A stretch of DNA of 64,000 nt from Patescibacteria group bacterium (GTDB lineage Bacteria; Patescibacteriota; Minisyncoccia; Phycocordibacterales; UBA2100), in contig JBBTSD010000001.1 in the NCBI GenBank assembly GCA_038064835.1, positions 100,406-164,405 on the forward strand. Direction: 5' to 3'. Both the position numbers and the translations under genes were made by a program. How positions within the stretch are numbered: the stretch's first letter is position 1; each line of letters starts with the position of its first letter. The notes below the pieces were generated by a model. The model was not told where the DNA came from, ran no database searches, and saw only the letters and a program-made list of their open reading frames with translations. Positions 1-64,000 of this stretch are shown here, in pieces.

Positions 1-1440
1 CCCGTTTGTCGCTGTGTGAAACAGCTCCTCGTGTGTATCGAGATCGATTGCGTAGAGTCGTTTATCTAGTGATGCTATAAATACGGTGTCATCTTTTACA
101 AATGGCGAGGAATAGAGTGCCTCTGTTGCTTGAAATGCAAACATGGGCTTTCCGGTATCCACATCAAGCGCATATAGTTTTGAATCCATGGAAGCAGCGA
201 AAACCAGGTTACGCTTTTCGTCGTACGCAGGAGCCATCTTTATATCGCCTCCCGTTTGAAACTTCCAAAGAAGTGTTCCGGATGTTGCTTGGTACGCGGA
301 AAGAGTTCCATTGTTTCCGCCTATAAATACGATTTCTTTTTTTTCCACATACAGTGGGGAAGCGTGTGTCAGATGTGTGCTTCGGGCGGTCCATATGGTT
401 TTCCCGGAATGTATATCAATTGCCGAGATACCTCCACGCCTTCTGAGAAGGCCGAATTCCAGACCGATAAAAATGAAACCAAGGGACTTTGCCAGCGCGG
501 GTGATGAGCCAATCCAATCCGCATCACGATTTATCCAACGGCGGTTACCGTTTGTGGTGTCCAATGCATAGACATTACCGTCATAAGCACCAAAAAAAAC
601 AGTATGGCCGCTGATAAGGGGACTTGATAGTATTCCTTTTCCGGGTGCGTGTGCACCAATGGTATATTCCCAAGCCACAGTGCCTGTTGCTTGGTTGAGT
701 GCACGAAAGACACCGGCATCGTTTCCGTAAAAAAGCCGGTGAGTATCAAGTGCGGGTGTCGACTTATGCACAACTAAGTCAAAGCTAGGAGATTCTGGTG
801 GAGTATAGTGCCACAAAAAATCGAATTGATTGGGTGTCGGACCAGAAGTTTTGCTCAGCGACACACCAAAATCTTTAAGTGAAAAAAATGATTCGAGAGT
901 GATTCCTTGGGCCGCAAAAGGATACGCATTCAAATCTCGAAACGCAAGTATTACTTGAATGGCCGCAATGCGTTTGTGTGCCCTTTGCAATACTATAATC
1001 TCGCGAGCAAGCGTACTACCACTATTTATAAGATCATCGATGAGAATAATAGGGTACTCGTTCAGGGTTCCTTCAATGGTCTTCATGAGGTCATAGCGTT
1101 TGCGAGATTTCCTCAAGTAGAATCCGTTCACTGGTGTGCCGCGTGCAACACTCTTCATAACAATCGCTGTGATAAGTGGAATGCTGGCAGTTTCGAGGCC
1201 ACCGACTTGGAAAGGGAGGTGTCCTTGATATCGTTCCCAAAAGAGTTCGGCGAAACAGTCAAGCCATTCGGGCTGAAGCATGAGTGCTCGGAAATCAAAC
1301 ATCCAGCTTGCACTGCTCCCTACAACACCGTTTTTTGCGATGCGGGCACCGTCTTGTCTCGTGACAAAGGCGTGTTTTAAAATCGCTTGCCTGAAGGCAA
1401 CGAGACGAGTCTCGTTGCCTGGTACAGATTTATTATTCAT
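1..1440 (-). CDS. ComF-like phosphoribosyltransferase domain (N-terminal) fused to a PQQ-like beta-propeller repeat domain; C-terminus runs off the window start (partial)
   Basis: Manual minus-strand translation gives one continuous frame from ATG at 1440: MNNKSVPGNETRLVAF...EYPIILIDDLINSGSTLAREI (PRT-type nucleotide-binding motif, ComF-like), continuing without a stop into repeated ...YGNDAGVFRALNQATGTVAW / FGAYDGNVYALDTTNGNRRW / SKLYALDVDTGKPMF... blades. It is absent from the ORF track because there is no in-window stop. The ATG overlaps the upstream gene's stop (ATGAATAATAA). Confidence 0.55.
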   Translation of the reverse strand, partial: MNNKSVPGNETRLVAFRQAILKHAFVTRQDGARIAKNGVVGSSASWMFDFRALMLQPEWLDCFAELFWERYQGHLPFQVGGLETASIPLITAIVMKSVARGTPVNGFYLRKSRKRYDLMKTIEGTLNEYPIILIDDLINSGSTLAREIIVLQRAHKRIAAIQVILAFRDLNAYPFAAQGITLESFFSLKDFGVSLSKTSGPTPNQFDFLWHYTPPESPSFDLVVHKSTPALDTHRLFYGNDAGVFRALNQATGTVAWEYTIGAHAPGKGILSSPLISGHTVFFGAYDGNVYALDTTNGNRRWINRDADWIGSSPALAKSLGFIFIGLEFGLLRRRGGISAIDIHSGKTIWTARSTHLTHASPLYVEKKEIVFIGGNNGTLSAYQATSGTLLWKFQTGGDIKMAPAYDEKRNLVFAASMDSKLYALDVDTGKPMFAFQATEALYSSPFVKDDTVFIASLDKRLYAIDLDTHEELFHTATNG

Positions 1441-2182
1441 AAAGAGGTGGTGTGTCTTCTGATTTAGGTGATGTGCAGAGGAGGACTCCATAGACAGGTT
1501 GCTCGATACGCGGATCGAGTCCTAAAAGACGGATAACATAGGTGTCATCAAAACCACCCACTGGGCGTGTCATAATCCCCAGTGCGGTTCCTACAAGGGT
1601 AATATTTTGTGCCATGTGCCCCGTCTCAAGAAGGCCTAGAAGATAGGCAAAGTCTCCGTACCGTGCACTCGAACGGTCCCACACCGCTGTGAAAATAAGG
1701 ATGGTAGATGAAAGTGGCGTCATTCCGGTTCGGATTATGCGACGCATTTCAAAATCGTCTGGGAGATCCCAGAGATGTTCCAATGCGTGGTCGCGTGGGT
1801 GGTAGTGAAACACACCAGGTACTTTACCTTCGCGTACGAGACCGAGTATATATGTCTCGATAGGGTAGAGGGCGCCACCAGAGGGATAGGTGCGCGTTGG
1901 TTTTCTGTTTGTTTTTACACCAACCGCATGACCGAAAAGTGTACCGAGTTCTGTGTCAGTGAACGCGCGCGGAATAAGACATTCTCCGGCAGACATACGC
2001 GCGGCCAACACTTCGTCGAGGCGGGTAGTAAGTGGTACGGGATGAGGTAGTGCGATACGAGGCATGCGTGGATATTCCTTATGTTCCCCAGGTAATGCAC
2101 TATCAGAAGATTTGGTCAGTCCAGTGCGTAGAATCCGTGCTTTCCGGATTGATTGATGCACCTGTTGGATAAAACGAGTCAT
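1433..2182 (-). CDS. SagB-type (McbC-like) nitroreductase-fold dehydrogenase
   Basis: The 249-aa ORF carries a PSGGALYPIETY motif characteristic of SagB/ThcOx dehydrogenases. It overlaps the YcaO gene by 4 nt and the downstream gene by 8 nt, consistent with translational coupling. Confidence 0.65.
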   Translation of the reverse strand: MTRFIQQVHQSIRKARILRTGLTKSSDSALPGEHKEYPRMPRIALPHPVPLTTRLDEVLAARMSAGECLIPRAFTDTELGTLFGHAVGVKTNRKPTRTYPSGGALYPIETYILGLVREGKVPGVFHYHPRDHALEHLWDLPDDFEMRRIIRTGMTPLSSTILIFTAVWDRSSARYGDFAYLLGLLETGHMAQNITLVGTALGIMTRPVGGFDDTYVIRLLGLDPRIEQPVYGVLLCTSPKSEDTPPLYE

Positions 2183-3645
2183 GCAAAGGGATGGGGTTCG
2201 TTTGTATAGGGCTCACTTCGCACTCTAAAGCCGAGTCGTTTCGGAACATCGTGTATGCGAGCTCCTCCGATAGGAGGTGTTGCTTCAGTGTAGTGAATAG
2301 GGATTAGCTCAGGAATCACCACCATTTCAATGTGCCAGGGTGTATGGTTTGCTCGGGCTTGAGTAAATGAAACTGACGCGCACTCGTACCCTTGCTCGCT
2401 GCACCAGTGGATAATACGGTCGAGATGCTGTTGCGGTGAATCGCTATCCCATATTTCTGGGCGAAGTGGTTGCTCTTTTCCTGACAAAAGAAATTGCAGG
2501 TGTTTGTGGCGGTCTGCCTGTGCCCAATAGACGAGACGATTACGCTGTCCTGTGTGTCGCACTGTGGCTATGGGGCGACCTTTCCTCTCGTATTTTCTTA
2601 TCTGAGCACGAGCCCCCCTCCTCGCTCGAAGAGCCTCGATAAGTGCCCGCTCAGCGGCGAGTGCGGGGTCACAATCCGACTTGAGGCCAAGGCCAAGTTT
2701 AGGGGCATGGGGCGTAAGGTCTTCCAAAAATGCACCAATGGAATATGTTGGCGCATCACTAACAAGGCGGATGAAATGAGGTTGTAGGCGGTATTGCTCG
2801 CAGAGTGCAACCAATGTAGCTAACGAAGGTCGGCGCTGAACAAGTTCGTGTGTAGGTATGCGCGGAGGTGTAATTTGGTTAAGCCAGGTAAGCATGTATG
2901 CGTCGCGTTCGATGACTTCCAGTGCACCCGAAAGAAGAGCGCATGACTTTTCAGGGTGTGTTGCAAGACCGGTGGTGATAGATGGCCGAATAATAGGCTC
3001 GCGCTGTTCGCCTATCCCACGGACAGCCAGGTTCATGCCGTATCGACTAATTGTTTGCGCAGGCAACCACACCATTTTTTTTGTAATAAGAGATGTTGCG
3101 CGTGTCCATAGAAATAGTGAATCGGATTGGATATGAAATCGTGGATCTTTTTTTCGCTGCTGAGGATTGAAGCTGGCAAAGCGGTCTGGTGTGAGTGCCG
3201 TGCCCTTCCTCTGGATTTCCGATACTGTTGCTCGGGTGGGGGAAACAAGCATGTCGCTCTGTGTAAACCAAATATAGCGTTCAGTTGCCTCCGCTAGTGC
3301 GCGACTAAATGCTGACCGTTCATCAGTTATGTCTCCACCTGCGGCGCGTACTGTGGCACCACCCTGGATATATTCCATGTACCAAAGAGCAAAAGGAGGT
3401 TCGTCCGGAGAATAGGGTGCCGGATAGTACAGTTTGGCAACTCCTGATGCAAACATTTTTTCGGCAATGGAAAAAAGGTCGAGCATGTCGGGACGACCAA
3501 AGGGTACCTCGCTGTCATCTTGGACAAGGTGCGCTCCGAACTGGCGTTCAAGAAATCGTAAGAAATTGATTCGTGCATGTTCAGTACGGTCGCCTCTATA
3601 AAGGCCACGCCAGACAGTCTCAAGGGAGTGGGCACTATGTATCAT
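2179..3645 (-). CDS. ycaO: YcaO-domain protein (ATP-dependent cyclodehydratase / amide-activating family)
   Basis: 488-aa protein with TGLATHPEKSCALLSGALEVIERDA (YcaO ATP-binding signature) and a C-terminal ...YTNEPHPFA proline-rich YcaO tail. Confidence 0.75.
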   Translation of the reverse strand: MIHSAHSLETVWRGLYRGDRTEHARINFLRFLERQFGAHLVQDDSEVPFGRPDMLDLFSIAEKMFASGVAKLYYPAPYSPDEPPFALWYMEYIQGGATVRAAGGDITDERSAFSRALAEATERYIWFTQSDMLVSPTRATVSEIQRKGTALTPDRFASFNPQQRKKDPRFHIQSDSLFLWTRATSLITKKMVWLPAQTISRYGMNLAVRGIGEQREPIIRPSITTGLATHPEKSCALLSGALEVIERDAYMLTWLNQITPPRIPTHELVQRRPSLATLVALCEQYRLQPHFIRLVSDAPTYSIGAFLEDLTPHAPKLGLGLKSDCDPALAAERALIEALRARRGARAQIRKYERKGRPIATVRHTGQRNRLVYWAQADRHKHLQFLLSGKEQPLRPEIWDSDSPQQHLDRIIHWCSEQGYECASVSFTQARANHTPWHIEMVVIPELIPIHYTEATPPIGGARIHDVPKRLGFRVRSEPYTNEPHPFA

Positions 3646-3728
3646 GGTGTCATGATACCGTGATGGGTCTACAGTGAGAAGATTGTCCTAAGGATGAATA
3701 TGTTTCGCTACATATCCACAGTTCTCGT

Positions 3729-4187
3729 GTGGTTTTGCACATAGGAAAGATATCTAAGGGAGCATCATGCTATCATGAACATGTGGCTTTCAGTGATATA
3801 CAAAAAAGAGCAGTCGGATTTTTAAGTGCCTGCGGAGCGATTCTCCTCTTGGTCGTCGGTTTCCTTGTTATTTTCATGACGCCAGCAGGAGGTTCGCGTG
3901 GCGGGAAAACATGGAAAGCACTTTCTCCACTCGACGCACTTGGACCGAGTACCGCCCTTGCAGACGCTCCTGCAGACTCAGATTCTGCCGCAGACTCCGC
4001 TGCGGATTCCGCTGCGGATTCGGGCACAGACTCCGGTACAGACTCCGGTACAGACTCTGGCACAGACTCCGGTACAGATGCTGACTCAGGTGCCGACGCT
4101 GGTGCCGACGCTGGTGCCGATGCGGGTGCCGATTGTGCATGTGACGCTGGTGCCGATGCGGGTGCCGATGCGGGTGGTTGCGAGTAG
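3729..4187 (+). CDS. Low-complexity D/S/T/G/A/C-rich repetitive protein; either a secreted acidic repeat protein or a candidate azol(in)e RiPP precursor
   Basis: ORF (GTG 3729; alternative ATG 3876) encodes a hydrophobic N-terminal segment (KRAVGFLSACGAILLLVVGFLVIF) followed by ADSAADSAADSGTDSGTDSGTDSGTDSGTDADSGADAGADAGADAGADCACDAGADAGADAGGCE. The DNA beneath is 12/15-nt tandem repeats. The gene is divergent from the YcaO operon. Confidence 0.4.
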   Translation: MVLHIGKISKGASCYHEHVAFSDIQKRAVGFLSACGAILLLVVGFLVIFMTPAGGSRGGKTWKALSPLDALGPSTALADAPADSDSAADSAADSAADSGTDSGTDSGTDSGTDSGTDADSGADAGADAGADAGADCACDAGADAGADAGGCE

Positions 4188-5326
4188 GTCCCACTTTAGC
4201 TAGCCAAACTTATCGTATGCAAAAAGACACAATTATTGGCGCAGGGGCAGGAGTTGCAATACTCGTTGGAATTGTTGCGTACGGATGGTATGTCTATGGC
4301 CGAGATGTCCCCGCTGAGAAAAAGCCTTTAAGATACACACATGAAAGGCCGCCAAATGTTGTCCTTGCGAAGGACAACAAGGCTTTTGCTGTTGCTGATA
4401 ATTATTTCAAAAATGGTCGTTTTACTGCCGCGCTCGAGAAATACAACGAAGCTATTCTCAAGGCGCGTAATCCAATTGAAGAGAATCAGATTTTGTACAG
4501 AATTGCATTAACAACAGAGAGACGGGGAAACGCGAAAGAGGCGATCCCCCTCTACAAAGAACTTATCGCAAACCCAGAAGCAATATCTTTCATCAAAGCA
4601 TACTCCGCTCAAGAGCTCGCGCTGATGCTTGTGAGTCCTGAAACTATCCATTTAGCTCCGGATATTTTTTCAGGAGACCCTTATGCCAGTTTTAATACAG
4701 AGGGTAACCGCGCGCTCTCTAATCGAAAGATGTTCGAGTACGCCTCCTCCTTTTACCCACTGGCACTTTCCGAGCTCCGTGTAGCCGATTGGTATGCCGA
4801 ACAGCTTTTAAAACCCGCGGTGCGCAAACCAGTCAGTGCTTCGCATGAATATGTTGGTATTATCGAAGATCGCATGAAAAACGCGGACGCAGACATTACC
4901 CGTACATTTGATAGTCCAAGCGAGAGCGGGTTCCTTGATGAAATATTGACACGCAAAGCTGTAGTGATTGGGAAACTCGCAATAGTCAAAATTGTTTCCC
5001 ACGAGGAGGCCGAGCGGGCTTTTGCAGATGCCTTTAATCTTATCGCAGTTCGTTCCCCAGGGACATCTGCCGACCGATGGATGAGATACTATCATGCAAG
5101 ATACTTGCTGAATGTTCCAAGTAGCGAAACCAGGGTTCGAGACATCATTGCGCCTTTTTACGAGACAAATATATACAAGGATGGAGAGATGAAGACTTTC
5201 TTCAAAAACGAAAGGACCAACAAGCAGGGGCAGAAAGTGTACTTACAAAAAATGGCAACGATAGACTCGGATTTCAAGAAATACTTGCTGGGGTTGGGGT
5301 GGCAACCATCAGACTTCCCAAAGTGA
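4178..5326 (+). CDS. Hypothetical membrane-anchored protein (TTG 4178 or ATG 4217)
   Basis: 382-aa ORF with an N-terminal TM helix (IIGAGAGVAILVGIVAYGWYVY) and helical-repeat-like sequence. No recognisable catalytic motif. Confidence 0.4.
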   Translation: MRVGPTLASQTYRMQKDTIIGAGAGVAILVGIVAYGWYVYGRDVPAEKKPLRYTHERPPNVVLAKDNKAFAVADNYFKNGRFTAALEKYNEAILKARNPIEENQILYRIALTTERRGNAKEAIPLYKELIANPEAISFIKAYSAQELALMLVSPETIHLAPDIFSGDPYASFNTEGNRALSNRKMFEYASSFYPLALSELRVADWYAEQLLKPAVRKPVSASHEYVGIIEDRMKNADADITRTFDSPSESGFLDEILTRKAVVIGKLAIVKIVSHEEAERAFADAFNLIAVRSPGTSADRWMRYYHARYLLNVPSSETRVRDIIAPFYETNIYKDGEMKTFFKNERTNKQGQKVYLQKMATIDSDFKKYLLGLGWQPSDFPK

Positions 5327-5330
5327 GCGT

Positions 5331-6038
5331 ATGGTAGATGAATCCAATATTGTTCAGCGTACAGCGCTCGGCCTGATTCTCATTGCGGGAGTGGTAATTC
5401 TTGTTGGAGCATCCACATCTTCCCGTTATGCTGGGCAGGCCCGAGAAAAAAGTCAAGAAGATTTACAGCTGGCTACACGCGTTATTACCGAGCAGGATCA
5501 TGTGCAAGGATCGCGCGATGCGCCTCTCGAAATAGTCGAGTATTCCGATTTCGAATGTCCCTATTGTCGGGCGCTTCATCTGGGCATAATTCCTAGACTC
5601 AAAGAGAGGTATGGAGAGACCATGGTTCTGGCGTACCGGCATTTTCCTCTTCCGCGTTATCCGCATAGTGTGCGCGAGGCAGAAGCAGCCGAATGTGCCG
5701 CGAGTGTCGGGGGTGAGGACGCATTTTGGAAGTATACCGAAGCACTTTTTATGGAGAAACCACGCGAGGCAACATTGACTGACGAAAACCTCATTGTGTT
5801 GGCGACCTCGATGGGGATTCCAGGTGAAGCATTTGAAATATGCATGGCATCGGGCGAAGCTTTCGCTCGAGTGCAGAGCGACAAAGCGGGTGGGGTGGTT
5901 GCTGGCATTGCCATGACACCCACACTTCTCATCACCTATGGTGGTGCAAAAGTAAAAGTGCAGGGAAGTTATCAAGACCGAATCTTAGAAGCTATAGATG
6001 AACTTCTAACGGTGTCCGAGAAGCCTCCAGAGCAATAA
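5331..6038 (+). CDS. DsbA-family thiol:disulfide oxidoreductase (thioredoxin fold), membrane-anchored
   Basis: N-terminal TM helix, then a CPYC active-site motif (SDFECPYCRALH) in a DsbA-like context. Confidence 0.65.
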   Translation: MVDESNIVQRTALGLILIAGVVILVGASTSSRYAGQAREKSQEDLQLATRVITEQDHVQGSRDAPLEIVEYSDFECPYCRALHLGIIPRLKERYGETMVLAYRHFPLPRYPHSVREAEAAECAASVGGEDAFWKYTEALFMEKPREATLTDENLIVLATSMGIPGEAFEICMASGEAFARVQSDKAGGVVAGIAMTPTLLITYGGAKVKVQGSYQDRILEAIDELLTVSEKPPEQ

Positions 6039-6041
6039 AGT

Positions 6042-6482
6042 ATGAAAGATATACAAACATATACAGTTATATCCTTGGCGACTGCGGTGGTATTGATTGC
6101 ACTCATATACCTTACCCCCCTAAAACACATCAACCTTATCGAACCTACGATTGACGATATCAATCCCCAAGAGTTCCATGCTATGTTTGTGGCAAATCCA
6201 GACAACTACATTTTCATCGATGTTCGTCCTGAAAATGCCTACACTGCCGCACATGCGCTTGGCTCGGAAAGCATGCCACTGCATACACTCTTTGATACGA
6301 GGCATCTCCTCCCAAAGACCGGAAAGACCATAGTCCTGATTTGTAGTGGGGGGCGTGCCTCGGGGGTTGGCTATAGCTATCTTGAACATTATGGCTTCTT
6401 TAATATCAAGCGAATCGATGGTGGTATTGAACGATGGATAAGTATGGGATTACCCGTTGACGGAAAGCAAGTCATTAAGTGA
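6042..6482 (+). CDS. Rhodanese-domain sulfurtransferase, membrane-anchored
   Basis: 146 aa with an N-terminal TM helix and a rhodanese active-site loop LICSGGRASG with the catalytic Cys. Confidence 0.65.
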   Translation: MKDIQTYTVISLATAVVLIALIYLTPLKHINLIEPTIDDINPQEFHAMFVANPDNYIFIDVRPENAYTAAHALGSESMPLHTLFDTRHLLPKTGKTIVLICSGGRASGVGYSYLEHYGFFNIKRIDGGIERWISMGLPVDGKQVIK

Positions 6483-6503
6483 CACATGAAGAGATATTAA
6501 AAT

Positions 6504-7289
6504 ATGTGGGCAAAACGCACCCTAGTTGTTGGAATTCTTTTACTGCTCGGTCTGGTAGTGGGTAGGGTCCACGGCGCTCGTATTGCGTGGGATTGTTGCG
6601 GCATAACATCGTTCGCTCAGGTGCTTGCGCCACATGATGCAGAGTTACACTTCAATATCGGGGATTATTTTTTCGGGAATGGTGCATATGATCCAGAGTG
6701 GGCCTACAAACACTTTATTTTTGCCCGGAATGCTAATCCTGCACTTGCCCGTGTGAACTACCAACTCGCGCGTCTCTCCTTTCTAAATGGAAATTTCTCA
6801 GATGCATATGCGTCCGTACTCAGAGAAAAGACAATTGACCCGTCTTTTGGAAAATCTCACTACATGGAAGGATTGATTCTTGGATACCGGGCATATCCAG
6901 GAGATTTTGAAAAATCAGTCAAAGCATTTAAGAATTTTATCGCTTACGATCCACTTAATTGGGCAGGGTATAATGATCTTTCGTGGATATACTTTCAAAA
7001 AGGTGATTATAAGAATGCATGGGATGTGGCAAATCAAGGTCTTACACAAGCATACGGAAATCCATGGCTTTTAAACTCGCGAGGGATTGCCTCACTCGCA
7101 ATGAATAAATCACATGATGCCGAGCAAGATTTTAACGATGCGCTTGACACTATCGCTACCATGACTGCAGACCAGTGGGGAGTTGCGTATCCCGGGAATA
7201 ACCCTTCTCTGTATGCGGCGGGCTTCGCCTCTATGAAAGACTCAATCGAAAGGAATTTGGGTCGAGCGATGGTTAGGACTCGTCCCTAA
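6504..7289 (+). CDS. Secreted TPR-like repeat protein
   Basis: Signal peptide (MWAKRTLVVGILLLLGLVVGRVHGA) followed by W/Y-rich helical repeats (AYDPLNWAGYNDLSWIYFQKGDYKNAWDVANQG). Confidence 0.4.
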   Translation: MWAKRTLVVGILLLLGLVVGRVHGARIAWDCCGITSFAQVLAPHDAELHFNIGDYFFGNGAYDPEWAYKHFIFARNANPALARVNYQLARLSFLNGNFSDAYASVLREKTIDPSFGKSHYMEGLILGYRAYPGDFEKSVKAFKNFIAYDPLNWAGYNDLSWIYFQKGDYKNAWDVANQGLTQAYGNPWLLNSRGIASLAMNKSHDAEQDFNDALDTIATMTADQWGVAYPGNNPSLYAAGFASMKDSIERNLGRAMVRTRP

Positions 7290-7338
7290 GTCAGTTGTGG
7301 ATAAATAGTGCAGACCACAAAAACTCTTCTATACTGAA

Positions 7339-8148
7339 GTGATGTCTGCAATGAGCTTGGAAGTCTCCTCAAAAAAAGTAGTGTTTGCTGTAGGAATTGC
7401 CCTCGGTCTTATTGTTTTTTTCGGGGCTTTCCCCGGAATGCAGCAGAAAGTAGTTTCAGCATCTCCGTCGAGTGAGATGTACTTCTACAGCCTTTCGCCT
7501 TTGGGTGATGAGGGGGGTAGGAGTGTTCCTGCATCGTGCCCTTCCAATCTTCATGACGACGCGCTCTACGGTCGCCCATGCCAAGCAACAAACGCGTGTG
7601 GCTCTTCAGCTAACGGCGTCTATCAATGCGGAGGAATTTGCAGCGTTCCTCCACCGGGGCTTCCTGCAGGGTATGGCACGACTTGCCAGTCATCACCGAA
7701 TATTTGTGGCATGTTTGCCTACGGAGCAATTAGTTGCACCGGCTCTTGTTCGGCACCGACAGTACCAAATAGTCTCTGCGCCACATGTCCAAATGGTGTC
7801 TGTGATGCGGGCGAGTCAGGAACACTGTGCCCTCAAGACTGCGGCGGCGGGAATGGTGCGCCAATCGTCTGTACCATTTCAACAAACCCACATCGAGTGT
7901 TGCAGGGGCTTCGTACGCTTGTCACCTGGAGTGCTCCGGGTGCCACCACCTGTACTATTACAGGAACCAAACTGCTAGGAGGTGCTCAGGTAGAGCAATT
8001 CACCGCTGGTGCGTCAGGAAACCAGTCAAGCGCTGTGATTACCGAGGACACCGTCTACAAGCTCGTGTGCAGCAACGAGACGAGCAGTTGCGTCTCCCCG
8101 AACTCTCTTGTCGATAGTATCTACAACCCAGACTGGGAAGAGCTCTAA
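7339..8148 (+). CDS. Cys-rich secreted or membrane-anchored protein
   Basis: 269 aa with an N-terminal TM/signal segment and about 24 Cys in CxxC/CG-rich modules. It sits 1.3 kb downstream of the DsbA gene. Confidence 0.4.
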   Translation: MMSAMSLEVSSKKVVFAVGIALGLIVFFGAFPGMQQKVVSASPSSEMYFYSLSPLGDEGGRSVPASCPSNLHDDALYGRPCQATNACGSSANGVYQCGGICSVPPPGLPAGYGTTCQSSPNICGMFAYGAISCTGSCSAPTVPNSLCATCPNGVCDAGESGTLCPQDCGGGNGAPIVCTISTNPHRVLQGLRTLVTWSAPGATTCTITGTKLLGGAQVEQFTAGASGNQSSAVITEDTVYKLVCSNETSSCVSPNSLVDSIYNPDWEEL

Positions 8149-8207
8149 GGTGCCAATCTCTAGGGTTTGCTGGTTGCGTACTAACGAAAATCGTTCACCA
8201 TAGCGCG

Positions 8208-9221
8208 ATGGACAAGCAGCTCATCCATGGGGTTACCGTAAACCGACTGAGGCGGGTTTTTAACGGGTTTCCGTTCTCGATACCCGCATACTATGTATCC
8301 GTGGCGGCAAGGAATTTAGGTGCACGAAAGGAGCGGTGGGCGAGAGAACGAGTGGAGGGAAAGAAGTATCCAGAAATTTTAATATGGGACTCGCCAAATT
8401 TTGACGACCCTAGAGCAGGGCTTATTGCAAAAGTAGGTAGCTCGGGTGAACTCACAGAGCTCATTCAGAGCGAGCCGGCGAACGGCATGTTGCTGTGCGA
8501 TGGTAGGGTGCTCAGCGCTCAACATGATGCAATGCAATCCTATTCTTCCGATTTGCAGCAGTCACAAATATTTGCATCGTTTCCGGTGTGGAATGACTTG
8601 CACACTCTTCGGGAATCTCCCAAAGGTATTCTGGTCACATCTTCGGGCACCGACTCTATCACTGAAATCTCTCGAGACGGAAAACAGATTCTGTGGTTGT
8701 GGTGGGCAGGCGAACATGGGTACACAACCGATTCGTTCGGAAAGAAAAGGACTCTGGACAGACAATTAGATCATCGTCATTTCCTGTACAACACATGGCT
8801 TCGAACAACTCATGTGAATTCTGCCCAGCCACTTTCAGATGGGTCAGTACTCGCCTCCTTCTTTCATCAGGGAATCCTTGGATGTATCAACCGCGAGACT
8901 GGGACGGTGACCACAATCGTAGCTGATTTGAAACGGCCTCATGCTGCACGCATAAGCGATGGGAAGGTTTCTTTCGCTGATACAGGTAGGGGCATTGCTT
9001 ATCTCGGTACACTCAAGGGTGATAGGTTTGTGACCGAAAACTCTGTTCAGATTGAAACAAACTGGCTCCAAGACGCACAATTTGTAAACGGAATGTGGTT
9101 TTTAGCCGATGCGCAACATGCGCGGATATACTTTGCGAACAAGGGGGGAGAAGTACTCGCCTATGATCAGTTTGATCCGGAGTGGGACTTTTTTGAGGTC
9201 CTTCCATACAGAGAAGATTAA
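8208..9221 (+). CDS. Hypothetical protein
   Basis: 337-aa ORF with no motif recognised. Confidence 0.35.
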   Translation: MDKQLIHGVTVNRLRRVFNGFPFSIPAYYVSVAARNLGARKERWARERVEGKKYPEILIWDSPNFDDPRAGLIAKVGSSGELTELIQSEPANGMLLCDGRVLSAQHDAMQSYSSDLQQSQIFASFPVWNDLHTLRESPKGILVTSSGTDSITEISRDGKQILWLWWAGEHGYTTDSFGKKRTLDRQLDHRHFLYNTWLRTTHVNSAQPLSDGSVLASFFHQGILGCINRETGTVTTIVADLKRPHAARISDGKVSFADTGRGIAYLGTLKGDRFVTENSVQIETNWLQDAQFVNGMWFLADAQHARIYFANKGGEVLAYDQFDPEWDFFEVLPYRED

Positions 9222-9276
9222 ATTGGCGAAGCCCTTACCCCGCCGCCTCTGGGGCGGGGTAAGGGCTTCGCCAATT
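9222..9276. terminator. Long perfect inverted repeat (about 24 bp stem) immediately after the stop codon; likely an intrinsic terminator or stable hairpin
   Basis: attggcgaagcccttaccccgcc-gcctctg-gggcggggtaagggcttcgccaat, followed by tttactt. Confidence 0.5.
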
Positions 9277-9309
9277 TACTTAAAATAGGTATGCGGGTAA
9301 AATTGCAAC

Positions 9310-10770
9310 ATGAGCATGCGGTTTTTCCAAAGAATCCTTCTAAAAAAAGGTTGGCGTACTGATTGGATCTGGACGATGCGAATACTGTACCGACAGCCTT
9401 TTAGGCGGATACCATTTTATTTCGATACAAAAGCCCTTCTAAAAAGTCAGTATTGGCCTCGCGATGTATTGGAAACAATGACCTGGGCGCGTCTACAGAG
9501 TATGGTCTTGGCTACAGAACGGATTCCATTTTGGCGTACTGTGTTCACGCGAGTCGGCCTTGACCCACAGGATTTTTCCAAAAATGACTTTATAAAACTT
9601 CCGACGATGTCTCGGACAGATTTTAACGAGCAACCAATTGAACAAATCGCGAACATGACGCATATTAAAAAAAGTTCTGCAGACCGGACATCGGGTTCAA
9701 CAGGAAGACCGTTTCGTTTCTACTTTGACCGGGGTGCTTCCCTACGCTCCTTTGCAGTAACTGAGCGCATGTTGCAGACAGTTCTTGCAGGCACTCGGGT
9801 GCCGGTCATATCATTGCGCAGTAGGCCCAAGCTCGGGTTTTCTTTTTGGCGTCATTTTCTTTTTTTTGTAAGGAGTGGTACCGGTATTAAATATCGCATG
9901 AAAGAGTTTGAAAGATTTACAAAAAGACTTGGCGAGTCCTTCCTGCTCTATAGTTTCCCTTCATTTCTCATAGAATTTGCTGAGCAGGTTGAAAAGCTTT
10001 CCTTAAAATTCCCCATCAAAGTAGTGGTGGCAAGTGGCGAAAGTATACGCCCACAAGACAAGGAACGAGTTGAGTCAATTCTAGGTGCGCGCGTATGGAA
10101 TTGCTACTCTACTAGAGAGCTTGGTTTGGTTGCGTATGAATGCGAAGGAGGGAATATGCACAGTAACGAAGAATGGCTGTATTGTGAAATTCTCGACGAT
10201 CAAGGGAAAGAAGTACCGTTTGGGGAGATTGGGCGCATAATCGCGACAACACTAGACAATCGAGTCATGCCTCTGATTCGATACGATACGGGTGATCGCG
10301 GAACAATTTCGGATAAAGCTTGTCCCTGTGGACGCACGCTTCGCACCATCTCCTTCACAGGAAGAAGTGTAGAGTACATAAAATTGGATGGCGAGCGAGC
10401 GGTGCCTCTGCTCGAGGTTGCACCTTTGTTCGATGTGTTTTGGCGAGAGGTGAAACAGTATCAAATCATCCAGAAAACCAGGTCTTCATTTGTGGTGAAG
10501 GTTGTTCCGGGGTCGTCATTCGAATCAGTACAGGGTACTATTCAGGACAATTTCGTGCGAGCGTTGCATCCAAAAGTCACGATTGAATGGGAAGTTGTTG
10601 CGGAAATCCCTCCTGCACCAAGTGGCAAGGCACTGTATTTTATTGTGGCTAGTGAGGAGCAAAATGATAGGAAGCGAAGCGGACTTTCATTTTCTCCGAG
10701 CGACGACACAACGAAGGTCCATATCTCGCAGCCTCTGCAACAAGGACCTTCGTTTCCGATGTCTTCATAG
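9310..10770 (+). CDS. Adenylate-forming enzyme, phenylacetate-CoA ligase / CapK / F390-synthetase-like (paralog 1)
   Basis: SADRTSGSTGRPF (AMP-binding P-loop-like motif), YDTGDRG and a PaaK-like C-terminal region. Confidence 0.6.
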   Translation: MSMRFFQRILLKKGWRTDWIWTMRILYRQPFRRIPFYFDTKALLKSQYWPRDVLETMTWARLQSMVLATERIPFWRTVFTRVGLDPQDFSKNDFIKLPTMSRTDFNEQPIEQIANMTHIKKSSADRTSGSTGRPFRFYFDRGASLRSFAVTERMLQTVLAGTRVPVISLRSRPKLGFSFWRHFLFFVRSGTGIKYRMKEFERFTKRLGESFLLYSFPSFLIEFAEQVEKLSLKFPIKVVVASGESIRPQDKERVESILGARVWNCYSTRELGLVAYECEGGNMHSNEEWLYCEILDDQGKEVPFGEIGRIIATTLDNRVMPLIRYDTGDRGTISDKACPCGRTLRTISFTGRSVEYIKLDGERAVPLLEVAPLFDVFWREVKQYQIIQKTRSSFVVKVVPGSSFESVQGTIQDNFVRALHPKVTIEWEVVAEIPPAPSGKALYFIVASEEQNDRKRSGLSFSPSDDTTKVHISQPLQQGPSFPMSS

Positions 10771-10772
10771 AT

Positions 10773-12083
10773 ATGGGATTTCCTGTGATGCGATATGTGA
10801 GCGAGTGTGTTGCCTTCATGCGATTTCATATCCTACATCGTCGTTCACGCAAGGTGATTGAGAAATGGCAGACAGACAGGCTACGACGGTTACTCGTTCA
10901 TGCAGAAAAAAATGTACCACTATATAAAGAATTGATGGCGACACAAAACATCCGGGCTACGGACATCAGCACGCTTGAAAACCTCTCCTTTTTGCCAGTT
11001 ATCAACAAGAAAACATTTATTGGAAGGCAGGTTGTTGAATACACTGATGGCAGTCGACACCTTTCTGGTCAATGGGTAACAACATCAGGATCGAGCGGTG
11101 TTCCTTTTACAGCACTTCGACGAACCGAAGTACAAACACTGTGGTATGGGTACTCCCTCAACTCTCGGTTCCTGACATGGGAAATGCCGTGGCGTCTGAA
11201 TGCTGACTGGGCACGAGTGGCGCATATTCGTGTGCGCCCACGGGAACGAAAGAATCATTTATGGATTCCACTAGGCGCATTTTTGAACAATCCAAGGTCT
11301 TTATTACAGCAGATTGTCGATTTCAAACCCGATGTGGTTGAAAGTTTCGCATCAGTACTATATGTGTTAGCTCGCGAGGTTGATCGTTATGGAATTGTCT
11401 GGAAGCCGCGCTATGTGGTTTCAGGCGGAGAGCAATTGTCGCCGGCAGGGCGTCTTTTTATTGAAAACACACTGGGGTGCGAAGTGTACAACCGTTATGG
11501 TCTTGAAGAATTAGGCACAGTGGGCGTTGAATGCATGCAACATGACGGACTCCACATAAACTCCGAGTCGTTGATTGTTGAGATTGTTGACGAGAGTGGC
11601 GCAAGTGTGCCCGAAACAAATCACGGAAGAGTTATCATAACCGACTTGTTCAATACCAGCATGCCTTTTGTGCGCTACGACACAGGTGATCGAGGGCATA
11701 TGTCCTGGGCGCGTTGCGCGTGCGGATTGCGTGCACCCCGGTTGTGGATTGAAGGTCGTTACTCGACTTTTCTACAATTAGGAGATCAAACTTTTCATCA
11801 TTTCTATTTCTCATACACCCTGAAGCCATTCAAGAATCAAATTCTTCAATACCAAGTAGTAAAGCGTGCTGAAAATGACCTGCTTATCCGCATTATCCCG
11901 GGGTCTGCTTTTGGGGACGAAACAACAGTGGCTATTCAAAAAGAAATTGCCAATCTGGTTAAAGAGACAGCTTCGGTTCGTGTCGAGTGTGTTGCAGAAA
12001 TAAAACGAATGCCCCGGGGGAAATCTCAGGTTATCGTTGACGAAACGGCTGGCACTCAAAAACCAGATATTCTCAAACAATAA
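10773..12083 (+). CDS. Adenylate-forming enzyme, PaaK/CapK-like (paralog 2)
   Basis: TTSGSSGVPF and YDTGDRG motifs. It starts 3 nt after paralog 1. Confidence 0.6.
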   Translation: MGFPVMRYVSECVAFMRFHILHRRSRKVIEKWQTDRLRRLLVHAEKNVPLYKELMATQNIRATDISTLENLSFLPVINKKTFIGRQVVEYTDGSRHLSGQWVTTSGSSGVPFTALRRTEVQTLWYGYSLNSRFLTWEMPWRLNADWARVAHIRVRPRERKNHLWIPLGAFLNNPRSLLQQIVDFKPDVVESFASVLYVLAREVDRYGIVWKPRYVVSGGEQLSPAGRLFIENTLGCEVYNRYGLEELGTVGVECMQHDGLHINSESLIVEIVDESGASVPETNHGRVIITDLFNTSMPFVRYDTGDRGHMSWARCACGLRAPRLWIEGRYSTFLQLGDQTFHHFYFSYTLKPFKNQILQYQVVKRAENDLLIRIIPGSAFGDETTVAIQKEIANLVKETASVRVECVAEIKRMPRGKSQVIVDETAGTQKPDILKQ

Positions 12084-12411
12084 GTGAGCTTCACCATTGA
12101 GAAGGTCTGACCTTCTCAATGCGGCTAGCGAGGAGCGAAGTGATAGGAAGCGAAGCGGACTTTCACTTCGTCCGAGCGAAGACGCACTACAGGGTAGAAT
12201 ACCCTTTATTTTGACAGAAAGAGTCTCGCCATACAAAAACTTGCAAAGTCGTCTTCTTTCTGTATACTGCCCCACACATCCCTTCCCAGAAGGAATGTCC
12301 AAGTCCCTCATATGCATGGAGTAGCGAGAGGGACCAATGGTCGACATGGGTAACCATGCGCGCCATTGGCGCGCTGTTTTTCTAAACAAACAAAACCAAA
12401 AGACAAACACT

Positions 12412-13020
12412 ATGAAATTCCTTATGGGTACAAAAGGGCGAATGACCCAAGTTTTTGACGAAACCGGCAAGGTCCATGCGGGTACTGCTGTCGTATGCGA
12501 GAGTATGACTGCCGTACAGCTCAAGACAAAAGAGAAAGATGGGTATGATGCAGTGCAATATGGTTTCGGTTCGGCGCGGGTAGACCTGCAAAACAAGGCG
12601 GCAGCTGGTCACCTCAAGGACCTGCCTGCTTTGCGTTTCTTGCGAGAAGCCCATGGTGCAACTGGTGTCGCCCGAGGTGATGTTGCCGGTGTTACACTCT
12701 TTACTCCCGGTGACATTATCGAGGTAAGCGCCCTTTCAAAGGCAAAAGGATTTCAGGGGGTGGTCAAGCGCTATCGCTTTGCCGGAGATCTTGCGACACA
12801 TGGTCGTAAGCACACCGAACGAGCACCAGGTTCAATCGGTGGTGGCGGACGAGCTGGTGGTCGCGTGATCAAAGGCAAACGAATGGCGGGGCGCATGGGA
12901 GGAGACCGTGTGACAGTGAAAAACCTGCGCATTCTTGCTGTCGATTCAAAAACCAACACCATCATCATCTCAGGAGCTGTTCCAGGTCATCCTGGAGCGC
13001 TTGTCGAGATCCGTGGCTAA
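12412..13020 (+). CDS. rplC: 50S ribosomal protein L3
   Basis: MKFLMGTKGRMTQVFDETG...GFQGVVKRYRFAG...GSIGGGG is a classic L3 sequence. Start taken at ATG 12412 within the longer listed ORF. Confidence 0.9.
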   Translation: MKFLMGTKGRMTQVFDETGKVHAGTAVVCESMTAVQLKTKEKDGYDAVQYGFGSARVDLQNKAAAGHLKDLPALRFLREAHGATGVARGDVAGVTLFTPGDIIEVSALSKAKGFQGVVKRYRFAGDLATHGRKHTERAPGSIGGGGRAGGRVIKGKRMAGRMGGDRVTVKNLRILAVDSKTNTIIISGAVPGHPGALVEIRG

Positions 13021-13023
13021 TCA

Positions 13024-13770
13024 ATGAGTATGGAAAAAACAGCTACAAAAAAGAAGAAAGCAACTCGTGTTCGCAAGACCGCTCCCGCACCACAAGGAGA
13101 CTTTGCGCGTGACATTTATTCTGCAACAGGGAAGAAGCAGGGTTCGTACACATTGCCTACCGAAGTATTTGGACTCCCTTGGAATGAATCGCTGGTGTAC
13201 CAGGTGACACAAGCAGCACAAGCAAATGCGCGTACTCCCGTTGCTCATACCAAGACACGCGGCGAAGTGCGCGGTGGTGGCAAGAAGCCGTGGAAGCAAA
13301 AAGGTACAGGGCGTGCTCGTCACGGCTCGACTCGATCACCTATTTGGGTGGGTGGTGGAGTTGCTCATGGGCCGCGCAACGATAAGGACTATTCGCAGAA
13401 GGTCAATAAAAAGATGCGTGCAAAAGCCCTCAATGTCGTGCTTTCACGCAAGGCAAAAGACGGTGCCATTCTCTTGGTGGACGATCTGGGTATCACACAG
13501 CCAAAGACCAAGGATGCGCACAAGGTCATGGCTGCTCTTTCAAAGATCGAAGGGTTCACCACGATGCTTTCCAAAAAGAAGAACAGCTCCTTGGTGGTAC
13601 TTCCCGAGAAAAATTCGCCGATCTCAAAGAGTTTTGCGAACTTTGGAAACATATTCACGCTCGAAGCTCGTGAGCTCAATGCCACACTCGCGCTTACCTA
13701 TGCACACATTGTGTTCATCAATCCCGAGCAATCAATCCCGGTTATTACCCAACGAACTGCGCGCACATAA
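13024..13770 (+). CDS. rplD: 50S ribosomal protein L4
   Basis: Gene order and L4-like sequence (KPWKQKGTGRARHGS). Confidence 0.9.
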   Translation: MSMEKTATKKKKATRVRKTAPAPQGDFARDIYSATGKKQGSYTLPTEVFGLPWNESLVYQVTQAAQANARTPVAHTKTRGEVRGGGKKPWKQKGTGRARHGSTRSPIWVGGGVAHGPRNDKDYSQKVNKKMRAKALNVVLSRKAKDGAILLVDDLGITQPKTKDAHKVMAALSKIEGFTTMLSKKKNSSLVVLPEKNSPISKSFANFGNIFTLEARELNATLALTYAHIVFINPEQSIPVITQRTART

Positions 13771-13775
13771 CTTAT

Positions 13776-14135
13776 ATGGCTCTCTTTAAGACAAAGAAAA
13801 CTGCAGTGGGGAAGACTGAAGCTAAGCCCGTGTCTGCAGGTGCATCTGGCCCGGTTGATCTGTCGTGGGTATTGAAAGCGCCGCGCATCACAGAACGAGC
13901 AACTGATGTGATGCGTGTGCGTGCGTATGTGTTCAATGTTTCTCGTAAGGCAAACAAGCGACAGATTGCACAAGCAGTGCAACTTGTCTACAAAGTAACT
14001 CCTGTCAAAGTACGCACCGTACCGCTTCGTTCCAAAGTCCGTAAGAATGCGCGTACAGGCATTGTGGGACACACTGCCGTGGGCAAGAAAGCTTATGTCT
14101 ACCTGAAAGAAGGAGATACTATCACGCTCGCCTAG
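13776..14135 (+). CDS. rplW: 50S ribosomal protein L23
   Basis: Position between L4 and L2. L23-like 119 aa. Confidence 0.85.
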   Translation: MALFKTKKTAVGKTEAKPVSAGASGPVDLSWVLKAPRITERATDVMRVRAYVFNVSRKANKRQIAQAVQLVYKVTPVKVRTVPLRSKVRKNARTGIVGHTAVGKKAYVYLKEGDTITLA

Positions 14136-14150
14136 TTCTCATTTACGAAT

Positions 14151-14999
14151 ATGAAACATTTCAAACCATATACACAGAGTCGTCGAAACATGACACGCGT
14201 ATCATACGAGAAAGTTGTGACTACCGACACACCAACAAAAGCGCTTACTCACGGTTTTCGTCGCGGAAGCGGACGCAATAACCAAGGGCGTATCACCACG
14301 CGTCACAAGGGAGGTGGTGTGAAGCGTCGTCTGCGCGATGTGGATTTTCATTTCAACAAGCGCGGTATTCCCGCAAAGATTGTGTCGGTGGAATATGATC
14401 CAAATCGTTCTGCATACATTGGACTCATTGCGTATCTTGATGGCGAGCGTCGTTATATTGTGTTGCCACAAGGAGTGACTGCAGGTACGCACATTTTAAT
14501 TGCCGAAGATGCTCCTGCATCACCAGGTAATCGCCTCATGCTTAAAAATGTTCCTATCGGCACACTGATTTACAATGTTGAACTCAAACCCAACGGTGGT
14601 GCCAAGATTGCTCGCTCTGCAGGAAATTTTGTAGAACTCATTGCCCAAGATGCAGGGTGGTCACATCTCAAAATGCCGTCAAGCGAAGTGCGCAAAGTGC
14701 TCGACACCTGCTGGGCTTCGATTGGCGCCGCATCAAACGATGAACACAATTTGGTTAATCTTGGAAAGGCAGGGCGTTCGCGAAAAATGGGTATCCGCCC
14801 AACCGTGCGTGGCACCGCAATGAACCCGGTTGATCACCCTCATGGTGGTGGAGAAGGCCGTTCAGGTCGTGGTCATCGTCGCGCGCGTTCACTGTGGGGT
14901 CGCCCAACAGGCAAGGGACAAAAGAGCCGTCGTCCAAAGAAATACTCAAATACCTTCGTACTCTCTCGCCGCCGTGTGGGCAAGAAGCGAACTCCGTAA
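14151..14999 (+). CDS. rplB: 50S ribosomal protein L2
   Basis: L2 hallmark motifs (GRNNQGRITTRHKGGG, PNGGAKIARSAGN, HPHGGGEG). Confidence 0.95.
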   Translation: MKHFKPYTQSRRNMTRVSYEKVVTTDTPTKALTHGFRRGSGRNNQGRITTRHKGGGVKRRLRDVDFHFNKRGIPAKIVSVEYDPNRSAYIGLIAYLDGERRYIVLPQGVTAGTHILIAEDAPASPGNRLMLKNVPIGTLIYNVELKPNGGAKIARSAGNFVELIAQDAGWSHLKMPSSEVRKVLDTCWASIGAASNDEHNLVNLGKAGRSRKMGIRPTVRGTAMNPVDHPHGGGEGRSGRGHRRARSLWGRPTGKGQKSRRPKKYSNTFVLSRRRVGKKRTP

Positions 15000-15115
15000 G
15001 CGCGGTGACCACCTCGGTCTAGGTCGACTTGACTTTTGGTCCAAATGTGATATCATGCCGTCCAGGCGTGTTTTTGCCTGCAAAACTAGACGATAGACGA
15101 AAAAAGGGATGGAGC

Positions 15116-16126
15116 ATGACGCGAATCCTCGTATTGGCAGTGCTTGCACTGCTTTTTGCCACCCCCGCCATGGCCGCTGACACGGTGACATTGACCTGTG
15201 AAAGGGTCCTGGGCTGGTTCTCGTGGATGGGCTTCCTCAAGACTCTCGGCGTCACGGCGCTCACGGTCGGCATCGGCGGCCTCTTCTGGCACTGGCTCGT
15301 TCCAATCGTTACTGCGCTCTGGAAGGTGCTCGAGAAGGTCATCGATATCGCGGCACTCCTCGCGAGCGCCGCACTGATTGCGAGTGGCCACATCACTCCC
15401 GATGCCTACAAGCTCTGGCCGGTCTTGGGCGGGTCTATCGCATTCGGCGCGAGCACCCTGCTCTTCATCGTCCTGCGTAATATCAAGGGCACCAATCCTG
15501 CAGGCCTCTACGCTTTCCTGGCACTCGTCTGGGGTGGCGTCGCGGTGTTCTACGGCATGAGCGAAGTCGGCTTTCTGACGATGGCGGCTGTCATGGGCGT
15601 CCTCGGCTATACCGTCGTCGTCTCGCCGTTCTGCTACGGCTTCGGCTTCAAAGATGACGACCAGATTGCGACTGGAAGCTCGGCTGCGCTCCTGATCCTC
15701 TCAGCTTACACGGTGCAACATATCTTCTTCCCTGGCGCTCCTGCTTGGGTAAAGGTCTTTGCACCAGGCGCGTTCTGGCTTGGGTCGCTGGTGTCGTTCA
15801 CCGGCATTCTAATCATGTCGAATGTCTGGTACGGACGGGGAGCGGAGCGCTCGAACTACGGCCTCATGCAAGCGGTTGCCCTCGTCATCTATCTGGGCGG
15901 CGTCTTCGCCGGCATGACCTTCGGCATCAATCCGCTCGCGGGCATGGCCGGCTTCTTCTTCGTCTTCTGGGTCGCGGCCAAGTTCATCGAGATCCCGACG
16001 GAGAAGTGGACCGGCTTCTACCTCAAGCTGACTCTGATGGGGGCGTTCCTCTCTGGCGTGTGGTGGATTGGCCACCAGAACGAAGCCCACATCATCAAAT
16101 ACCTCACGACGACGCTCCCGATATGA
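15116..16126 (+). CDS. GC-rich polytopic membrane protein of unknown function, inserted inside the ribosomal-protein operon
   Basis: Start at ATG 15116 after GGATGGAG (listed ORF 15029..16126). Signal peptide MTRILVLAVLALLFATPAMAA, then at least 8 hydrophobic helices. GC is visibly higher (about 60%) than the flanking roughly 50% GC ribosomal genes. Confidence 0.5.
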   Translation: MTRILVLAVLALLFATPAMAADTVTLTCERVLGWFSWMGFLKTLGVTALTVGIGGLFWHWLVPIVTALWKVLEKVIDIAALLASAALIASGHITPDAYKLWPVLGGSIAFGASTLLFIVLRNIKGTNPAGLYAFLALVWGGVAVFYGMSEVGFLTMAAVMGVLGYTVVVSPFCYGFGFKDDDQIATGSSAALLILSAYTVQHIFFPGAPAWVKVFAPGAFWLGSLVSFTGILIMSNVWYGRGAERSNYGLMQAVALVIYLGGVFAGMTFGINPLAGMAGFFFVFWVAAKFIEIPTEKWTGFYLKLTLMGAFLSGVWWIGHQNEAHIIKYLTTTLPI

Positions 16127-16149
16127 GCGTGCACTGAGGTAGAACAAGG

Positions 16150-16172
16150 GCCCCGGGATCATTCCCGGGGCC
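16150..16172. terminator. GC-rich hairpin between convergent genes
   Basis: ccccgggatcattcccgggg, perfect 8-bp stem. Confidence 0.45.
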
Positions 16173-16180
16173 TTCTCATG

Positions 16181-16558
16181 TTAGGTACTCATCTTTGTTT
16201 TCGGTTTCGTTGGGTAGATGAGCCATGCATCCTCTCCGGTCTCCAAGTAGATACACTGTTCACCGAGGATAAACGCTACCTGGGCAAGGAATTTTTCCAA
16301 AACCGGTATTTTTTCCTTCCCGTTGAATGCCACGCTGTACAGGCGGTGTTCCCCGTAGAACATCTCTTGGTCGGCACCTGTCCAATAGCCAAAAATGTTG
16401 CCGGCGGTTACCGTAAATCCGCCGAATTGAGCGATCAAAAAATGCTGGATCGCATCCTCTGCGGTTTGCCGTTTTGTTTCATCCCACCAACTTTTGAGTT
16501 TGAGGGAAGGGAGCAGGAAGACAGCCGGTCTTCCCAGACTCACGCGCTCATATTTCAT
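16181..16558 (-). CDS. Hypothetical 125-aa protein (downstream member of a two-gene antisense pair inside the r-protein cluster)
   Basis: The ORF overlaps the upstream gene by 11 nt. No recognisable motif. Confidence 0.4.
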   Translation of the reverse strand: MKYERVSLGRPAVFLLPSLKLKSWWDETKRQTAEDAIQHFLIAQFGGFTVTAGNIFGYWTGADQEMFYGEHRLYSVAFNGKEKIPVLEKFLAQVAFILGEQCIYLETGEDAWLIYPTKPKTKMST

Positions 16559-17009
16559 TGGCGGCCCTCGTTTTTGTCATGAGTTCCAGAAGGACCTTTG
16601 CTTCCACATCAAACAAGTGGAGACGCTCCTCACAGTACCGGCGCACATCCTCTATGTACAAGCCGTTCCAGGGCGAACCTATGCTAGATATGTCCACAAC
16701 GAGCGGACCACCCAGGCTTGCGACTGGGTACATATCGAGCGCAAGTGCCGGATGATCTGGTGTGTGCATGCGATAGAGCCATGAATGCTCTTGGCCAATG
16801 CGGCCGAAGTAACCGGTTGCCACGCGCCATTCTGAAAATGTCTCCGGCCACCTTTGTTTCATGTAGCGTACAATACCGTGACATGACCAGAGGCCTTCCG
16901 GTTGTATGCCTAGTGGCGCCGGTGGAAGTCTGCCCAATTGCAAGCGCACACTGGCTACCATCTCGCGGAGTCCTTTCGGTGCCCCATAGAATTCAAGGGC
17001 TGTTTTCAT
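16548..17009 (-). CDS. Hypothetical 153-aa protein (upstream member of the antisense pair)
   Basis: Start at ATG 17009, preceded by AGGAGG 8 nt upstream (listed ORF extends to 17048). No recognisable motif. Confidence 0.4.
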   Translation of the reverse strand: MKTALEFYGAPKGLREMVASVRLQLGRLPPAPLGIQPEGLWSCHGIVRYMKQRWPETFSEWRVATGYFGRIGQEHSWLYRMHTPDHPALALDMYPVASLGGPLVVDISSIGSPWNGLYIEDVRRYCEERLHLFDVEAKVLLELMTKTRAANEI

Positions 17010-17108
17010 GGTGTTCCTCCTGCTGTACTCACGCGATAGTAGGCGCATTGTTTGACAATTGCAAGGATTACGCCTATTATTCCGTTCACGCCGTCTGGCG
17101 CTGTTTTT

Positions 17109-17447
17109 ATGGCAAGATCAGTAAAAAAGGGTCCCTTTGTGGACGCAAAACTCGCAAAGAAAGTAGCGGCGCGTAAGCCCGGTGCTGGCTCTATAAAGAC
17201 CTGGGCACGACGCAGCCAGATTCCACCCGAGTTTGTCGGCTATACTTTTGGCGTACATAATGGCAAATTGCATGTCGATGTGCTCGTCACCGAAGAAATG
17301 GTAGGTCATCGTCTTGGCGAATTTTCTCCGACCACTCGGTTCGGTCGTCATGGAGGCAAGATGCAAAAGGAGATCGAAACACAAAAGAAAGAGGCTGAAA
17401 TCGCTGCAGCAAAGTCCGCTAAGGCCGCCACCACCGAGAAGAAGTAA
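17109..17447 (+). CDS. rpsS: 30S ribosomal protein S19
   Basis: [15 protein letters not shown]...[17 protein letters not shown]. Start at ATG 17109. Confidence 0.9.
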
Positions 17448-17452
17448 TTTCT

Positions 17453-17866
17453 ATGAAAGCGACACTTTCCAATTTCCAGCAATCGCCTCGCAAGGTCCGT
17501 CTTGTGGCAGATTTGGTGCGCGGAAAGGAGCTCCCTCGTGCACGCACATTGCTCGCTTTTGCCGAGAAGAAGTCTGCTGAGGCACTTCTGAAGCTCCTCG
17601 ATTCTGCAGTTTCAAACGCACGCACAGGCGGTGTTTCTGCCGAAGGCCTTTTTGTGAAAGACATCTGCGTGAACCAAGGGATTTCCATGAAGCGCTTTAT
17701 GCCGATGGCTCGTGGCCGCGCCAATCCATATCGCCACCGTCGTAGCACCGTCGTTCTGACACTGGGCACGAAGGCTGTTTCCAAAGACAAGAGTCAAGAA
17801 AAGCCAGTACAAATAGTTGCCCCAAAAAAAGCCAAAAAGACTAGTGCTAAGCGCGCCACAAAATAG
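17453..17866 (+). CDS. rplV: 50S ribosomal protein L22
   Basis: L22-like sequence and position. Confidence 0.9.
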   Translation: MKATLSNFQQSPRKVRLVADLVRGKELPRARTLLAFAEKKSAEALLKLLDSAVSNARTGGVSAEGLFVKDICVNQGISMKRFMPMARGRANPYRHRRSTVVLTLGTKAVSKDKSQEKPVQIVAPKKAKKTSAKRATK

Positions 17867-17877
17867 GTAATAATAAT

Positions 17878-18552
17878 ATGACACATACTGTACATCCATT
17901 TGCACATCGCCTCGGCATTCTGCGCGACTGGAAGTCTCGTTGGTTTGCAAAGACACCTGCCCAATACCGCGCATATCTAAAAATCGACACGCTGATTCGT
18001 GAGTACCTCAAGAAGCGCTTGCGCGGCGGATATGTCACACTCGTGCAAATCGAACGGGGCGAGAAGCAGGTACGCATCAAGATAAAAACATCTCGTCCAG
18101 GTATCATCATCGGCCGTGGTGGCGAAGGTAGCACCAAGCTCGTCAAGGATATCGAGAAGTCCTTGCGTCATTCAGGTATCAAGGCGATTCCCGCAATCAA
18201 GCTCGATATTGAAGAGGTCCGCTCGCCAGAGGCGCAGGCCCCGGTGGTGGCATACATGGTTATCGAAGGTCTTGAAAAGCGCATGCCATTCCGGCGCGTC
18301 CTCAAGCAAACTGTCGAAAAAGTCATGGCCAATCGCGATGTGCAGGGTGTGCGTATCGGTATCTCTGGCCGCTTGGGTGGTGCAGAAATGTCACGCACCG
18401 AAGAGATCAAACGAGGTCGGGTGCCACTCCAGACACTGCGTGCGGATGTTGATTTCGCACGAGACGAAGCCTATCTCCCGTACGGCGTCATCGGCATCAA
18501 GGTGTGGATTTACCGTGGCGATATTTTTGAAGACGACATTGCCAAGAAGTAA
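17878..18552 (+). CDS. rpsC: 30S ribosomal protein S3
   Basis: KH-domain GIIIGRGGEG motif. S3 position. Confidence 0.9.
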   Translation: MTHTVHPFAHRLGILRDWKSRWFAKTPAQYRAYLKIDTLIREYLKKRLRGGYVTLVQIERGEKQVRIKIKTSRPGIIIGRGGEGSTKLVKDIEKSLRHSGIKAIPAIKLDIEEVRSPEAQAPVVAYMVIEGLEKRMPFRRVLKQTVEKVMANRDVQGVRIGISGRLGGAEMSRTEEIKRGRVPLQTLRADVDFARDEAYLPYGVIGIKVWIYRGDIFEDDIAKK

Positions 18553-18560
18553 TAATTAGT

Positions 18561-18980
18561 ATGCTTTTCCCTAAACGACCAAAATATAGAAAGTGGCAGA
18601 ATGATCGCAAGCACCCGACCAAGCTTCTTGCGCTCGATACGCGTGGTATCACTGTTGCGTTCGGCTCGTTTGGCCTGAAAGCTGCTAGTGGTGGCCGTAT
18701 TACCGCAAACCAAATCGAATCTGCGCGCAAGGTAGTCAGTCGTTCGCTCGGTAAGAACGGCAAGATGTGGACACGGATTTTCCCTGATCGACCGCGTACT
18801 ATCAAAGCCGCCGAAACTCCCATGGGCTCAGGAAAGGGTGAGCTCAAGGACTATGTGTTCGAGGTGCGTCCCGGCCGTGTATTGTTCGAGATTGACGGTA
18901 TCACCGAGCCAGTTGCTCGCGAGGCTCTCGTCAAGGCAGGCAAGAAGCTACCAGTTAAGGTGCGTGTGGTTGCACGATAA
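18561..18980 (+). CDS. rplP: 50S ribosomal protein L16
   Basis: MLFPKRPKYRKWQ... L16 N-terminus. Confidence 0.9.
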   Translation: MLFPKRPKYRKWQNDRKHPTKLLALDTRGITVAFGSFGLKAASGGRITANQIESARKVVSRSLGKNGKMWTRIFPDRPRTIKAAETPMGSGKGELKDYVFEVRPGRVLFEIDGITEPVAREALVKAGKKLPVKVRVVAR

Positions 18981-18984
18981 TTGT

Positions 18985-19188
18985 ATGGACATCTCAGATA
19001 TTCGAAAGAAAGCAGATGCAGATATTCGCGTGCTTATCACTGGCTTGCGTGAAGAGTTGCGCGTATTTCGTTTTGGCGGTGCAGGAAGCAGGACACGAAA
19101 TGTAAAAGAGGGACGAGGTCTGCGTCGCCGGATTGCGCGCATGCATACGGTCCTAAAAGAGCGAGAGCTTGAAATTGTAAAGAAATAA
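18985..19188 (+). CDS. rpmC: 50S ribosomal protein L29
   Basis: MDISDIRKKADADIRVLITGLREEL... Start at ATG 18985. Confidence 0.85.
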   Translation: MDISDIRKKADADIRVLITGLREELRVFRFGGAGSRTRNVKEGRGLRRRIARMHTVLKERELEIVKK

Positions 19189-19208
19189 TTGTAGGATGCG
19201 CACTCACT

Positions 19209-19493
19209 ATGAATAAGACTACTGAAACAACAAACGGCGGAAAGACACTGCGAGGTATCGTAGTAAAAGCCGCCATGACAGACACGGCAACCGTTTCGGT
19301 GCGTCGTTTTGTAAAGCACCCAAAGTACAAAAAGTACCTCACTCGTGAGAAGTGCTATTTGGTCCATAATGCGGGCAACAAGGCCCGCGTAGGGGACGCC
19401 GTGGTAATCCGCGAGACTCGCCCTATTTCAAAACTCAAACACTTCACCATCGAATCTATCTCACCTGTCCCAACTGACGATTCGTCAAAATAA
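19209..19493 (+). CDS. rpsQ: 30S ribosomal protein S17
   Basis: GIVVKAAMTDTATVSVRRFVKHPKYKKY is S17-like. Confidence 0.9.
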   Translation: MNKTTETTNGGKTLRGIVVKAAMTDTATVSVRRFVKHPKYKKYLTREKCYLVHNAGNKARVGDAVVIRETRPISKLKHFTIESISPVPTDDSSK

Positions 19494-19494
19494 T

Positions 19495-19869
19495 ATGATT
19501 CAGCCAAACACAGTGGTGAAAATAGCAGACAACTCCGGTGGAAAGATCGGGTTTGTATTCAAGATTCTCGGTGGCTCTCGTCGTCGTTATGCACGCATCG
19601 GAGACGAAGTGGTCATATCTATTCGTGTCGCTGAACCACGCAAGCAGGTGAAAAAGAAAGAGGTTCTTCGTGCGGTCATTGTCCGTCAGCGCCAACCATT
19701 TCGTCGCAGTGATGGCTCCTACATCCGCTTCGATGAAAACGCGGTCGTGATTGTCGACAAGGCCGGCAAGAAAGAGCCTGTTGCCAACCGTGTCTTTGGT
19801 CCGATTCCGCGCGAAGTTGTCGAGCGCGGCTACCAAAAGATCGGTTCTCTGGCACCAGAAGTTCTCTAA
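19495..19869 (+). CDS. rplN: 50S ribosomal protein L14
   Basis: MIQPNTVVKIADNSGGK... L14. Confidence 0.9.
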   Translation: MIQPNTVVKIADNSGGKIGFVFKILGGSRRRYARIGDEVVISIRVAEPRKQVKKKEVLRAVIVRQRQPFRRSDGSYIRFDENAVVIVDKAGKKEPVANRVFGPIPREVVERGYQKIGSLAPEVL

Positions 19870-19874
19870 ACTAT

Positions 19875-20183
19875 ATGAAAATAAAGAAAGGAGATAAAGT
19901 GATTGTGATTGCGGGCAAGGATCGCGGCAAGACAGGCTCGATTCTGCGTGCACTTCCAAAAACCAATCAGGTCATCATCGATGGTATCAATATGGTCAAG
20001 CGCCACCAGCGAGCAAATCGCGCTGGCCGCAAAGGACAGATTATTGAGCAGGCGATGCCACTCCATGCGTCCAATGTGCAGATTGTAGATCCAAAGTCTG
20101 GCAAACCAACCCGCATAAAGATCGACCGCAAAAATGGCAAGTACGCTCGCGTTGCAAAGAAGAGTGGATCAGCCATCGCATAA
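19875..20183 (+). CDS. rplX: 50S ribosomal protein L24
   Basis: KOW motif KKGDKVIVIAGKDRGKTG. Confidence 0.9.
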   Translation: MKIKKGDKVIVIAGKDRGKTGSILRALPKTNQVIIDGINMVKRHQRANRAGRKGQIIEQAMPLHASNVQIVDPKSGKPTRIKIDRKNGKYARVAKKSGSAIA

Positions 20184-20187
20184 TTTT

Positions 20188-20730
20188 ATGACTTACCACA
20201 CTGTTCAAAAACAAAAGACTGTACTCGCTGCTCTCAAGGAGCGTTTTGGGTACAAAAACCCGATGCAGGCTCCAAAGATTACCAAAGTGGTTGTTTCAGT
20301 GGGTGTCGGGTCTGTTTCTGACAAGAAAAAGAAAGAAATGATTGGTGACCGGCTCATGCGCATCACTGGCCAAAAGCCAGCGTCGCGTGTTGCCAAGAAA
20401 TCTATCGCCTCATTCAAGCTCCGTGCGGGCGAAATGGTGGGGTATCAAATTACGATGCGTGGTGCCCGTATGTGGTCGTTCCTCGACAAGCTTATCCATG
20501 TTGCGCTTCCACGCACACGAGACTTCCGTGGGCTAAAGACATCAGCAATCGATGAAATGGGAAACATCACCATCGCTATTCGTGAACACTCAGTGTTCCC
20601 AGAGACAGCTGATGAAGATGTGCGCGACATCTTTGGTCTTGCCATCACTATTACCACAACTGCAAAAAGCAAAGCCGAAGCCGAAGCACTGTTCCGCCAT
20701 ATCGGACTGCCACTTCAAGAGACGGCATAG
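20188..20730 (+). CDS. rplE: 50S ribosomal protein L5
   Basis: L5-like (NPMQAPKITKVVVSVGVG). Start at ATG 20188. Confidence 0.9.
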   Translation: MTYHTVQKQKTVLAALKERFGYKNPMQAPKITKVVVSVGVGSVSDKKKKEMIGDRLMRITGQKPASRVAKKSIASFKLRAGEMVGYQITMRGARMWSFLDKLIHVALPRTRDFRGLKTSAIDEMGNITIAIREHSVFPETADEDVRDIFGLAITITTTAKSKAEAEALFRHIGLPLQETA

Positions 20731-20802
20731 TATTCACAAGGATGGGTTCGAGAAAGTTGCCAGAGGCAACTTTCTTTCGTAGGGTTACGAAGGATATCGA
20801 TA

Positions 20803-21198
20803 ATGGAGAATACCATGGCGCTTGCGCGCGAAGACATCAAAGTAGGTGCGAAAGTGGGATGGAGCTCGTGGGGCTCCACGCTTGATGATGACCGTTATCA
20901 CCACGATAACTACGGGATGATTGTGGCGGTATGCGAGAAGTCTGGTATTTACCAGGTTCAACATTTGGAACACATGTATATCGGTCGGCACAACATAGTC
21001 ATTGTGAACAAGGACGACACATTCAGCACTCACACCATGACCATTGTTTCTGAGAAGGATTTTCAGGAGGTAGTTCGTCACAAACGAGACGATCTCAAGA
21101 AAAAGATATCCTCACTGAGGAGTTCGCTCGCCGAATCTCTGGCAGAGAGAAAGGTGGTAAGGCTTTTTTCTCAAAAAATGAGGAAGGTTCATGCGTAG
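20803..21198 (+). CDS. Hypothetical 131-aa soluble protein inserted between rplE and rpsN
   Basis: AAGGA RBS 8 nt upstream of the ATG. No recognisable motif. Confidence 0.4.
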   Translation: MENTMALAREDIKVGAKVGWSSWGSTLDDDRYHHDNYGMIVAVCEKSGIYQVQHLEHMYIGRHNIVIVNKDDTFSTHTMTIVSEKDFQEVVRHKRDDLKKKISSLRSSLAESLAERKVVRLFSQKMRKVHA

Positions 21199-21228
21199 GT
21201 TAGTCGCTGTTGACACAGACGGCTCATA

Positions 21229-21256
21229 AAAAAACCGCCGGTTACCCGGCGGTTTT
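21229..21256. terminator. Bidirectional intrinsic terminator between convergent genes
   Basis: aaaaaccgccggttacccggcggtttt with A-run and T-run flanks. Confidence 0.55.
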
Positions 21257-22012
21257 GTTTTTGTCGTCTTCCTCACGCTTTTTCTCGGCGCGGTTTTCTC
21301 GGATAACCTCGATAGTGCTTTTACCTCGGTGTTTCCTGCCATGCCACTCTTTGAGTGACTCTGCTGACCGGGTAACCCACGAAAATAGGGGGCCAAGCCA
21401 CATCCAACGAATCCAAGGATGACGGTCGATGAAAGCTTTCACTGGCGCCCACTTCTCGACTATGATTGACGAGAGGGCATCAAGGCCGATGATTTTGAGT
21501 TTCTCGACCATCATCCAGAGGAGTATCGAGGCGACGAATCCTTCAATCTTGCCGATGTGTTCGTTGATCCAGACAAAGCCCCAAAAGAACAAACTGATGA
21601 TAACGAGTGCGATAAGCGCTCGTACCCAGCGTGGCCAGTCTGGCTTGAAGAGCACGACTCGCTTGAGTGTCTCGAGTATGCGCGATTGTTTCTCGCCAAA
21701 CCACTTCTCGATTTTATCCTGGCGAACCTGTCCTAGTAGGAAGAGGGCAATGAGAATAGTGACGAGCCGCCAGAAGGGGCGCGAGATTTTTCGAATCATC
21801 GTGCGTTCAGTTAAGCCGCGGATACTGGTTGCAAGCGATTGCGAGAAGATGCCGACCAGACGGGCAAAGAATTCAACAATTGCTCGCCATAGCCAGATGA
21901 TCATCCGGCCGGCGGCTCCGAGGATGTCTGTGTCAAAGATACGGTCGATGACATGTATGCCACCCACAAAGAGAGCAAGCATGAGTATGATGCGGACGGC
22001 AATGATTACCAC
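21242..22012 (-). CDS. Hypothetical membrane protein (GTG start, AGGAGG RBS), antisense to the r-protein operon
   Basis: 256 aa, several TM helices and a K/E-rich charged C-terminus. Confidence 0.45.
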   Translation of the reverse strand: MVIIAVRIILMLALFVGGIHVIDRIFDTDILGAAGRMIIWLWRAIVEFFARLVGIFSQSLATSIRGLTERTMIRKISRPFWRLVTILIALFLLGQVRQDKIEKWFGEKQSRILETLKRVVLFKPDWPRWVRALIALVIISLFFWGFVWINEHIGKIEGFVASILLWMMVEKLKIIGLDALSSIIVEKWAPVKAFIDRHPWIRWMWLGPLFSWVTRSAESLKEWHGRKHRGKSTIEVIRENRAEKKREEDDKNKTAG

Positions 22013-22114
22013 TGTAGACCTCCTTCCCTATAGTTCCGAGTTTGATTATGACATCTTTTACCACTGTAAGCAATACTCGTGTACGAGGCCTCGGGAAAGT
22101 TGCCCTATGAGTTT

Positions 22115-22144
22115 GTTGACAATCCGTCGTGAAGGGCATAGTAT
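22115..22144 (+). promoter_or_regulatory. Putative sigma70-type promoter restarting transcription before rpsN
   Basis: TTGACA (22115-22120), 18-nt spacer, TAGTAT (22139-22144). Confidence 0.4.
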
Positions 22145-22173
22145 GCACAAGCCTTTTTAGGCCCATTTTTCTT

Positions 22174-22359
22174 ATGGCAAAGACATCCATGATTGCAAAA
22201 GCTAACCGCCCTCCGAAATACAAGAGTCGGGTGGTTCGTCGGTGCTTCCGTTGTGGGAGGCCGCGAGGCTATATGCGCGCCTTTGGCTTTTGCCGTATCT
22301 GTTTCCGCGAACAGGCTCTCGAGGGGCACATTCCTGGGGTAAAGAAGTCTTCTTGGTAA
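22174..22359 (+). CDS. rpsN: 30S ribosomal protein S14, Zn-binding type (S14 type Z)
   Basis: 61 aa [46 protein letters not shown] with a CxxC...CxxC motif. Start at ATG 22174. Confidence 0.85.
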
Positions 22360-22360
22360 T

Positions 22361-22756
22361 ATGCTACACGATCCCATCAGCGACATGGTTGTCCGTCTCC
22401 GCAATGCAGGAGCGGTAAAGAAACAAACAACCTTAGTTCCTTTTTCACAGCTCAAGATGGCTATCGCTGGCAAGCTCGCCGAGCATGGCTACATCAAGTC
22501 TGCCGAGCTGAAAGGCAAGAAGGTGAAAAAGATGCTCGAGGTAGCTCTTGCATACAACGAGGATGGAACACCAAAGATTCGTGGCACCAAGCGGATTTCA
22601 AAGCCTGGCCGTCGCATGTATACGCTAGTGCGCAATATTGCTCCTGTAAAATTTGGTCATGGCACAGTAATTATTTCAACTCCCAAAGGGATACTCACGG
22701 GTACCGAAGCGCGCAAACAAAATGTCGGCGGAGAGATTCTGTTTGAAATCTGGTAA
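22361..22756 (+). CDS. rpsH: 30S ribosomal protein S8
   Basis: S8-like (DPISDMVVRLRNA). Confidence 0.9.
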   Translation: MLHDPISDMVVRLRNAGAVKKQTTLVPFSQLKMAIAGKLAEHGYIKSAELKGKKVKKMLEVALAYNEDGTPKIRGTKRISKPGRRMYTLVRNIAPVKFGHGTVIISTPKGILTGTEARKQNVGGEILFEIW

Positions 22757-22767
22757 TACCACTATAT

Positions 22768-23304
22768 ATGAGCCGTATCGGAAAAAAACCAATTACTATC
22801 CCAACCGGCGTCGCCGTGTCTGTTCTAAACGGCACAGTGACCGTGAAGGGAAAGGCTGGCACATTGGTGCGGAACTTTCGTCCTATCGTCTCCATAGTTG
22901 CCGAAGGTAACGAGGTAATTGTTTCCCCTCACGCAAAGACTCGTCTCGCGAAAGCGCTGTGGGGTACATACGCAGCGCATGTTAAAAACATGATTGCTGG
23001 CGTGGAAAAGCCTTTTGCAAAGCAACTCATCATCGAAGGTGTTGGTTATAAAGCAAACATTGTTGGCAAAAAAGTCGTACTCGCTGTGGGTTACTCACAT
23101 CCAGTCGAGCTCGAGATTCCTGACGGCGTTACTGTCACGGTAGAGAAGGGAGTCGTTACTATCAGTGGTATCGACCGCGATATAGTCGGACAGTTTGCCG
23201 CAAACATTCGCGCTACTCGAAAGCCAGAACCATACAAGGGTAAAGGTATCCGTTACAGTGATGAAGTTATCCGTCGCAAGCAAGGCAAGAAGACAGTTGG
23301 ATAA
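22768..23304 (+). CDS. rplF: 50S ribosomal protein L6
   Basis: MSRIGKKPITIPTGV... L6. Confidence 0.9.
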   Translation: MSRIGKKPITIPTGVAVSVLNGTVTVKGKAGTLVRNFRPIVSIVAEGNEVIVSPHAKTRLAKALWGTYAAHVKNMIAGVEKPFAKQLIIEGVGYKANIVGKKVVLAVGYSHPVELEIPDGVTVTVEKGVVTISGIDRDIVGQFAANIRATRKPEPYKGKGIRYSDEVIRRKQGKKTVG

Positions 23305-23309
23305 ATCAT

Positions 23310-23660
23310 ATGGCTAAAACATCACACAAAACAGTAAAAAGACAACGGCGCCATGCCCGTGTTCGTTCGCGGGTGTCCGGTACTGCTGATCGCCCCCGTC
23401 TCTCAGTGTACAAATCGAATACCCAAATCATCGCGCAGGTCATTGACGACGAAGGAGGGGTCACTCTTGCCGCAACAGCATCAAAAGCGCACAAGGGCGC
23501 TACACCGCGCGCTCGTGCAGAAGAGGCGGCGAAAGAGCTTGCTAAGGCCGTCAAGGCAAAAGGAGTCACCAAGATTGTCTTTGACCGGGGTGGTTCAGAA
23601 TATACTGGCACCATACAAGCATTTGCTGATGCAGCTCGTTCTGCCGGACTGGAATTCTAA
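23310..23660 (+). CDS. rplR: 50S ribosomal protein L18
   Basis: L18-like (RPRLSVYKSNTQIIAQVIDD). Confidence 0.9.
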   Translation: MAKTSHKTVKRQRRHARVRSRVSGTADRPRLSVYKSNTQIIAQVIDDEGGVTLAATASKAHKGATPRARAEEAAKELAKAVKAKGVTKIVFDRGGSEYTGTIQAFADAARSAGLEF

Positions 23661-24253
23661 TGAATTTTAATTTTACTATGACTGACACACCAGACAACTC
23701 AAAGATCGCAAAGCCAGCAGGAGATCAGGGGGCACGATCACAAGGTGATCGTGGTGCACGCCGAACACCTGATCGTTCTCGTCGCGGTGGGTCACAGGGC
23801 GGTGATCGTGGTGATCGTCGTTCTGAATTTGCAAACAAAGTTATCGGTATGCGCCGTGTTGCTCGCGTGATGGCTGGTGGCCGTCGTTTCAACTTCAGTG
23901 TGGCAATGGTTGTCGGAGACAAGAAAGGCCGTGTTGGTTTTGGACTTGGCAAAGCCGCCGACACTGCTCTCGCTATTGAAAAGGCGACCAATGATGCAAA
24001 GCGCAATATGATTACCGTGATACGCACCAAAAACAACAGTATTCCACATGATGTTTCTGCAAAATACGCCGCATCGGTAGTGATGATTCGTCCTTCTGCA
24101 GGTAGCGGATTGGTTGCGGGAAGTGCCGTGCGCGTCGTCCTGGAGCTTGGTGGTATTACAGATGTTATTGCAAAACTTCATTCGCGGAGCAAGAATCCAA
24201 TCAACAATGCGCGCGTGGCAATCAAGGCACTCGAGCAAATCGCCAAGAAATAA
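23660..24253 (+). CDS. rpsE: 30S ribosomal protein S5 (with an R/G-rich N-terminal extension)
   Basis: S5 core (VARVMAGGRRFNFSVAMVVGD...). Directly followed by rplO, with no rpmD (L30) gene. Confidence 0.9.
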   Translation: MNFNFTMTDTPDNSKIAKPAGDQGARSQGDRGARRTPDRSRRGGSQGGDRGDRRSEFANKVIGMRRVARVMAGGRRFNFSVAMVVGDKKGRVGFGLGKAADTALAIEKATNDAKRNMITVIRTKNNSIPHDVSAKYAASVVMIRPSAGSGLVAGSAVRVVLELGGITDVIAKLHSRSKNPINNARVAIKALEQIAKK

Positions 24254-24265
24254 CCAACACAGATT

Positions 24266-24712
24266 ATGAAACAAGCACTCCACACACTTTCACGAAAAAC
24301 ACCACGCAAGGATATGCGTGTAGGACGCGGTGGCAAGCGCGGCAAGACTGCTGGTCGTGGTACCAAGGGGCAGAACGCTCGTGCGGGTCACAAAAAGCGT
24401 CCTGAAATCCGCGATTTCATCAAGAAGCTTCCGAAGCGTCGTGGGTTTGGCAAGAATCGCGCAAAAGGCACCTGGAGTGATCGTCCAAAACCAAGCGAGG
24501 TTACTATCAAACAACTTGAAGATACATTCGACACTGGTGCGGTCGTCAGTGTGAAGACGCTCTTTGAAAAGAAACTCATTCCGGCACTTGGTGATGTCAA
24601 AATCATCGGCAATGAATCGTTGACCAAGAAGCTCACCATCGAAGGGTGCCGTATTTCAAAAGGTGCTCAGGCGATTGTCGAGAAAGCAGGCGGCACAGTT
24701 GCTGCTGTCTAA
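24266..24712 (+). CDS. rplO: 50S ribosomal protein L15
   Basis: L15-like (GRGGKRGKTAGRGTKGQ). Confidence 0.9.
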   Translation: MKQALHTLSRKTPRKDMRVGRGGKRGKTAGRGTKGQNARAGHKKRPEIRDFIKKLPKRRGFGKNRAKGTWSDRPKPSEVTIKQLEDTFDTGAVVSVKTLFEKKLIPALGDVKIIGNESLTKKLTIEGCRISKGAQAIVEKAGGTVAAV

Positions 24713-24713
24713 T

Positions 24714-25988
24714 ATGGTAGAAACCTTCTTGAGAAAGATGCAGATTGTCGTACAAGACGCGACACTTCGTTCACGCATTCTGTTTGTCCTCGGGGCGCTC
24801 CTCTTGTTCCGTATTCTCGCAGTGATTCCAATTCCAAGTATCGACACCGCACGCCTCGAAGCATTCCTTGGAAGCAACCAATTTCTCGGTCTTCTCAATA
24901 TTTTCTCTGGTGGCGGTCTTTCAAACCTTTCGATTGTCATGCTTGGTGTTGGTCCGTACATCACTGCCTCTATCATCATGCAGCTCGCAACCGTTCTTTC
25001 TCCAAAACTCAAAGCAATCTATCAAGAAGAGGGAGACGCCGGCCGTCAGCGCTTTATGCAGTATTCGCGCTACCTCACAATCCCCCTTGCTTTTATACAA
25101 GCATTTAGTTTTCTCGCACTGCTTCGTCAACAAGGAATTGTTGCAGATCTCGATTTCGTCAACATGCTCACCAGTGTCATGGTGATTGCCGCCGGATCAG
25201 TGCTCCTGATGTGGATCGGCGAGCTCATATCAGAATTTGGCGTGGGGAATGGCGTGTCGCTTATTATCTTTGCAGGTATCGTCGCGAGTATTCCCCCGAC
25301 ACTTTCGCAGTTTGCTTTCACTTTTGATTTCGCGCAGATTCCGACCTATATAGGTCTGTTGGTTGCAACTGTCGCGATTACTGCCGCAGTGGTGTTTATC
25401 ACCGAGGCCGAGCGGCCAATCCCTGTGACCTATTCACGGCGTGTTCGCGGTGTGAAGGTGTTGGGTGGCGGATCGACCTATCTACCACTTCGTGTAAACC
25501 AGGCTGGTGTTATTCCAATTATCTTTGCACTCTCGATTCTTCTGTTCCCACAAATGATTGCCACTTTTCTTACTACCTCAAGTATCGTTTGGCTTTCCGC
25601 TGGTGCAAAGGCGGTAGTGAGCGGACTGAGTAATCAATGGGTGTACGGCACGATGTATTTTTTCCTTGTGGTGGTGTTTACCTATTTCTACACCGCGGTT
25701 ACCTTTGAGCCTAATCAAATTGCAAAGAACCTCCAAAAGAACGGCGCGTTTATTCCCGGAGTCCGTCCAGGCAATACCACAGCAGAATATTTGGGAGACA
25801 TCATTACGCGCATTACACTTTTCGGCGCACTATTCCTTGGGCTTATTGCGGTCCTGCCGATTATCGTGCAGGGCTTGAGTGGCATCACTACGCTTACTAT
25901 CGGTGGCACCGCACTTCTTATTGCTGTTTCTGTAGTGCTTGATCTCGTCAAAAAAGTAGACGCGCAGACTTCCATTCGAGAGTACTAG
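24714..25988 (+). CDS. secY: Preprotein translocase subunit SecY
   Basis: 10-TM SecY sequence. Start at ATG 24714. Confidence 0.9.
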   Translation: MVETFLRKMQIVVQDATLRSRILFVLGALLLFRILAVIPIPSIDTARLEAFLGSNQFLGLLNIFSGGGLSNLSIVMLGVGPYITASIIMQLATVLSPKLKAIYQEEGDAGRQRFMQYSRYLTIPLAFIQAFSFLALLRQQGIVADLDFVNMLTSVMVIAAGSVLLMWIGELISEFGVGNGVSLIIFAGIVASIPPTLSQFAFTFDFAQIPTYIGLLVATVAITAAVVFITEAERPIPVTYSRRVRGVKVLGGGSTYLPLRVNQAGVIPIIFALSILLFPQMIATFLTTSSIVWLSAGAKAVVSGLSNQWVYGTMYFFLVVVFTYFYTAVTFEPNQIAKNLQKNGAFIPGVRPGNTTAEYLGDIITRITLFGALFLGLIAVLPIIVQGLSGITTLTIGGTALLIAVSVVLDLVKKVDAQTSIREY

Positions 25989-26065
25989 GTTTTTCTCGAC
26001 TACTTCAAAATGCTTTCCCGCGCTATCGGAGCGTGGTAGAAATCAATGGGCAAAGGAGATAGGTA

Positions 26066-27352
26066 ATGCGTATAACAGTGTTTGGGAGCGATGCGCGGGC
26101 GCACGCTCTGTGCACACGACTGACGATGGATACTGTAAAGCCCGTCGTTACCTGCGTGCCGGGAAATGCGGGAATGAAAGAACCGATTCGGCGCAAGCAC
26201 ATACTTCCTGCGTGTATGGACAATCTTGCACGGTCTGTAGAAGGAAGTTGTGATCTGGCCATAGTTGGGTCTGATAGACTTCTAGCACAAGGACTTTCTG
26301 ACAAACTCCGAGAGCGAGGGATTCCGACTTTTGGTCCGTCGAAATGTGCTTCAGAAATTGAATGGAGCAAATTGTTCGCAAAGAGCCTGATGGATCGCTA
26401 TCGTATTCCCACAGCCAAATGGGGTGCAACCAGTGATGAAGGAATGGCTCGCGCAATGGTAAAGGAACTCGGTGGACCTCCTATTGTACTCAAGGCTGAC
26501 GGTCTTGCCGACGGTAAAGGAGTTTTTGTCGCCGATACGGACATCGAGGTCGATGAGGCGATCACCGCTCTTTTCACTGAGAGACGATTTGGCGGTTCAA
26601 AAACTGTCATTATTGAAGAAAAACTCAGTGGATGCGAAGTCTCATACACCGCTCTGTGTGATGGTAGGCGCATCATGCCACTTCCTTGCGCTATGGACTA
26701 TAAGCAGGCGCTCGCCGGTGATAAAGGCCCAAATACGGGTGGTATGGGGGCACATAGTCCTTCGTTTGTACTCACTCCGGCACAGTGTGCGTGGATTGAT
26801 GTGCATATTATGCAAAAGGTGGTTGACGCACTTGCTTCGCAGGGGCTTGAATATCGCGGCGCGCTCTATGCGGGATTGATGGTTCTTCCTGGGGGAGATA
26901 TCCGGGTCATCGAATTCAACGCTCGCTTTGGCGATCCTGAGTGCCAAGTGCTGATGCCACGAATTGGCGAGGACTTGGCACCGCTTTTGTTGGCGGCCGC
27001 GACGGGGAATCTTTCTCCTCGTCCGGTTCGGGTTATGCCAGGCGCCGCTGTATGCGTTACGCTCGCAAGCGCTCCATACCCCGAGAAAGCGACTCCTAAA
27101 GGATTTGTCATCGATGGAATTCTCGCGGCAGAAAAAATTCCTGGGGTGCACCTATATCATGCACACACCACTCGGCAAGGGGATGCTTCTTACATCGAAG
27201 CAGGTGGGCGAGTACTGAGCGTGTGCGCCAATGCCGATTCTTTCAAAATGGCCCTAGAAAAGGCTTATGTGGCGGCCAGGACCATCACTTGGCGAGACAA
27301 GACAATGCGTCAGGACATAGGCTGGCGGGTACTTGACAAATATACCAGATAG
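26066..27352 (+). CDS. purD: Phosphoribosylamine-glycine ligase (GAR synthetase), divergent
   Basis: ATP-grasp PurD-like (MRITVFGSDARAHAL ...). Unusual location between secY and adk. Confidence 0.7.
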   Translation: MRITVFGSDARAHALCTRLTMDTVKPVVTCVPGNAGMKEPIRRKHILPACMDNLARSVEGSCDLAIVGSDRLLAQGLSDKLRERGIPTFGPSKCASEIEWSKLFAKSLMDRYRIPTAKWGATSDEGMARAMVKELGGPPIVLKADGLADGKGVFVADTDIEVDEAITALFTERRFGGSKTVIIEEKLSGCEVSYTALCDGRRIMPLPCAMDYKQALAGDKGPNTGGMGAHSPSFVLTPAQCAWIDVHIMQKVVDALASQGLEYRGALYAGLMVLPGGDIRVIEFNARFGDPECQVLMPRIGEDLAPLLLAAATGNLSPRPVRVMPGAAVCVTLASAPYPEKATPKGFVIDGILAAEKIPGVHLYHAHTTRQGDASYIEAGGRVLSVCANADSFKMALEKAYVAARTITWRDKTMRQDIGWRVLDKYTR

Positions 27353-27516
27353 GTATACAATAATAAGACGCTAGGTAGGCCCCGCAAGGCTCGGCCGAGC
27401 CTAGGTCGGCAATGGCAACCCCGTTAGTGTTGCCTCAATGATAGGATTTTTTCGGAGGACCCGGCACATGCACTGGCCGTAGGTACTCAACAACACGAGA
27501 TTGATTATGACGGGAC

Positions 27517-27547
27517 CCGCTAACCATGCGGGTCCCACTTTTTTGCC
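27517..27547 (+). terminator. Intrinsic terminator
   Basis: gggacccgctaaccatgcgggtccc followed by ttttttt. Confidence 0.55.
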
Positions 27548-27698
27548 CCAACATGGGGCCTGCTCAGATGGATGCAGTTCTAGGCGCGCAAGAAACAGAC
27601 GACGAGGCGTACTGAGGTAGTACGACAAGGAGTATGTTTTGAAGCGCAACGAAGAAATGCGCCATGTGTGCAGGCCCCGCATCTGGTATTATGCCTGC

Positions 27699-28286
27699 AT
27701 GAAGCATGAGCCAAAAAGAGTGGTGGTCATTGCTGGTCCGTCAGGGTCCGGCGAAAGCACTTTCACGGAAGAGCTTATGCTTGCATACCCGAATTTTACT
27801 CGCACAGTTTCCGCAACCACACGGGCTCCCCGCGGAAACGAGAAGGATGGCGTGGACTATTATTTTATGACCAAGGAGAAGTTTTTTGAAGAAGTGCAAA
27901 ATGGCAACATCCCCGAGCATGTGCTCGTGCGGGCACGCGACGCCTACTACGGTACTTATTTGCCCGACCTCACCAGGCGATTGGCATCAGGAAAAACAGT
28001 TGTTGCCAACACCGATTTGTCTGGAGCGGAGTATTACAAAAAAAACTACAATGCGGTGACCGTTTTCATAAAACCAAAATCAATTTTTTCTCTGTACAAT
28101 CGTTTGGTGCATCGCGACCCCACTATGCCCAAGGAAGAAGTGCTTACCCGCGTCATGAGCGCTGTCCAAGAAATACTTGAGGCTGAAAGCAACTATGATC
28201 ATGTGGTATTTACAGGGGACAATGAATTTGCAGAAACCCTCATTCACATTGTCGATAAACTGAAGCATGAAGGGTATGTCGTTTAG
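27699..28286 (+). CDS. gmk: Guanylate kinase
   Basis: P-loop VIAGPSGSGESTF with a guanylate-kinase-like fold (YYF, TTR). Confidence 0.7.
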   Translation: MKHEPKRVVVIAGPSGSGESTFTEELMLAYPNFTRTVSATTRAPRGNEKDGVDYYFMTKEKFFEEVQNGNIPEHVLVRARDAYYGTYLPDLTRRLASGKTVVANTDLSGAEYYKKNYNAVTVFIKPKSIFSLYNRLVHRDPTMPKEEVLTRVMSAVQEILEAESNYDHVVFTGDNEFAETLIHIVDKLKHEGYVV

Positions 28287-28881
28287 TCACCATGTCATCC
28301 GTCCTGGGGTGGTTATCGTTGCAGGTCCTACGGGGGTGGGTAAGGACAGTATTGTCCGAGAAATTATCGCACAATGCGAGGGGTGTGTAGAACTAATCAC
28401 TGCCACGACCAGAAAGCGTCGCGAAAATGAAGGGCAGGGCGAATATCATTTTTTTACAAACGAGGTATTTGACAAGGCACTCGCCTCTGGTGAAATACCC
28501 GAACACTGGACACATCCAAGCGGTGCCCGTTACGGCACCTACTTGCCCTATCTCACGGAACAACTTGGAAAAGGGAAGGTGATTATAGGGGATATGAATA
28601 TTGTGGGGGCACGGTACATGAAGGAGAATCACCGCGCGCTGACACTATTTATTCTCCCTCCGGACTTCTCGGTGCTACGAGAACGAATAATCAAACGAGG
28701 GCGTCATGATCTTTCGGAAAAAGAGATAGATGCGCGACTTCGGCTTGCGCAGCAAGAGATTGCCGAGCACTCGCCTTGGTACGATTATCGTGTAATAAAC
28801 AGAGAAAACCAGCTCGATACTGCAGTGCAAGAAGTCCTTGAGATTCTGACAAAAGAAGGCTATTGTGTCAGTGATGTCTGA
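28267..28881 (+). CDS. Guanylate-kinase-like paralog with divergent P-loop
   Basis: VIVAGPTGVGKDSIVREI...TTRKRRENEGQGEYHFF. It overlaps the gmk stop and is a tandem duplicate. Confidence 0.55.
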   Translation: MKGMSFSHHVIRPGVVIVAGPTGVGKDSIVREIIAQCEGCVELITATTRKRRENEGQGEYHFFTNEVFDKALASGEIPEHWTHPSGARYGTYLPYLTEQLGKGKVIIGDMNIVGARYMKENHRALTLFILPPDFSVLRERIIKRGRHDLSEKEIDARLRLAQQEIAEHSPWYDYRVINRENQLDTAVQEVLEILTKEGYCVSDV

Positions 28882-29497
28882 AAATAATACTGCGAAAATT
28901 GAACGGCCCATCTCGGTCGTCTTTTTTGGTGTCTCGGGTTCTGGCAAAGGGACTCAAGCCATCCTTCTTGAGGATTACCTTGTGCGAAATACAGGCGAGA
29001 AGGTCTTGCGCCTTGAAATGGGAGAGCGACTACGGGGTTTTGCTGCGGGAAACAGCGATGCAAGCAGACGAGTCAAGGGCGTCATGGAATCGGGAAAATT
29101 GCTACCCGCATTTGTCCCGTCACATATGATGACCACTTTTTTTCTTGGAGAGTTTACCGGGTTTGAACACTTGATATTCGATGGCGTTGCACGGCGCATC
29201 GAGCAATCATCAGTCTTGGATGACGCTCTGGTTTTCTACGATCGGACCGACTACCAGGTGATCTCTCTCGAACTTTCGTTCAATGATGCACATGAGCGGT
29301 TACGACTGCGCGGGCGGTCCGACGAGGCGGACGAGGTGAAAATAAAAAGTCGTTTCGCATGGTACGAAAGCGAAGTACTTCCTGCACTCCATGAGCTCGA
29401 GAAGCGGGGGAGGAAAGTGCATCGTATTGACGCACGACCCGCAATCGAAGTCATTCACAAAAATGTGCTTACTGCATTAGGGTGTGAGATTACATGA
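28865..29497 (+). CDS. adk: Adenylate kinase
   Basis: FFGVSGSGKGTQA P-loop with an Adk-like LID region. Confidence 0.85.
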   Translation: MSVMSENNTAKIERPISVVFFGVSGSGKGTQAILLEDYLVRNTGEKVLRLEMGERLRGFAAGNSDASRRVKGVMESGKLLPAFVPSHMMTTFFLGEFTGFEHLIFDGVARRIEQSSVLDDALVFYDRTDYQVISLELSFNDAHERLRLRGRSDEADEVKIKSRFAWYESEVLPALHELEKRGRKVHRIDARPAIEVIHKNVLTALGCEIT

Positions 29498-30261
29498 TTA
29501 TCCGCGCCGATTTTGAACGAGAGGCGTTGCGCAAAGGAGGTGCGCGTTTGGCGACACTTCTGCAAAAGTTGGCAACAATGGTTGCGCCGGAGGTTTCGGT
29601 CATGAGCCTTGAGGCAGAAGCACAGAAACTGATTAAAGAAACGGGCGACACTCCAGCATTTTTAGGGTACCAACCGCACGGCGCAAAGCGGCCCTACCCT
29701 GCCGCGCTTTGCGTCTCGATAAACGACGCTATTGTCCACGGTATTCCAGAAGAAGGGACTGTCATTCAGGATGGTGATGTGGTGACTCTTGACTGTGGCT
29801 TAGTGCATGAAGATTTCATAACCGATTCTGCCGTTACGGTGTATGCAGGCACTGTATCTGAAGAAAAGAAACTGCTCATTCGGGCGACCGAAGAGGCGCT
29901 GGCCGCTGGTATCAATGCCGCACGCACTGGTAATCACATGGGTGACATAGGGTATGCAATCGAACGGGTGGGGAAAAAATATAGTCTCGGCTCACCGCGC
30001 GAACTTGGCGGGCACAGCGTGGGAAACGCAGTCCACGAGGAACCATTTGTACCCAACTTTGGTACTCCGGGGAAAGGCCCCATTCTTGAAGAGGGTATGG
30101 TAATTGCAATCGAGCCAATGTTTATGCTTGGTTCCAGTGGCATACGGCTTGATGCCGATGGCTATACCTATCGAACCCGCGACGGCTCCTGTTCCGCACA
30201 TTCCGAACACACGGTGATTGTTGGTGCACAGGGTGCGGAAGTGCTCACTAAGCGACCGTAA
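29494..30261 (+). CDS. map: Methionine aminopeptidase (type I)
   Basis: Pita-bread fold motifs. Conserved position after adk. Confidence 0.9.
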   Translation: MIIRADFEREALRKGGARLATLLQKLATMVAPEVSVMSLEAEAQKLIKETGDTPAFLGYQPHGAKRPYPAALCVSINDAIVHGIPEEGTVIQDGDVVTLDCGLVHEDFITDSAVTVYAGTVSEEKKLLIRATEEALAAGINAARTGNHMGDIGYAIERVGKKYSLGSPRELGGHSVGNAVHEEPFVPNFGTPGKGPILEEGMVIAIEPMFMLGSSGIRLDADGYTYRTRDGSCSAHSEHTVIVGAQGAEVLTKRP

Positions 30262-30282
30262 GCGCAGTGTATACTGAGCGAT

Positions 30283-33117
30283 ATGGAGCCGCGTTTTACA
30301 CCTCCCGTTGAAACTTCACCGTATGTGGCGCAACCACAGAAATTTCGTACCCCCGAAGAAGAGATTGCATATCTGCGTTCACGCATTGCCGAGAAAGAAA
30401 AAGAACTTGGTGCAAAGCCCACCCCGTTTGAACATGAGCGAATTGCAAAACGCGAGATTGTACAGTACGGAGAGGAAACCCCAAGCCAGGTATTGCACGA
30501 AACAGTCATTGTTGCCGAGCATGACGCGATGCGACAAGCGCTTCAACTAGAACCTGAAGAGCATGATACTCAGGTAGACGAACTGCTCCAGTTTGTTTCC
30601 GAGCGAGGCGTACGAAATGCTCTATCTGTTGCAGCGAAATTAAACAATGCGCACATCATGGACGACTTGCATCGTGCACTGGTGCGTTACATTGCCGAAG
30701 GTCTTCCTGTGGGTGGAAGTGTGCTCACTAATCCACTCGAATCAGGACAGACATGGCGCGCATTGCATATGACACTGTATGAAGTACAGCCACAAGGAGC
30801 ATTCAAAGAGGAAGATCAACAAAAAGGACTTGAGCAGATGCTTAAGTCGATGGAGCAGTTATATGCAGGGTTGCTAGCTATTTCTAGCGGAAATACTGAG
30901 AGCAAACACAATGTCTTTTCGCTCGAAATTGCTGTGGCCCAAGGGTCAGAGGACGCGGTATTCTACATAGCCGTTCCTAGTAAGAAGAAGGATCTTTTCG
31001 AGCGCCATGTGCTTTCCATTTTCCCGAACGCTCGCCTTATCGAACGGCGTGGAGATTACAATCTCTTTGATCATGACGGCTATCACAGCGCCGCGTATGC
31101 CACACTGGCCGAGCACCCCGCGCTCCCGGTACGGACTTACGAGGAATTTCAACATGACCCGATGAATGTGCTCTTGTCTGCCTTTTCAAAACTCAAAAAA
31201 CACGGCGAAGGTGCAGCACTGCAGATTGTGGTGGGGAACGAAGGTGACCGCTACAACAAATACTACAAAAAGATTCTTGGCGAACTGCACAAAGGAAAAA
31301 AGTTTAAAAAAGCAATTAAAGTAGCGGAGTCCAAAATAGGACAATTGCTGGACGATGCGGCAAAGGGGCTATTTCAGAGCGGAGAGAAGAAACCCGAAGA
31401 AAATCATGGTGAACAAGAAATGACCGAGCGCGTTGGGAAGAAATTAAAATCACGGATCGTACCCGTCAATATACGCATCGTGGCTTCGGCGCAAAATGAA
31501 GGCAGGGCACGGGACATATTGGCAAATTTGGCCTCGACTTTCAATCAATTCGAAGATCCCCAAGGCAATCACATTCTTTTTAAAGAAGCGTCTCGATGGA
31601 CTTTGCAGGGTGTTTTGCATAACTTTGTGATGCGTATTCCCGAGCACTCCCGAGCACTCCCGCTGAATTTTTCGGAGCTGACCACTCTGTACCACCTGAC
31701 CGCTGAAGGGGTGCGCACTAGTCGCGAACTCAAGCAGTCGCGAGCAAAGCAGTCGCCCGCACCTACTGATATGCCGGAAGAAGGAATTGTGCTCGGCTTC
31801 AACGACTTTGGCGGCGAGAAAAAAGACATCTACTTCAGCAAAGAAGATCGCCTGCGCCATCTGTATGTCATCGGGCAAACAGGTACCGGTAAGACCAACA
31901 TCCTTAAGAACATGATCATCCAAGATATTAAGAATGGCGAAGGTGTGTGCTTTATTGATCCACACGGCTCTGATATCCAGGATATTATTGCGTCGGTCCC
32001 ACCCGAGCGCGAGAAAGACCTCATCTACTTTGACCCAGGGCATTACGAGCGACCCATGGGACTCAACATGCTTGAGTACGATCCAAAATATCCGGAGCAA
32101 AAAACTTTCCTTGTAGACGAGATGCTCGGAATTTTCCGGAAGCTATACAAGGATGTCCCCGAATCTGTCGGCCCCGCATTCGAACAGTACTTCCGCAACT
32201 CCGCACTCTTAGTGATGGAAGATCCATCCACAGGAAATACGATGGTGGATATTACGCGTGTTTTCGCAAACGAACAATTCAGAAATCTTAAAATATCGCG
32301 ATGCCCCAATCCGCTCGTGGTGCAATTCTGGCGTGACATCGCCACGAAAACGCAAGGTGAACAATCCCTTGAAAACTTCGCGCAGTATGTAACCAATAAA
32401 TTTGACATCTTTCTAGCGAACGAAATTATGCGACCGATTGTTGGACAGGAGAAGTCAGCCTTTGACTTCCGAGACATTATGGACAACCGCAAGATATTGC
32501 TCATCAATCTCGCGAAGGGTCGTCTCGGCGAGATGAACTCATCACTCCTCGGGCTCATCTTTGTGGGCAAGTTTCTTAACGCAGCACTCTCGCGTGTAGA
32601 TTTGGTCGGTCGGGCAGATATGCACCCGTTTTATATGTATATTGACGAGTTCCAAAACTTCACCACGCCATCAATCGCTACAATCCTTTCCGAGGCGCGC
32701 AAATACCGACTGGTGCTCAATGTGGCACACCAATTCATTGATCAGCTGACCGAAGACATTCGCGACTCTATTTTCGGCAATGTGGGCACAAAATGTGTGT
32801 TTCGTGTAGGCGAGAAAGATTCCGAGTTTTTGGAAAAGATGTTCCAGCCAGAGTTTAAGGCAACCGACATCATGCACCTTAACAACTTCAACGGATATAT
32901 GTCGCTTTTGGTGAAGGGGAAGCCGGTGAAGCCATTTAACATAGAAACCTACCCGCCTCCAAAAACTGATTTTGGCCGTGTGGACACATTGAAACATATG
33001 TCGTACGAGAAATTCGGTCGGCCGCGCGAAGAGGTCGAAGCCGAAATCAAGGCGCGATATACGACGAAGCCATTACCGATCGGCAATCTGGGGGCTGAAT
33101 CCTACGGTTCATTTTAG
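30283..33117 (+). CDS. Large (944 aa) P-loop NTPase of the TraD/VirD4/HerA-like (AAA_10/DUF87-type) class with a roughly 500-aa N-terminal helical domain
   Basis: Walker A VIGQTGTGKTN, Walker B FYMYIDEFQNF, and CFIDPHGSD. These are typical of FtsK/HerA/TraD coupling-type ATPases. The N-terminal half has no recognisable motif. Confidence 0.5.
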   Translation: MEPRFTPPVETSPYVAQPQKFRTPEEEIAYLRSRIAEKEKELGAKPTPFEHERIAKREIVQYGEETPSQVLHETVIVAEHDAMRQALQLEPEEHDTQVDELLQFVSERGVRNALSVAAKLNNAHIMDDLHRALVRYIAEGLPVGGSVLTNPLESGQTWRALHMTLYEVQPQGAFKEEDQQKGLEQMLKSMEQLYAGLLAISSGNTESKHNVFSLEIAVAQGSEDAVFYIAVPSKKKDLFERHVLSIFPNARLIERRGDYNLFDHDGYHSAAYATLAEHPALPVRTYEEFQHDPMNVLLSAFSKLKKHGEGAALQIVVGNEGDRYNKYYKKILGELHKGKKFKKAIKVAESKIGQLLDDAAKGLFQSGEKKPEENHGEQEMTERVGKKLKSRIVPVNIRIVASAQNEGRARDILANLASTFNQFEDPQGNHILFKEASRWTLQGVLHNFVMRIPEHSRALPLNFSELTTLYHLTAEGVRTSRELKQSRAKQSPAPTDMPEEGIVLGFNDFGGEKKDIYFSKEDRLRHLYVIGQTGTGKTNILKNMIIQDIKNGEGVCFIDPHGSDIQDIIASVPPEREKDLIYFDPGHYERPMGLNMLEYDPKYPEQKTFLVDEMLGIFRKLYKDVPESVGPAFEQYFRNSALLVMEDPSTGNTMVDITRVFANEQFRNLKISRCPNPLVVQFWRDIATKTQGEQSLENFAQYVTNKFDIFLANEIMRPIVGQEKSAFDFRDIMDNRKILLINLAKGRLGEMNSSLLGLIFVGKFLNAALSRVDLVGRADMHPFYMYIDEFQNFTTPSIATILSEARKYRLVLNVAHQFIDQLTEDIRDSIFGNVGTKCVFRVGEKDSEFLEKMFQPEFKATDIMHLNNFNGYMSLLVKGKPVKPFNIETYPPPKTDFGRVDTLKHMSYEKFGRPREEVEAEIKARYTTKPLPIGNLGAESYGSF

Positions 33118-33155
33118 GTTGCTCAGAGTCCTGTTTTTGTGTACAGTGCTCCTCT

Positions 33156-33746
33156 ATGGCACACCCAATAAAAGAGGAAAAGACTTTTGTATTAGTAAAG
33201 CCCGATGGCGTGCGGAAAGGACTTATCGGTGAGATTATCCGTCGTTTCGAACAACGCGACCTCAAAATTGTCGCCCTTGAAATGTTTCAGCCGACAAAAC
33301 AAATGATCGATGATCACTATCCAAAGGATCAGGCTTGGATTACTCGCGTAGGTGAGAAGACTCTCGCGACCTACGAAAAGTACCACATGGACCCTATCAA
33401 GGAACTGGGTTCGAAAGATCCGCTCAAGCTCGGGAAGATGGTGCGCGGTTGGCTCGTTGACTACATGATTTCTGCGCCGTTAGTGCGCATGGTAGTGCAG
33501 GGCGTGCATGCGGTAGACATGGTACGCAAAATCGCAGGCCCTACGATGCCGTACATCGCTGATATGGGCACTATTCGCGGCGATTTCTCGATGGACTCTC
33601 CGGCAGTGGCAAATGCCGAGAAGCGTCCAGTGATGAATATTCTCCATGCATCAGAGACCGCAGACGAAGCGGCTCACGAGATTAAGCATTGGTTTGGCAA
33701 GAAGCCTCCTGTGTATAACTACAAACGACACGGAGTGGATGAATAG
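33156..33746 (+). CDS. ndk: Nucleoside diphosphate kinase (long form)
   Basis: FVLVKPDGVRKGLIGEIIRRFE. Confidence 0.8.
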   Translation: MAHPIKEEKTFVLVKPDGVRKGLIGEIIRRFEQRDLKIVALEMFQPTKQMIDDHYPKDQAWITRVGEKTLATYEKYHMDPIKELGSKDPLKLGKMVRGWLVDYMISAPLVRMVVQGVHAVDMVRKIAGPTMPYIADMGTIRGDFSMDSPAVANAEKRPVMNILHASETADEAAHEIKHWFGKKPPVYNYKRHGVDE

Positions 33747-33776
33747 GTTCTGTTATACTGGTGCTCCAGTAATCCA

Positions 33777-34643
33777 ATGATTCTCGAGAAAAGACCACGC
33801 GATTCCGATGACCCCTCCCAAGGACACAAGGGTTCTCCTCTGACAAATGGACACGAGCATACTTCGGGCATCACCGTCGAGGTCATCACCGATTCTGAAA
33901 CAATAATCAATGAGGAGGTGTTGCGTGTGCGTTGGTATCTCGATGACTGGAAAAGGTATAAGGCGTTAGGCTACGATAGCGTTATTCGCTTGCCTGGCGG
34001 CATTGATCCGGAGCGAGATGAAGGTGTGATTAGTGATGAGGACATCAGGAATGCTGTTGCCGCTGATTTTGCAACAAACCATACCTTCTACGAGACATTT
34101 TCTCGGCGCTTTGAACAGGCCTGGCACACTATTACAGATGTGGTGTTGCCGGTGGCACATACGGTGTATGGTTTTTCCCCTTCAGGTCATTTCAAGGTTA
34201 TGGGCACAGCATATGGGACAGGTGGAGGAGCATTACAGACGGGAGGTGTTGTTTTCTTCAAGCTTCCTGAGTATCGTCTCACCCCCGTGCGGCGTACAGA
34301 TATAGAGGGTGTTGTGCACGAGGTTCTTAACCATGAAGCTACGGCGGGGTTGCGGAAAGATACAGGTATGGAGGATTCTATACACGCGAAGCACCACTGG
34401 CACAAAGAGCGGCTCATGGATCTTTTAGGCAGAACACTTTTGGTGCGCGCCGGTATTATGATGCGCAGTGATGTAGTCATGGATGACTACGCTGAAGAGC
34501 AAGCTGGCGACTTGGTCGATAGGCTTTATTACGCTCACCCAGATACTCCTTCAGAGGACGATTTGTTATACGAGGGGCGTCTCGGAGAGCTCGTTCAAGC
34601 TATAGATGATGGTTTGCGTCTCACGGTCGCTCCTCCCGCATAA
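33777..34643 (+). CDS. Hypothetical protein
   Basis: 288-aa ORF with an acidic N-terminus and no recognisable motif. Confidence 0.35.
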   Translation: MILEKRPRDSDDPSQGHKGSPLTNGHEHTSGITVEVITDSETIINEEVLRVRWYLDDWKRYKALGYDSVIRLPGGIDPERDEGVISDEDIRNAVAADFATNHTFYETFSRRFEQAWHTITDVVLPVAHTVYGFSPSGHFKVMGTAYGTGGGALQTGGVVFFKLPEYRLTPVRRTDIEGVVHEVLNHEATAGLRKDTGMEDSIHAKHHWHKERLMDLLGRTLLVRAGIMMRSDVVMDDYAEEQAGDLVDRLYYAHPDTPSEDDLLYEGRLGELVQAIDDGLRLTVAPPA

Positions 34644-34685
34644 CAGACCCCTGTTGACTAGTCCTCAAGGGAATATTCCAACAAG

Positions 34686-34709
34686 TTGTGCACAGGTGCG
34701 GACGGGCAG
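34686..34709 (+). repeat. 25-nt direct repeat, copy 1 (gttgtgcacaggtgcggacgggcag), upstream of mntA
   Basis: Identical except for 1 nt to 35771-35795. Both copies are followed by (ag)aaagtgc. Confidence 0.5.
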
Positions 34710-34766
34710 GGGGTGCGAGCAGAAAGTGCAATAGACTCAGCTCTTGTTTCGAGCTACGATACTCGA

Positions 34767-35180
34767 ATGAACGAAATGGATACTAAAACAATGGTGGATG
34801 CAGTGCGTCCGATTGCGGAGCGAGCGGGCCTTTCACTGGTCGTGCTTTTTGGCTCGTACGCAACAGGACGGGAGCATGCGCAGAGCGATACCGACATCGC
34901 TGTACTTGCTGAGAGGACTTTTTCACCCAGTGAGCTCGCGACGCTCGCGTACGAACTTTCACAGAATCTCAAGAATTCCTCCATAGACATCTCCGATCTA
35001 CGCACGGGGTCGCCACTTCTGCTGCGTACCGTCGCGCATGATGGAATCGTTTTGTTTGAAAGAGAGCCTCATGCGTTTGCCCTCTTTCAGATGTACGCAT
35101 TCAAGCGTTTTGTGGAAGCGAAACCTCTGAGAGATTTGCGTAGGGCATCGCTCGAACAATTTGTTGCACCAACACTATGA
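34767..35180 (+). CDS. mntA: Minimal nucleotidyltransferase (MNT) antitoxin
   Basis: LFGSYATGREHAQSDTDIAV (GS...DxD Pol-beta-type NTase motif). Start at ATG 34767, because the listed TTG extension would cover the upstream repeat. Confidence 0.65.
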   Translation: MNEMDTKTMVDAVRPIAERAGLSLVVLFGSYATGREHAQSDTDIAVLAERTFSPSELATLAYELSQNLKNSSIDISDLRTGSPLLLRTVAHDGIVLFEREPHAFALFQMYAFKRFVEAKPLRDLRRASLEQFVAPTL

Positions 35181-35599
35181 TGGACATCGCCATTCTCGAA
35201 AGCAAGCTTGCCGACCTTCAGGCGTTTTACAAAGAAATCGTCGTCATAGTATCGGAAGACTCTCTCGACATTATTGCCGACTCACTCAAGCTCCACAGTG
35301 TCGAGAGACTTTTCCAGCTCATTGTCGATACGGCTATTGATATAAACACACATATCATAAGCACCTCAAATGGGGCGGTACCTGATGACTACCAAAGTAC
35401 ATTTATGGTACTTGCCGAAAGAAACATTCTTCCAAAAGAGTTTGCACTACGAATCGCACCATCAGTCGGATTACGAAATCTCGTGGTGCATCGTTACGGA
35501 AAAGTGGACATAAAACGCATGATCGAAGACATCAAAAAGGAGATTGGGCAGTACCAGGAGTATGCAAGGTACATCGTTTCTCATCTTCACCGAGAGTAG
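35177..35599 (+). CDS. hepT: HepT / DUF86 HEPN-domain toxin
   Basis: RNLVVHRYGKVD (Rx4HxY HEPN motif). 4-nt overlap with mntA. Confidence 0.65.
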   Translation: MMDIAILESKLADLQAFYKEIVVIVSEDSLDIIADSLKLHSVERLFQLIVDTAIDINTHIISTSNGAVPDDYQSTFMVLAERNILPKEFALRIAPSVGLRNLVVHRYGKVDIKRMIEDIKKEIGQYQEYARYIVSHLHRE

Positions 35600-35616
35600 C
35601 TACTCACAGGGTTTAT

Positions 35617-35705
35617 CAAGAGGCCACCAGAAGTAAGGTTTCTGGAGTGCACTCCAAGGCCGTTAGGCCGGTCTTACACTCCAGAAACCTTACTTCTGGT
35701 GGCCT
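35617..35705. repeat. 89-nt near-perfect hairpin (about 30-bp stem) immediately after hepT
   Basis: aggccaccagaagtaaggtttctggagtg-cactccaaggccgttaggccggtcttaca-ctccagaaaccttacttctggtggcct. Confidence 0.5.
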
Positions 35706-35770
35706 TTACTCAGTGGTGAGAGGGGTTTCCGCCGAGAATCTTGACGCCCCAGTCTCTTGTTTTCCAGCCT

Positions 35771-35795
35771 GTTGTGCACAGGTGCAGACGGGCAG
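35771..35795 (+). repeat. 25-nt direct repeat, copy 2 (gttgtgcacaggtgcagacgggcag), downstream of hepT and the hairpin
   Basis: See copy 1. Confidence 0.5.
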
Positions 35796-36069
35796 AAAGT
35801 GCTACCATTTTTACAGGTGAGGGCATTGAACCTGCTTGGCGATTATAGGGAGCTCCAAGGAAGATGCATGCCGTGGTATGCACCCCGGGCACCCACCTGT
35901 CACAAAGATCAGGCGTCACTATGCTCCACCTCGAGAGGGCCCCACTCTGTGCGCGAGTATCGCGAGCAGGGTGGGGCCCTTTCCTTTATCTACACCCACC
36001 TTGGCTCTTCCACATGTTCCTGTTAGGGTGTGATTAGACAAAGTGCTTCTTGGCACATAGGATGGGAAG

Positions 36070-36543
36070 ATGACGAAGCGATTGTTTTTCGCCGGTACGA
36101 GTATACTTGTGCTTACGCTCGCGGTGCATCTCTATGCCCAGACAGGCAAGCTTTACTGGCAGGTATGGTGGCTCGATATACCCATGCATTATTTCGGAGG
36201 CATCGGGGCGGGATTCTTTGGGCTCTGGTTCGCGTCTCTCTTGGGTGTTCTTCCGCGCACGGGCGATGCCTCTAGTACGCTCTGGGGTGTTGAGATTCGA
36301 TTTCCACAAGGTGTGCCACGGTGGTGGTCTTTACTGTGGACACTGATTGCGGTTGCAATCATCGGCATCGGGTGGGAGATGCTCGAAGTATTTCTCCTGG
36401 CCTATTTCGATAAACCTATCCCTTTTGGCTACATTGAAGACACACTGAAAGATCTTGTTATGGATACTCTTGGTGCAACTACTGCCTGGGCGGCTTTTCA
36501 TCGTGTACAATGGCAGGCATGGTTGTTGCGGGAGGCACACTAA
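36070..36543 (+). CDS. Small integral membrane protein
   Basis: 157 aa with 4 predicted TM helices. Confidence 0.4.
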   Translation: MTKRLFFAGTSILVLTLAVHLYAQTGKLYWQVWWLDIPMHYFGGIGAGFFGLWFASLLGVLPRTGDASSTLWGVEIRFPQGVPRWWSLLWTLIAVAIIGIGWEMLEVFLLAYFDKPIPFGYIEDTLKDLVMDTLGATTAWAAFHRVQWQAWLLREAH

Positions 36544-37910
36544 CGCAGACGACACTCACTTTTTGCGGAGGCACCGGTTCAGTAACTGGTGCTAATTTTT
36601 TACTCGATACCGGAGTAGAGAAAATTCTGGTCGATTGCGGTCTCATCCAGGGTGCGAGTTTTTGTGATGAACGCAATTGGGTGCCCTTTGTCTACGATCC
36701 GCACGAAATCGGCACGCTGTTTGTAACCCATGCTCACACCGATCATATTGGACGAATTCCGCGTCTCGTGCGCCTGGGCTTTTCAGGTGTCATCTACTCC
36801 ACGCTCGCCACGAAAGATATTGCCGAACTCATGTTTGAAGATGCGCTCAAAGTGATGCGAGAAGAAGAAGTTCGTCACGGTAATATGCATGGACTGCTCT
36901 ATGAAATGAGTGATGTAAAAAAAGCACTTTCGTTGTGGCGTACCGTACCGTATCACGATTCCATAAAGCTCGAGGGAGGTATGCATGCACGGCTTTTAGA
37001 CGCAGGGCATATCCTCGGGTCGGCCATGGTTGAATTCTCGCGCGGTGGGAAGAAGTTGCTCATGACAGGAGATTTGGGTAACGAAAATGCACCATTGGCA
37101 CGCCCGACAGAACCTATTACAAATATCGACTATATGGTTATGGAGAGTGTCTACGGCGACAGAAACCATGAGAATACTACGCAACGGAAAGACATTCTTA
37201 AAGACGCAATCCAGGAAACTACTCGCCAAAGTGGGGTCCTTTTGATACCAGCGTTTTCAATTGAACGCACGCAGATCATTCTCGCTGAGATTAGTCACTT
37301 GTTGCGAGAAAAAAGCATCGCTCCCATTTCTGTATACCTCGACTCACCACTCGCAATACGGTTGATGAGGGTGTACCGTGCTCATGCGCGTGATTTGAAT
37401 GACGCAATTCGTGCACGGTTTGAGCACGGCGACGACCCATTCTCGTTCCCAGAGCTTTCAATTACCTCACGAGTCTCTGAGTCAAATACTATCTATTCGA
37501 GTGCAAATCCAAAGGTTATTGTCGCTGGTTCAGGCATGTCTCATGGTGGGCGAATCCGACAGCATGAAAAGCACTATCTCGGTGACAAGAAAACCACTAT
37601 TCTTTTTCCGGGGTACCAGGCTGTGGGGTCCTTGGGGAGGCGACTGGCCGAAGGGGCACGAAGTGTGCGCATTGATGGGGAATGGGTGCGCGTCCGTGCG
37701 CGAATTCGCCAGTTGCAGGGCTACTCGGCACATGCAGATATGGATCAACTGATTGCCTTTGTTGAGCAGGTGGCACCATCAATTCGAAAGGTCTTTGTTG
37801 CCATGGGTGAACCAAAGTCGTCCTTGTTCCTGACACAACGACTGCGCGACTTTTTAGGCGTTGATGCCTCGGCGCCAGGTGTTGGGGAATCTCACACACT
37901 CGACATCTAG
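36510..37910 (+). CDS. MBL-fold metallo-hydrolase with beta-CASP domain (RNA-metabolising, CPSF/RNase J-like)
   Basis: HAHTDHIG (HxHxDH) plus a beta-CASP-like C-terminal half (SAHAD). Confidence 0.6.
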   Translation: MAGMVVAGGTLTQTTLTFCGGTGSVTGANFLLDTGVEKILVDCGLIQGASFCDERNWVPFVYDPHEIGTLFVTHAHTDHIGRIPRLVRLGFSGVIYSTLATKDIAELMFEDALKVMREEEVRHGNMHGLLYEMSDVKKALSLWRTVPYHDSIKLEGGMHARLLDAGHILGSAMVEFSRGGKKLLMTGDLGNENAPLARPTEPITNIDYMVMESVYGDRNHENTTQRKDILKDAIQETTRQSGVLLIPAFSIERTQIILAEISHLLREKSIAPISVYLDSPLAIRLMRVYRAHARDLNDAIRARFEHGDDPFSFPELSITSRVSESNTIYSSANPKVIVAGSGMSHGGRIRQHEKHYLGDKKTTILFPGYQAVGSLGRRLAEGARSVRIDGEWVRVRARIRQLQGYSAHADMDQLIAFVEQVAPSIRKVFVAMGEPKSSLFLTQRLRDFLGVDASAPGVGESHTLDI

Positions 37911-37929
37911 CAAGTGCTACACTAGAGCT

Positions 37930-38649
37930 ATGGATTTTAATGCTGTACAGGCTGAAAATGATAAAAAGTACGAACTCGATTTAACTCGTGTTCCGCATGC
38001 CCACGGCGATCTCTCATCTGGCGCTTTGGGCAAATTTAAGAGCGACAGCAAGGTGCGTATTTGTGTATCCGGTGCGGCAGAGACAGGGCACTGCGGGCTT
38101 GATTCGTATGAGCTTGCGAAAGAGCTGGGAAGGGAAATTGTTCGACAAGGTGCTATTTTGGTGACGGGGGCTACAACAGGTATACCGCTTTATGCGGCTG
38201 TGGGCGCAAAGGAAGAGGGGGGATTTTCAATCGGCTTTTCTCCAGCCGCAAGCGAGCGCGAGCATGTCGAGATTTATCGTCTCCCAACTGACTACATGGA
38301 CATTATTATATATACCGGTTTCGGCTTCCCCGGACGCGATTTGTTGCTCACTCGTTCTGCAGACGCGGTAATTTTAGGGTGTGGACGCGTGGGAACTATT
38401 CACGAATTTGTCGTTGCGTACGAAGACAAAAAACCAATAGGTATTCTCGAGGGTTCTTGGCACACTGATGAAGTGCTCAAACATATCATGCGCGAGAGCA
38501 ATCGTCCCATGGACAATGTAGTTTCAAATAAAGACCCCAAAGAGCTGGTCGCACAAATGATTACTATGGCAAAGAGAACCAAGCTGGAGCTGAATAGTAT
38601 TTATCGTAATTATGACGGATGGGCAGGGAATGATCGGCGTGTTGTGTAG
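37930..38649 (+). CDS. Rossmann-fold LOG/SLOG-like (TIGR00725-like) nucleotide-binding protein
   Basis: VSGAAETGHCG...ILVTGATTGIPLYAAVGA...ADAVILGCGRVGTIHE. Start at ATG 37930. Confidence 0.4.
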   Translation: MDFNAVQAENDKKYELDLTRVPHAHGDLSSGALGKFKSDSKVRICVSGAAETGHCGLDSYELAKELGREIVRQGAILVTGATTGIPLYAAVGAKEEGGFSIGFSPAASEREHVEIYRLPTDYMDIIIYTGFGFPGRDLLLTRSADAVILGCGRVGTIHEFVVAYEDKKPIGILEGSWHTDEVLKHIMRESNRPMDNVVSNKDPKELVAQMITMAKRTKLELNSIYRNYDGWAGNDRRVV

Positions 38650-38669
38650 CGTTCAATCGCAAGGAAGTA

Positions 38670-38698
38670 TTGACAGATATGTTTTTAAGTGTACAATA
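38670..38698 (+). promoter_or_regulatory. Near-consensus sigma70 promoter
   Basis: TTGACA, 17 nt, TACAAT. Confidence 0.45.
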
Positions 38699-38728
38699 AT
38701 AAATGAAGTTCTTTGATAAGACTTGCGA

Positions 38729-38791
38729 GTGGTCATAGCGAAAAGTGGCTTAACAAAAAACTGAGCAGAGGCCATTTCTCGCTATGACCAC
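38729..38791 (+). promoter_or_regulatory. Long leader hairpin (about 21-bp stem) in the 5' UTR of the 38858 gene
   Basis: gtggtcatagcgaaaagtggc...gccatttctcgctatgaccac (19/21 complementary). Confidence 0.4.
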
Positions 38792-38857
38792 ACAGGCCAT
38801 GGCTCCACCTCGGATGAGAGGAACAGAGACGGGCACATTAGCCCAAGGAGATACACT

Positions 38858-39514
38858 ATGAGCACAGAATTTGCGATTGCCGATGTTTCGCCCGGCAAGC
38901 TGAACGCACTGGTGAAGAACCTCATGCGTCAGACTGGAGAATCCGATCCAAACGAGGCCGTTCGTCTTCTCAACTCGGGTGAATGGGTTGTTTCAAAACC
39001 GACCCATTCATGGCACGAGAAAGACGGCGTCATCTACTTCAATGTCACCTCGGACGGCACGACCGGCGAGGACTGGATCACCCGGCTCGAGAGCAAGGGC
39101 TTCAGCGTGGACAGCTGCGCCAAGCAGGTGCTCCGCTCAGCGGATTTCAAGCCGACCAACGGCGTGACGACCGAAGTCGCCGTCCTCAAAGGCTGTCTCT
39201 TCGAGGAACGGGGCCGGACTACTTCGGTGATCCGCGCCGAGGCCGACAAGAGGAAGCTCTCGAAGCCGAACACCGAGATCACCTGCCTCATCCGTGAGAA
39301 GTTCACCGACAAGAAGATCGAAGCGATGGGTCTGTGGTACATCGTTGCCATGCACGAACCCATCAACGACTCCGGCGGCGATCCGGTCTTGCTGTACGCG
39401 AACCGTAGCGTCGATGGTCGCCGGCTCAAGGCGTGCCACGAGCGGCCTCTCAACGGGTGGCATCGTGACAGCGGGTTCGCGTTCGCCGTGTCGCACGGCA
39501 GTGCTCAACCCTAA
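38858..39514 (+). CDS. Hypothetical protein encoded by a GC-rich gene
   Basis: 218 aa with an AAGGAGA RBS. Body roughly 60% GC versus roughly 50% for neighbours. Confidence 0.4.
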   Translation: MSTEFAIADVSPGKLNALVKNLMRQTGESDPNEAVRLLNSGEWVVSKPTHSWHEKDGVIYFNVTSDGTTGEDWITRLESKGFSVDSCAKQVLRSADFKPTNGVTTEVAVLKGCLFEERGRTTSVIRAEADKRKLSKPNTEITCLIREKFTDKKIEAMGLWYIVAMHEPINDSGGDPVLLYANRSVDGRRLKACHERPLNGWHRDSGFAFAVSHGSAQP

Positions 39515-39635
39515 GCTCCTCGGGACTTTAGTCCTTACAGGACCTGTACACCTTTTGAGCGATTTAAGAAAATCGCTCAAAAGGTCTTGAGAAGCTTCAA
39601 GTATTCGCTTCTCACCCTTTGAACTTAGTCCTTAG

Positions 39636-39665
39636 CCCCACTCCGACGGACGGGGTGGGGCTATT
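39636..39665. terminator. Hairpin between convergent genes
   Basis: agccccactccgacggacggggtggggct, followed by attttcat. Confidence 0.45.
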
Positions 39666-39697
39666 TTCATCAAAGACTCGGCTATGCTATATGGAAC

Positions 39698-40045
39698 CTA
39701 CTTAACCTCTGCAACAACGCGAGCGAATGTCTCGGGATGGTCCTTGGCGAGAGTAGCAAGAATTTTGCGATCCAAGGTAATTCCTTTCTTTTTAAGAGAA
39801 TCGATGAACGAGCTATATGAGCGCAATCCGAGTGCACGAACACCGGCGTTGATACGCACGGTCCAGAGCGCGCGGAACTCACGCTTTTTTGCGCGACGGT
39901 CTCGAAACGCATAGGTTCCTGCCTTGAAAATAGCGTCTTTCGCTGCGCGTTCCTTTTTAGAACGGGCAAAACGATAGCCCTTGACCATCTTAAGGACATT
40001 GCGACGGCGTTTTAGGGTACTGACTCCTCCTTTTACTCGGGCCAT
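39698..40045 (-). CDS. rplT: 50S ribosomal protein L20
   Basis: [19 protein letters not shown]... Confidence 0.9.
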
Positions 40046-40070
40046 ATGATTTAAAAAAATTTACAAAAAG

Positions 40071-40268
40071 CTAGTTGGTGCCGCCTGGCAAAAAGCGAGC
40101 CTTGTCTTTCTTATTAAGAACGAACGGGACAGCGACATTGCGACGGCGTTGCATCTGGCGTCGGCGACCTTCCTTGGCATTAAAATGGTTCTGTCCAGGT
40201 ACGCGCGCAACAACCTTACCTGTGCGGGTAACTCGGAGGCGCTTGGTGAAAGACTTGTTGGTTTTCAT
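40071..40268 (-). CDS. rpmI: 50S ribosomal protein L35
   Basis: MKTNKSFTKRLRVTRTGKV... Confidence 0.9.
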   Translation of the reverse strand: MKTNKSFTKRLRVTRTGKVVARVPGQNHFNAKEGRRRQMQRRRNVAVPFVLNKKDKARFLPGGTN

Positions 40269-40912
40269 GGTGTTTCAGGCTCTTTTTCGACATCGCCGAC
40301 ATCGCCTAGCGGGGACGAAAGGGAGAGTGTAGGGCTCTTCATCGGGGTGCTTGGCACCCAGCGTTTGCCCGTTTTGTCTCGCTCAATCACCACCGAGAGG
40401 CCTTTTAGGCTTTTCTTGATGTCGTCAGCGAGTTTAAAGGATTCTGGGATAATTGCAAGGAATCTCTCGAGGCGATCCTTGAGAAAGTTGAATTCCATGT
40501 ACTTGTAACGACCCCACAAAAACAGGTCGATTTTGACTCGATGACCCTCCCTCAACCACCCGGCCGCTTGGGATGCCTTGAGGTGCATGTCTCGCTCGCC
40601 GGTACCAATCTTGACCTGGGTGGTTTTGGTCTCGGTTACATGGGCCTTGGCCTTTACTTCTTTCCCCTTCTTCTTCATTTCATACTTATATTTGCCCAAA
40701 TCAGCGATTTTGGCGACGGGGGGAGTCGAGGTGCTGGAGATTTCTATCAAATCCAGCCCCAATTCGCGTGCCTTTGCGAGGGCTTCATCAGATGAAATGA
40801 TGCCAAAGTTTTCACCGTCAGGTCCGACAACGCGTAGTTCGCGAGCACGGATAGCATCGTTAATCCGCAAACGGTCCTTTTCCTTGGCAGTTGTGTATTT
40901 CGTGAATCCCAT
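40265..40912 (-). CDS. infC: Translation initiation factor IF-3 with a roughly 35-aa acidic/Pro-rich C-terminal tail
   Basis: INDAIRARELRVVGPDGENFGIIS...LDLIEIS; the IF-3 C-terminal domain ends at VIERD, followed by a KTGKRWVPSTPMKSPTLSLSSPLGDVGDVEKEPETP tail. Confidence 0.85.
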   Translation of the reverse strand: MGFTKYTTAKEKDRLRINDAIRARELRVVGPDGENFGIISSDEALAKARELGLDLIEISSTSTPPVAKIADLGKYKYEMKKKGKEVKAKAHVTETKTTQVKIGTGERDMHLKASQAAGWLREGHRVKIDLFLWGRYKYMEFNFLKDRLERFLAIIPESFKLADDIKKSLKGLSVVIERDKTGKRWVPSTPMKSPTLSLSSPLGDVGDVEKEPETP

Positions 40913-41011
40913 GAGTAAAGACTATACCACACCCTACAGCTTTGCGGAATATCATTTGAGCGCACCTTGTGGGAGAGTGGAAAAAGACAAGTAAGGTAAC
41001 AAGGGGTCGAC

Positions 41012-41662
41012 ATGGACTATGCAGTGATATTCGATATGGATGGGGTCGTTTCCGATACCCAGAAATTGCATGCGCGGGTAGAATCGGAGCTTCTTGCGCA
41101 ACTAGGTGTCGCTATTTCTCCCGAGGAAATTACGCGGCGCTTTGCAGGGATGAGCCTGACACAGCAGTTTGGTGAGCTGTTGTGGGGGAAGCGTGCTCAC
41201 TATGACATGCAACTTGTGGAAAAAGAGAAATGGCGGCGCATGGCCGACCTCGCCAAGCAGGGTGTGGATCCGGTGAAAGGATCAGTCGAGACGCTTATTG
41301 AACTTGTGTACCACTTTCGTCTTGGGCTAGGTTCGGCATCAGTTCTGCCGTATGTCGAGAGCGTACTTCATGCGCTTGATGTGCGTCCGCTTTTCGAGTC
41401 GGTTGTGACGGGTGATATGGTGGCACAGGGAAAGCCTGCGCCGGATATTTTCTTGCGAGTCGCACGCGAGTTGCATATACCGCCCAGTAGATGTGTTGTC
41501 ATCGAAGACGGAAAGAGCGGGATGATTGCCGCCGCCCGCGCAGGTATGAAATGCATCGCTCTGGTGCCACAAATCTCGGACGAGTATCCGACACAGCATC
41601 AGATTTGTTCTTTGTACGAATTGAATCAGGGTTACATTCGTTCGGTACTTGCCGTTGGTTGA
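41012..41662 (+). CDS. HAD-superfamily hydrolase (beta-phosphoglucomutase-like subfamily IA)
   Basis: DMDGVV motif I and a K...D motif pattern. Confidence 0.6.
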   Translation: MDYAVIFDMDGVVSDTQKLHARVESELLAQLGVAISPEEITRRFAGMSLTQQFGELLWGKRAHYDMQLVEKEKWRRMADLAKQGVDPVKGSVETLIELVYHFRLGLGSASVLPYVESVLHALDVRPLFESVVTGDMVAQGKPAPDIFLRVARELHIPPSRCVVIEDGKSGMIAAARAGMKCIALVPQISDEYPTQHQICSLYELNQGYIRSVLAVG

Positions 41663-41675
41663 GGAAGGATAGTGG

Positions 41676-41698
41676 ACAAAACCGCGCTTTGCGCGGTT
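41676..41698. terminator. Bidirectional terminator hairpin
   Basis: aaaaccgcgctttgcgcggtttc. Confidence 0.5.
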
Positions 41699-41703
41699 TC
41701 TTG

Positions 41704-42759
41704 CTATCCTCGTTCAGCCAACTGTACGCGGTATTCTTTCCCAAATAGTTCCCATGTGGCAAGGAAGAGTGCCGCGAGCGCAGGACCTAAAATGATGCCA
41801 GAGATACCAAAGAGCCCGAGGCCACCAAGGACAGACAAGAGCACCAATGCATCAGGCATGTTGGTGTCGCGACCTACCAAAATAGGGCGCAAGACATTGT
41901 CGATCGAACCAAGAATGACAGTCCCACCGATCAAGACAACAAGGGCCGGTACCAATGAGCCAAGCGTAAGCAGTATGAGACCCGCAGGAAGCCAGATGAT
42001 CGCAGGACCCACACCAGGAACAAGTGCGCATAGTGCCATGAGTAGACCCCACAGAGCGGGACTCGGGATGCCAGCAATGAGAAATAGGATAGTACCAATC
42101 GCACCCTGAGCAAGTGAGATGAGTAACGCGCCTTTGACTGTGGCGCGCACAGCGCTTGCAAACTGCTCGTACAAAAATATTTCTTTAGCATCACCGAGTG
42201 GTAGATAGCGCATTATGTGCGAGCCAATCGCGGCTCCGTCGCGCAAAAAGAAAAACAGGAGGTACAGCATTACTAGGGCCTTTGCAACAAACTGAATAGT
42301 TGAGGCGCCAAAGTCGAGCGCGCCGGTCGCAAGTTTGCCGCCTGCATTTTTCAAAACTTCTGCAAGACGCACATGGATCTCGTTCGGTTCGATACCGATA
42401 GATGAAAGCAATTCGGTGGCAAAGGGGATTGCCTGCACAACGCTTTCAAAGATGTATGGGTTCGAAAATCGAGCAGTAGTGTACAACTCGGTGCTCTCCT
42501 TTACTACAAGTGTGCCGATGCCTGCAATGGGAAGAAAAACCAGGAGTACTGCAACAAGAAGAGTGAGTAACGCGGCAGGTGTTTTGCGACCACCGAATTG
42601 TCGCTCCATGCGGTAAGTGATTGGAAAGAAAAGAATCGAAAGAATAACAGCCCATACAATAGGAAGAAGAAAGTCAGAGATGAGATATCCAAACGCGACG
42701 GAAACACCGATCAAAAGAGCAAAGAAAGAGAAGTGTTGTATGCGCGAGAAAGTGTCCAT
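41704..42759 (-). CDS. AI-2E family (UPF0118/PerM-like) transporter
   Basis: 351 aa, 8 TM helices, C-terminal GxxxG-rich region typical of AI-2E. Confidence 0.7.
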   Translation of the reverse strand: MDTFSRIQHFSFFALLIGVSVAFGYLISDFLLPIVWAVILSILFFPITYRMERQFGGRKTPAALLTLLVAVLLVFLPIAGIGTLVVKESTELYTTARFSNPYIFESVVQAIPFATELLSSIGIEPNEIHVRLAEVLKNAGGKLATGALDFGASTIQFVAKALVMLYLLFFFLRDGAAIGSHIMRYLPLGDAKEIFLYEQFASAVRATVKGALLISLAQGAIGTILFLIAGIPSPALWGLLMALCALVPGVGPAIIWLPAGLILLTLGSLVPALVVLIGGTVILGSIDNVLRPILVGRDTNMPDALVLLSVLGGLGLFGISGIILGPALAALFLATWELFGKEYRVQLAERG

Positions 42760-42781
42760 AAAGTTAGACTACCACGGTTTT

Positions 42782-44113
42782 CTAGAGGTCCCATTCAGGC
42801 GCATCTTGGTATTCGGGCGTAGTGTTCTGCTTTCGGCCGCGGATAACTTCGAGTAAGCGATGCAACGCGATCGAGATATTCTGGAGTGCCTGGCGGTAGG
42901 ATGCGAGCGCAGTCGAACTCAAAGTTCCGTACAGTGGTGCCCGGGCTTTTTCTGTGTACACGGCACCTTCGCCAAATGTAGTTTTTGGCGCCTGGACAGT
43001 AGACTTGTCGGCGATAGAGTTTGTGTCGGTAGTGGTCCTTCGTATCGGTGTATAGGATGCAGCTCTCTCTGCTTGAAGTCGAGCGAGTAGTTCGGGATTT
43101 GGCGAGGGATATGCGGTAGGGGAACTTGATGCAGTACTGCTTGGTCGTGGTGCGATGATTTCTTGGATTTTTGTGGCTGAATCGGGGAGTAGTGTGGTGG
43201 TGACAGGTGCTGTTCCACGGGAAGTTTCGCCAGGGTTGCCGGGAGTAACTGGTGCAACGGATATGACAGGTTGTGGCACAGGAGGTGCAAAAGCTTGCTG
43301 GATACCAAGGGATTGAGGAAGTGCGGCGCTTGGGATCGCGGGGGGAGGCACTGCCGGTGGCACAACTCCAAGCGCGGTCCCCAATGTTCTTAATAGGCTT
43401 GGTGCGGGTGCGGCTGCCGCAGGTGGTGGCGTCCCACCTACTGCCGGATTGAACCCGGCAGTAGTACATTGCGTGCTATTTGGCTCAAGATGCCACGGCT
43501 CGGTGATGCGACTTCCACGGGGCTTTCCAGGCATCAATGGAAAATCCACCCCATGGCGTAAGGCAATCGTTCCGACAAGCGGTGCACAGTTGGAACCACC
43601 GTTGCATTTTAGGTCGACAGCGATACCTCGTTGATGTGGCGAGCTTCCTACCGCAGCTGCGTAGAGCGATCCTTGCGCTGCACCACGCCGTGCGATCGAC
43701 TGTGCTCGCGCACGCGCTTGGTCTGCTGCATTACGCGCCCCGGAAAAAATTTCCATGGTAATCCCGTCGGCCTCTGCTTCTTTCATAAAATCAGCGAGAC
43801 ATTTTGCGAAGGCGGGATCAAGGTCAGACACATAATACGGTCGTTGTGTCCTGTGTGGCTCGACCAATCGATCGAGGAGATAGCGGTATAGATCTCCGTC
43901 GACAGTTGCGCGACAATTCTGTCTCAGAACAATTTCATCGGCATCGCATACCATTCCCGCGCGAGCAAGGGTAATTCCACGGTTGCGGAGACAGGTGATA
44001 TCGCTTGGGGTTGCGGCTCGACATGCGGCATTGGATATCGCTGGAGATACTAGCAAGACGGTAAACACCGCAGCGCCCACAAAGAGAAAAAACGCGCGCG
44101 AGTCACTGCTCAT
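42782..44113 (-). CDS. Secreted M15-family (VanY / D,D-carboxypeptidase-like) zinc peptidase with Pro/Ala-rich linker
   Basis: Signal peptide from ATG 44113; SSPHQRGIAVDL (SxHxxGxAxD) and ITEPWHLE motifs. The central region is APPVPQPV.../PAAAAPAPS low complexity. Confidence 0.55.
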   Translation of the reverse strand: MSSDSRAFFLFVGAAVFTVLLVSPAISNAACRAATPSDITCLRNRGITLARAGMVCDADEIVLRQNCRATVDGDLYRYLLDRLVEPHRTQRPYYVSDLDPAFAKCLADFMKEAEADGITMEIFSGARNAADQARARAQSIARRGAAQGSLYAAAVGSSPHQRGIAVDLKCNGGSNCAPLVGTIALRHGVDFPLMPGKPRGSRITEPWHLEPNSTQCTTAGFNPAVGGTPPPAAAAPAPSLLRTLGTALGVVPPAVPPPAIPSAALPQSLGIQQAFAPPVPQPVISVAPVTPGNPGETSRGTAPVTTTLLPDSATKIQEIIAPRPSSTASSSPTAYPSPNPELLARLQAERAASYTPIRRTTTDTNSIADKSTVQAPKTTFGEGAVYTEKARAPLYGTLSSTALASYRQALQNISIALHRLLEVIRGRKQNTTPEYQDAPEWDL

Positions 44114-44222
44114 ACAGATAGTATAGCCCACAGGCGTCCGTGCGCTCATAATTGCGCGGTATTCCAGCTGGGGGTATAGTCGAAATGGGTCTGAATAACT
44201 CAATGGAAACAGGGAGTTTCCG

Positions 44223-45326
44223 ATGAAGAACCGGACATTCCGCTTCGTAGTTTTTGGCGCAGGGCGTCAGGGACTCGCCACTGTGTATGATCTGATGCAA
44301 AGATGTGATGCCGATCGAGTAGTTGTCTTTGATCCGGATAGTATCCGGCTCGGGCATGCCGCGACACGCTTGCGCGCATTGCTTTCTGGTGACATGTACG
44401 ACAAGGTAATTTTCCTTGCCACCGGTCCCTCTGCAGAATATTTTGTTGCAGAAACAGATGTCGTTATTTCATGTGCGCCACACCAGGCGAATATCGATCT
44501 TACTAAACTTGCACTCAAATATCACAAGCACTTTTGTGACCTCGGTGGCAACACTGCGATTATGGAAGAACAAGAACGGCTTGCGCGAGGTGCACGGTCG
44601 GCGGTAGTGCCTGCATGTGGTGTTTCGCCAGGAATCTCAAATATACTTGCCGCGTACCTGGCTCAAGAAGAGCTTTGTAATGAGATTCGCGTGCGGTGCG
44701 GTGGTAATCCACTGATTCCTCCGAATGAAATGGTGAATCCCTACCTCTACTCGCTCTACTTCAGTCCTGATGGGGTTGCGAGCGAGTATACAGGGAATGT
44801 GGCTATTATTCGGAAGGGAGAGATAGCGCTCGCTCCGGCACTGGGGGAGGTATCTCCATTTGACGATGAATTCGAATCGGCACCAACTGCAAATAATTCA
44901 CCACTCGTTGCACAGTATCTTCGTAGCCTGGGTGTGATGGAATATGACTATCAAACGCTTCGTTATCGCGGACATTTCTCTGCAATCAAAAAGAAAGCCC
45001 CAATCGGTGACGAGAGATCTCTTGCTCAGTGGCTTCGTGATCAGCCCGAACTCCAGCTCTCCCCGATTGCCAAAGACCGCCTCACCTTGAGTGTCCGTGG
45101 TATCTACCACAATCGTGCATTACGCGAGACTAGAGAATATCGGTTTGATGTGGAAGCAGACCCAACAACAGGGTTTACCGCCATGGAACGCATGACTTCG
45201 TGGGGGATTACCCTGGTTGCACGGTATCTTGCGGAATACGGCGGCCGTGAAGTGCATGGGTTTTTCCCACCCGAACAGTTTATGAACGCACAAGATATTA
45301 TTCATGGTATCTGCGCGCGATTGTGA
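44223..45326 (+). CDS. Saccharopine-dehydrogenase-like NAD(P)-binding oxidoreductase
   Basis: VVFGAGRQG Rossmann motif with a Sacchrp_dh-like layout. Confidence 0.5.
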   Translation: MKNRTFRFVVFGAGRQGLATVYDLMQRCDADRVVVFDPDSIRLGHAATRLRALLSGDMYDKVIFLATGPSAEYFVAETDVVISCAPHQANIDLTKLALKYHKHFCDLGGNTAIMEEQERLARGARSAVVPACGVSPGISNILAAYLAQEELCNEIRVRCGGNPLIPPNEMVNPYLYSLYFSPDGVASEYTGNVAIIRKGEIALAPALGEVSPFDDEFESAPTANNSPLVAQYLRSLGVMEYDYQTLRYRGHFSAIKKKAPIGDERSLAQWLRDQPELQLSPIAKDRLTLSVRGIYHNRALRETREYRFDVEADPTTGFTAMERMTSWGITLVARYLAEYGGREVHGFFPPEQFMNAQDIIHGICARL

Positions 45327-45339
45327 TTACAAAGATAAC

Positions 45340-45362
45340 CCCCGCCATAAGCGGGGGTTTCT
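45340..45362 (+). terminator. Intrinsic terminator
   Basis: acccccgccataagcgggggttt followed by ctgtaat. Confidence 0.5.
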
Positions 45363-45676
45363 GTAATCATGGCGTTGAACGACGCAGGTACAAGATGCCA
45401 ATCATGCCGACTTGGCACACGAGGAATGTTGCCGGTTGCATCAGTGATACTAGGTTCCACTCCGCAGTGCCCAAGATTGCCGATGTGCTTGCTGTGGCAA
45501 TGATTACCCATGCCAGCAGGTCTTCATGTGCCGGGTTCTCATAGGCTGAGATAAGACTCGGTATCATGCCGATGGTCATTGCAGCAAGGCTCGCAAGCAT
45601 GGCAACAAGCGGGTCACCTGATATGGCCCACAGGATAGTTCCTGCAATTGAAAAACCCCCGCTTGGACGGAGGTTG

Positions 45677-46390
45677 CTACTGATCTATCCAGGGTAGGAT
45701 TACCGTTTCAGTGGCCAGGATTAGTTGCTCTGATGACAGAGTGTGGCGTGCATCCTGAATCGTATGACGGGTGATGTTTGCTGGATGCAAACCCTCAATT
45801 GTCAGTAGAGGAATGACGGAATCAAATTCCGAAGAAAGGATTAGGGTGTCTCCACTAAAAGCACACAAGGCTACCGCCAACCTGTGCGAATTGCATGTGT
45901 GCGATAGGTGGCGCCAAGCGAGTATCGATGTGTAACGCGTCGGAGTTTCAAACATTTCATGCATTGCTTCTGTCGAGAATCCTTCATCAGGATAACTTGC
46001 AGGGGCAAAAAGTATGAGGCGATGAACCGTGCGTTCTTGCGAAAGAATGCCCGCAAGGTAAGAGCCGAAACTAAAACCCACGACAGTGATGCGCTTTGCG
46101 TTTATACTCGACGCTCGAGCAAGTGTGTCGTATGCATCACGAGTTACTTTCAGATATTCTGCGCGAGTTTTCGATCCGTCAGACTGGTCGTGCAGTCGTA
46201 CAAAAGAGACTTGATATCCACGACTCTCGAACAAAGCCGCTGCTCCTGCAAAGTATGCAGGTGTGCCACGCCAACCGTGTATAAAAAGAACTCCAGGCGC
46301 ATCCCCCGCGCACGCGGGTGACATACAGGCAGAGAAGATCACGCATGCGATTAGAGAGATATCTCGCAACCAGGCCATCGTGCCCTCCAT
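45677..46390 (-). CDS. Alpha/beta-hydrolase (esterase/lipase-like), secreted
   Basis: GFSFGS nucleophile elbow (GxSxG) and an N-terminal signal-like segment. Confidence 0.55.
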   Translation of the reverse strand: MEGTMAWLRDISLIACVIFSACMSPACAGDAPGVLFIHGWRGTPAYFAGAAALFESRGYQVSFVRLHDQSDGSKTRAEYLKVTRDAYDTLARASSINAKRITVVGFSFGSYLAGILSQERTVHRLILFAPASYPDEGFSTEAMHEMFETPTRYTSILAWRHLSHTCNSHRLAVALCAFSGDTLILSSEFDSVIPLLTIEGLHPANITRHTIQDARHTLSSEQLILATETVILPWIDQ

Positions 46391-46425
46391 ATGCTACATG
46401 TATCATGCGCTATGGCAGGGTGTCG

Positions 46426-47406
46426 TCAATGATTCTTGCTAGGGCGGAGTAGTGTATACCTACCGATCAGCCCGAATAAAGGGAGATCGGAAAGGATGCG
46501 TTTGAGAGATGTTTTCTCCGGAATAAATGGAGAATTTAGAAATAGGAAAATAATGAGCATCATTAGCGGGTTGAACTCGATGCCCATGGTGAGATAGGTG
46601 CCGATGTGGAACGCAAAAATAAATACTGCCCAGACGCGTTGCAGTGATGTGCGAATCATTACCCACCAAGAAAATGTTTGAACAAAAACGAGTGTCATGA
46701 AAGGAAACCATGCCCATTCAGGATTGTTGATAACCCACGGGGCGAGAAGTCCTTCGTGTTGGAGTTTTGGAATCCAATCGGCGACGATATAGCTGAAGTT
46801 GCCGATCGAGAGCGCATTGATTTCTCCGGCAAGGTTTTGTATGTAGGCGGCAATCATTTTATTGAGCCCGGCCATGGTGTAACTAAGAGTGACAATCGCT
46901 TGTGCACACCAGATAACCAAAAGAAACAGGCGCCGATTTTCGAAAGTATCTTTTTCGGTGCGCCAGATATTCGGTAGGAAAACAAAAATGAGCGTGGTGT
47001 ATACCCACATGTACCATTGGTGATTTATATATCCGAACGAGCTTTCAAGGGCGTGTGCTTGAACAAGTGCGAGGAAAACAAGTATTCGTGCGGCGCGGGT
47101 GTGGAAGAAAAAAACGCTGACAAATGCCGCCACAAAGAAAAGCGTTCGCACCAGCGCGAGAGTGGTTGCGTAATCAAAAGAAAACCATGTCGCCCATGCA
47201 ACGGGCCAGAGTGGCTCGAATCCAGGTCTGACACTGGTCGAGCTCATCAGATACTGAAAGGACAGATAGAGCAGGAAAGAGTAGTAGTAGAGCATCATGA
47301 CGCGCGCCGTTTCCATGATGCGATTGTCATGTGCCAAGGTGGTGAGTGAAGGTGGATAAAGATGTGCACGCACCCACAGCCAGTGTTTTTGGATGATGTG
47401 TGTCAT
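46426..47406 (-). CDS. W-rich polytopic membrane protein (HTTM-like?)
   Basis: 326 aa, many TM helices, no motif assigned. Confidence 0.4.
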   Translation of the reverse strand: MTHIIQKHWLWVRAHLYPPSLTTLAHDNRIMETARVMMLYYYSFLLYLSFQYLMSSTSVRPGFEPLWPVAWATWFSFDYATTLALVRTLFFVAAFVSVFFFHTRAARILVFLALVQAHALESSFGYINHQWYMWVYTTLIFVFLPNIWRTEKDTFENRRLFLLVIWCAQAIVTLSYTMAGLNKMIAAYIQNLAGEINALSIGNFSYIVADWIPKLQHEGLLAPWVINNPEWAWFPFMTLVFVQTFSWWVMIRTSLQRVWAVFIFAFHIGTYLTMGIEFNPLMMLIIFLFLNSPFIPEKTSLKRILSDLPLFGLIGRYTLLRPSKNH

Positions 47407-47870
47407 GGTGCCTCGCCTGAAAAGGTGCCGAGCACCTCGTGGGTGGTGTATGTCTTACTTCGCCAGTACTCGACGGGATCATATTCGATGCGGAGTATGT
47501 CGTATGAAAAGCGCCCGGAGGGAAACAATAGCGAGAGCTTTTTTGACAGAAGGTCTATTGCACTTGTTTTGTTGTGTGCCAGAGCAATCCCCAAGTCGCG
47601 GATAATCGGCGTGTACTGGGTGGGGGATTGGCTGATCTTTTCAAAAAGAGGGCGGGTCTCGTTAAACGCGATTGGCGGGTTCTGCACCTTGCCTCCAACC
47701 GCAGTAATTTCCATAGTAAATGCTTCGCCCTTGTTTGGTGTGTAAGAAAAAAGAGACCATGAAAAGAAAGGATACACTTCTCCTTTTTGTGCAAACGATG
47801 TCATAAAGCCCAGTACGAAGTACATGGCAAGGAAACTAAAAATGACACCCTTGGCAATCGAGTATGGCAT
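47403..47870 (-). CDS. Hypothetical protein with N-terminal TM anchor, translationally coupled to 46426..47406
   Basis: 4-nt overlap (ATGA). Confidence 0.35.
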   Translation of the reverse strand: MPYSIAKGVIFSFLAMYFVLGFMTSFAQKGEVYPFFSWSLFSYTPNKGEAFTMEITAVGGKVQNPPIAFNETRPLFEKISQSPTQYTPIIRDLGIALAHNKTSAIDLLSKKLSLLFPSGRFSYDILRIEYDPVEYWRSKTYTTHEVLGTFSGEAP

Positions 47871-48037
47871 GGGGCGAATATAGCATATGATGCGTGGAAT
47901 TTAGAAAAGAAGCAAAAAGCTGTGTTCACGAAAGAGTTCCAATCAAGTTATATCCCCCTTGTCCTACATCTTGCAAAAATGCCAGGATTTGAGTGCTACA
48001 ATTTGTCTTATGAGGCTCCAGAAGCTCTCTTTTTCTC

Positions 48038-51000
48038 GTGCCTAAGATTTTAAAATTACTTTGCTTATTACTGCTAGTAATCACCACACTCGGGCCCGTG
48101 GGTGTTTTGTATGCTGCTCCAGGTGTGCCAACCATCTTGAGTTTCCAAGGGAGACTTACTGATTCATCAGGTAATCTTTTGGGGGGCTCTGGGACAGGCT
48201 ATTATTTCAAGTTTTCAATATGGGATTCACCGACGGTTGGTTCAGGAAATCGTCTCTGGCCGACAAGTGCGCCAGGAAGTGTTACAACGACAGTCCGGCA
48301 AGGAGTGTTTACTGTTAATGTTGGCGACACGGCAAATGGATTCCCCGACGCACTTACTTATGCGTTTGATTCTGAAACTATCTACCTACAAGTCGAGGTA
48401 TCATCAAACGGATCATCGTACGAAACCCTTTCCCCTCGTCAGCAAATTGCCGCATCAGCATTTGCGCGCGTCGCGGGAGCGGTAAGTGGGACGGGGCAAT
48501 CAGCAATTGGAACAACAACGCCACTAGCGAATACGGTCCTCACTGTTGAGGCGACATCATCTATCGCGACACCGCTCAGTATTCGCGGGGCTCCGAACCA
48601 GTCTGGCAGTCTTTTAACTATTTTGAGTTCTGTAGGATCGTCGCTTTTCTCGATCGGTAGTTCAGGTAGTCTGACAGCGCTCGCGGGCGCACTCTTCGGG
48701 AATGCTTCATCGACTCTTTTTTCAACACTTGACGGTTTGTATGTTGGACGGACGGCAACAACTACTATCCTTGGTTCGGCAACTTCTACTTTCGGCGCAG
48801 GTGTCTCCACTACCCGCCTCGAAACCACTTCCGCCTCGTCAACTATCAACGGCCTTCGTGTCACTGGGAACGGCTTGCAGATCGCCAGTCTCGTAAACTG
48901 TGCTGAAGCACTGGAAACAGATGCAAGCGGCAACATCGTCTGTGGCACTGATGCCACTGCCGCAGGTGCTGCGGATCCGTTCACTTTCGCAACGAACTAC
49001 GGCATAACCAACGCCGCCACTTCGTCACCGCTGTGGGCATTAGCAGGCATCAATGCATCCTCAACATCACATTTCGCCACTTTTGACGCTGTTGCAGGAA
49101 CCACTACCAACTTCGCCATCTCAAACATCGCCAGCTCTCTTCTTAAAACAAATGCAACAGGAGGAATCGTCCCTGCTATCGCTGGTACTGATTACCTCAC
49201 CAGCTCAAGCATATTCAGCTACCTCTTCCCATCAAATGCCACCAGTACTGCACTCTCATTCACCGGAGGCATCACTACCACCAACGCCTCCACCACCAAC
49301 CTCTCCGGCAACACTCTCGCCATCGGCGGCACCGCCACCACCACCATTGCAAACACCGGAGCCATCACTACACCAACCTTGACGATAGGTACGCTTACGG
49401 GTTTTCTGAAAGCAACAGCAGGAGTTGTTGCGGCTGCAGCCGTCAATGTGGCGGCAGATATTACTGGCATTCTCCCCACCGCAAACGGCGGCACCGGCTG
49501 GGGTAATGTACAAGCAAACACAGTTCTTCTTGGTAATGGTACTGGTGCGCTTGCCACCACTACAGCGGGTGCGAACGGGCAGGTCCTCGCCCTCGTCGGT
49601 GGTGTCCCAACATGGACTGCAACAACTACCTTATCCACTATCTCAGGAACCCTTGGTGTCGGTACTGGCGGTACCGGACAGACTACTTTTGCATATGGTC
49701 TGCTATCTTCACCTGGCGGTACCGACGCTCTTACTACTATCAGCACCTCGTCGCTTGGTCTGCTTACTACTGATATTACCGAAGGATCGAATCTCTACTA
49801 CACAACCACTCGTTTTGATAATCGCTTGTCAGCAACTACCTCACTTCCAAATATCACTACACTTACAAATCTTTCGATATCTGCGACACAACTCAGTAAT
49901 TTCGGTACCCCGTTCTACCAATTCTTTTCTGCAACTACGACAGACGCCCTTACACAAGGGAGTACCAACAAGTACTACAGCGACCCGCTCGTCCAAGCCT
50001 TTGTGCACGCGTCTTCTACTATTCCGAAAACATATACCGCAAACACTTTTACGGGGGCAAATACTTTCTCTTCGGCGTTAACTCTCAGTGGTCTGAACGG
50101 CCCTCTTGATGCAAGGAACGGTGTCGTTGGTGCTACCACTTCAGTTGGCGTTCTTTATGGAGGTACCGGACTCACCTCTGCGCCGTCAAACGGAAGCATC
50201 CTGCTAGGGAACTCTTCGGGTGGCTACTCAATTTCAGCCACCTCCTCGCTCGGTATCGCACTTGCTGACACCACCGGCACACTTGCGGTTGCACGAGGTG
50301 GCACAGGAGCAACCACACTCTCCGACCTCATCACCCTTGGCACACACACCTCTGGCAACTACCTCGCCACGCTCACCAATGCCGGCGGTCTCACCATCGC
50401 GAACTCAGGAGCAGAGACTGCAGCAGTCACCGCAGCACTCGATCTCACCAATGCAAACACCTGGACAGGGAAGCAGAACTTCTACGGCACTGCCTCATCA
50501 ACACTGTTCTCGGCGAACCGCGCTTATTTCGGAGGGACAGCGACAACATCAATCTCTGATGCGGGTGTACTCACTTTGGCCGGCCTTACCTCGACCCTAC
50601 TTAAAGCAGACAACAGTAATAATCTTGTCGCCGCTGTGGCAGGTGTTGATTATTCAAACTTCGCATATCTGTTTCCCGGCAACGCCACGACGACGGCACT
50701 CACTTTTTCGAACGGGATTTTATCATCTGCCTCCACCACAATCGGAGCAGGAACACAGGCGACAGGGCTCACCGTATCGGGAGGAGCAACGACGACGGGA
50801 AACTTGATTGTGCAGGGAACAGGAACATCGACATTTTCAGGTGGTCTGCAGGCAACGAATGTATACGCAACTGCCACATCAACGATGGCTGGAATCATAT
50901 CGCAGTCGATTGTTCCTAATGGGGATGCAACCTACGATTTAGGGTCTGCTACGAATCGTTTTAGAGACCTCTACCTATCTACCGCATCACTTCACCTTGA

Positions 51001-52885
51001 ATCGACAGCGGGCGAAACTGGTTCAGCAAAACAATGGAAGTTTGGTATCGATACCGATAATGGACAACAGACGGGAACCTCAACAGGATTTTTCCGTATT
51101 CAAGAAGGGAGCTCAGACATGTTTTATATAAATCATGGCGGCCAAATTGGTGTGGGAGTCAAAGATCCTCGTGCACGGTTGCACACAAAAGGAAACCCGT
51201 TCCTTTCAGGGTTTAGCGCAGGGACTATCTCTAGCTCGGGCACGGCTGTAACAGGAAGCGGTACAGGTTTCTTGTTCGGTTCGAACAAAATTAATGTGGG
51301 GGATCAGATTCTTTCGGATGGACAGATTCGTACTGTGACATCCGTGGTGAACAATACGAGTCTTGTTGTTGACTCGGCATTTTCCCCTGCACTAAGTGCG
51401 CACACTTACCAATTTCAGCAACCAATAGCACGATTTGACACCAGTGCAGGTGACACGCGTTTTATTATCGGCCCTGGTGGAAATGTGGGCATTGGTGATT
51501 TAAATCCACAAGGTCTTTTCTCTGTCGGTGCAGGTGATGCGTTCTTTATAAATTCACTTGGAACGGTTGCGAGTGGCACATGGAATGGACAGCGAATTGG
51601 TGCGCTCTACGGCGGTACGGGCTCCACAACACTTTCAGGAATCCTGATCGGCAACGGTGTTAATCCAGTTGGGACGCTTACTGTTGGGTCAGGCCTTTCG
51701 CTTACGGGCACAACGCTCTCGACGAGCGGTGCGGGAATCACCTCAATCGGCTCGTCTGGTCAGCAACAGACAGGTGGAACGCAAGCATTTGCGACATCAA
51801 CAAGTGTAACAAATGGGCTTGTCTCAGGGATAACAATCGTTGGAAATAGCAATACTCACACATTCACTCCATCACTGTCAGGAGTACTGACTGTTGCAGG
51901 AGGCGGCACCGGAGGCACCTCGTTCTCCTACGGTCTCGTCTCCTCACCAGGAGGCACCAGTGCACTCACCAACATCGCGACCTCCTCGCTCGGTCTCCTC
52001 ACTACCGATGTCGCTGAAGGCACCAACCAGTACTACACAGACACCCGTGTGAACACCTATATCAACGCCTCCACCACCATTCCCAAGACATACACTGCCA
52101 ACACATTCACCAACACCAACTCGTTCACCAGTGCACTGATGGCAACAGGAGGATTCCTCTCAAGCGCATCATCCACCATCAATGGCTCACTCGTCGTCAC
52201 CGGTACTGCCACCTCCACCACGCTCGCCGTCACCGGAGTCACCTCATCACTCTTGAAAACAAACTCACTCGGACAAGTCGTCGCCGCAGTCGCTGGCACT
52301 GACTACACAAACTTCGGCTACCTCTTCCCCGCAAATGCCACCACCACCGCACTCTCATTCACCGGAGGCATCACTACCACCAACGCCTCCACCACCAACC
52401 TCTCCGGAAACACCCTCGCCATCGGCGGCACCGCCACCACTTCTATATCAAACACCGGCGTCCTCACACTCCCCGTTGCACTCAGTGCGTCATCAGGTGG
52501 TACGGGCATCTCGTCCGTCTCTGCCGCCCAAATCTTGCTGGGGAACTATGCGGGCACTGGCTGGCAACAACTCGCCACTTCCTCCCTCGGTCTCCTCACC
52601 ACGAATGTCGCAGAGGGAAGCAATCAATATTTCACCAACGCACGCGTACAAACATATCTCGACTCCGTCACCAAAGGATTCTTCTTTGCCACCACTTCCG
52701 CTGACTACTGGGAGACACAGCAGACAGCGCGCTCTGCAGACGACCTCACCAACAACAGTATTGAAGATCTCTCTAGTGAACGAGTAAAGTCGGCTGTCGA
52801 GACTTATCCCGAGTTTTATCTTGTCAAAAGCGACTGGTCTCTCGAAAACATTGTTGCGAAAATTAAAGAAATGCTTGTCGTCTAG
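48038..52885 (+). CDS. Giant (1615 aa) secreted Gly/Thr/Ser/Ala-rich repetitive surface protein (fibre/adhesin-like)
   Basis: Signal peptide MPKILKLLCLLLLVITTLGPVGVLYAAPG. Three copies of a module ...TTISTSSLGLLTTD(I/V)(T/A)EG(S/T)N(L/Q)YYT.TR... and two near-identical copies of ...DYLTSSSIFSYLFPSNATSTALSFTGGITTTNASTTNLSGNTLAIGGTATT.... Recurrent GGTG motifs. Confidence 0.6.
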   Translation: MPKILKLLCLLLLVITTLGPVGVLYAAPGVPTILSFQGRLTDSSGNLLGGSGTGYYFKFSIWDSPTVGSGNRLWPTSAPGSVTTTVRQGVFTVNVGDTANGFPDALTYAFDSETIYLQVEVSSNGSSYETLSPRQQIAASAFARVAGAVSGTGQSAIGTTTPLANTVLTVEATSSIATPLSIRGAPNQSGSLLTILSSVGSSLFSIGSSGSLTALAGALFGNASSTLFSTLDGLYVGRTATTTILGSATSTFGAGVSTTRLETTSASSTINGLRVTGNGLQIASLVNCAEALETDASGNIVCGTDATAAGAADPFTFATNYGITNAATSSPLWALAGINASSTSHFATFDAVAGTTTNFAISNIASSLLKTNATGGIVPAIAGTDYLTSSSIFSYLFPSNATSTALSFTGGITTTNASTTNLSGNTLAIGGTATTTIANTGAITTPTLTIGTLTGFLKATAGVVAAAAVNVAADITGILPTANGGTGWGNVQANTVLLGNGTGALATTTAGANGQVLALVGGVPTWTATTTLSTISGTLGVGTGGTGQTTFAYGLLSSPGGTDALTTISTSSLGLLTTDITEGSNLYYTTTRFDNRLSATTSLPNITTLTNLSISATQLSNFGTPFYQFFSATTTDALTQGSTNKYYSDPLVQAFVHASSTIPKTYTANTFTGANTFSSALTLSGLNGPLDARNGVVGATTSVGVLYGGTGLTSAPSNGSILLGNSSGGYSISATSSLGIALADTTGTLAVARGGTGATTLSDLITLGTHTSGNYLATLTNAGGLTIANSGAETAAVTAALDLTNANTWTGKQNFYGTASSTLFSANRAYFGGTATTSISDAGVLTLAGLTSTLLKADNSNNLVAAVAGVDYSNFAYLFPGNATTTALTFSNGILSSASTTIGAGTQATGLTVSGGATTTGNLIVQGTGTSTFSGGLQATNVYATATSTMAGIISQSIVPNGDATYDLGSATNRFRDLYLSTASLHLESTAGETGSAKQWKFGIDTDNGQQTGTSTGFFRIQEGSSDMFYINHGGQIGVGVKDPRARLHTKGNPFLSGFSAGTISSSGTAVTGSGTGFLFGSNKINVGDQILSDGQIRTVTSVVNNTSLVVDSAFSPALSAHTYQFQQPIARFDTSAGDTRFIIGPGGNVGIGDLNPQGLFSVGAGDAFFINSLGTVASGTWNGQRIGALYGGTGSTTLSGILIGNGVNPVGTLTVGSGLSLTGTTLSTSGAGITSIGSSGQQQTGGTQAFATSTSVTNGLVSGITIVGNSNTHTFTPSLSGVLTVAGGGTGGTSFSYGLVSSPGGTSALTNIATSSLGLLTTDVAEGTNQYYTDTRVNTYINASTTIPKTYTANTFTNTNSFTSALMATGGFLSSASSTINGSLVVTGTATSTTLAVTGVTSSLLKTNSLGQVVAAVAGTDYTNFGYLFPANATTTALSFTGGITTTNASTTNLSGNTLAIGGTATTSISNTGVLTLPVALSASSGGTGISSVSAAQILLGNYAGTGWQQLATSSLGLLTTNVAEGSNQYFTNARVQTYLDSVTKGFFFATTSADYWETQQTARSADDLTNNSIEDLSSERVKSAVETYPEFYLVKSDWSLENIVAKIKEMLVV

Positions 52886-52911
52886 CGTGAGGAACTTTAT
52901 TTTTTGAGAGT

Positions 52912-53400
52912 ATGACTGTCGAGATTCTCAACGACTATCGATGCTCGTGTGGGAAGCTTCTTTTTCGCGGGATGGTACTCACGGGGAGTATTGAAATCAA
53001 ATGTCGCTATTGCAAACGAGTGGAAACAGTCGATGGTTTGATGGAAAAAGGATCTGACCCTGACCGCTACACCCTCATAATCGGAAGAGAAGGGGAAATT
53101 TACAATTCGACACAAGAAGCCTCGCGGGCTCTCGGATATCTGCATTCAGAGCTATCTGCAAGGCGTGTTCAAGATATTGTCTTATTGCCTCATGACGAGG
53201 CATACCAATCTATTCTTCAAAAGCTTGATGGTGGTCAGGTATCAGTCCTTTTCCATTCGTTTGTGAAGCATAAAAATCGTGCCATGATTCCTGTGCAAAT
53301 AACAGCGTGTTTATTTTCAACTCCAGATGGTCAGTGTATCCTTTTTAATATAGAGCATAAAACGGTACGGAACAGAGCACATCGGCTTCAAGAAGCATAG
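52912..53400 (+). CDS. Com-like zinc-ribbon plus PAS-like domain protein
   Basis: N-terminal CSCGKLLF...CRYCKRV (Mu Com-type 4-Cys ribbon), then a PAS-like fold segment. Confidence 0.4.
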   Translation: MTVEILNDYRCSCGKLLFRGMVLTGSIEIKCRYCKRVETVDGLMEKGSDPDRYTLIIGREGEIYNSTQEASRALGYLHSELSARRVQDIVLLPHDEAYQSILQKLDGGQVSVLFHSFVKHKNRAMIPVQITACLFSTPDGQCILFNIEHKTVRNRAHRLQEA

Positions 53401-53451
53401 TTTTTTTGTCCGACAAAGTAAAAACACCCGCTTGCGCGGATGTTTTTACTT

Positions 53452-53617
53452 TGTGGAGATGGCGGGAATTGGTCACCAGTATTTTTCCTGACGGAAAAAT
53501 CTCGCGACCCCGGCTCGCGGTTTTTGCCTTTCCTACGCGTTGCTCCGGAAAACAAAAACAACGCTGCGCCTTTCAATTCCCGTCGAAAGGTGCGCAGGCA
53601 CCTTTCTCCATCTCCCC
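53452..53617 (-). ncRNA. Truncated tandem ssrA-like copy (tmRNA-like 5' domain plus duplicated 3' acceptor end and terminator)
   Basis: Minus strand 5'-GGGGAGATGGAGAAAGGTGCCTGCGCACCTTTCGACGGGAATTGAAAGG... (tmRNA 5' motif UUCGACGGGA) ... CCAATTCCCGCCATCTCCACA-3'. The last 50 nt, including terminator aaaaacatccgcgcaagcgggtgttttt, are near-identical to the main ssrA 3' end. The T-stem is not complementary. Confidence 0.4.
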
Positions 53618-53655
53618 ATACGCAAAAACACCCGCTGGCGCGGATGTTTTTACTT

Positions 53656-54045
53656 TGTGGAGATGGCGGGAATTGAACCCGCGTCCAAAGGAGGAGTAGC
53701 TGATCGGTGTACACAAGGTAGTTCATTTGATTTTGTTTAAACGCAGGATGTGTGAAATGAGCAAAATCATCACGCGTCGAGCTTTCTTTCTTTAGTCAGT
53801 ATCTTGAAGCATCAGACACTGACGAATCCGGCATATATGACATGTACGGCATCTTGTCGGATGAAGATGAGTACACGGCCGCTTAGGCTAATGCGTAAGC
53901 GAAGCTGAGATCTTTCACCTGAATCGGTGAAAGGAACCCCCGTGCGGTTTTATTTGCACTTAGATTTTGAACAGTTTAAAGAAGATGTTCACTTCTCTTG
54001 TGCCTTTCAAGCTCTCGAATCTCCCTGTCGAAGCCAATCATCCCC
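53656..54045 (-). ncRNA. ssrA: tmRNA (SsrA), standard one-piece form
   Basis: Minus strand 5'-GGGGAUGAUUGGCUUCGACAGGGAGAUUCG... and 3'-...GGACGCGGGUUCAAUUCCCGCCAUCUCC-A. The acceptor stem GGGGAUG/CAUCUCC has G3-U70. The T-arm is GCGGG-UUCAAUU-CCCGC. Both ends closely resemble the E. coli tmRNA ends as recalled. An internal frame ...DLSFAYALA-UAA (stop revcomp at 53883-53885) is a plausible tag. smpB lies 0.6 kb upstream on the same strand, and a terminator follows at 53625-53652. Confidence 0.7.
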
Positions 54046-54176
54046 CGTGAGATACCAAATCTGTTGTGCGTTGAGTCTCGAGCATAACGGTAATGTGTGT
54101 TCTCTTTTACTCTGCATTATGTCGGGCTTACGAAGTCCGACAGGTTGTTTAATATCTCATGGGGAAGGACTCGCTA

Positions 54177-54205
54177 CCATGTTGGACTTCGTAAGTCCAA
54201 CATGG
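54177..54205. repeat. Perfect 13-bp-stem hairpin ccatgttggactt-cgt-aagtccaacatgg (GGACTT...AAGTCC family)
   Basis: Related hairpins at 54121-54141 (gtcgggcttacgaagtccgac), 54599-54619 (gttcgactt-cgt-aagtcgaac) and 39521-39533 (gggactttagtcc). Confidence 0.5.
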
Positions 54206-54300
54206 TACGGGTGGCGAGTTGTAGCGAGTTGTAGAAAACGAATGCTTGAGTGTGGAGAGGAGCTGTGGCGGCTCCTCCCTGTAGTGCTGCGTGGGCTGGG

Positions 54301-54534
54301 TTAGCGGAACAAGTGTCCCGCGAGGCCGAGGGGGCTGCCCGCGTAGGCGGCATCCTCGTCATCGCGCGTGGGCTCGATGAAGGCGCGAGCCTTCGCGCTC
54401 CCGCCGCCGAGCGTGTCGTAGCGGGCGTCACGAGTGGCGTAGGTGGCCTTGCGGGCCTCCTCGCGCAGGTCGCGTTCGACAGCGCGTTTCCAATCGCGGT
54501 CCATGCAGTAACCAACATTCCCATTCATAGTCAT
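54301..54534 (-). CDS. Small (77 aa) GC-rich hypothetical protein in a hairpin-flanked mini-cassette between smpB and ssrA
   Basis: AAGGAG RBS 8 nt upstream of ATG 54534. Body about 65% GC. Sequence MTMNGNVGYCMDRDWKRAVERDLREEARKATYATRDARYD... has no recognisable motif. Confidence 0.35.
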   Translation of the reverse strand: MTMNGNVGYCMDRDWKRAVERDLREEARKATYATRDARYDTLGGGSAKARAFIEPTRDDEDAAYAGSPLGLAGHLFR

Positions 54535-54598
54535 TGCAAACACTCCTTGGTTCACTTGGTTGCCACACTTAAGCATTCGTTTATTGTCAAAAATCTAT

Positions 54599-54619
54599 GT
54601 TCGACTTCGTAAGTCGAAC
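54599..54619. terminator. Hairpin of the GGACTT..AAGTCC family immediately after the smpB stop; likely the smpB terminator
   Basis: gttcgacttcgtaagtcgaac. On the minus strand it is followed by atagattttt. Confidence 0.45.
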
Positions 54620-54621
54620 GG

Positions 54622-55062
54622 CTATTGTTTTGAAGCTCGGCGCATCGCACGATCTTCGTCGCGCTTCTTGATATCCTGCCGCTTATCATACTTCTTTTTT
54701 CCGCGGGCGATACCCAGAGAGAGCTTCAAATTTCTCCCCTTATTATACACCGAAAGTGGCACTATTGTCAATCCCCCTGTTCGTTCAGCTTCAGAAACCT
54801 GTTCAATTTGGCTTTTCGATAAGAGAAGCTTTCGAGGGCGCTCAGAATCGTAGGTCTTTGGGGCATTGGCTACCTGCCAAGCAGGGATGGTAACCCCTAC
54901 CAAAAAAGCCTCGCTACCGCGTGCGATTATACGCCCACCGTCCAAGGAGCCCTGTCCTTTGCGGATGGATTTGACTTCATATCCGAAAAGTACCAAACCC
55001 GCCTCGATTGTTTCGAGGATTTCGTAATTCAGTCGCACTTTTTTGTTTTCCAAGAGGGCCAT
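54622..55062 (-). CDS. smpB: SsrA-binding protein SmpB
   Basis: MALLENKKVRLNYEILETIEAGLVLFGYEVKSIRKGQGSL... Start at ATG 55062 (the listed ORF is longer). The K/R-rich C-terminal tail is typical of SmpB. Confidence 0.85.
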   Translation of the reverse strand: MALLENKKVRLNYEILETIEAGLVLFGYEVKSIRKGQGSLDGGRIIARGSEAFLVGVTIPAWQVANAPKTYDSERPRKLLLSKSQIEQVSEAERTGGLTIVPLSVYNKGRNLKLSLGIARGKKKYDKRQDIKKRDEDRAMRRASKQ

Positions 55063-55304
55063 GCTGAAACTATACCATCGACAAGTAAGGTCTGAACAAA
55101 AGTCGTAGAAAATTGTGGCTGGAGCGACGAAGAAAAAAGTGAAATATATCCGTAGATACATTGAGCTTTTTTCTTCGAGCTATAGCATATTTTCAAGACT
55201 TGGTGTTCAGAGATTAGTTGGAGATGGTATTACCACAAACGAGGAGAAAGCGAACGCATTTCCCAATCTTCTTGGTACTATGGAATCAGACAAGAGAGGT
55301 CTTC

Positions 55305-56297
55305 ATGCAATATGTTGGAAATACGGAGGTACTCGCTAATTTTCTACGCAAACAACTGGCGATAGAAAGAGGAGAAAAATCACGCATTCGTCCGGCGATT
55401 GTTGTGCTTGGCGGAGGCATGTCGGGTGTGGTGAGTGCAGGAATGCTCAAGGCACTTCACGAAGTAGCACCACAAGCACCACATGTATGTGCCGGCGTGT
55501 CGGCTGGATCGGGCAATCTGTACGGGTTTCTCGCGGGTGTTCCCGACCTCACTTTGAAAGTGTATGAACATCTTGCAACAAGCGGTTTTGTGACCGGTCC
55601 CTGGTGGAGGATGCGCATGGAGATTGATTTGGTGTGCAGGATTTTGCGTACAGGATTTGAAGACATCATTCCTGATCAGAATGACATCATAATGCATCGT
55701 TCCGAATTCGTGGTGTTCGCTACCGAATATAGTACTGGTCTTGGTCTTGCGATTGATGCAAAGAAAGCTGAGCCAGACATTGTTGAGGCAGTGCGCGCAT
55801 CCATGATGGCTCCGGGAATTTGTTCAGGCACAGTGCACATCGGCGGGAAAGAGTATGTCGATGGTGCGTGCGGCATGCCGTTTCCGGTACGCACTATCGC
55901 GCGTACCTATCGACCTACCGATGTTCTCATTCTGTTCAATCAACCACTGCCAGAAAAGATGGGTTGGGTCGAATGGCTCCTGTTCCCGATTTTTGCGCGA
56001 GTCATTTTGTTGCTTCATGGTGTGTCGCGTCCGGTACGAGATCGCACTGCCGCGATGGATAAAGTGATGGCGTATGAAATCCGTATGCTCAAACGCGAAC
56101 GCGGCAGTGCGTGGTGGCCGTGGCGCGCACAACCAAAGCCACGACAGCACATTCGCTGGATTATGATCGCACCGGACGCATCCGAGACAGTCTCCCAGCG
56201 TTCGGCTGACAAGGTTGCAATTAAGCGGGCAGGTGAGCTTGCGTATGCCAACACCGTACGCTTGATTAGTGTGGTGCGAGAGAGATTCAAGATATAA
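55305..56297 (+). CDS. Patatin-like phospholipase
   Basis: VVLGGGMSGV (GGxR/K-like oxyanion loop), GVSAGS (GxSxG), DGA catalytic Asp motif. Start at ATG 55305 with a GAGAGG RBS. Confidence 0.6.
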   Translation: MQYVGNTEVLANFLRKQLAIERGEKSRIRPAIVVLGGGMSGVVSAGMLKALHEVAPQAPHVCAGVSAGSGNLYGFLAGVPDLTLKVYEHLATSGFVTGPWWRMRMEIDLVCRILRTGFEDIIPDQNDIIMHRSEFVVFATEYSTGLGLAIDAKKAEPDIVEAVRASMMAPGICSGTVHIGGKEYVDGACGMPFPVRTIARTYRPTDVLILFNQPLPEKMGWVEWLLFPIFARVILLLHGVSRPVRDRTAAMDKVMAYEIRMLKRERGSAWWPWRAQPKPRQHIRWIMIAPDASETVSQRSADKVAIKRAGELAYANTVRLISVVRERFKI

Positions 56298-56339
56298 GGC
56301 GCACAAGAAATTTGTGCGCCTTTGTGGTACAATATTTGC

Positions 56340-58286
56340 ATGAAATTTTCACTTCGTGGCGGACAAGAGCAGGCTCCCGAAGGGGACGCAGGAGCACCAA
56401 AGGTAAAGAAAGAGCCACCTAGTTTCTGGATGCAGGCGGGGCTCACGCTTCTTCTGTTCCTCGGGCTTTCAGTCGTATATGGCGTTATTAGTGAACAAGT
56501 GATGAAGAATGATGATGTCCCGCTTTCTCAGATTGCCGCCGACCTTGTTGCATCGAGCACCATCACCTCTATTGTCGTCGAAGGCGACCACATCACCGCT
56601 ACCTATGCCGATAAGACCACCAAGACTTCAAAGAAAGAATCTGAAAGTTCACTGACCGATACTTTCGTGAATTATGGCGTTTCTCCTGCAGTGCTCACCA
56701 CTATATCTATCGAAATAAAAGATCCCGGAGGTGCACGATTCTGGTTCCTTACGCTCGCACCGATGATTATTCCATTTCTTCTCTTGCTCGGTTTGGTGTG
56801 GTACTTCTCGCGCCAGGTGCGCGGCGCAGGTATGCAAGCGTTTACCTTTGGACAATCACGCGCCCGCCTCATGACACCAGATGATGGGGGACAGAAGATT
56901 ACCTTTGCTGATATCGCAGGTGCCAAGGAAGCCAAAGTTGAACTCACTGAGATTGTCGATTTTTTGAAAAATCCTGAAAAATTCCTTGCGATTGGCGCGC
57001 GTATTCCGAAGGGTGTGATGCTTATGGGTGCGCCTGGCACGGGCAAAACTTTGCTTGCACGAGCAGTGGCGGGCGAAGCAGGTGTGCCATTCTTTTCGAT
57101 TTCCGGATCCGAATTTGTCGAAATGTTTGTGGGTGTGGGCGCTTCGCGTGTGCGCGATCTTTTCTCGGTCGCAAAGAAGCACGCACCGGCGATAGTGTTT
57201 GTTGATGAAATTGATGCGGTGGGCCGTGTGCGCGGCACTGGCGTGGGTGGCGGAAACGACGAGCGCGAACAGACGCTCAATCAGATTCTCGTCGAACTTG
57301 ATGGGTTCGAGCCAAGCGAGAAGGTGATAGTGATGGCGGCGACAAATCGTCCCGATGTGCTTGACCCGGCGCTCCTTCGCCCGGGACGGTTTGATCGGCG
57401 TGTGACTATCGATTTGCCCGACAGAGAGGATCGTGAGGGTATTCTAAAAATTCACTCACGAAAGAAGCCGCTTCATGCCGATGTAAATGTCACGGTCATT
57501 GCCGAGAGGACACCGGGATTTTCAGGAGCCGATCTGGCCAACCTCATGAACGAGGCCGCGATTCTTGCGGCGCGTGAAGATCGAAAGGAGATTACCCAGT
57601 ACGACCTACTGCGTTCGATTGAAAAAGTCATGCTCGGTCCCGAACGGCGCAGTCACATCCTCAACAAAAAAGAAAAAGAGATTACGGCATATCACGAGGC
57701 CGGACACGCAATCGTCTCTTCGGTCCTCGAGTACGCTGATCCTGTGCACAAGGTATCGATTATTTCTCGCGGTCGCGCCGCAGGGTACACACTCAAGCTT
57801 CCTCTCGAAGACCGCCGCATGCAATCGCGCAATGAGTTTCTCGATGACATAGCGGTGTCGCTTGGTGGATACATTGCCGAGAAGCTGATATTTGGCGACC
57901 TTACTACTGGCGCTTCGAATGATTTGCAGGTACTCACTTCGCTTGCGCGCGATATGGTAGTGCGTTTTGGTATGTCGGACAAAGTTGGTCCGATGGCACT
58001 CGAATCCGCTGGGGGCAAGCCATTGTTTGGGGGAACCGGTGTTGAAGGCCACGAACATTCAGAAGAGGTTGCTGCCATGATCGACTCGGAAGTAAAGAAA
58101 ATAATCGAAGGCGCTCACAAGAAAGCCGAAGCGGTAATTAAAAAGCATAGGGATGCACTCGATACAATTGCGCGCGTTTTGATGGAGCAGGAAACCATCG
58201 AACGCGATGACTTCGAGGACCTCCTTGTCGCGCACGGCATCGCTCCTAAAAAGAAGCAGGATATTGAGCACCAGCCGATTGTGTAG
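56340..58286 (+). CDS. ftsH: ATP-dependent zinc metalloprotease FtsH
   Basis: [18 protein letters not shown], a second AAA region, HEAGHAI zinc site. The TACAAT -10 lies just upstream. Confidence 0.9.
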
Positions 58287-58288
58287 AT

Positions 58289-59338
58289 ATGAGCGAGCTA
58301 GAAAGGGGATTTTCAGGCTTCTCAATTCAGAAATACGACGGCCCACCAGGATTTACATCGATGGGCGAAAATGTGGCAGTTGCAAAAACTGCTGTGGCAT
58401 TGGAGGAGTATCTAGAATCGCTCGGACTGGAGAATCCGGTGCCAGAAAAAATTCTCGAGATTCTTGGTGGGGCACCTCGCGCATTCACTCCATACTTTAC
58501 GCAGGCACTCGATAATTACATCAGGGCACAGAAATTTGCACGGCAGTGGCATGACGGTTTTCTTGCGGGTGTGCAGAGGCGTCAGCAGGAAGGGGTTACT
58601 GAAGACGAGGCTAGGGCCGAAGTTGGTGCACAAATCTTTAGTCAGATTGCTGATGGGAAGACAGCGAGAGGACTTATTCATCCGAAGATGCAAGGTCCTG
58701 TACTTGTTCTAATGTGTACTGACGAACAAGACTATCTCGAACTTTATGATCGGGGGAAGCACGAAGAATCTCCTGGCGTTGCAGCAAAAGGATCGGCAGG
58801 GTTTTATCGTCCTGAGGAAGATCTATCTATTTTTGGCGGGCTTCCCATCCATACTATTGCGTTTAGGATTCCAAAAGAAGGCAAATTTCCACCAGGAGAA
58901 CTGGATGCTTTGTTGCGGCATGAACTTCAGCACTTTATACAGAGGGTCGCACTAGGTATGTTTACGGTTACGGAGGGGAAGGTTGACACAGTTGGACTTG
59001 GTGCGGTCAAAGATGAACTACTCGCACATCTCCGCGACCAAAGACTCTATCAGTCACTTGCATCATTTCCACGAAACGAAATATACACAAAACTTTTCTC
59101 TGTGCTTTTAGATACCGACAATGCGGTTGCTCGGGAAGCCATTGGTGCGCTTGCCAAGTATCTCGATAGTTATGCGGAGGTACTTTCTTCGGAACGAGAA
59201 CGCGCAGTGCTTGTCTATCAGCTGTCCAGTATAAATATGGGTGATTTTCCGCGCTGGCTTACTATACTTGCGCGGTACAACCAAATGCACAACCCTGAAC
59301 GGTACCCACCACCATACACATATGTCACGATGCCCTAA
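58289..59338 (+). CDS. Hypothetical protein with HExxH motif (possible zinc-dependent hydrolase)
   Basis: LRHELQHFIQRV. No other landmarks. Confidence 0.35.
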   Translation: MSELERGFSGFSIQKYDGPPGFTSMGENVAVAKTAVALEEYLESLGLENPVPEKILEILGGAPRAFTPYFTQALDNYIRAQKFARQWHDGFLAGVQRRQQEGVTEDEARAEVGAQIFSQIADGKTARGLIHPKMQGPVLVLMCTDEQDYLELYDRGKHEESPGVAAKGSAGFYRPEEDLSIFGGLPIHTIAFRIPKEGKFPPGELDALLRHELQHFIQRVALGMFTVTEGKVDTVGLGAVKDELLAHLRDQRLYQSLASFPRNEIYTKLFSVLLDTDNAVAREAIGALAKYLDSYAEVLSSERERAVLVYQLSSINMGDFPRWLTILARYNQMHNPERYPPPYTYVTMP

Positions 59339-59384
59339 TTACTTGTTTGTCAGTATATAGTTGATGGCGTAGAGTGTACGCACT

Positions 59385-59607
59385 GCGCCCGTAGCTCAAT
59401 GGTAGAGCGCTAAGCTTACTGTGGCTAACGAGCGTCGATTGAAAATCTGTGTGGGCGCATAGCTCAATGGTAGAGCGCCAAGCTTATACCTTGGTGGTTC
59501 TAGGTTCGAATCCTAGTGCGCCCACACAGATTTTCAATTCGCGCGAGTAACGACACAGGATTGAAAATATACCTTAGTGGTTCCAGGTTCGAGTCCTGGC
59601 GGGCGCA
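59385..59607 (+). tRNA. tRNA-Val(UAC)-like gene split by a 151-nt insertion in the anticodon loop (5' part 59385-59419; 3' part 59571-59607)
   Basis: 5' GCGCCCG-TA-GCTC-AATGGTA-GAGC-G-CTAAG-CTTAC | ... | AC-CTTAG-TGGTT-CCAGG-TTCGAGT-CCTGG-CGGGCGC-A. Acceptor, D, anticodon and T stems are all fully complementary across the insertion. Confidence 0.45.
59453..59524 (+). tRNA. Complete tRNA with anticodon UAU (tRNA-Ile(UAU)-like), nested inside the split tRNA
   Basis: GGGCGCA-TA-GCTC-AATGGTA-GAGC-G-CCAAG-CTTATAC-CTTGG-TGGTT-CTAGG-TTCGAAT-CCTAG-TGCGCCC-A, a canonical cloverleaf. Flanked by a 17-18-bp inverted repeat (59436-59452 / 59525-59541). Confidence 0.6.
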
Positions 59608-59671
59608 CAAAAACAATGAGCTCGACACGAAGTGTGGATTTGGTGTTGCACACCCTAATTTGCATGGGACA

Positions 59672-61549
59672 ATGGACACATCATTAATGACTAATGCGTT
59701 TCTTATGGCTATTCGTTTACCTGTGCGTGGGATAGTGCTTGGACTGGTTCTTTCAATGATTGTCCTGCCGTTGTTCACACACGCTCAAACATCCGCCGAA
59801 CTCGAAGACCAGATCAAGGCTCTATTGGAGCGCATCAATGCGCTCCAAGGAGATTTGGGAGGGCCAACAACAAACACTACTACCACAGGCACGGCTGGTA
59901 CTGGAACAGGCTCGGGTACCAACCCTCCTGGTACAGGAGGCGTCGCCCCTCTTTCAAATCTGAATCCAGGTAACGGCAGTGTGCTTCGCGGCGGGTTGTT
60001 CCTCACGCGTGATATTGCGCGCGGTGCAACAGGTGAAGATGTGGCGCGTCTTCAATCGTTCTTGTCACAAGACATTTCAATCTACCCTGAGGGTGTTGTC
60101 TCGGGTCGTTATATCAATCTCACTGAGGCAGCTGTCAAGAGATTTCAAGTTGCATGCGGGATTGTCTCGTCGGGTACCTATGCCGGTACGGGATATGGTC
60201 GTGTTGGCCCCAGAACACGTGCCGCACTTGCCGATGGATGTCCAAACGCCACGCCTGCAGAGGTCGGTGCGTTTATTCGTGTGACTCCAATCTCAGGTGG
60301 AGCACCGCTCACGGTGACTGTCGCTGCCACAGTGAATACTTCACGATCCTGCGAACGCTCTACCTATCTCCTTGATTTCGGTGATGGTACTGCCCCGTTT
60401 GAACTGACAGTTCCCGCCACGCGTTGCGTCGAACTTTCCCAGTCTATCGCACACACGTATGCAACGGCGGGCACCTATGTGGTTACTCTCTCAATCGGTG
60501 AGCATCAAACAACGGTGAATGTACAAGTGACCAACGGACCTTCGACTGGTACCACACCACCCCCCACCACCGTAAGTACCATCACGCGTCTTGTGCTGTC
60601 GGCACACAACTACTACCAAGATTGTTGGGTGTCTTACGAAGGCAATGTCTACGACATTACACGCTGGCTGCCTGTGTACCCGGGCGGATCATCCGAGATT
60701 GCCGGTACCTGCGGAAGTGATACGCAATTCACGAATTTTTTCCGTTCGCGACATAGTGGACAGACGGCACTCCTGTCACAACAGGGGACATTCATGGGGC
60801 GCCTGGGCACTATCGCCACCACACCGGCTCTCTTGGCAGATTCTCTGAGTGCATCACCACTCAATGGCAACGCGCCGATTACCGTGACATTTAATGCACG
60901 CATCAATGGAGCCGCATCATGTGCAGGTGGTGAGTACACGCTTGATTTTGGCGACGGAGAAAAAGCACCGTTGCAATTTGCAGTAAATGCCTGCCGTGCG
61001 CACGAATTTAATATCACACATCGATATGACACTGGTGGAGCGAAGGTCGCCAAGTTGTACAAAGAGCGTGCCGCACAAATAAACAACCTCACTCCGCCGG
61101 TGAGTAGTGTCACGCTCAATGTAGTCGGCACTGCCGCCACCTTTGATCCACAGCTTTCCATCACGCCAAGTTTTGAAGGGTTGGCAACCAAGATACAAGC
61201 TCGATTTACTCTGGAAAATGCATGCACTGGGTTTACAGTCGAGTGGGGTGATGGCCGGCCATCGGCAACGCGCGCGCATACAACGGTCGGTTGCAATAGT
61301 AACCGTGACACAACAACTCATGTGCACACATATCCTTCAATAACCGGAAGCACTAACTACACGCTCCGACTCTCGTTTGGACCACCAACCACGCTGGTAC
61401 AGCGCACGGCAAGTATCGTGATTGTCGGTACGACTACAACGACCACAAATCCGCCATCTAGGGATGGCTGTGATAGCGGTGCGTCTAATTACTTCATAAC
61501 CGGATGTGCCGAAAGAGCCAATGGTGACACCGGCGGTGGTGGCAACTAG
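59672..61549 (+). CDS. Secreted multidomain protein: peptidoglycan-binding (PG_binding_1-like) domain, PKD/Ig-like repeats and a cytochrome b5-like heme-binding domain
   Basis: Signal/TM segment (LPVRGIVLGLVLSMIVLPLFTHA). GEDVARLQSFLSQD...LTEAAVKRFQ (PG-binding-like). HNYYQDCWVSYEGNVYDITRWLPVYPGGSSEIAGTCGSDTQF (cyt-b5 HPGG-type motif). Start at ATG 59672, because the listed longer ORF would run through the tRNAs. Confidence 0.5.
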   Translation: MDTSLMTNAFLMAIRLPVRGIVLGLVLSMIVLPLFTHAQTSAELEDQIKALLERINALQGDLGGPTTNTTTTGTAGTGTGSGTNPPGTGGVAPLSNLNPGNGSVLRGGLFLTRDIARGATGEDVARLQSFLSQDISIYPEGVVSGRYINLTEAAVKRFQVACGIVSSGTYAGTGYGRVGPRTRAALADGCPNATPAEVGAFIRVTPISGGAPLTVTVAATVNTSRSCERSTYLLDFGDGTAPFELTVPATRCVELSQSIAHTYATAGTYVVTLSIGEHQTTVNVQVTNGPSTGTTPPPTTVSTITRLVLSAHNYYQDCWVSYEGNVYDITRWLPVYPGGSSEIAGTCGSDTQFTNFFRSRHSGQTALLSQQGTFMGRLGTIATTPALLADSLSASPLNGNAPITVTFNARINGAASCAGGEYTLDFGDGEKAPLQFAVNACRAHEFNITHRYDTGGAKVAKLYKERAAQINNLTPPVSSVTLNVVGTAATFDPQLSITPSFEGLATKIQARFTLENACTGFTVEWGDGRPSATRAHTTVGCNSNRDTTTHVHTYPSITGSTNYTLRLSFGPPTTLVQRTASIVIVGTTTTTTNPPSRDGCDSGASNYFITGCAERANGDTGGGGN

Positions 61550-61565
61550 AAAAAGATTGGGCTCG

Positions 61566-63707
61566 CTATTCTTCGTGGAGAAGAGCGCCAGTGCGTTCGG
61601 CGCGCTCGATGAGGTTTGGAAGTACGGCGTCCTTCTCGACAAGATACCGCGCTGCCTCACGAGCCGCTTCGATGAGTTTTGGATTCTTAAGTGCCTCCAT
61701 ACCTAAATCAGAAATACCCCATTGTGATCGTCCATATAAATCACCCGCACCGCGGAGTAGTAGGTCTTGTTCTGCCAATGCAAATCCATCGCGAGTCTTG
61801 GCAATTGCTTTCAAGCGATTGCGAGATGTTTCCGAAAGGGATTCTGGTGCAAGGAAGCAGTAGGCTGTATGCGCGCTACGCAAGACACGACCCCGTAGCT
61901 GGTGAAGTTGAGCCAGGCCGAATCGCTCGGCCCCCTCGATCATAATTATTGTTGCATTTGGGACATTAACACCCACTTCAACCACGGATGTAGCAACAAG
62001 AATATGGATGGTCCCGTTAGAAAATAATTTCATTATGCTGTCTTTGTCTGCAGGAGTCATCTTGCCGTGCAGTACGCCGATGGTGTACTCAGGAAACACC
62101 TCTTTCTTGAGTCGCTTCGCCTCAGCAACTACTGATCGGGCACGAAGAGCCATCTCTTTCTCGGGATCTGGTTCGTCGATCCGCGGGCAAATCACATATA
62201 CCTGACGGCCAAGGGAAAGCTCGCGTCGCATAATCGAGTATGCTTCGCTGCGTTTTTCTTTGGGAACAAGTCGGGTTTCAATGCCGGCACGATCTTTGGG
62301 TAATTCATCCAACACGGAAATATCCAAGTCGCCGTACATGGTGAGTGCAAGTGTACGGGGCATTGGTGTCGCGCTCATCGAAAGAAAATGCGGCGGCGCG
62401 TCTCCTTTGTGAGCAAGTTTCTGTCTTTGTGCTGTACCAAAGCGGTGTTGCTCATCAACAATTGCGTATGCCAAGTGCGCGAATTTTATAGATTTCTGAA
62501 TGAGTGCATGTGTGCCAATAAGCATCGCAATTTCTCCGTTCGCTACCCACTTCAAGAGTTGCGCACGCGATATCGCCGTGGGCTTCTCGCGGTTTATTTT
62601 TGAAGGGAATTTAAAACAGCCACTGCCTGTAAGGAGCGCTATATTTATCGGCAAGTGCCGATAAAATTCAATAAAGGATAGAAAGTGTTGGCCAGCGAGT
62701 ATTTCGGTAGGGGCCATGTATGCCACCTGCAAGGTCCCACTGATGCGTCCTTTTGGGCGCGAAGTAACTACAGCATATGCCGTTGCCGCCGCTACCACAG
62801 TCTTTCCTGAGCCCACATCACCCTCAAGGAGACGCGCCATGGGGTGTGGTTTTTCAAAGTCAGTGAGAATGTCACCAATAACTCGCTGTTGAGCGCCAGT
62901 GAGTGGAAAAGGGAGGGAGGCGGTAAACTGCTCGACTCGTCCGGGGTCTGCTTGGACGCGAAAGGCGGGCAATTCTGTGTTTCTTTTGCGCTCAATTTGT
63001 TTGCCAATTTGGAGCACAAACATTTCTTCAAATGAAAATCGCTTGCGTGAGGCTTCCGCATCGCGAACTGTTTTGGGAAGGTGGACTCGGATGAGTGCTG
63101 AAGGAAGGTCAGGTAAATGGTAAGTATCGCGCACTTCAGAAGGAATCGGATCTTCTAATTCTTGTACAAATCGTTCGGCAAGTATTTTCTTGAGCGCATG
63201 ATACATCCATCGACTGGTGATCCCCTGGCTTTCAGGGTAGACAGGAAATAACACGGCTTCGCTATTTTCCTCAGTACGGAAAAGTCCGTCAGCAATTGCG
63301 TTCCCCGCAACAACTTCTATTTCTGGGTTGGTAATGTACGGTTTTTCTTTGCCGGCCACTGTGCCCGAGAGTTTGACTACCACATTCTCGGGGACCATCT
63401 TTGAAATGTAGGGTTGGTTGAACCAAATGACTTTGATACGACCACTGCCGTCTTCAAACCATCCCTCGGTTGCAGTGCGGCGACTTTTCCAAAGTTTTTT
63501 GGCAGTGAGTCGTGAAAGCTTTCCATACAATGTCACCGTAGTGCCATGCGCGAGCGAAGCGACGGTGCCAGATTCTTGGATGTTGTCATAACGCACAGGG
63601 AAGTGATAGAGAAGATCGTGTATAGTCGCAACTTTCAGACGGTGGAGAGCTTTCTTCTGGTCAGGAACTAGGCGGAAGTGTTCGGTGAGAAGGTCGCCAG
63701 GATTCAT
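61566..63707 (-). CDS. recG: ATP-dependent DNA helicase RecG
   Basis: GDVGSGKT, DEQHRFG and TATPIPRTL-like (SATPMPRTLAL) helicase motifs with a RecG wedge-domain layout. Start at ATG 63707 (or TTG 63740). Confidence 0.85.
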   Translation of the reverse strand: MNPGDLLTEHFRLVPDQKKALHRLKVATIHDLLYHFPVRYDNIQESGTVASLAHGTTVTLYGKLSRLTAKKLWKSRRTATEGWFEDGSGRIKVIWFNQPYISKMVPENVVVKLSGTVAGKEKPYITNPEIEVVAGNAIADGLFRTEENSEAVLFPVYPESQGITSRWMYHALKKILAERFVQELEDPIPSEVRDTYHLPDLPSALIRVHLPKTVRDAEASRKRFSFEEMFVLQIGKQIERKRNTELPAFRVQADPGRVEQFTASLPFPLTGAQQRVIGDILTDFEKPHPMARLLEGDVGSGKTVVAAATAYAVVTSRPKGRISGTLQVAYMAPTEILAGQHFLSFIEFYRHLPINIALLTGSGCFKFPSKINREKPTAISRAQLLKWVANGEIAMLIGTHALIQKSIKFAHLAYAIVDEQHRFGTAQRQKLAHKGDAPPHFLSMSATPMPRTLALTMYGDLDISVLDELPKDRAGIETRLVPKEKRSEAYSIMRRELSLGRQVYVICPRIDEPDPEKEMALRARSVVAEAKRLKKEVFPEYTIGVLHGKMTPADKDSIMKLFSNGTIHILVATSVVEVGVNVPNATIIMIEGAERFGLAQLHQLRGRVLRSAHTAYCFLAPESLSETSRNRLKAIAKTRDGFALAEQDLLLRGAGDLYGRSQWGISDLGMEALKNPKLIEAAREAARYLVEKDAVLPNLIERAERTGALLHEE

Positions 63708-63762
63708 GGCATGAGTATACGCGCAGAACAGGTATACCAAAAGAAAACCGCACCAAGGGGTG

Positions 63763-63788
63763 CGGTTTTGGCACTAGCGGACGCTGGC
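63763..63788. terminator. Bidirectional terminator
   Basis: aaaaccgcaccaaggggtgcggtttt. Confidence 0.5.
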
Positions 63789-64000
63789 CCTGATAATATA
63801 GGTGGCAAGCATGTCGCGGTGGGATCGGTACATGTTCCGCGGCAGTTTTGAGAGAGGGAACCATCGCGGGGTCTCGGTGCCAAAGATTTTTTTGCGAAGT
63901 GGCTCGCCCGAGGCGACCTTCACCAAGAAGAAAACTTTGTTGAAACGAGCTCCGGTCTCGGGGTTTTGTTGCCCCTCTGAGCGGAGGAACTGCTCGACTA
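63777..64000 (-). CDS. C-terminal fragment of a minus-strand gene running off the window end (unknown; weakly NUDIX-like)
   Basis: Manual translation ...EQFLRSEGQQNPETGARFNKVFFLVKVASGEPLRKKIFGTETPRWFPLSKLPRNMYRSHRDMLATYIIRASVR* ending at 63777. Confidence 0.3.

Follow-up and report, generated by a model that had tools for sequence, protein, structure and literature searches.

A probable linear azol(in)e-peptide cluster around a stand-alone YcaO protein in a Patescibacteria genome

Gene content of the locus

The window, by which we mean the whole 64,000-nucleotide stretch of Patescibacteria (CPR) DNA that was analysed, contains at its left end two divergent sets of genes, one headed by a predicted cyclodehydratase and the other by a small, repetitive ORF. 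The features are as follows, with the basis of each assignment in brackets.

1..1440, minus strand: phosphoribosyltransferase (PRTase)/beta-propeller gene, third gene of the operon, 480 of its 552 codons in the window (PF13570, PF13360, TIGR00336)
1433..2182, minus strand: dehydrogenase of 249 aa, a predicted SagB/McbC-type, FMN-dependent azoline dehydrogenase (TIGR03605, PF00881)
2179..3645, minus strand: YcaO of 488 aa, a predicted stand-alone cyclodehydratase (PF02624, TIGR03604, AF2 model)
3646..3782: intergenic region separating the divergent YcaO and precursor starts (sequence)
3783..3962, plus strand: leader of the putative precursor, residues 1-60 from GTG 3783 (leader alignment, HMM)
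3963..4187, plus strand: core of the putative precursor, 74 aa and stop (sequence, Tandem Repeats Finder)
4217..5326, plus strand: TPR1, a membrane-anchored TPR-like protein of 369 aa (synteny, AF2 model)
5331..6038, plus strand: DsbA/thioredoxin-like oxidoreductase, membrane-anchored and containing CPYC (PF13462, 4e-20)
6042..6482, plus strand: membrane-anchored, single-domain rhodanese (PF00581, 7.5e-12)
6504..7289, plus strand: TPR2, a TPR protein of 261 aa with a signal peptide (TPR_16 and TPR_2 matches)

A sequence-only reading of the same DNA had proposed that a YcaO gene, a SagB-type dehydrogenase gene and a divergent repeat ORF occupy 1433-4187. All three ORFs lie at these places, but the interval, while holding the core genes, is drawn too narrowly, missing the PRTase gene to the left and the TPR1 gene to the right. 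The proposed translational coupling of the YcaO and dehydrogenase genes is plausible in view of their 4-nt overlap (2179-2182, ATGA), and the two are neighbours in 47 of the 49 loci of the clustered locus set. From its start at ATG 1440-1438 on the minus strand, which gives an 8-nt overlap with the dehydrogenase stop, the PRTase gene continues past the left edge of the window; its full length is available in the window's own public contig (L085, 5206..6864, 552 codons). A plus-strand ORF at 907..1380 was rejected as a gene, being the antisense shadow of the PRTase/propeller gene. The divergent intergenic region presumably carries the promoters of both directions; since a consensus scan of 3646..3782 gave scores not above shuffled background, no promoter is assigned there. 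The ORFs of the cluster are all intact and identical across independent assemblies, and the operon overlaps are kept.

The YcaO protein and its coupled dehydrogenase

The YcaO protein matches PF02624 in Pfam (1e-37, 130.6 bits against a cutoff of 25.7), while its best NCBIfam match is TIGR03604 (TOMM_cyclo_SagD), aligned over model positions 5-377 of 377 at 184.6 bits, under the cutoff of 219.25. The scores against TIGR00702 (E. coli-type; 34.7 bits, cutoff 75.65) and TIGR03266 (McrA thioamidation; 49.5 bits, cutoff 365) are below their cutoffs. An AF2 model of the protein (pLDDT 92.6) has as its top Foldseek match the cyanobactin heterocyclase LynD (4v1v, E 3.6e-22), the other leading matches being MusD, methanogen YcaOs, E. 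coli YcaO and McbD. Both EAxERY and LEVIERD, motifs which we take, from published YcaO structures, to bind ATP/Mg, are invariant in 31 YcaO relatives and align to LynD/TruD. The ATP-binding motif claimed in the sequence-only reading is present on this assignment, but the C-terminus is PHPFA (PxPxA) and not the PxPxP that it had reported. Judged by family scores and predicted fold, the protein probably groups with TOMM/SagD-type cyclodehydratases.

It could be argued that the protein is instead an E. coli-type housekeeping YcaO, serving as an accessory factor for ribosomal protein S12/RimO or in uL16 thioamidation. JGI names the homologues 'ribosomal protein S12 methylthiotransferase accessory factor', the L3/L4/L2/S3 genes begin about 8 kb away, and in one related locus (L084) the cluster is located between the EF-G and EF-Tu genes. 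The JGI name, however, is a generic COG label, E. coli YcaO ranks below LynD as a structural match, and the gene is coupled to that of a SagB dehydrogenase and adjacent to a hypervariable peptide. A housekeeping role is effectively refuted by the family scores, that against TIGR00702 included, and we regard it as scarcely conceivable.

The dehydrogenase contains the PSGGALYP sequence from which a SagB/McbC-type enzyme had been proposed, and this assignment holds: it scores 105.7 bits against TIGR03605 (SagB family), over the cutoff of 78.4, matches PF00881 (Pfam Nitroreductase) at 5e-12, and among PDB sequences matches McbC (6gos_C, 6.5e-15) and the cyanobactin oxidase CyaGox (5lq4, 1.2e-14), with the K-Y catalytic region inside both alignments. 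Where the catalytic Lys-Tyr motif is expected the protein carries Arg-Tyr (SSARYGDFAY). Among the 61 homologues in which a script located the motif, KY occurs in 58 and RY in three, including the window protein; from sequence comparison the change appears conservative. Both RY for KY and the TIGR03604 score below the trusted cutoff were counted against azol(in)e formation.

Partner proteins were sought with Pfam in the cluster genes and the larger window ORFs, and with NCBIfam in the cluster genes. Within this scope there was no E1-like/ThiF, ocin-ThiF, TIGR03603, TIGR03882 or PqqD-like match, in agreement with the earlier statement that an E1-like/ocin-ThiF partner is missing. The YcaO itself has no fused E1-like domain or RRE, and the order of elements at its N-terminus in the AF2 model (beta-alpha-alpha-beta-alpha-beta-beta-beta) differs from that of an RRE. 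RREs are hard to detect from sequence, and a cryptic one may be present. No TfuA was found among the cluster neighbours by Pfam/NCBIfam, and neither an ABC exporter nor a RiPP-type or dedicated protease was found among the window ORFs scanned; SecY is encoded in the window.

The YcaO might also perform another backbone chemistry, such as thioamidation or amidine formation, with sulfur supplied by the rhodanese and no azolines formed. Thioamidation is a known YcaO reaction, the thioamide-forming YcaOs of methanogens are good structural matches, and the rhodanese gene is 2.4 kb away. Such chemistry is nevertheless very unlikely here, given that TfuA was not found among the neighbours, that the TIGR03266 score is so far below its cutoff, that the rhodanese is anchored to the membrane by its N-terminus and is limited to 8 loci, and that in all but two of the clustered loci the YcaO is coupled to a SagB-type azoline oxidase, an enzyme that to our knowledge has no role in thioamidation.

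The divergent peptide and the genes around it

The longest ORF for the small peptide spans 3729..4187 on the plus strand, from GTG 3729, but GTG 3783 is the more likely start when relatives are aligned (MAFSDIQKR..., 134 aa). The peptide belongs to a family with a common layout: the N-terminus is basic, a hydrophobic helix of ~19 aa follows, and beyond a spacer of variable length come an invariant A-x-A/D-x-P motif, its slash standing between positions -1 and +1, and a hypervariable core. In 37 members position -1 is Ala without exception (37/37), position -3 is Ala in 31, Val in 5 and Thr in 1, position +1 is Asp in 35 and Glu in 2, and position +3 is Pro in 27; the n-region has 3.5 Lys+Arg against 0.3 Asp+Glu. 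The n-region, the h-region and the -3/-1 rule fit a Sec signal peptide, but the A-x-A site is 14-35 residues past the hydrophobic helix (median 21, n=37), a distance beyond an ordinary c-region and much longer than in TPR2 of the same cluster, whose signal peptide is ordinary and short (...LVVGRVHG/A). In the window leader a basic n-region leads into the hydrophobic helix VGFLSACGAILLLVVGFLVIFMT, and after 27 aa of spacer A-L-A stands directly before D-A-P, giving ALADAP in place of AHADAP. The leader aligns with 29 leaders of relatives, with little or no variation at G26, A60 and D61, and scores weakly (15.9 bits) on an independent leader HMM, which was built without the window sequence for the locus survey.

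In about 30 of the 33 closest loci this HMM detects at least one such peptide beside the YcaO, and it has no match with E < 0.05 in the 35 non-CPR loci. Homologous peptide-YcaO pairs, for which the sequence-only reading had suggested a search, do recur in relatives. The family adjoins the YcaO-dehydrogenase pair in relatives whose YcaO identity runs from 48% down to about 28%, is found also in more distant clades (L015, L036-L038), and stays beside the YcaO where the surrounding gene order changes (L015, L036, L084). Sixteen members were recovered from databases, all unannotated; a YcaO adjoins both of the two whose context was inspected, as it does a third, which is identical to the peptide of a locus already in the survey. 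Judged from these comparisons, the association of precursor and YcaO is in excess of chance.

The C-terminal part of the ORF has the sequence ADSDSAADSAADSAADSGTDSGTDSGTDSGTDSGTDADSGADAGADAGADAGADCACDAGADAGADAGGCE, and Tandem Repeats Finder identifies 12-nt periodic arrays in it. The core consists of DAP followed by (AADS)n, (GTDS)5, (GADA)n ... CACDAGADAGADAGGCE. The 71 residues after DAP include 3 Cys, 10 Ser and 5 Thr (C+S+T = 18/71), together with 18 Asp, 0 Lys and 0 Arg. The same core is present in L085 and L086 and in part in L088, which are independent assemblies. Across 39 family cores the composition is 29% Gly, 18% Ser, 14% Cys, 13% Asp and 0.4% Lys+Arg, and the residue before Cys is Gly in 83 cases and Ser in 73. 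The window core is the outlier of this family, being the longest (71 aa) and poor in Cys, with most Ser preceded by Asp, and thus heterocyclisation of the window peptide may be poor or absent. The core of one relative (L008) has no Cys.

The TPR1 gene begins 29 nt past the precursor stop, and a homologue directly follows the precursor in 34 loci. In TPR1 an N-terminal transmembrane helix precedes an all-alpha, TPR-like solenoid, and the C-terminal part carries a conserved LGW..SDF motif; the Pfam matches of the protein are weak TPR matches only, and its AF2 model (pLDDT 84) retrieves only generic peptide-binding TPR proteins in Foldseek. Lys+Arg on the two flanks of the helix number 57 and 58, favouring neither topology. 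We consider TPR1 a candidate peptide-binding scaffold or escort. The DsbA-like gene (in the same position) and the rhodanese gene each occur in 8 related loci and are facultative neighbours, while TPR2 is found in 25 loci at a distance of a few kb or less from the YcaO, also where the gene order is rearranged (L038, L041).

These neighbours bear on the possibility that the small ORF encodes a Sec-exported or membrane-anchored, acidic and Cys-rich peptide of metallothionein or adhesin type, handled extracellularly by DsbA, rhodanese and TPR proteins, with the YcaO pair acting on some other substrate and linked to it by synteny only. The genes for the DsbA-like protein, the rhodanese and the signal-peptide-bearing TPR2 are on the strand of the precursor, the N-terminus is signal-anchor-like with an A-x-A that fits the -3/-1 rule, and the CxC and CC patterns of many cores recall metal-binding peptides; the window core itself is Cys-poor and has family matches only to staphylococcal SD-repeat regions. 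It should be emphasized, however, that the peptide remains at the YcaO despite altered gene order, that all database members with inspected context adjoin a YcaO, that DsbA and rhodanese are present in so few loci, and that a conserved leader, a hypervariable Gly/Ser/Cys core and Gly/Ser-Cys pairs form a classical TOMM substrate signature (PMC4603692). This explanation is therefore unlikely. The sequence-only reading had itself raised Sec secretion as an alternative, correctly in so far as the N-terminus is signal-like; as the signal-anchor-like leader is conserved in the whole precursor family, such an N-terminus is not really a rival to a precursor role, and the idea of a free-standing surface protein fails on the position of the family beside the YcaO-dehydrogenase pair.

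In the product of the PRTase gene an N-terminal OPRT-like phosphoribosyltransferase (RKSRK loop, PRPP loop ILIDDLINSGST) is joined to a beta-propeller of the BamB/PQQ_2 type, and the protein is without a signal peptide. It matches PF13570 (1.2e-49) and PF13360 (1.3e-36), and TIGR00336 (pyrE) at 1.4e-11, under the cutoff of that model. The fusion occurs in about half of the related clusters; in 21 related loci its gene, with identities of 38-56%, comes directly after that of the dehydrogenase, and its catalytic loops are invariant across 22 sequences. Cores from clusters with the PRTase contain 9.3% Cys and 16.0% Asp, against 19.0% and 8.3% in those without (p = 0.0003 each, uncorrected for phylogeny). 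This pattern is pertinent to a second concern, that the cluster is decaying or repurposed here, its enzymes intact and its core drifted by 12-nt repeat expansion into an Asp/Ala/Ser/Gly non-substrate. The core is indeed the longest of the family, with 3 Cys, 18 Asp and tandem 12-nt units, the dehydrogenase has RY and not KY, and the leader shows both ALADAP for AHADAP and its weak HMM score. Asp-rich, Cys-poor cores recur, however, with the PRTase fusion (L003, L008, L009, L012, L024), which suggests a sub-type rather than decay; in addition, five Gly-Thr and three Cys sites can still be cyclised, the ORFs are intact and identical across independent assemblies, and the operon overlaps are preserved. 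We consider decay distinctly unlikely.

A predicted pathway and its relation to known systems

The clade of the YcaO, the family of the dehydrogenase and the co-occurrence of the precursor all support the proposal, already made from sequence alone, of a non-canonical azol(in)e-RiPP locus. The locus is probably a linear azol(in)e-peptide (LAP/TOMM-like) cluster of Patescibacteria (CPR) around a stand-alone 'D' protein, and its product, on the evidence of the encoded proteins, is very probably a thiazole/oxazole-modified peptide. What the analysis shows directly is the identity of the proteins and their folds, the order of their genes, and that the parts are conserved and occur together. The reactions themselves, their sequence, how the peptide is exported, where it is cleaved and what the TPR and PRTase proteins do are inferred, and every chemical step has this standing because no product has been observed from any member of the precursor family.

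The small ORF would supply the precursor peptide. The cytoplasmic YcaO, with ATP, would cyclodehydrate Cys/Ser/Thr of the Gly/Ser/Cys/Asp-rich core to azolines, which the translationally coupled SagB-type flavoprotein would then oxidise to azoles. The leader would be a signal-anchor-like segment ending in A-x-A/D-x-P and not a soluble, RRE-bound leader, and this motif may be a signal-peptidase-I-type site used after Sec export, a direct recognition element for the YcaO, or both. The likeliest scaffold or escort to bind the peptide would be membrane-anchored TPR1. The PRTase/beta-propeller protein may serve as a PRPP-dependent enzyme for tailoring or docking, used with Asp-rich, Cys-poor cores like that of the window. 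A transmembrane leader with the core outside clashes with cytoplasmic ATP/FMN enzymes, unless modification precedes export.

The characterised LAP paradigm, microcin B17 (McbBCD/McbA), likewise pairs a YcaO (McbD) with an FMN dehydrogenase (McbC) and has a Gly/Ser/Cys-rich core, in which Cys mostly follows Gly or Ser; the window dehydrogenase aligns to McbC (6gos_C, as above) and the YcaO model matches McbD. In contrast with microcin B17, the window cluster is without an McbB-like E1/RRE scaffold, an McbEF exporter and a TldD/E-type leader protease, its leader is hydrophobic and signal-anchor-like, and the cores are strongly anionic. Outside CPR, the YcaO has its nearest relatives among haloarchaeal YcaOs, at about 25% identity. 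The haloazolisin group and the 'stand-alone / truncated C' TOMMs share the lack of a recognisable leader-binding domain, have Ser-rich cores and are similarly uncharacterised (Cox, Doroghazi & Mitchell 2015, PMC4603692). The haloarchaeal enzymes, however, have a length of 560-600 aa, a vestigial C domain and an F-like protein, whereas the CPR enzyme is a bare YcaO of ~480 aa, and their precursors are unrelated to the CPR family. BotC/BotCD of bottromycin, which are partner-independent YcaOs, provide a precedent for peptide modification without E1-like or ocin-ThiF proteins (PMC4603692), but bottromycin involves a follower peptide, a single thiazoline and a macroamidine, with no SagB oxidase of the window's type, and its YcaOs are no closer to the window YcaO than the general YcaO level. 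The TMcin RiPPs, in which a precursor with a transmembrane helix resides in the producer's membrane together with a DsbA-family oxidoreductase and a membrane 'escort' (bioRxiv 2026, PMC13252029), conceptually resemble a precursor that is anchored in the membrane and has DsbA and TPR proteins encoded nearby. Their enzymology is unrelated, however, with no YcaO or azole; the helix is part of the mature product and not the leader, which an S2P-type protease removes, and export is by an ABC transporter.

Closest of all in organism group is a published set, overlooked in the sequence-only reading, of CPR 'LAP' clusters with YcaO and nitroreductase, 110 of them in 93 CPR genomes (51 Parcubacteria), 89 with an adjacent nitroreductase (Sharrar et al. 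2020, mBio, PMC7298704). The window locus fits their description in being from a CPR genome, to which a 100%-identical protein (P0001) from a Patescibacteria MAG also points, in having the YcaO beside a SagB/nitroreductase gene and in having a small Ser/Cys-rich ORF at the YcaO; since such clusters were already reported, the cluster type is known and the window locus is a further member. The example cluster of Sharrar et al. has a peptidase, which the window cluster is without. Sharrar et al. devote a single paragraph and a single figure to these clusters and report no experiments on them, and that part of the text does not describe an A-x-A/D-x-P signal-anchor leader, a TPR partner or a PRTase/beta-propeller. 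What is distinctive here is that the usual substrate-docking protein is absent and that the precursor opens with a segment resembling a membrane anchor or export signal.

The YcaO and dehydrogenase pair

The locus is best explained as a TOMM/LAP cluster (the azol(in)e class of RiPPs) in which YcaO stands alone, the leader is of the signal-anchor type and the accessory genes are unusual. Its components in the window are as follows.

1..1440, minus strand: PRTase/beta-propeller gene
1433..2182, minus strand: SagB-type dehydrogenase, 249 aa
2179..3645, minus strand: YcaO, 488 aa
3729..4187, plus strand: small ORF (precursor peptide), 83 nt from the YcaO ORF, with a repeat-rich C-terminal end
4217..5326, plus strand: TPR1, a membrane-anchored TPR-like protein of 369 aa, 29 nt past the precursor stop
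6504..7289, plus strand: TPR2, a TPR protein with an ordinary signal peptide

The sequence-only reading had recognized a YcaO gene coupled to a SagB-type dehydrogenase beside a divergent, repeat-rich ORF, and this arrangement is real. The two enzyme ORFs have four bases in common (2179-2182, ATGA), YcaO matches the Pfam YcaO family at 1e-37, and the dehydrogenase scores above the SagB-family cutoff (TIGR03605, 105.7 versus 78.4). The latter aligns with McbC (6gos_C) and the cyanobactin oxidase CyaGox over the catalytic Lys-Tyr region. Of the 61 homologues in which a script located this motif, 58 have KY, while the window enzyme has RY. A YcaO 100% identical to that of the window is recorded in a Patescibacteria (CPR) metagenome-assembled genome. 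The family is large: at E < 1e-83 a profile of 31 members retrieved 150 or more representatives (clusters at 50% identity), the majority full length, and the looser threshold of E < 1e-30 gave 1398. In a sample of 80 loci encoding YcaO relatives the dehydrogenase lies next after YcaO in nearly all.

The motifs first attributed to YcaO were upheld in part. EAxERY and LEVIERD are invariant in the alignment of 31 CPR homologues and align with their counterparts in TruD, LynD, MusD and the methanogen enzymes, while the supposed PxPxP-type C-terminus reads PHPFA. The profile of the CPR homologues matched the cyanobactin heterocyclases TruD and LynD, MusD and methanogen YcaOs in the PDB, and the AlphaFold2 model (pLDDT 92.6) is most similar in structure to LynD (E 3.6e-22), followed by MusD, thioamide-forming archaeal YcaOs, E. 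coli YcaO and McbD. Membership in a thioamidating or a housekeeping clade would have counted against the azol(in)e-RiPP reading. The E. coli-type model TIGR00702, however, scores 34.7 against a cutoff of 75.65 and the McrA-type model TIGR03266 49.5 against 365, and both values are so far under their cutoffs that the housekeeping and thioamidation clades are inapplicable. Among NCBIfam models YcaO scores best with TIGR03604 (TOMM_cyclo_SagD); the match spans positions 5-377 of 377 and, at 184.6 bits, falls under the curated cutoff of 219.25.

The absence of an E1-like/ocin-ThiF partner, proposed previously, was borne out by the family scans. No ThiF/E1-like, ocin-ThiF, TfuA or PqqD-like protein, and no ABC exporter or RiPP-type protease, was found in the cluster or among the larger ORFs of the 64-kb window (Pfam, with NCBIfam on the cluster genes). 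The first ~100 residues of YcaO lie, according to the model, within the YcaO domain or form a short helical extension of it, and the order of elements differs from that of an RRE, the leader-binding domain. When the N-termini of YcaO and the dehydrogenase, TPR1, a 340-aa ORF of two related loci (L084 and L033) and the larger window ORFs were considered as the RRE/E1-like partner, none qualified. A scan for promoters and terminators gave counts at or under the shuffled background.

The precursor family

The repeat part of the small ORF contains 12-nt periodic arrays (Tandem Repeats Finder), and a tblastn search with the window peptide produced no match in the relatives. The precursor family was revealed by reading the intergenic ORFs upstream of YcaO, where the gap holds a divergent small ORF of common architecture in many loci, and then building a leader HMM. 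Of the 33 closest loci, about 30 have precursor peptides next to YcaO according to this model, which was constructed without the window sequence and which matches the window ORF from the hydrophobic helix to ALADAP at 15.9 bits. The leader alignment favours GTG 3783 as the start of the window precursor (MAFSDIQKR...). More distant CPR clades also have precursor members, sometimes elsewhere in the cluster (L015, L036-L038), and no convincing match was obtained in 35 non-CPR loci. A database search with the leader alignment recovered 16 unannotated peptides of 83-119 aa; both of the two whose contexts were looked up adjoin YcaO, as does a locus peptide with the same sequence as a third.

It had been suggested as an alternative, from the signal-peptide-like N-terminus, that the repetitive ORF encodes a secreted peptide unrelated to YcaO. 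The leaders (Table) do resemble signal anchors; peptide and YcaO do co-occur in relatives, whereas a failure to do so would have refuted the azol(in)e reading. Local decay is a further rival to the azole-peptide model. The system is real and well conserved, and the non-canonical azol(in)e-RiPP reading is supported.

Table. Leader features in 37 precursor peptides
n-region charge: 3.5 Lys+Arg versus 0.3 Asp+Glu
Hydrophobic segment: median 19 residues
Unconserved spacer: median 21 residues, range 14-35
Position -3: Ala 31, Val 5, Thr 1
Position -2: mainly His
Position -1: Ala 37/37
Position +1: Asp 35, Glu 2
Position +3: Pro 27

The cores of 39 peptides consist of Gly (29%), Ser (18%), Cys (14%), Asp (13%) and Ala (11%), with only 0.4% Lys+Arg, and Cys is preceded chiefly by Gly (83) or Ser (73). 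As judged from the sequences, a conserved leader joined to a hypervariable, potentially heterocyclisable core is the classical TOMM layout. The composition is like that of microcin B17, but the CPR cores are uniformly anionic. The window's own core is atypical, with 3 Cys and with most Ser coming after Asp.

Several loci show variations in the precursor slot. In L043 (4746..5594, minus strand) it is occupied by a longer ORF with, in this order, QVAHADTP, Tyr/Ser/Gln-rich repeats, GGSCGGSC and a Hint/intein-like domain (CFTAGEVVLTEDG...VHN); this domain, resembling the autoprocessing type, could be a self-cleaving follower. In some genomes YcaO is present twice and the precursor as two or three paralogues (L014/L030 on contig JAKFXQ010000011.1; L007; L015), with three paralogues carrying YSQ and YYDPKxCGSC motifs in L014, and two precursors that end in GDELY and lie 5-7 kb from YcaO in L015. 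The homologue in L002 (about 1..612, minus strand) extends C-terminally ~90 aa beyond its poly-Gly run, whereas other members end soon after the core.

Accessory genes and neighbours

In 34 loci the precursor is followed by a TPR1 homologue, and rearrangements elsewhere in the cluster leave this order intact. The model of TPR1 (pLDDT 84; homologue retrieval gave 5 sequences) has an N-terminal transmembrane helix and a TPR-like solenoid, for which Foldseek returned likeness to generic peptide-binding TPR proteins only, at E 5e-3 or worse, and the positive-inside rule was uninformative (57 versus 58). If the substrate has a holding scaffold or an escort, TPR1 is the best candidate for that part. 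TPR2 is near YcaO in 25 loci, and in 8 loci genes for a DsbA-like protein (CPYC) and a rhodanese lie between the two TPR genes.

The PRTase/beta-propeller gene crosses the left window edge and hence is missing from ORF lists. On the public contig of the same genome it encodes 552 aa, its ATG overlapping the dehydrogenase stop by 8 nt, and domain scans identify a fusion of an OPRT-like phosphoribosyltransferase domain with a beta-propeller of the BamB/PQQ_2 type. The gene is next after the dehydrogenase in 21 related loci (38-56% identity), including clades whose YcaO is only ~30% identical. Across 22 sequences neither the RKSRK...IEG loop nor the VDDLxN(S/T)G PRPP loop varies. A supposed conserved fifth gene, 'orf907' (907..1380, plus strand, 157 aa), was rejected as an antisense shadow of this minus-strand gene; tblastn gave matches in ~16 loci, but the homologues align badly and are rich in Arg, His, Phe and Cys.

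Among 33 cores (window, L001-L038, L081 and L084), those in clusters with the PRTase/propeller contain 9.3% Cys versus 19.0% without it, and 16.0% versus 8.3% Asp (Mann-Whitney p = 0.0003 each, a statistic that ignores phylogeny). The window cluster is of the Asp-rich core type, and the fusion is a candidate for an enzyme that tailors or docks in this anionic sub-type. The sequence-only reading could not see this correlation, the PRTase/propeller, TPR1 or the other neighbours.

Other observations concern the surroundings. L037 (DATGZC010000063.1), binned as a Bathyarchaeia archaeon, carries YcaO, dehydrogenase, PRTase/propeller, precursor and TPR2; this full CPR-type cluster in an archaeal bin reflects either mis-binning or horizontal transfer. 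In L084 (JAGOVW010000001.1, 3580..8143) the cluster interrupts the str operon between EF-G and EF-Tu. The dehydrogenase is there on the opposite side of the cluster, and its place after YcaO is taken by a 340-aa Cys-rich membrane protein, which has no family match and also follows YcaO in L033. At 7339..8148 (plus strand) the window encodes a member of a membrane-anchored Cys-rich family (263-950 aa; N-terminal motif 'SSEVxFxD...IVPASCPS') that recurs at most a few kb away from the YcaO cluster in ~12 loci (including the window, L005, L007-L009, L013, L014, L016, L017 and L020) and has no Pfam or NCBIfam match. AxAD was rejected as a general secretion motif, the 'SSEVxFxD' of this neighbouring family being a different motif. 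The segment that separates the cluster neighbours from the L3/L4/L2 ribosomal-protein genes has two adjacent genes (9310..12083, plus strand; 486 and 436 aa) that weakly resemble AMP-binding (adenylate-forming) enzymes, at scores under threshold; the 337-aa ORF adjacent upstream (8208..9221) has no homologue near YcaO in the relatives. Elsewhere the window carries housekeeping genes (ribosomal proteins, SecY, purD, FtsH, RecG and similar). It also has a tmRNA gene (53655..54045, minus strand; tag ANKTARGFLSPIQVKDLSFAYALA) and a tRNA-Ile gene with anticodon TAT (59453..59525, plus strand).

A proposed route of maturation and its significance

We infer that, in the cytoplasm, YcaO and the dehydrogenase probably turn core Cys, Ser or Thr first into azolines and these into azoles. 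The modified peptide would exit through the general Sec pathway by means of its signal-anchor-like leader, with A-x-A|D-x-P as the putative leader/core junction. This motif may be a signal-peptidase-I-type site, because the -3/-1 rule is obeyed perfectly; alternatively, it may be a short motif read by the partner-less YcaO. TPR1 would hold or escort the substrate, and the PRTase/propeller would tailor, or dock in, the anionic sub-type. Against the azole-peptide model, A-x-A|D-x-P is unusually distant from the hydrophobic helix, the topology is at odds with the model unless the peptide is modified before export, and the atypical core of the window also weighs against it.

A more speculative, and rather doubtful, extension is that Patescibacteria share a widespread RiPP logic. 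Here a Sec signal-anchor would serve as the leader, a TPR scaffold or AxADxP would present the peptide at the membrane to the RRE-less YcaO, and signal peptidase and Sec would remove the leader and export the product; in the sub-type the PRTase/propeller would add a PRPP-derived modification or otherwise process the Asp/Ser-rich anionic cores.

CPR/Patescibacteria are ultra-small bacteria; most have yet to be cultured, a symbiotic life is assumed for much of the group, and the list of natural products reported from it is, to our knowledge, very short. CPR YcaO-nitroreductase clusters were already described by Sharrar et al. 2020 (PMC7298704), and the cluster type is thus not new. The open-access literature searched gave no description of a signal-anchor leader with AxADxP, of a TPR partner or of a PRTase/propeller, and no direct precedent for YcaO with PRTase tailoring or for Sec-type RiPP leaders. 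The nearest non-CPR relatives of the window's YcaO are those of the haloazolisins described by Cox et al. 2015 (PMC4603692), who flagged recognition by a stand-alone 'D' protein (the YcaO) without an RRE as an open point. The TMcins (2026 preprint, PMC13252029), whose membrane-set biosynthesis involves DsbA and an escort protein, parallel the CPR system in concept, but their enzymes are unrelated.

The precursor family, whose leader/core boundary is clear and whose enzymatic core is a minimal pair, offers a tractable system, and the PRTase/propeller fusion could be a new tailoring enzyme. Interest would rise if membrane/Sec-coupled logic or PRPP-dependent modification were demonstrated. The CPR system bears on how a stand-alone 'D' protein recognizes its substrate without an RRE, on whether heterocyclised peptides exit through Sec, and on the role of strongly anionic azole peptides, be it antagonism, host interaction or metal binding.

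Follow-up and report, generated by a model that had tools for sequence, protein, structure and literature searches.

In model bacteria, rplB and rpsS lie within a single S10 operon. Their adjacency is treated as nearly invariant, and it underlies phylogenomics based on ribosomal proteins (r-proteins) as well as MAG quality checks. The closest described case of gene capture is Brandis's account, in which a few unrelated genes sit between transcription units of the r-protein cluster and leave the flanking genes undisturbed. Integration hotspots and genomic islands likewise combine conserved flanks with variable cargo, and type II toxin–antitoxin (TA) pairs consist of two small, adjacent, co-transcribed genes. 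A literature search for an rplB/rpsS split or an S10-operon interruption in CPR, Parcubacteria or Patescibacteria returned nothing relevant.

Here we analyzed a 64,000-nucleotide stretch of a Patescibacteria genome (GenBank assembly GCA_038064835.1, contig JBBTSD010000001.1, positions 100,406 to 164,405), hereafter the window, in which rplB and rpsS are separated by 2.1 kb holding three non-ribosomal genes and a GC hairpin. The upstream r-protein unit runs rplC-rplD-rplW-rplB and ends with rplB, and the downstream unit begins with rpsS (rpsS-rplV-rpsC-rplP-rpmC-rpsQ-rplN-rplX-rplE). A first-pass annotation of the DNA had reported this junction as split by non-ribosomal genes, and all the features that it described are present. 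The junction is laid out as follows (window coordinates):

14151-14999, plus strand: rplB (ribosomal protein L2; Pfam Ribosomal_L2_N E 2e-30, L2_C E 3e-47)
15029-15056, plus strand: promoter-like box TTGACT-16-(TG)TATCAT before the membrane gene (consensus scan, 10/12 matches, extended -10)
15054-15075, plus strand: hairpin followed by TTTTT, candidate terminator of the rplB unit (terminator-like scan), 55 nt after the rplB stop
15116-16126, plus strand: 336-aa polytopic membrane protein gene with an N-terminal signal-like segment
16149-16172, no strand: GC hairpin with a perfect 10-bp stem, between the convergent membrane gene and orf125
16181-16558, minus strand: orf125 (125 aa), predicted PII-like/SAM-lyase-like ferredoxin fold
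16548-17009, minus strand: orf153 (153 aa), cytoplasmic protein, predicted transglutaminase-like/papain-like fold
17036-17064, minus strand: weak match to a promoter, TTGCAA-17-TACTAT, ahead of the antisense pair (found by eye, 8/12, below the scan threshold)
17052-17080, plus strand: promoter-like box TTGACA-17-TATTAT (11/12 matches), 28 nt 5' of rpsS
17087-17108, plus strand: rpsS leader with a short GC hairpin and then a T-run, immediately downstream of where transcription is predicted to start
17109-17447, plus strand: rpsS (S19; Pfam Ribosomal_S19, E 2e-29)

The genes orf153 and orf125 share a strand, antisense to the r-protein genes, and their coordinates bear out the 11-nt overlap noted earlier for a pair of 153 and 125 aa. 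So does the sequence before orf153 for the reported consensus ribosome-binding site: an AGGAGG Shine-Dalgarno (17016-17021, plus-strand numbering) lies 6 nt 5' of the ATG. The restart of rpsS had been placed 60 nt after the insert, a distance obtained only when the count begins at 17048, an in-frame ATG further upstream; the starts of orf153 and rpsS are 99 nt apart. Conserved regions can give rise to chimeric MAG contigs, and an assembly or binning artefact would here be a chimeric join within a conserved operon. We consider this extremely unlikely, because the gene order of the window is identical in at least five independent assemblies, namely the NCBI MAG contig (330,809 bp), two Logan assemblies from different runs and two ENA contigs from Hainich groundwater, one ending within orf153 (a third, short Logan contig carries the membrane gene alone), and because comparable expansions are seen in numerous MAGs obtained independently in different studies.

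We compared the rplB-rpsS spacing in related genomes, as had been proposed, using 20 wider relatives (rplB 56-69% identical) and 124 loci of unrelated bacteria. The junction exceeded 300 nt in 14 of the 20 relatives (median 665, maximum 4046 nt) and was at most 138 nt in all 124 unrelated bacteria; with the four genomes of the sub-clade described below included, 18 of 24 relatives have an expanded junction (Fisher p 2e-18 against non-relatives). Fourteen other r-protein junctions of the relatives never exceeded 245 nt, and the sole other expanded one was rplE-rpsH, at about 950-1800 nt in L002, L004, L095 and L099. Not every member of the clade has the seam: L095, L096 and L099 keep a tight rplB-rpsS junction, and these three show a promoter-like box within or beside the 3' end of rplB.

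The cargo differs from genome to genome. At rplB-rpsS we found MazE/PemK (MazEF) in L003, DUF5674 in L008, a 1007-aa PKD/CARDB protein together with an IS200-like Y1 transposase in L009, DAGK in L011 and DUF3298/PdaC-like proteins in L093 and L098; orphan genes occur elsewhere. Related genomes hold unrelated cargo at one boundary, as expected of an invasion site. Judged from sequence patterns, the rplB-rpsS junction, here and in about three quarters of the sampled relatives, appears to be a transcription-unit break that collects differing accessory genes.

The antisense orientation of orf153 and orf125 had been taken to imply transcriptional collision with the r-protein operon. Instead, the promoter-like box before rpsS, the hairpins after rplB and the hairpin between the convergent genes indicate separate, insulated transcription units. 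The hexamers of the rpsS box are identical in the three closest relatives (L176, L181 and L182), where they lie inside a conserved non-coding block. Boxes scoring at least 9/12 precede rpsS in 15 of 24 relatives versus 4 of 124 non-relatives (Fisher p 3e-11), and the mean promoter-like score in the relatives is 9.1 before rpsS versus 7.0-7.8 before other r-protein genes. A hairpin with a T-run also follows the rplB stop by 20-35 nt in L176, L181 and L182; in the window, the corresponding hairpin (15054-15075) shares positions with the putative promoter of the membrane gene, both at its -10 box and at its predicted start site. The same three relatives carry, at the same position, a homolog of the 16149-16172 hairpin with A- and T-tract flanks; the hairpin of the window is a candidate bidirectional terminator. 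Pattern matches and conservation together thus place a terminator-like element after the upstream unit and a promoter-like element before the downstream unit.

Two further elements lie close to rpsS. A hairpin with a T-run, of differing sequence, occupies the same rpsS-leader position in about 11-12 relatives, and whole-segment folding z-scores for the rpsS leader were unremarkable. As the hairpin and T-run lie downstream of the promoter box, they could form an attenuator instead of a part of the insulator. The weak minus-strand box at 17036-17064 has an equivalent in L176 (TTGTCA-17-TAGAGT), from which we infer a possible promoter for the antisense pair, back-to-back with that of rpsS.

We next consider the age of the insert. 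The window genome forms a sub-clade with L176, L181 and L182 (rplB identity 76-90%). In all four genomes orf125 lies at rplB-rpsS, antisense and next to rpsS, and orf153 is present at the junction in three of them, being missing in L181. Neither gene is anomalous in composition (GC3 0.58 for orf125 and 0.55 for orf153, against 0.502 +/- 0.069 for 69 ORFs of the window). The membrane gene has a GC content of 0.599 and a GC3 of 0.786, and the quantitative test supports the foreign composition claimed for it, with a GC3 z-score of +3.6 for the 365-aa ORF version and about +4 for the 336-aa gene. Its family is also somewhat GC-richer than the host contig in both other loci examined, so part of the anomaly in the window may be intrinsic to the gene. 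At rplB-rpsS, the membrane gene occurs in this genome and in none of the sampled relatives; in L176, L181 and L182 the slot after rplB holds an M50 metalloprotease gene, of which we found no remnants in the window. With the three genomes that carry M50 sharing 89% rplB identity among themselves and 76% with the window, the ancestral occupant of this slot is not strictly polarizable.

The first-pass annotation had described one 2-kb foreign insertion. This view does not fit the native-like composition and the synteny of orf125 and orf153; with a GC3 anomaly restricted to the membrane gene, these indicate that the insert is layered and partly old. Lineage-wide presence of these genes at the junction, which had been named as evidence against a foreign insertion, is seen in part for orf125 and orf153 and is not seen for the membrane gene, which appears from its composition and distribution to be foreign and recently acquired. 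The oldest layer would be orf125, a long-standing antisense resident divergent from rpsS. The second would be orf153, translationally coupled upstream of orf125 in three of the four genomes, and the third would be a co-directional membrane-protein slot after rplB, filled by M50 in three relatives and by the GC-rich 336-aa protein here. The foreign composition of the membrane gene, the phage relatives of orf153 and the transposase at rplB-rpsS in some relatives (IS200-like in L009) might also suggest that the whole 2.1-kb block is one recently integrated mobile element or genomic island targeting the rplB-rpsS spacer. This is highly improbable, however, as the three genes include no integrase, transposase or recombinase, flanking direct or inverted (att-like) repeats are only chance-level and imperfect (10-21 nt), the composition is mixed with one of three genes anomalous, and relatives whose rplB is 76% identical keep orf125, orf153 and the hairpin in synteny.

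The membrane protein itself matches its earlier description. We found the N-terminal signal-like segment (ending AMA/AD) and about 9-10 hydrophobic segments of a signal-bearing polytopic protein, a GGAGG-like ribosome-binding site (GGAG, 5 nt 5' of the ATG) and the downstream GC hairpin. Only seven homologs were found (43-53% identity, 59 invariant columns). The two homolog contigs examined are both non-ribosomal, with the gene near T4SS_pilin/SLT genes in L089 and near a Fic/RhuM gene in L088, and a Rhizobium megaplasmid encodes a remote homolog (29% identity; NZ_CP140867.1, 929563-930447). Neither the protein nor a family-wide scan gave a significant match in Pfam, NCBIfam, PADLOC or PHROG.

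Both antisense genes had been said to encode no recognizable domains. Sequence searches agree with this statement, and confident structure models do not, as they show recognizable folds for both proteins. For orf153, searches against Pfam (including Transglut_core), NCBIfam, PADLOC and PHROGs gave no significant match, also in family-wide scans; a PDB-sequence profile search returned spurious matches only, and pattern scans of IMG/VR with orf153 and with its 14-member alignment returned none. NCBI annotates the protein with 104 aa. Its homologs align from residue 1, with M1 and Y8 invariant in 14 sequences, which supports the 153-aa form over the shorter one. His75 is invariant in both alignments (14 and 80 members), Cys43 is at least 90% conserved, and Asp92 shows no variation in the 14 closest members and is conserved in at least 90% of the 80. 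The confident model has a helix at 43-53 and strands at 74-80 and 89-92, which places these residues in the order Cys-His-Asp, with Cys43 at the helix N-terminus and His75 and Asp92 on successive strands. Among weak structural matches, LapG/BTLCP, TglA, protein-glutaminase and arylamine N-acetyltransferases recur, and SseI and PMT are also included. On this model orf153 is a predicted transglutaminase-fold Cys-His-Asp hydrolase or transferase, a chemistry suggested by the triad and the fold. Homologs also occur in phages, both on phage-like contigs and in Rhizobium phages (RHEph12), where the family lies in early-gene-like regions, and orf153 is probably of phage origin.

The orf125 family is larger, with at least 279 clusters, and its named matches are all Patescibacteria. 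The model of orf125 has the ferredoxin-like beta-alpha-beta-beta-alpha-beta arrangement and the size (about 120-130 aa) of the PII-like fold, and its best fold match is a SAM lyase. SAM lyases have their catalytic Glu where beta3 begins (E69 in Svi3-3), with a Gly and an aromatic residue on beta2 (PMC7877911), and the catalytic Glu of SAM-AMP lyase is E71 (PMC12255297). A B-loop Gln is conserved in both (Q104 and Q108, respectively), and the class forms trimers with interfacial active sites, the reaction being SAM to MTA and homoserine lactone (PMC7877911, PMC12255297). The orf125 family alignment has an invariant Gly57, with conservation of at least 90% at Trp59 and Glu70 (true numbering). 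This Gly and this Glu are spaced by 13, a distance equal to that in Svi3-3, as read from alignment and model numbering. An invariant Glu100 sits in the loop that joins helix 2 to strand 4, and the family alignment contains no conserved Gln. Searches of Pfam, NCBIfam, PADLOC and PHROGs with orf125 gave no significant match, and a PDB-sequence profile search gave spurious matches only and missed both 6zm9 and 9gab. When 108 family members were scanned against PHROG, only phrog_3543 (which has no name or description) matched, in two members, and a pattern scan of IMG/VR and a search of INPHARED found no members of the family. As modeled, orf125 is probably a trimeric PII-like/SAM-lyase-like protein whose ligand or substrate would be a SAM-related nucleoside metabolite.

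The position of orf125 in all four sub-clade genomes and the back-to-back divergent promoter-like boxes in the conserved 60-nt block raise the question of whether the cargo is tied to the ribosome, with orf125 co-regulated with rpsS through the divergent promoter region and acting in translation or ribosome modification. We regard this as quite improbable: three of seven orf125-family loci examined lie elsewhere, beside GCV_T, MsrA or FKBP genes, the SAM lyase match, an enzyme, scores far above matches to S6, and unrelated genes fill the junction in other genomes.

The compact, overlapping pair had also been proposed to be a toxin/immunity- or defence-like module. As a toxin–antitoxin, toxin/immunity or anti-phage defence system, orf153 would be the toxin and orf125 its neutralizer. 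The two genes are co-oriented and overlap by 11 nt in the window and by 1 nt in L176 and L182, and the pair is retained in three of the four sub-clade genomes. Toxins are known that act as deamidases or proteases of the papain or transglutaminase fold, the weak matches of orf153 include SseI and PMT, and a genuine MazEF pair occupies the junction of L003. The two genes are not obligate partners, however. Homologs of orf125 occur without orf153 in L181, L082, L084 and L086, beside housekeeping genes, and homologs of orf153 occur without orf125 in L081, L179/L180, L183 and the Rhizobium phage RHEph12. Neither gene matches PADLOC, Pfam or NCBIfam, a DNA-binding domain is absent, and the size of the orf125 family and its invariant, enzyme-like polar residues are atypical for an antitoxin. 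A toxin or defence module is thus unlikely. L081 was considered as a conserved orf153–orf125 pair and rejected, as its next gene is His-Me/HNH-like and no relative of orf125.

In the comparison, expansion is limited to rplB-rpsS and a second seam at rplE-rpsN, which is laid out in the window as follows:

20803-22173, no strand: second seam, between rplE and rpsN, of the same design as rplB-rpsS
20803-21198, plus strand: 131-aa gene
21231-21256: bidirectional hairpin
21242-22012, minus strand: 256-aa membrane gene
22116-22144: TTGACA-17-TAGTAT ahead of rpsN
22174-22359: rpsN

Together these results favor, with a probability of about 0.7, an S10 cluster that in this Patescibacteria (Paceibacteria-like) lineage is split at rplB-rpsS by an insulated safe harbour with variable cargo, layered in the sub-clade of the window genome. 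In this model, which builds on sequence features and their conservation, a terminator-like hairpin would end the rplB unit, rpsS would restart from its own conserved sigma-70-type promoter box followed by a short leader hairpin, and sense and antisense units would be separated by the conserved, bidirectional hairpin at which the convergent genes meet. Because the downstream r-protein genes would be independent of read-through, DNA between terminator and promoter would cause no polarity, and the gap would therefore act as a safe harbour that is filled differently in each genome. More tentatively, and as a possibility that we hold with some doubt, both rplB-rpsS and rplE-rpsN may be insulated capture sites of the clade, with orf125 an unrecognized SAM-lyase-like family and orf153 a domesticated phage enzyme.

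If this were true, a terminator and a restart promoter would create a safe harbour within a locus that is essential and highly expressed, its seams would repeatedly acquire TA systems, transposases, membrane proteins and phage genes, and orf125 would represent a large cellular family whose active site is modified and which is so far known from Patescibacteria alone. A clade in which rplB-rpsS routinely spans 0.5-4 kb with variable cargo suggests that the S10 operon can be re-partitioned. It would be a natural example of the tolerance of an essential operon to gene capture, in which the internal promoter may have come first and invasion after, and it calls for caution when CPR genomes are binned or scaffolded by synteny. 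The locus also adds two uncharacterized families with confident models and conserved catalytic-looking residues, one SAM-lyase-like and the other a phage-associated Cys-His-Asp family.

Compared with the known enzymes, orf153 has Cys43, His75 and Asp92 in common with transglutaminase-like and papain-fold enzymes, but is very small (about 150 aa) and has no signal peptide. Neither the phage SAM lyases (Svi3-3, T3 SAMase; PDB 6ZM9) nor the CRISPR-associated SAM-AMP lyases (PDB 9GAB) show sequence-level similarity to orf125, which has a shorter beta2-beta3 loop than SAM lyases and an invariant B-loop Glu where they carry the conserved Gln. Unlike the phage SAM lyases, the orf125 family is cellular, with all named matches in Patescibacteria, and unlike the SAM-AMP lyases it has no CRISPR link in the loci seen. 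The pair resembles type II TA systems in its two small, overlapping, co-oriented genes, but differs in lacking obligate linkage and toxin or antitoxin homology and in the enzyme-like character of orf125.

At the level of the locus, conserved flanks, variable cargo and one deviant cargo gene recall integration hotspots and genomic islands, whereas here the site lies inside the r-protein cluster and has no integrase, tRNA/tmRNA target or att repeats. The closest match is Brandis's account, with which this locus shares a few unrelated genes between transcription units of the r-protein cluster and undisturbed flanking genes. There, however, the invading genes sit between operons, whereas the seam described here lies inside what is the S10 operon of model bacteria, recurs across a clade with differing cargo and a conserved, dedicated rpsS promoter box, and is accompanied by a second seam of the same design at rplE-rpsN.

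The window belongs to the MAG of an uncultured bacterium of the Patescibacteria (CPR) and lies on a contig of 330,809 bp. Three genes (NCBI locus tags AAB421_00430, 00435 and 00440) lie between rplB and rpsS, arranged as follows:

12337-14999, rplC-rplD-rplW-rplB, the r-protein cluster upstream of the gap
15029-15056, promoter-like box TTGACT-16-TATCAT ahead of the membrane gene
15054-15075, small hairpin followed by TTTTT, overlapping that box
15116-16126, plus strand, gene for a 336-aa membrane protein
16149-16172, perfect 10-bp GC hairpin between the membrane gene and orf125
16181-16558, minus strand, orf125
16548-17009, minus strand, orf153, with an AGGAGG ribosome-binding site and an 11-nt overlap with orf125
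17052-17080, box TTGACA-17-TATTAT, 28 nt 5' of rpsS
17109, start of rpsS, where the cluster restarts and runs on through rplE

The first-pass annotation had described this insert accurately save for small details; the spacer it placed between orf153 and rpsS exists, but is 99 nt long. At 104 aa, the NCBI annotation cuts orf153 short. A chimeric join was ruled out because the same gene order is found in the NCBI MAG, two Logan assemblies and two ENA Hainich groundwater contigs (one cut within orf153).

We drew rplB loci from GTDB species representatives and JGI metagenomes and measured each r-protein junction by tblastn. The rplB|rpsS junction spanned at most 138 nt in 124 unrelated bacteria. 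Among 20 Patescibacteria relatives with rplB 56-69% identical (labelled Kaiserbacteria, Zambryskiibacteriota, Paceibacterota, Minisyncoccia and others), it exceeded 300 nt in 14, with a median of 665 nt and a maximum of 4046 nt. None of fourteen other r-protein junctions in the same loci was longer than 245 nt, and rplE|rpsH was the sole other expanded interval in the relatives' loci (~950-1800 nt in L002, L004, L095 and L099; L numbers denote compared loci). The cargo at rplB|rpsS was unrelated between genomes: a MazE/PemK pair (L003), DUF5674 (L008), a 1007-aa PKD/CARDB protein with an IS200-like transposase (L009), a diacylglycerol kinase (L011), DUF3298/PdaC-like proteins (L093, L098) and, in several others, orphan ORFs. 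The junction is a lineage-wide hotspot.

Exact-protein look-ups identified the three closest relatives, whose rplB is 76-77% identical to that of the window (full-length L176 and L181, themselves 89% identical) or 90% over a 73-residue fragment (L182). In L182, rplB is followed by an M50 peptidase gene (279 aa), antisense homologs of orf125 (68% identity) and orf153 (44%), and rpsS; L176 has the same order with a truncated M50 gene (142 aa), and L181 carries an M50 gene (278 aa), a 148-aa ORF and an antisense orf125 homolog (60%) before rpsS. Thus orf125 lies antisense beside rpsS in all four sub-clade genomes and orf153 is present in three, while the position following rplB is taken by M50 in the three relatives and by the GC-rich membrane gene in the window alone, where no M50 remnant was found. 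The membrane gene has seven homologs at 43-53% identity; two of their contigs were examined and both were non-ribosomal (one beside T4SS_pilin/SLT genes, one near a Fic/RhuM gene). A 29%-identical homolog is carried by a Rhizobium megaplasmid.

Composition separates the same layers. The GC3 of window genes was 0.502 +/- 0.069 (69 non-overlapping ORFs). The membrane gene deviates from this (GC 0.599, GC3 0.786, about +3.6 to +4 sd), but orf125 and orf153 do not, their GC3 values of 0.58 and 0.55 being ordinary for the window. The amino-acid make-up of a membrane protein does not by itself explain the excess, which falls at third codon positions. Its composition speaks for the membrane gene as the recent arrival, tree shape giving no proof of polarity. 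The proposal of a single foreign insertion therefore holds for the membrane gene and fails for orf125 and orf153, which are native-like and occupy the same site in relatives. Only one other window gene shares the anomaly, a 218-aa ORF at 38858-39514 (GC3 0.77, +3.9 sd) with no Pfam match, perhaps a second gene acquired from a similar donor. Two membrane-protein homologs are also GC3-richer than their own contigs (L088 1388-2398, 0.57 vs contig GC 0.45; L089 2568-3584, 0.65 vs 0.50), which may point to general mobility of the family or to a codon bias intrinsic to it.

The orf125 family comprises at least 279 clusters at 90% identity and has no Pfam domain; the few members that carry a name all come from Patescibacteria. 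No homologs turned up in IMG/VR or INPHARED by pattern scans and tblastn, and three more distant members are solitary amid housekeeping genes. A Foldseek search of the confident AlphaFold model (pLDDT 90.6) against viral models matched many ~115-aa phage proteins, annotated SAM hydrolases among them. The family keeps Gly57-x-Trp59 and Glu70, with a Gly-to-Glu spacing equal to that of G56 to E69 in the phage SAM lyase Svi3-3. Judging from fold and conserved residues, orf125 probably acts like a small-molecule enzyme of the PII/SAM-lyase type. We stop short of classing it among the SAM lyases because its B-loop has an invariant Glu in place of the conserved Gln, and because we found no sequence-level link to characterised members.

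An exhaustive HMMER search gave 135 representatives of the orf153 family. Conservation is near-complete at C43 (>= 90%) and complete at H75; D92 does not vary among the closest 14 sequences and is >= 90% conserved among 80. In the model (pLDDT 96.4), Cys43 sits at a helix N-terminus and His75 and Asp92 on successive strands. Homologs occur in 193-kb Rhizobium phages and on three phage-like contigs, with a His-Me/HNH-like gene (L081), with SbcC-like ATPase, DNA methylase, NusG-like and CSD genes (L179), or amid dozens of small co-oriented ORFs and an integrase (L183). The likeliest history is that the gene came from a phage and was then domesticated. That the two genes form a toxin/immunity or defence module, as first suggested, is improbable: they overlap and are inherited together in three genomes, but both are widely found apart from their partner, no toxin, antitoxin or defence model matches either of them, and orf125 resembles an enzyme family.

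Most expanded relatives have a promoter-like box about 29-39 nt upstream of rpsS. Boxes scoring >= 9/12 were present in 15/24 relatives vs 4/124 non-relatives (Fisher p 3e-11), and the mean score was 9.1 vs 7.0-7.8 ahead of other r-protein genes. The hexamers and ~60 surrounding nt are kept at the DNA level in the three closest relatives, which also have a hairpin with a T-run 20-35 nt past the rplB stop; the hairpin between the convergent cargo genes is homologous in all four sub-clade genomes. Back-to-back with the rpsS box stands a weaker, divergent one for the antisense genes, read by eye (TTGCAA-17-TACTAT, 17064 to 17036). The supposed transcriptional collision with the r-protein operon is unsupported, since conserved hairpins and promoter boxes set the convergent and divergent units apart. 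We infer from these signals that the cluster is probably partitioned into separate transcription units at rplB|rpsS and rplE|rpsN; DNA inserted between terminator and promoter would therefore be non-polar.

The rpsS leader (17081-17108) carries a short GC hairpin and then a T-run between promoter box and start codon. This arrangement recurs, with a different sequence in each genome, in L004, L008, L010-L012, L014, L093, L094, L176, L181 and L182, and its role may be that of an attenuator, of a 5' stabiliser or of a terminator that overlaps the start of transcription. A comparable series of promoter-like box, hairpin and T-run (15029-15075) lies ahead of the membrane gene. The only two structured RNAs detected in the window were a tmRNA gene (53655-54045, tag ANKTARGFLSPIQVKDLSFAYALA) and tRNA-Ile with anticodon TAT (59453-59525).

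A second interruption, from rplE to rpsN/rpsH (20730-22360), has the same architecture:

within 20730-22360, plus strand, 131-aa sense gene
21231-21256, bidirectional hairpin
within 20730-22360, minus strand, 256-aa antisense membrane gene
22116-22144, box TTGACA-17-TAGTAT ahead of rpsN
22174-22359, Zn-type rpsN

At this seam L176 has a 212-aa gene (482-1120) weakly matching a putative phage metallopeptidase (PF18894, E 0.003), which suggests phage-derived cargo here too. The junction rpsJ|rplC may be a third seam. In the window rpsJ does not lie upstream of rplC (12083-12337), and a tblastn search with E. coli S10 found it nowhere in the 64 kb. The gene before rplC encodes a 436-aa protein whose sole match, to an AMP-binding domain, is sub-threshold; in several relatives (L003, L004, L096) the gap is 860-1470 nt or rpsJ is absent nearby.

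The first-pass observation stands, and its interpretation does so in part. The main result is not one exotic insertion: the r-protein cluster has probably been re-partitioned in this clade, which creates recurrent gene-capture seams. The rplB|rpsS locus of the window is one instance, with one recent foreign membrane gene and two older uncharacterised enzyme-like genes. We regard it as a variant of known behaviour: genes invading at operon boundaries, and integration hotspots. In Gammaproteobacteria and Bacilli an 'invasion' step is on record where one r-protein operon adjoins the next (PMC8046335), and here, too, genes would enter at a transcription-unit boundary; unlike in that account, the putative boundary is lineage-specific and lies inside the canonical S10 operon.

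Follow-up and report, generated by a model that had tools for sequence, protein, structure and literature searches.

In proteobacteria, clusters of REP elements are known as hotspots of insertion and recombination. In phage BPP-1, hairpins located downstream are required for retrohoming (PMC3240598). The palindromes studied here lie in a window of 64,000 nucleotides, i.e. the whole stretch of DNA that was analyzed, from a genome of the Patescibacteria (contig JBBTSD010000001.1). A sequence-only reading of this window had proposed that three small GC-rich genes in conserved loci, two of them flanked by one family of palindromes, reflect a single acquisition mechanism, either a REP/MITE-like element or DNA derived from the host of an episymbiont. 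Our analysis indicates that the three genes are real and mutually unrelated, and that the hairpin family next to one of them is a small repeat family. As an explanation of the whole, we consider independent causes likely, with the genes sharing only their high GC3 and their proximity to translation genes. A common acquisition mechanism, in which the hairpins are a shared delivery vehicle for GC-rich genes, is not supported.

All three ORFs are present as described (Table 1), and they are the only GC3 outliers among the approximately 79 ORFs of the window (mean GC3 0.50, standard deviation 0.068), with the GC excess concentrated at third codon positions. Their loci were also correctly identified: gene 1 lies between rplB and rpsS, gene 2 by rplT-rpmI-infC, and gene 3 between smpB and the tmRNA gene, each of them in or beside a locus of the translation apparatus. 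We regard this nearness as a coincidence, as the genes happen to lie in a window full of translation genes. Composition and patchy distribution suggest a horizontal origin of the GC-rich genes.

Table 1. Coordinates of the genes, RNA features and palindromes in the window
Feature	Coordinates	Strand	Description
Gene 1	15116..16126	+	336-aa polytopic membrane protein, signal-peptide-like N-terminus; GC 0.59, GC3 0.75
Terminator-like hairpin	16148..16172		GC-rich, GGGCCCCGGG-N6-CCCGGGGCC; between gene 1 and convergent ORF125; read from sequence
Two overlapping ORFs	16181..17048	-	125 aa (16181-16558) and 166 aa (16548-17048)
Conserved region upstream of gene 2	38689..38857	+	promoter-like TTGACA...TACAAT; 21-bp leader stem
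Gene 2	38858..39514	+	218-aa variable (target) protein of diversity-generating retroelement; GC 0.60, GC3 0.77
VR equivalent	39371..39495	+	3' end of gene 2; aligns to TR of L001
Palindrome GGGAC-TTTA-GTCC	39521..39534	+	GGGACTTTAGTCC; 7 nt past gene 2 stop codon; candidate post-VR hairpin
tmRNA gene (ssrA)	53655..54045	-	ARAGORN; Rfam RF00023, 128 bits
Leader helix	54032..54175	-	AGTCCTTCCCCATGAGATA (54148-54175) pairs with tmRNA 5' end and leader (54032-54059)
Hairpin A	54117..54142		TGTCGGGCTTACGAAGTCCGACA; one G-T pair; in loop of pre-tmRNA leader helix
Hairpin B	54175..54207		perfect 15-bp stem; 25-mer core 54179-54203 (ATGTTGGACTTCGTAAGTCCAACAT)
Long-range stem, 3' arm	54236..54255	-	preceded by GC-rich hairpin (54262-54287)
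Gene 3	54301..54534	-	77-aa hydrophilic ORFan; AAGGAG ribosome-binding site; GC 0.66, GC3 0.79
Long-range stem, 5' arm (smpB-ssrA direction)	54563..54582	-	20-bp, brackets gene 3; inverted repeat 95% complementary
Hairpin C	54597..54621		ATGTTCGACTTCGTAAGTCGAACGG; directly after smpB stop codon, followed by minus-strand T-run
smpB	54622..55161	-	longest ORF; Pfam SmpB E = 2.4e-43; public annotation 146 aa

Gene 1 is flanked by rplB (14151-14999) and rpsS (17112-17447). The insertion between them, previously pictured as one gene, measures 2.1 kb and contains three ORFs; the two overlapping ones that complete it have a GC3 of only 0.57-0.58 and gave no match in any family library searched or in PDB. 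No match for gene 1 was obtained in Pfam, PHROG, NCBIfam, and PADLOC, and its AF2 model is all-helical but poor (pLDDT 58). Only seven homologs exist (43-53% identity), and their contexts are all different. Because the nearest of them has the same composition (GC3 0.76) and is located on a contig of 54% GC, horizontal acquisition from a GC-richer relative appears to be the likeliest origin of gene 1, together with the two other ORFs. The insertion carries its own promoter-like and terminator-like signals, the latter being the hairpin downstream of gene 1, a putative terminator, and a promoter-like site at rpsS may restart the operon behind it. No palindrome of the hairpin family and no flanking repeats above noise were found at gene 1.

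Gene 2 is a variable protein with the C-type-lectin fold (TvpA and Mtd were among the matches), from a family of diversity-generating retroelements found widely across Patescibacteria. The assignment is based on the genes around it, on pairs of VR and TR, and on a mismatch spectrum specific to adenines, and the last ~45 residues of the alignment contain hypervariable positions alternating with invariant scaffold residues. TR, Avd, and RT are present in three relatives. With a template repeat (TR) next to the gene, Avd and the reverse transcriptase (RT) of relatives rewrite the last ~45 codons at template adenines. None of the three components was found in 78 kb of this genome. The gene, convergent with rplT-rpmI-infC (39698-40912, minus strand), stands alone by rplT with its own promoter, leader (stem arms 38729-38749 and 38771-38791), and post-VR hairpin, and therefore it is an orphan or else the remote target of a retroelement that lies in another part of the genome. 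The same upstream sequence precedes its homolog in the relative L001, and nucleotide homology to the upstream region in another relative, L063, begins at ~38689.

The palindrome behind gene 2 had been assigned to one family with those at 54121, 54177, and 54599. The latter three do belong together, whereas the palindrome at 39521 was rejected as a member by its core, which is unlike that of the 25-nt element, its 5-bp stem, its TTTA loop, and the finding that its pattern is matched equally often in 24 of 100 shuffles. It is the conserved 3' flank of gene 2: CTCGGGACTTTAGTCC is identical in L001, and the corresponding position in L063 is taken by GGAC-TCCG-GTCC. It departs from the phage consensus for a BPP-1-type downstream hairpin. 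The number of GC-rich genes flanked by the hairpin family is thus one of three (gene 3), instead of two.

For gene 2, the high GC characterizes the whole gene family and does not indicate that the gene reached this genome recently. High GC might likewise be intrinsic to each of the gene families, or constrained by RNA or protein, and hence uninformative on horizontal transfer, which we consider conceivable, although doubtful. The homologs of gene 2 exceed the GC of their host loci by 0.10-0.15 in all five genomes examined, those of gene 1 are 0.03-0.06 GC-richer than their own contigs (four contigs), and gene 3 lies within heavily structured RNA. On the other hand, the excess falls mainly on third codon positions, and in this window gene 1 has a greater excess (+0.09) than its homologs. 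Moreover, members of the gene 2 family occupy differing gene contexts, and gene 2 has 78-81% nucleotide identity to the Vogelbacteria and Giovannonibacteria copies, as compared with ~72% for ftsH of the closest SmpB relatives; both observations fit transfer.

The probability that the genes were captured from the host of an episymbiont, such as a high-GC actinobacterium, is in our view almost negligible. Their GC3 of 0.75-0.79 fits a donor of 58-62% GC, but GC-richer Patescibacteria exist as well, with a locus GC of up to 0.57-0.64. Among the 1643 homologs of gene 2, every one that is labelled with a source comes from a lineage of the Patescibacteria. The gene 1 homologs are on small contigs without a taxonomic label, and the gene content of these contigs points to no host phylum. 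Two protein searches with gene 3, including 1.84 billion representative proteins, returned only gene 3 itself. Homologs in host phyla were found for none of the three proteins, which leaves the proposal of host-derived DNA unsupported.

The hairpins A, B, and C are three copies of a 25-nt element, ATGTTCGACTT-CGT-AAGTCGAACAT with CGT/ACG core variants, between 54117 and 54621. Their number is far above chance, as 0 matches are expected from 100 shuffles (23-mer, up to 3 mismatches). Copy A is a clean insertion of 26 nt: the leaders of L067, L075, and L068 can be aligned with that of the window except that they lack the unit at exactly this place. The TTGGAC/GTCCAA variant of hairpin B recurs in L019, L031, and L048. 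Scanning 185,579 species genomes yielded 56 loci, including 50 with a candidate-phyla-radiation label, 4 unclassified, and 2 probable chance matches. Several scanned genomes hold many copies, seemingly tens rather than hundreds per genome. The element is dispersed in 25 Patescibacteria or unclassified assemblies and is mainly intergenic (54% of the copies vs 17% non-coding DNA, p = 2e-14). A 25-nt consensus was derived from 87 copies, in which stem variants are compensatory and flanks are not conserved.

In eight relatives, three copies of the element are located upstream of, inside, and downstream of a gene of ~225 aa, in which an HxH motif is invariant and a Y-x3-N motif is also present. This gene matches Pfam Y1_Tnp above the cut-off, if weakly (24.8 bits); its sole NCBIfam match is the REP-associated tyrosine transposase, under the NCBIfam cut-off, and the only PDB profiles matched are ISDra2 TnpA and E. 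coli TnpA-REP, also weakly (E about 0.1). These matches suggest a Y1/HUH transposase that is nearest to the REP-associated tyrosine transposases. The layout, with copies of the 25-mer around a single Y1/HUH gene, resembles a REPtron, although the hairpins lack the conserved flanking tetranucleotide that is typical of REPs. The REP-like nature attributed to the hairpins is therefore supported: the 25-mer behaves like a REP element, being short and structured and spreading as a discrete unit in mostly intergenic DNA. The Y1/HUH enzyme would cut and join the hairpin as single-stranded DNA, so disseminating the 25-mer. In this window, its three copies landed in the transcribed smpB-ssrA spacer without bringing gene 3.

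It is unlikely that the 25-nt palindromes are conserved because they bind a dimeric regulator or simply act as terminators, instead of being mobile REPs. Their conservation is striking across distant lineages, their half-sites GTTCG/CGAAC presumably recall Gram-positive LexA boxes with the order swapped, and copy C is followed by a T-run. However, both arms change together (TTCGAC, TTGGAC, TCCGAC, ATGGAC), indicating a stem and not two independent half-sites, and exactly the 26-nt unit is polymorphic for presence and absence. Some copies are located in coding sequence, where the frame in which they are read varies, most copies have no T-run, and the 25-mer is consistently linked to the Y1 transposase gene. 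Besides being a mobile REP-like unit, copy C, which scores terminator-like, probably terminates smpB.

The place of gene 3 is a conserved slot, which holds a small ORF in a clade of relatives. The gap between smpB and the tmRNA gene is 576 nt in the window vs a median of ~48 nt in 52 relatives in which ARAGORN placed tmRNA directly after smpB; of 11 further loci, 8 have tmRNA behind smpB according to Rfam. The expanded spacers contain inverted repeats of 16-22 pairs vs shuffle maxima of 11-16, and positional equivalents of the gene 3 stem covary in L067, L071, L076, L089, and L130. In these spacer stems, pairing extends to 94% of cells, and both sides vary in 14 of 18 pairs, a level reached by 0 of 500 shuffles; since the best inverted repeat of each spacer was taken as its stem, these statistics are in part a consequence of the selection. 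The enclosed ORFs have their own Shine-Dalgarno sequence and differ by genome, some encoding hydrophobic peptides (16-44 aa) and the others charged proteins (52-112 aa), and the enclosing stem of 18-22 bp has covarying arms with inner ends that are always GTGG/CCAC. In the window, the stem is part of the predicted RNA structure of minimum free energy (z = -8.4). It would loop the ORF out of the smpB-ssrA co-transcript, possibly as a processing site or a fold insulator. The slot ORF may be swapped by recombination between relatives, gene 3 having come from a GC-richer one. Gene 3 could be a non-functional ORF, but this is less compatible with its GC3 periodicity and its ribosome-binding site.

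Instead of a processing stem, the inverted repeats might be terminal repeats of small mobile elements that carry an ORF, or 5'-3' fold-backs of type I toxin genes, that target the smpB-ssrA spacer repeatedly, a reading that we hold to be rather unlikely. The slot ORFs are unrelated between close relatives, about half of them encode short hydrophobic peptides resembling type I toxins, and in two relatives an ORF similar to a GIY-YIG nuclease is bracketed likewise. Since the stem mismatches have no G-U bias on the sense strand, a role at the DNA level, as terminal repeats, is conceivable. Nevertheless, it is the inner ends that are conserved, while termini bound by a transposase predict conserved outer ends; neither a target-site duplication nor a second copy was found in 78 kb; divergence of the arms tracks SmpB identity, as vertical descent predicts; and gene 3 itself is hydrophilic.

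The conserved slot also bears on the idea that one REP/MITE-like hairpin element brings foreign GC-rich genes into conserved loci, which is largely refuted for the window and which we now judge very improbable. Gene 3 does have hairpins on both sides, and these are mobile REP-like units. However, the same stem-bracketed module with a small ORF is present between smpB and ssrA in relatives such as L067, L071, and L076 without any hairpin, and copy A lies in the tmRNA leader rather than at the boundary of a cassette. Gene 1 has no hairpins, and the different palindrome of gene 2 belongs to the flank of a retroelement target gene. The surroundings of 82 hairpins in relatives show no GC enrichment, as flanks at least 0.08 above the locus GC were observed in 2.4% of cases vs 4.0% of random positions.

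Several smaller observations concern the same spacer. The 20-nt inverted repeat bracketing gene 3 had been overlooked in the sequence-only reading. One public annotation gives gene 3 a length of 91 aa with the start at 54576, and its locus also occurs in Hainich groundwater and Logan contigs. The leader helix of the tmRNA forms in the predicted fold and is conserved in L067, L068, L075, and L083.

Three GC-rich genes stand out in the window, which has a GC content of ~50% and carries the translation loci rplC-rplD-rplW-rplB, rpsS-rplV-rpsC onward, infC-rpmI-rplT, and smpB with the tmRNA gene (ssrA). In a crude, non-overlapping set of 79 ORFs, GC3 was 0.50 ± 0.068, and only gene 1 (0.75) and gene 2 (0.77) exceeded the mean by more than two standard deviations; the minus-strand gene 3 has values of 0.79 for GC3, 0.67 for GC1 and 0.53 for GC2. 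Because of the comparison with the ORF set and the reading of gene 3, we regard these genes, proposed by the sequence-only reading, as real and as the sole GC3 outliers of the window. The same reading had placed two of the three beside members of one hairpin family and suggested that a shared mechanism of acquisition might lie behind this. The three outliers are of different natures: gene 2 belongs to a family of retroelement targets, gene 3 is an ORFan that occupies a conserved structured slot, and gene 1 is an ordinary membrane protein, probably acquired. The proposed tie between palindromes and gene acquisition failed in every test run, and the pattern of GC-rich genes is not mechanistically recurrent. 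The corrective value of this result is that compositional outliers beside palindromes should not be read as the product of one mechanism.

Positions of the features discussed, in the window and in loci fetched from other genomes or contigs (L-numbers)
Feature	Sequence	Position (nt)	Strand
Start of rplC	window	12337	
Gene 1	window	15116-16126	+
Toxin-antitoxin module	window	34686-35599	
Region upstream of gene 2 with expression signals	window	38689-38857	
Leader stem upstream of gene 2	window	38729-38791	
Gene 2	window	38858-39514	+
Palindrome past the gene 2 stop codon	window	39521	
ACTT(T)AGTCCTTA, first copy	window	39524-39536	
Perfect palindrome downstream of gene 2	window	39550-39585	
ACTT(T)AGTCCTTA, second copy	window	39623-39634	
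Long ORF	window	48038-52885	
52-nt direct repeat, first copy	window	53420-53471	
52-nt direct repeat, second copy	window	53624-53675	
Segment shared with L064	window	53876-55173	
Hairpin A	window	54117-54142 (core 54125)	
Hairpin B	window	54175-54207 (core 54185)	
Gene 3	window	54301-54534	-
Hairpin C	window	54597-54621 (core 54603)	
tRNA-Ile gene	window	59453-59525	
Y1 transposase gene with internal hairpin	L025	3619-4399	
25-nt hairpin copy	L030	7035-7055	
rplT	L030	7134-7475	
Segment shared with the window	L064	1-1298	
Tandem stem-bracketed units	L067	510-1005	
GIY-YIG-like ORF	L094	3451-3813	
GIY-YIG-like ORF	L116	3475-3846	

Within the window, the core of the 25-nt hairpin, GACTTCGTAAGTC, was found with at most one mismatch and in a stem context only in hairpins A, B and C beside gene 3. 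With as many as three mismatches allowed, the 23-mer consensus matched twice in the window and not at all in 100 shuffles. No further copy is present in the 78 kb formed by the window with 8.6 kb to its left and 5.3 kb to its right, which leaves this genome with three copies in 78 kb, all at one locus. A scan for GTYSGACTTCGTAAGYCSRAC in one genome per species (185,579 species) yielded 56 loci in 27 assemblies. Fifty of the 56 are labelled Saccharibacteria, Nomura-, Kaiser-, Adler- or Parcubacteria, Paceibacterota or Patescibacteria, and four carry the label 'bacterium' only; the other two (Chitinophagales and Kiritimatiellae) form no stem and look like chance matches. The consensus of 87 oriented copies is ATGTTCGACTT-CGT-AAGTCGAACAT, a near-perfect 11-bp stem with a 3-nt loop, in agreement with the short (20-40 nt) stem-loop palindromes of REP elements. 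The loop is found in either orientation, and some stem variants have both arms changed together (TTGGAC/GTCCAA, TCCGAC/GTCGGA, ATGGAC/GTCCAT). By crude gene calls, 54% of the copies are intergenic, as compared with 17% of non-coding sequence (p = 2e-14). Some copies are paired at a distance of 48-60 nt, and in relatives the contigs fetched from a single assembly carry up to ~18 copies. Copy A is absent as an exact 26-nt block from the alignable pre-tmRNA leaders of three relatives, which is the strongest evidence that the hairpin moves as a unit. General clustering of the hairpins near tmRNA is ruled out by the lack of a tmRNA gene in all 56 hairpin loci from other genomes. At locus L030, a copy lies ~80 nt downstream of rplT, the same neighbourhood as the 3' flank of gene 2 in the window.

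Eight assemblies (loci L008, L025, L029, L034, L055, L056, L057 and L060) have three copies of the 25-mer around and in a gene of ~225 codons: one ~30 nt upstream, one inside near codon 50, and one ~50 nt downstream. These eight relatives show the REPtron arrangement, that is, a cognate Y1 transposase gene flanked by copies. The protein matches the Pfam model Y1_Tnp (PF01797) with 24.8 bits against a cut-off of 23, and its sole NCBIfam match is the REP-associated tyrosine transposase (NF047646; E = 1e-8 to 1e-11), with scores of 34-45 bits that fall below the curated equivalog cut-off of 80. A profile search of PDB returned only ISDra2 TnpA and E. coli TnpA-REP (4er8), both weakly (E ~0.15). 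Residues H78 and H80 (H-x-H) and Y138 and N142 (Y-x3-N) are invariant in 11 homologs. The internal copy is read in different frames in different genomes (MFDLRSRT, MFDFVSRT, VGLTKSNK), and therefore it is the DNA element that is kept, not a peptide. In the 78 kb of the window and its flanks, no Y1 transposase gene was found.

The 25-mer thus described resembles the REP/BIME elements with TnpA-REP/RAYT (the REPtrons of E. coli, Pseudomonas and Stenotrophomonas) as a short palindrome that in relatives is dispersed, mostly extragenic and sometimes paired, that inserts as a discrete block, and whose copies surround a single Y1/HUH transposase gene with the HxH and catalytic Tyr motif. In contrast to these systems, it has no GTAG/CGTC-type tetranucleotide at the foot of the stem, and no position beyond the 25 nt is conserved among the 87 oriented copies. 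Further differences are the near-perfect 11-bp stem with its 3-nt loop, the third copy within the transposase ORF, the almost invariant sequence across distant lineages of the phylum, the copy number of apparently tens per genome, and the score of the transposase under the curated RAYT cut-off. The 25-mer is an element with REP-like behaviour and a REPtron-like gene arrangement that departs from the textbook definition in several ways. To our knowledge, nearly all work on REP/RAYT systems has been done in proteobacteria; our literature search found no description of them in Patescibacteria, an absence that is no proof of novelty. A compact, near-invariant hairpin with a cognate Y1 transposase would extend REP/RAYT to the very small genomes of the candidate phyla radiation, and the 25-mer and the Y1 protein would give a simple substrate-enzyme pair for testing.

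The suggestion that the palindromes are REP-like is upheld for the hairpins at the gene 3 locus, given the dispersed palindrome and the Y1 gene, and does not extend to the loci of genes 1 and 2. Likewise, gene 3 is the only one of the three genes that is bordered by the hairpin family: no repeats above noise surround gene 1, and the palindrome 7 nt past the stop codon of gene 2 (GGGAC-TTTA-GTCC) differs from the 25-mer in core and loop, with its pattern matches equalled in 24 of 100 shuffles. An association of the hairpins with GC-rich DNA was not found either. The 300-nt flanks of 82 copies in relatives are on average slightly GC-poorer than their loci, and a flank at least 0.08 above locus GC accompanies 2.4% of these copies, as compared with 4.0% of random positions.

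Neither a word-indexed search nor a full phmmer scan against 1.84 billion representatives retrieved any protein other than that of gene 3 itself. The ORF comes with an AAGGAG ribosome-binding site, and a 20-nt inverted repeat with one mismatch surrounds it; the smpB-gene 3-hairpin arrangement also occurs in Hainich groundwater and in two Logan assemblies. For comparison, we fetched 80 loci with SmpB relatives of 44-71% identity. ARAGORN placed the tmRNA gene 3' of smpB, in the same orientation, in 52 of them, as did Rfam in 8 of 11 others, and the gap between the two genes has a median of ~48 nt in the relatives versus 576 nt in the window. At L067, L071, L076, L089 and L130, a small ORF with a Shine-Dalgarno sequence is enclosed in a long-range inverted repeat of 16-22 pairs; shuffled spacers gave at most 11-16 pairs. 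The 5' arm begins directly after the smpB stop codon in several expanded spacers. All of the repeats have GTGG/CCAC at their inner ends, with a GC-rich hairpin ahead of the 3' arm. When six modules were anchored on the inner ends, 94% of cells were paired and 14 of 18 pairs had changed on both sides, a level reached by none of 500 shuffles, with the caveat that the arms had been picked as the best repeat per spacer. The enclosed ORFs are mutually unrelated, ranging from hydrophobic peptides of 16-44 aa (L067, L076, L083) to acidic or charged proteins of 52-112 aa (L071, L089, L130) and the 77-aa product of gene 3 in the window. A GIY-YIG-like ORF is bracketed likewise at L094 and L116. This ORF of 87-95 aa in the smpB-ssrA spacer has first and last codons that form a long-range inverted repeat of 18-25 bp.

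RNA folding of the window spacer in silico (z = -8.4) gave hairpin C, the 20-bp stem that encloses gene 3, hairpin B, and a conserved leader helix, which is paired with the 5' end of tmRNA and holds hairpin A in its loop. Because the stem-bracketed ORF slot recurs in SmpB relatives, gene 3 is not a cassette delivered by the hairpins. Rather, it fills, in this genome, a structured slot of older date, and the hairpins were inserted later at three points. The stem may act in processing, fold insulation, translation control or recombination; as its mismatches show no strand bias, a role at the DNA level is possible. The slot is reminiscent, purely by analogy, of rRNA intervening sequences and hok-type mRNA fold-back, in which an ORF-capable segment of a stable-RNA transcription unit is likewise closed into a long stem by complementary ends, and the structure of the smpB-ssrA stem appears to be conserved while its sequence is not. 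The differences are that this stem is located in a spacer and not in an RNA gene, that its ORFs are heterogeneous, and that it is predicted from sequence. No antisense RNA was identified. We found no literature counterpart for a stem-bracketed variable ORF between smpB and ssrA, and a scan of the window with Rfam at the gathering threshold returned only tmRNA and one tRNA.

Other origins of gene 3 were considered. A MITE-like carrier is not supported: inverted repeats are present, with no target-site duplication and no second copy in the 78 kb or in any of the fetched loci; among relatives, the inner ends of the module repeats are conserved and the outer ends are not. At the ssrA 3' side, a 52-nt direct repeat (98% identical copies, 204 nt apart) duplicates the last ~20 nt of tmRNA and the terminator. 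It looks like the scar of an element that integrated at the ssrA 3' end and was mostly deleted, and no integrase accompanies it. We rejected a genomic island at ssrA as the source of gene 3, since this repeat, the only att-like one, encloses just 152 nt on the ssrA 3' side and gene 3 lies on the 5' side. Also rejected was homology of gene 3 to the ORF of 78 aa that L089 has in this place (BLASTP E = 0.43 despite a similar C-terminal motif). The 97% identical Logan contig L064 is identical through gene 3 and hence uninformative on purifying selection; it shows a single-base difference from the window through smpB, gene 3 and the three hairpins, and from about nt 23 of tmRNA onward its identity is ~78%. 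This drop reflects either recombination with a breakpoint within ssrA or a chimeric assembly. In L067, the closest SmpB relative, two stem-bracketed units occur in tandem with a second copy of the smpB 3' end (CTTTGAAAACTAAATAG) between them, which suggests repeated insertion at this spot.

The stem-bracketed ORF between smpB and ssrA is recurrent and backed by covariation, and it bears on the making of the tmRNA precursor and on the turnover of tiny genes. Taken jointly, the hairpin and the slot can be read as a REP-type system of Patescibacteria, with a near-invariant 25-nt hairpin spread by a divergent Y1 transposase whose gene has a copy within its ORF, together with a clade-kept smpB-ssrA slot whose stem covaries and whose small ORF is swapped between lineages, gene 3 being its local occupant. 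We put this joint reading forward tentatively and consider it rather unlikely as a whole. If the stem were truly a site of recombination or processing, it would offer a new route for the exchange of small genes inside the trans-translation operon.

Gene 2 has 1643 homologs in our search, with identities of 62-77%, and those that are named belong to Vogel-, Uhr-, Niyogi- and Giovannonibacteria and other Parcubacteria. At L001, a repeat of the final 129 nt of the homolog comes after it, with an RVT_1 gene next in line, and the order at L061 (a complete Giovannonibacteria genome) and L062 is target, repeat, bAvd and RVT_1. The differences between repeat and gene fall on adenines of the repeat in 18 of 18 cases at L001, 16 of 17 at L061 and 18 of 18 at L062, which is the signature of a diversity-generating retroelement; the second copy at L063 is a paralogous variable region (VR), not a template. 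Such retroelements are reported to be abundant in genomes of the candidate phyla radiation. No Pfam model matches the gene 2 protein. Its fold is that of a C-type lectin, and its variable residues are confined to the ~45 aa of the C-terminus, as in retroelement targets. The family thus compares well with BPP-1 Mtd, Treponema TvpA and the candidate-phyla-radiation retroelements in the adenine-specific pairs of VR and template repeat (TR), bAvd and reverse transcriptase (RT) of its homologs, in fold and variable residues, and in a small hairpin just past the VR. In contrast to these systems, the target stands alone in the window, and neither TR, Avd nor RT is present within 78 kb. For this reason gene 2 is either a remote target or an orphan. 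Remote targets of diversity-generating retroelements are known, and the lack of a nearby RT or Avd does not exclude gene 2 from the target-protein family.

The sequence CTCGGGACTTTAGTCC that directly follows the gene 2 stop codon recurs unchanged in L001, and its counterpart in L063 is GGAC-TCCG-GTCC. Since the same site is kept in both loci, the palindrome is part of the conserved flank of gene 2. It lies ~25 nt past the VR, with a 5-bp stem and a TTTA loop. A post-VR hairpin is required for retrohoming in phage BPP-1, and the phage consensus has a GC stem of 7-10 bp and a GRNA tetraloop, 4-34 bp past the VR (PMC3240598); the gene 2 palindrome agrees with it in position, but not in stem length or loop. 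Further downstream, a perfect 16-bp palindrome lies between two copies of ACTT(T)AGTCCTTA, and in relatives the second of these motifs follows the post-VR hairpin immediately, which suggests a possible insertion of ~86 nt in the window.

The gene 2 family exceeds the GC content of its locus by 0.10-0.15 in each of the five genomes examined. From ~170 nt upstream of the start codon, gene 2 shares 78-81% nucleotide identity with the copies of Vogelbacteria and Giovannonibacteria, whereas ftsH of this genome reaches only ~72% with that of the closest SmpB relatives, and the contexts of the homologs differ among genomes. These three facts make high GC a trait of the family, best explained by the spread of a cassette among Patescibacteria. 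Both L001 and L063 share with the window a conserved promoter-like site and 21-bp leader stem ahead of gene 2. It seems that the target takes its expression signals along when it moves, and the leader could be a regulatory RNA. Three kb upstream of gene 2 is a toxin-antitoxin module, a nucleotidyltransferase (Polbeta/MNT) and HepT-like RNase pair.

Gene 1 occupies a 2.1-kb junction between rplB and rpsS, together with two ORFs of ordinary composition (GC3 0.57-0.58) that overlap on the minus strand and encode 166 and 125 aa. A promoter-like TTGACT-16-TATCAT precedes gene 1 and a strong GC hairpin follows it, and a TTGACA-17-TATTAT site is located ahead of rpsS. Seven homologs (43-53% identity) occur in four unrelated contexts with GC content 0.03-0.06 above that of their own contigs; the closest, on a contig of 54% GC, has a GC of 0.586 and a GC3 of 0.757, as in gene 1. 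Family, defence-system, phage and structure searches gave no match for gene 1, its AF2 model (pLDDT 58) was too poor for an identification by fold search, and PDB sequence searches with the two adjoining ORFs returned only noise. Acquisition from a GC-richer relative is the likeliest origin of gene 1, with no mechanism visible in the sequence. The outliers resemble genomic islets of horizontally acquired atypical genes in their GC3, 3.7-4.3 standard deviations off the surrounding genes, in their patchy presence among relatives and, at gene 1, in promoter-like and terminator-like signals of its own; they differ in that neither gene 1 nor gene 2 is accompanied by an integrase, by direct repeats on its flanks or by an attachment site of the tRNA type. 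A common origin of the three genes was considered at L003, where ORFs of 77, 336 and 218 aa match the lengths of genes 3, 1 and 2, and was dismissed as coincidence, because tblastn found relatedness for the 336-aa ORF only. A phage origin was rejected as well, genes 1 and 2 having no relatives in a viral contig collection and nothing meaningful in PHROGs. PADLOC found no defence system for genes 1-3 or the two ORFs adjoining gene 1.

The S10 operon has a second, much larger interruption, which is not GC-rich. The genes rpsJ and tuf lie just beyond the left end of the window (within the ~2.6 kb to its left, L147), and the ~13.5-kb block between rpsJ and rplC encodes YcaO, nitroreductase, a PQQ-type beta-propeller, rhodanese, a DsbA-like protein and two AMP-binding/CapK-like proteins. 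Elsewhere in the window, an ORF of 1615 aa with no Pfam match combines an unusually high GC2 (0.58) with a strongly negative GC skew (as low as -0.43), and a tRNA-Ile gene carries a TAT anticodon, uncommon among bacteria.
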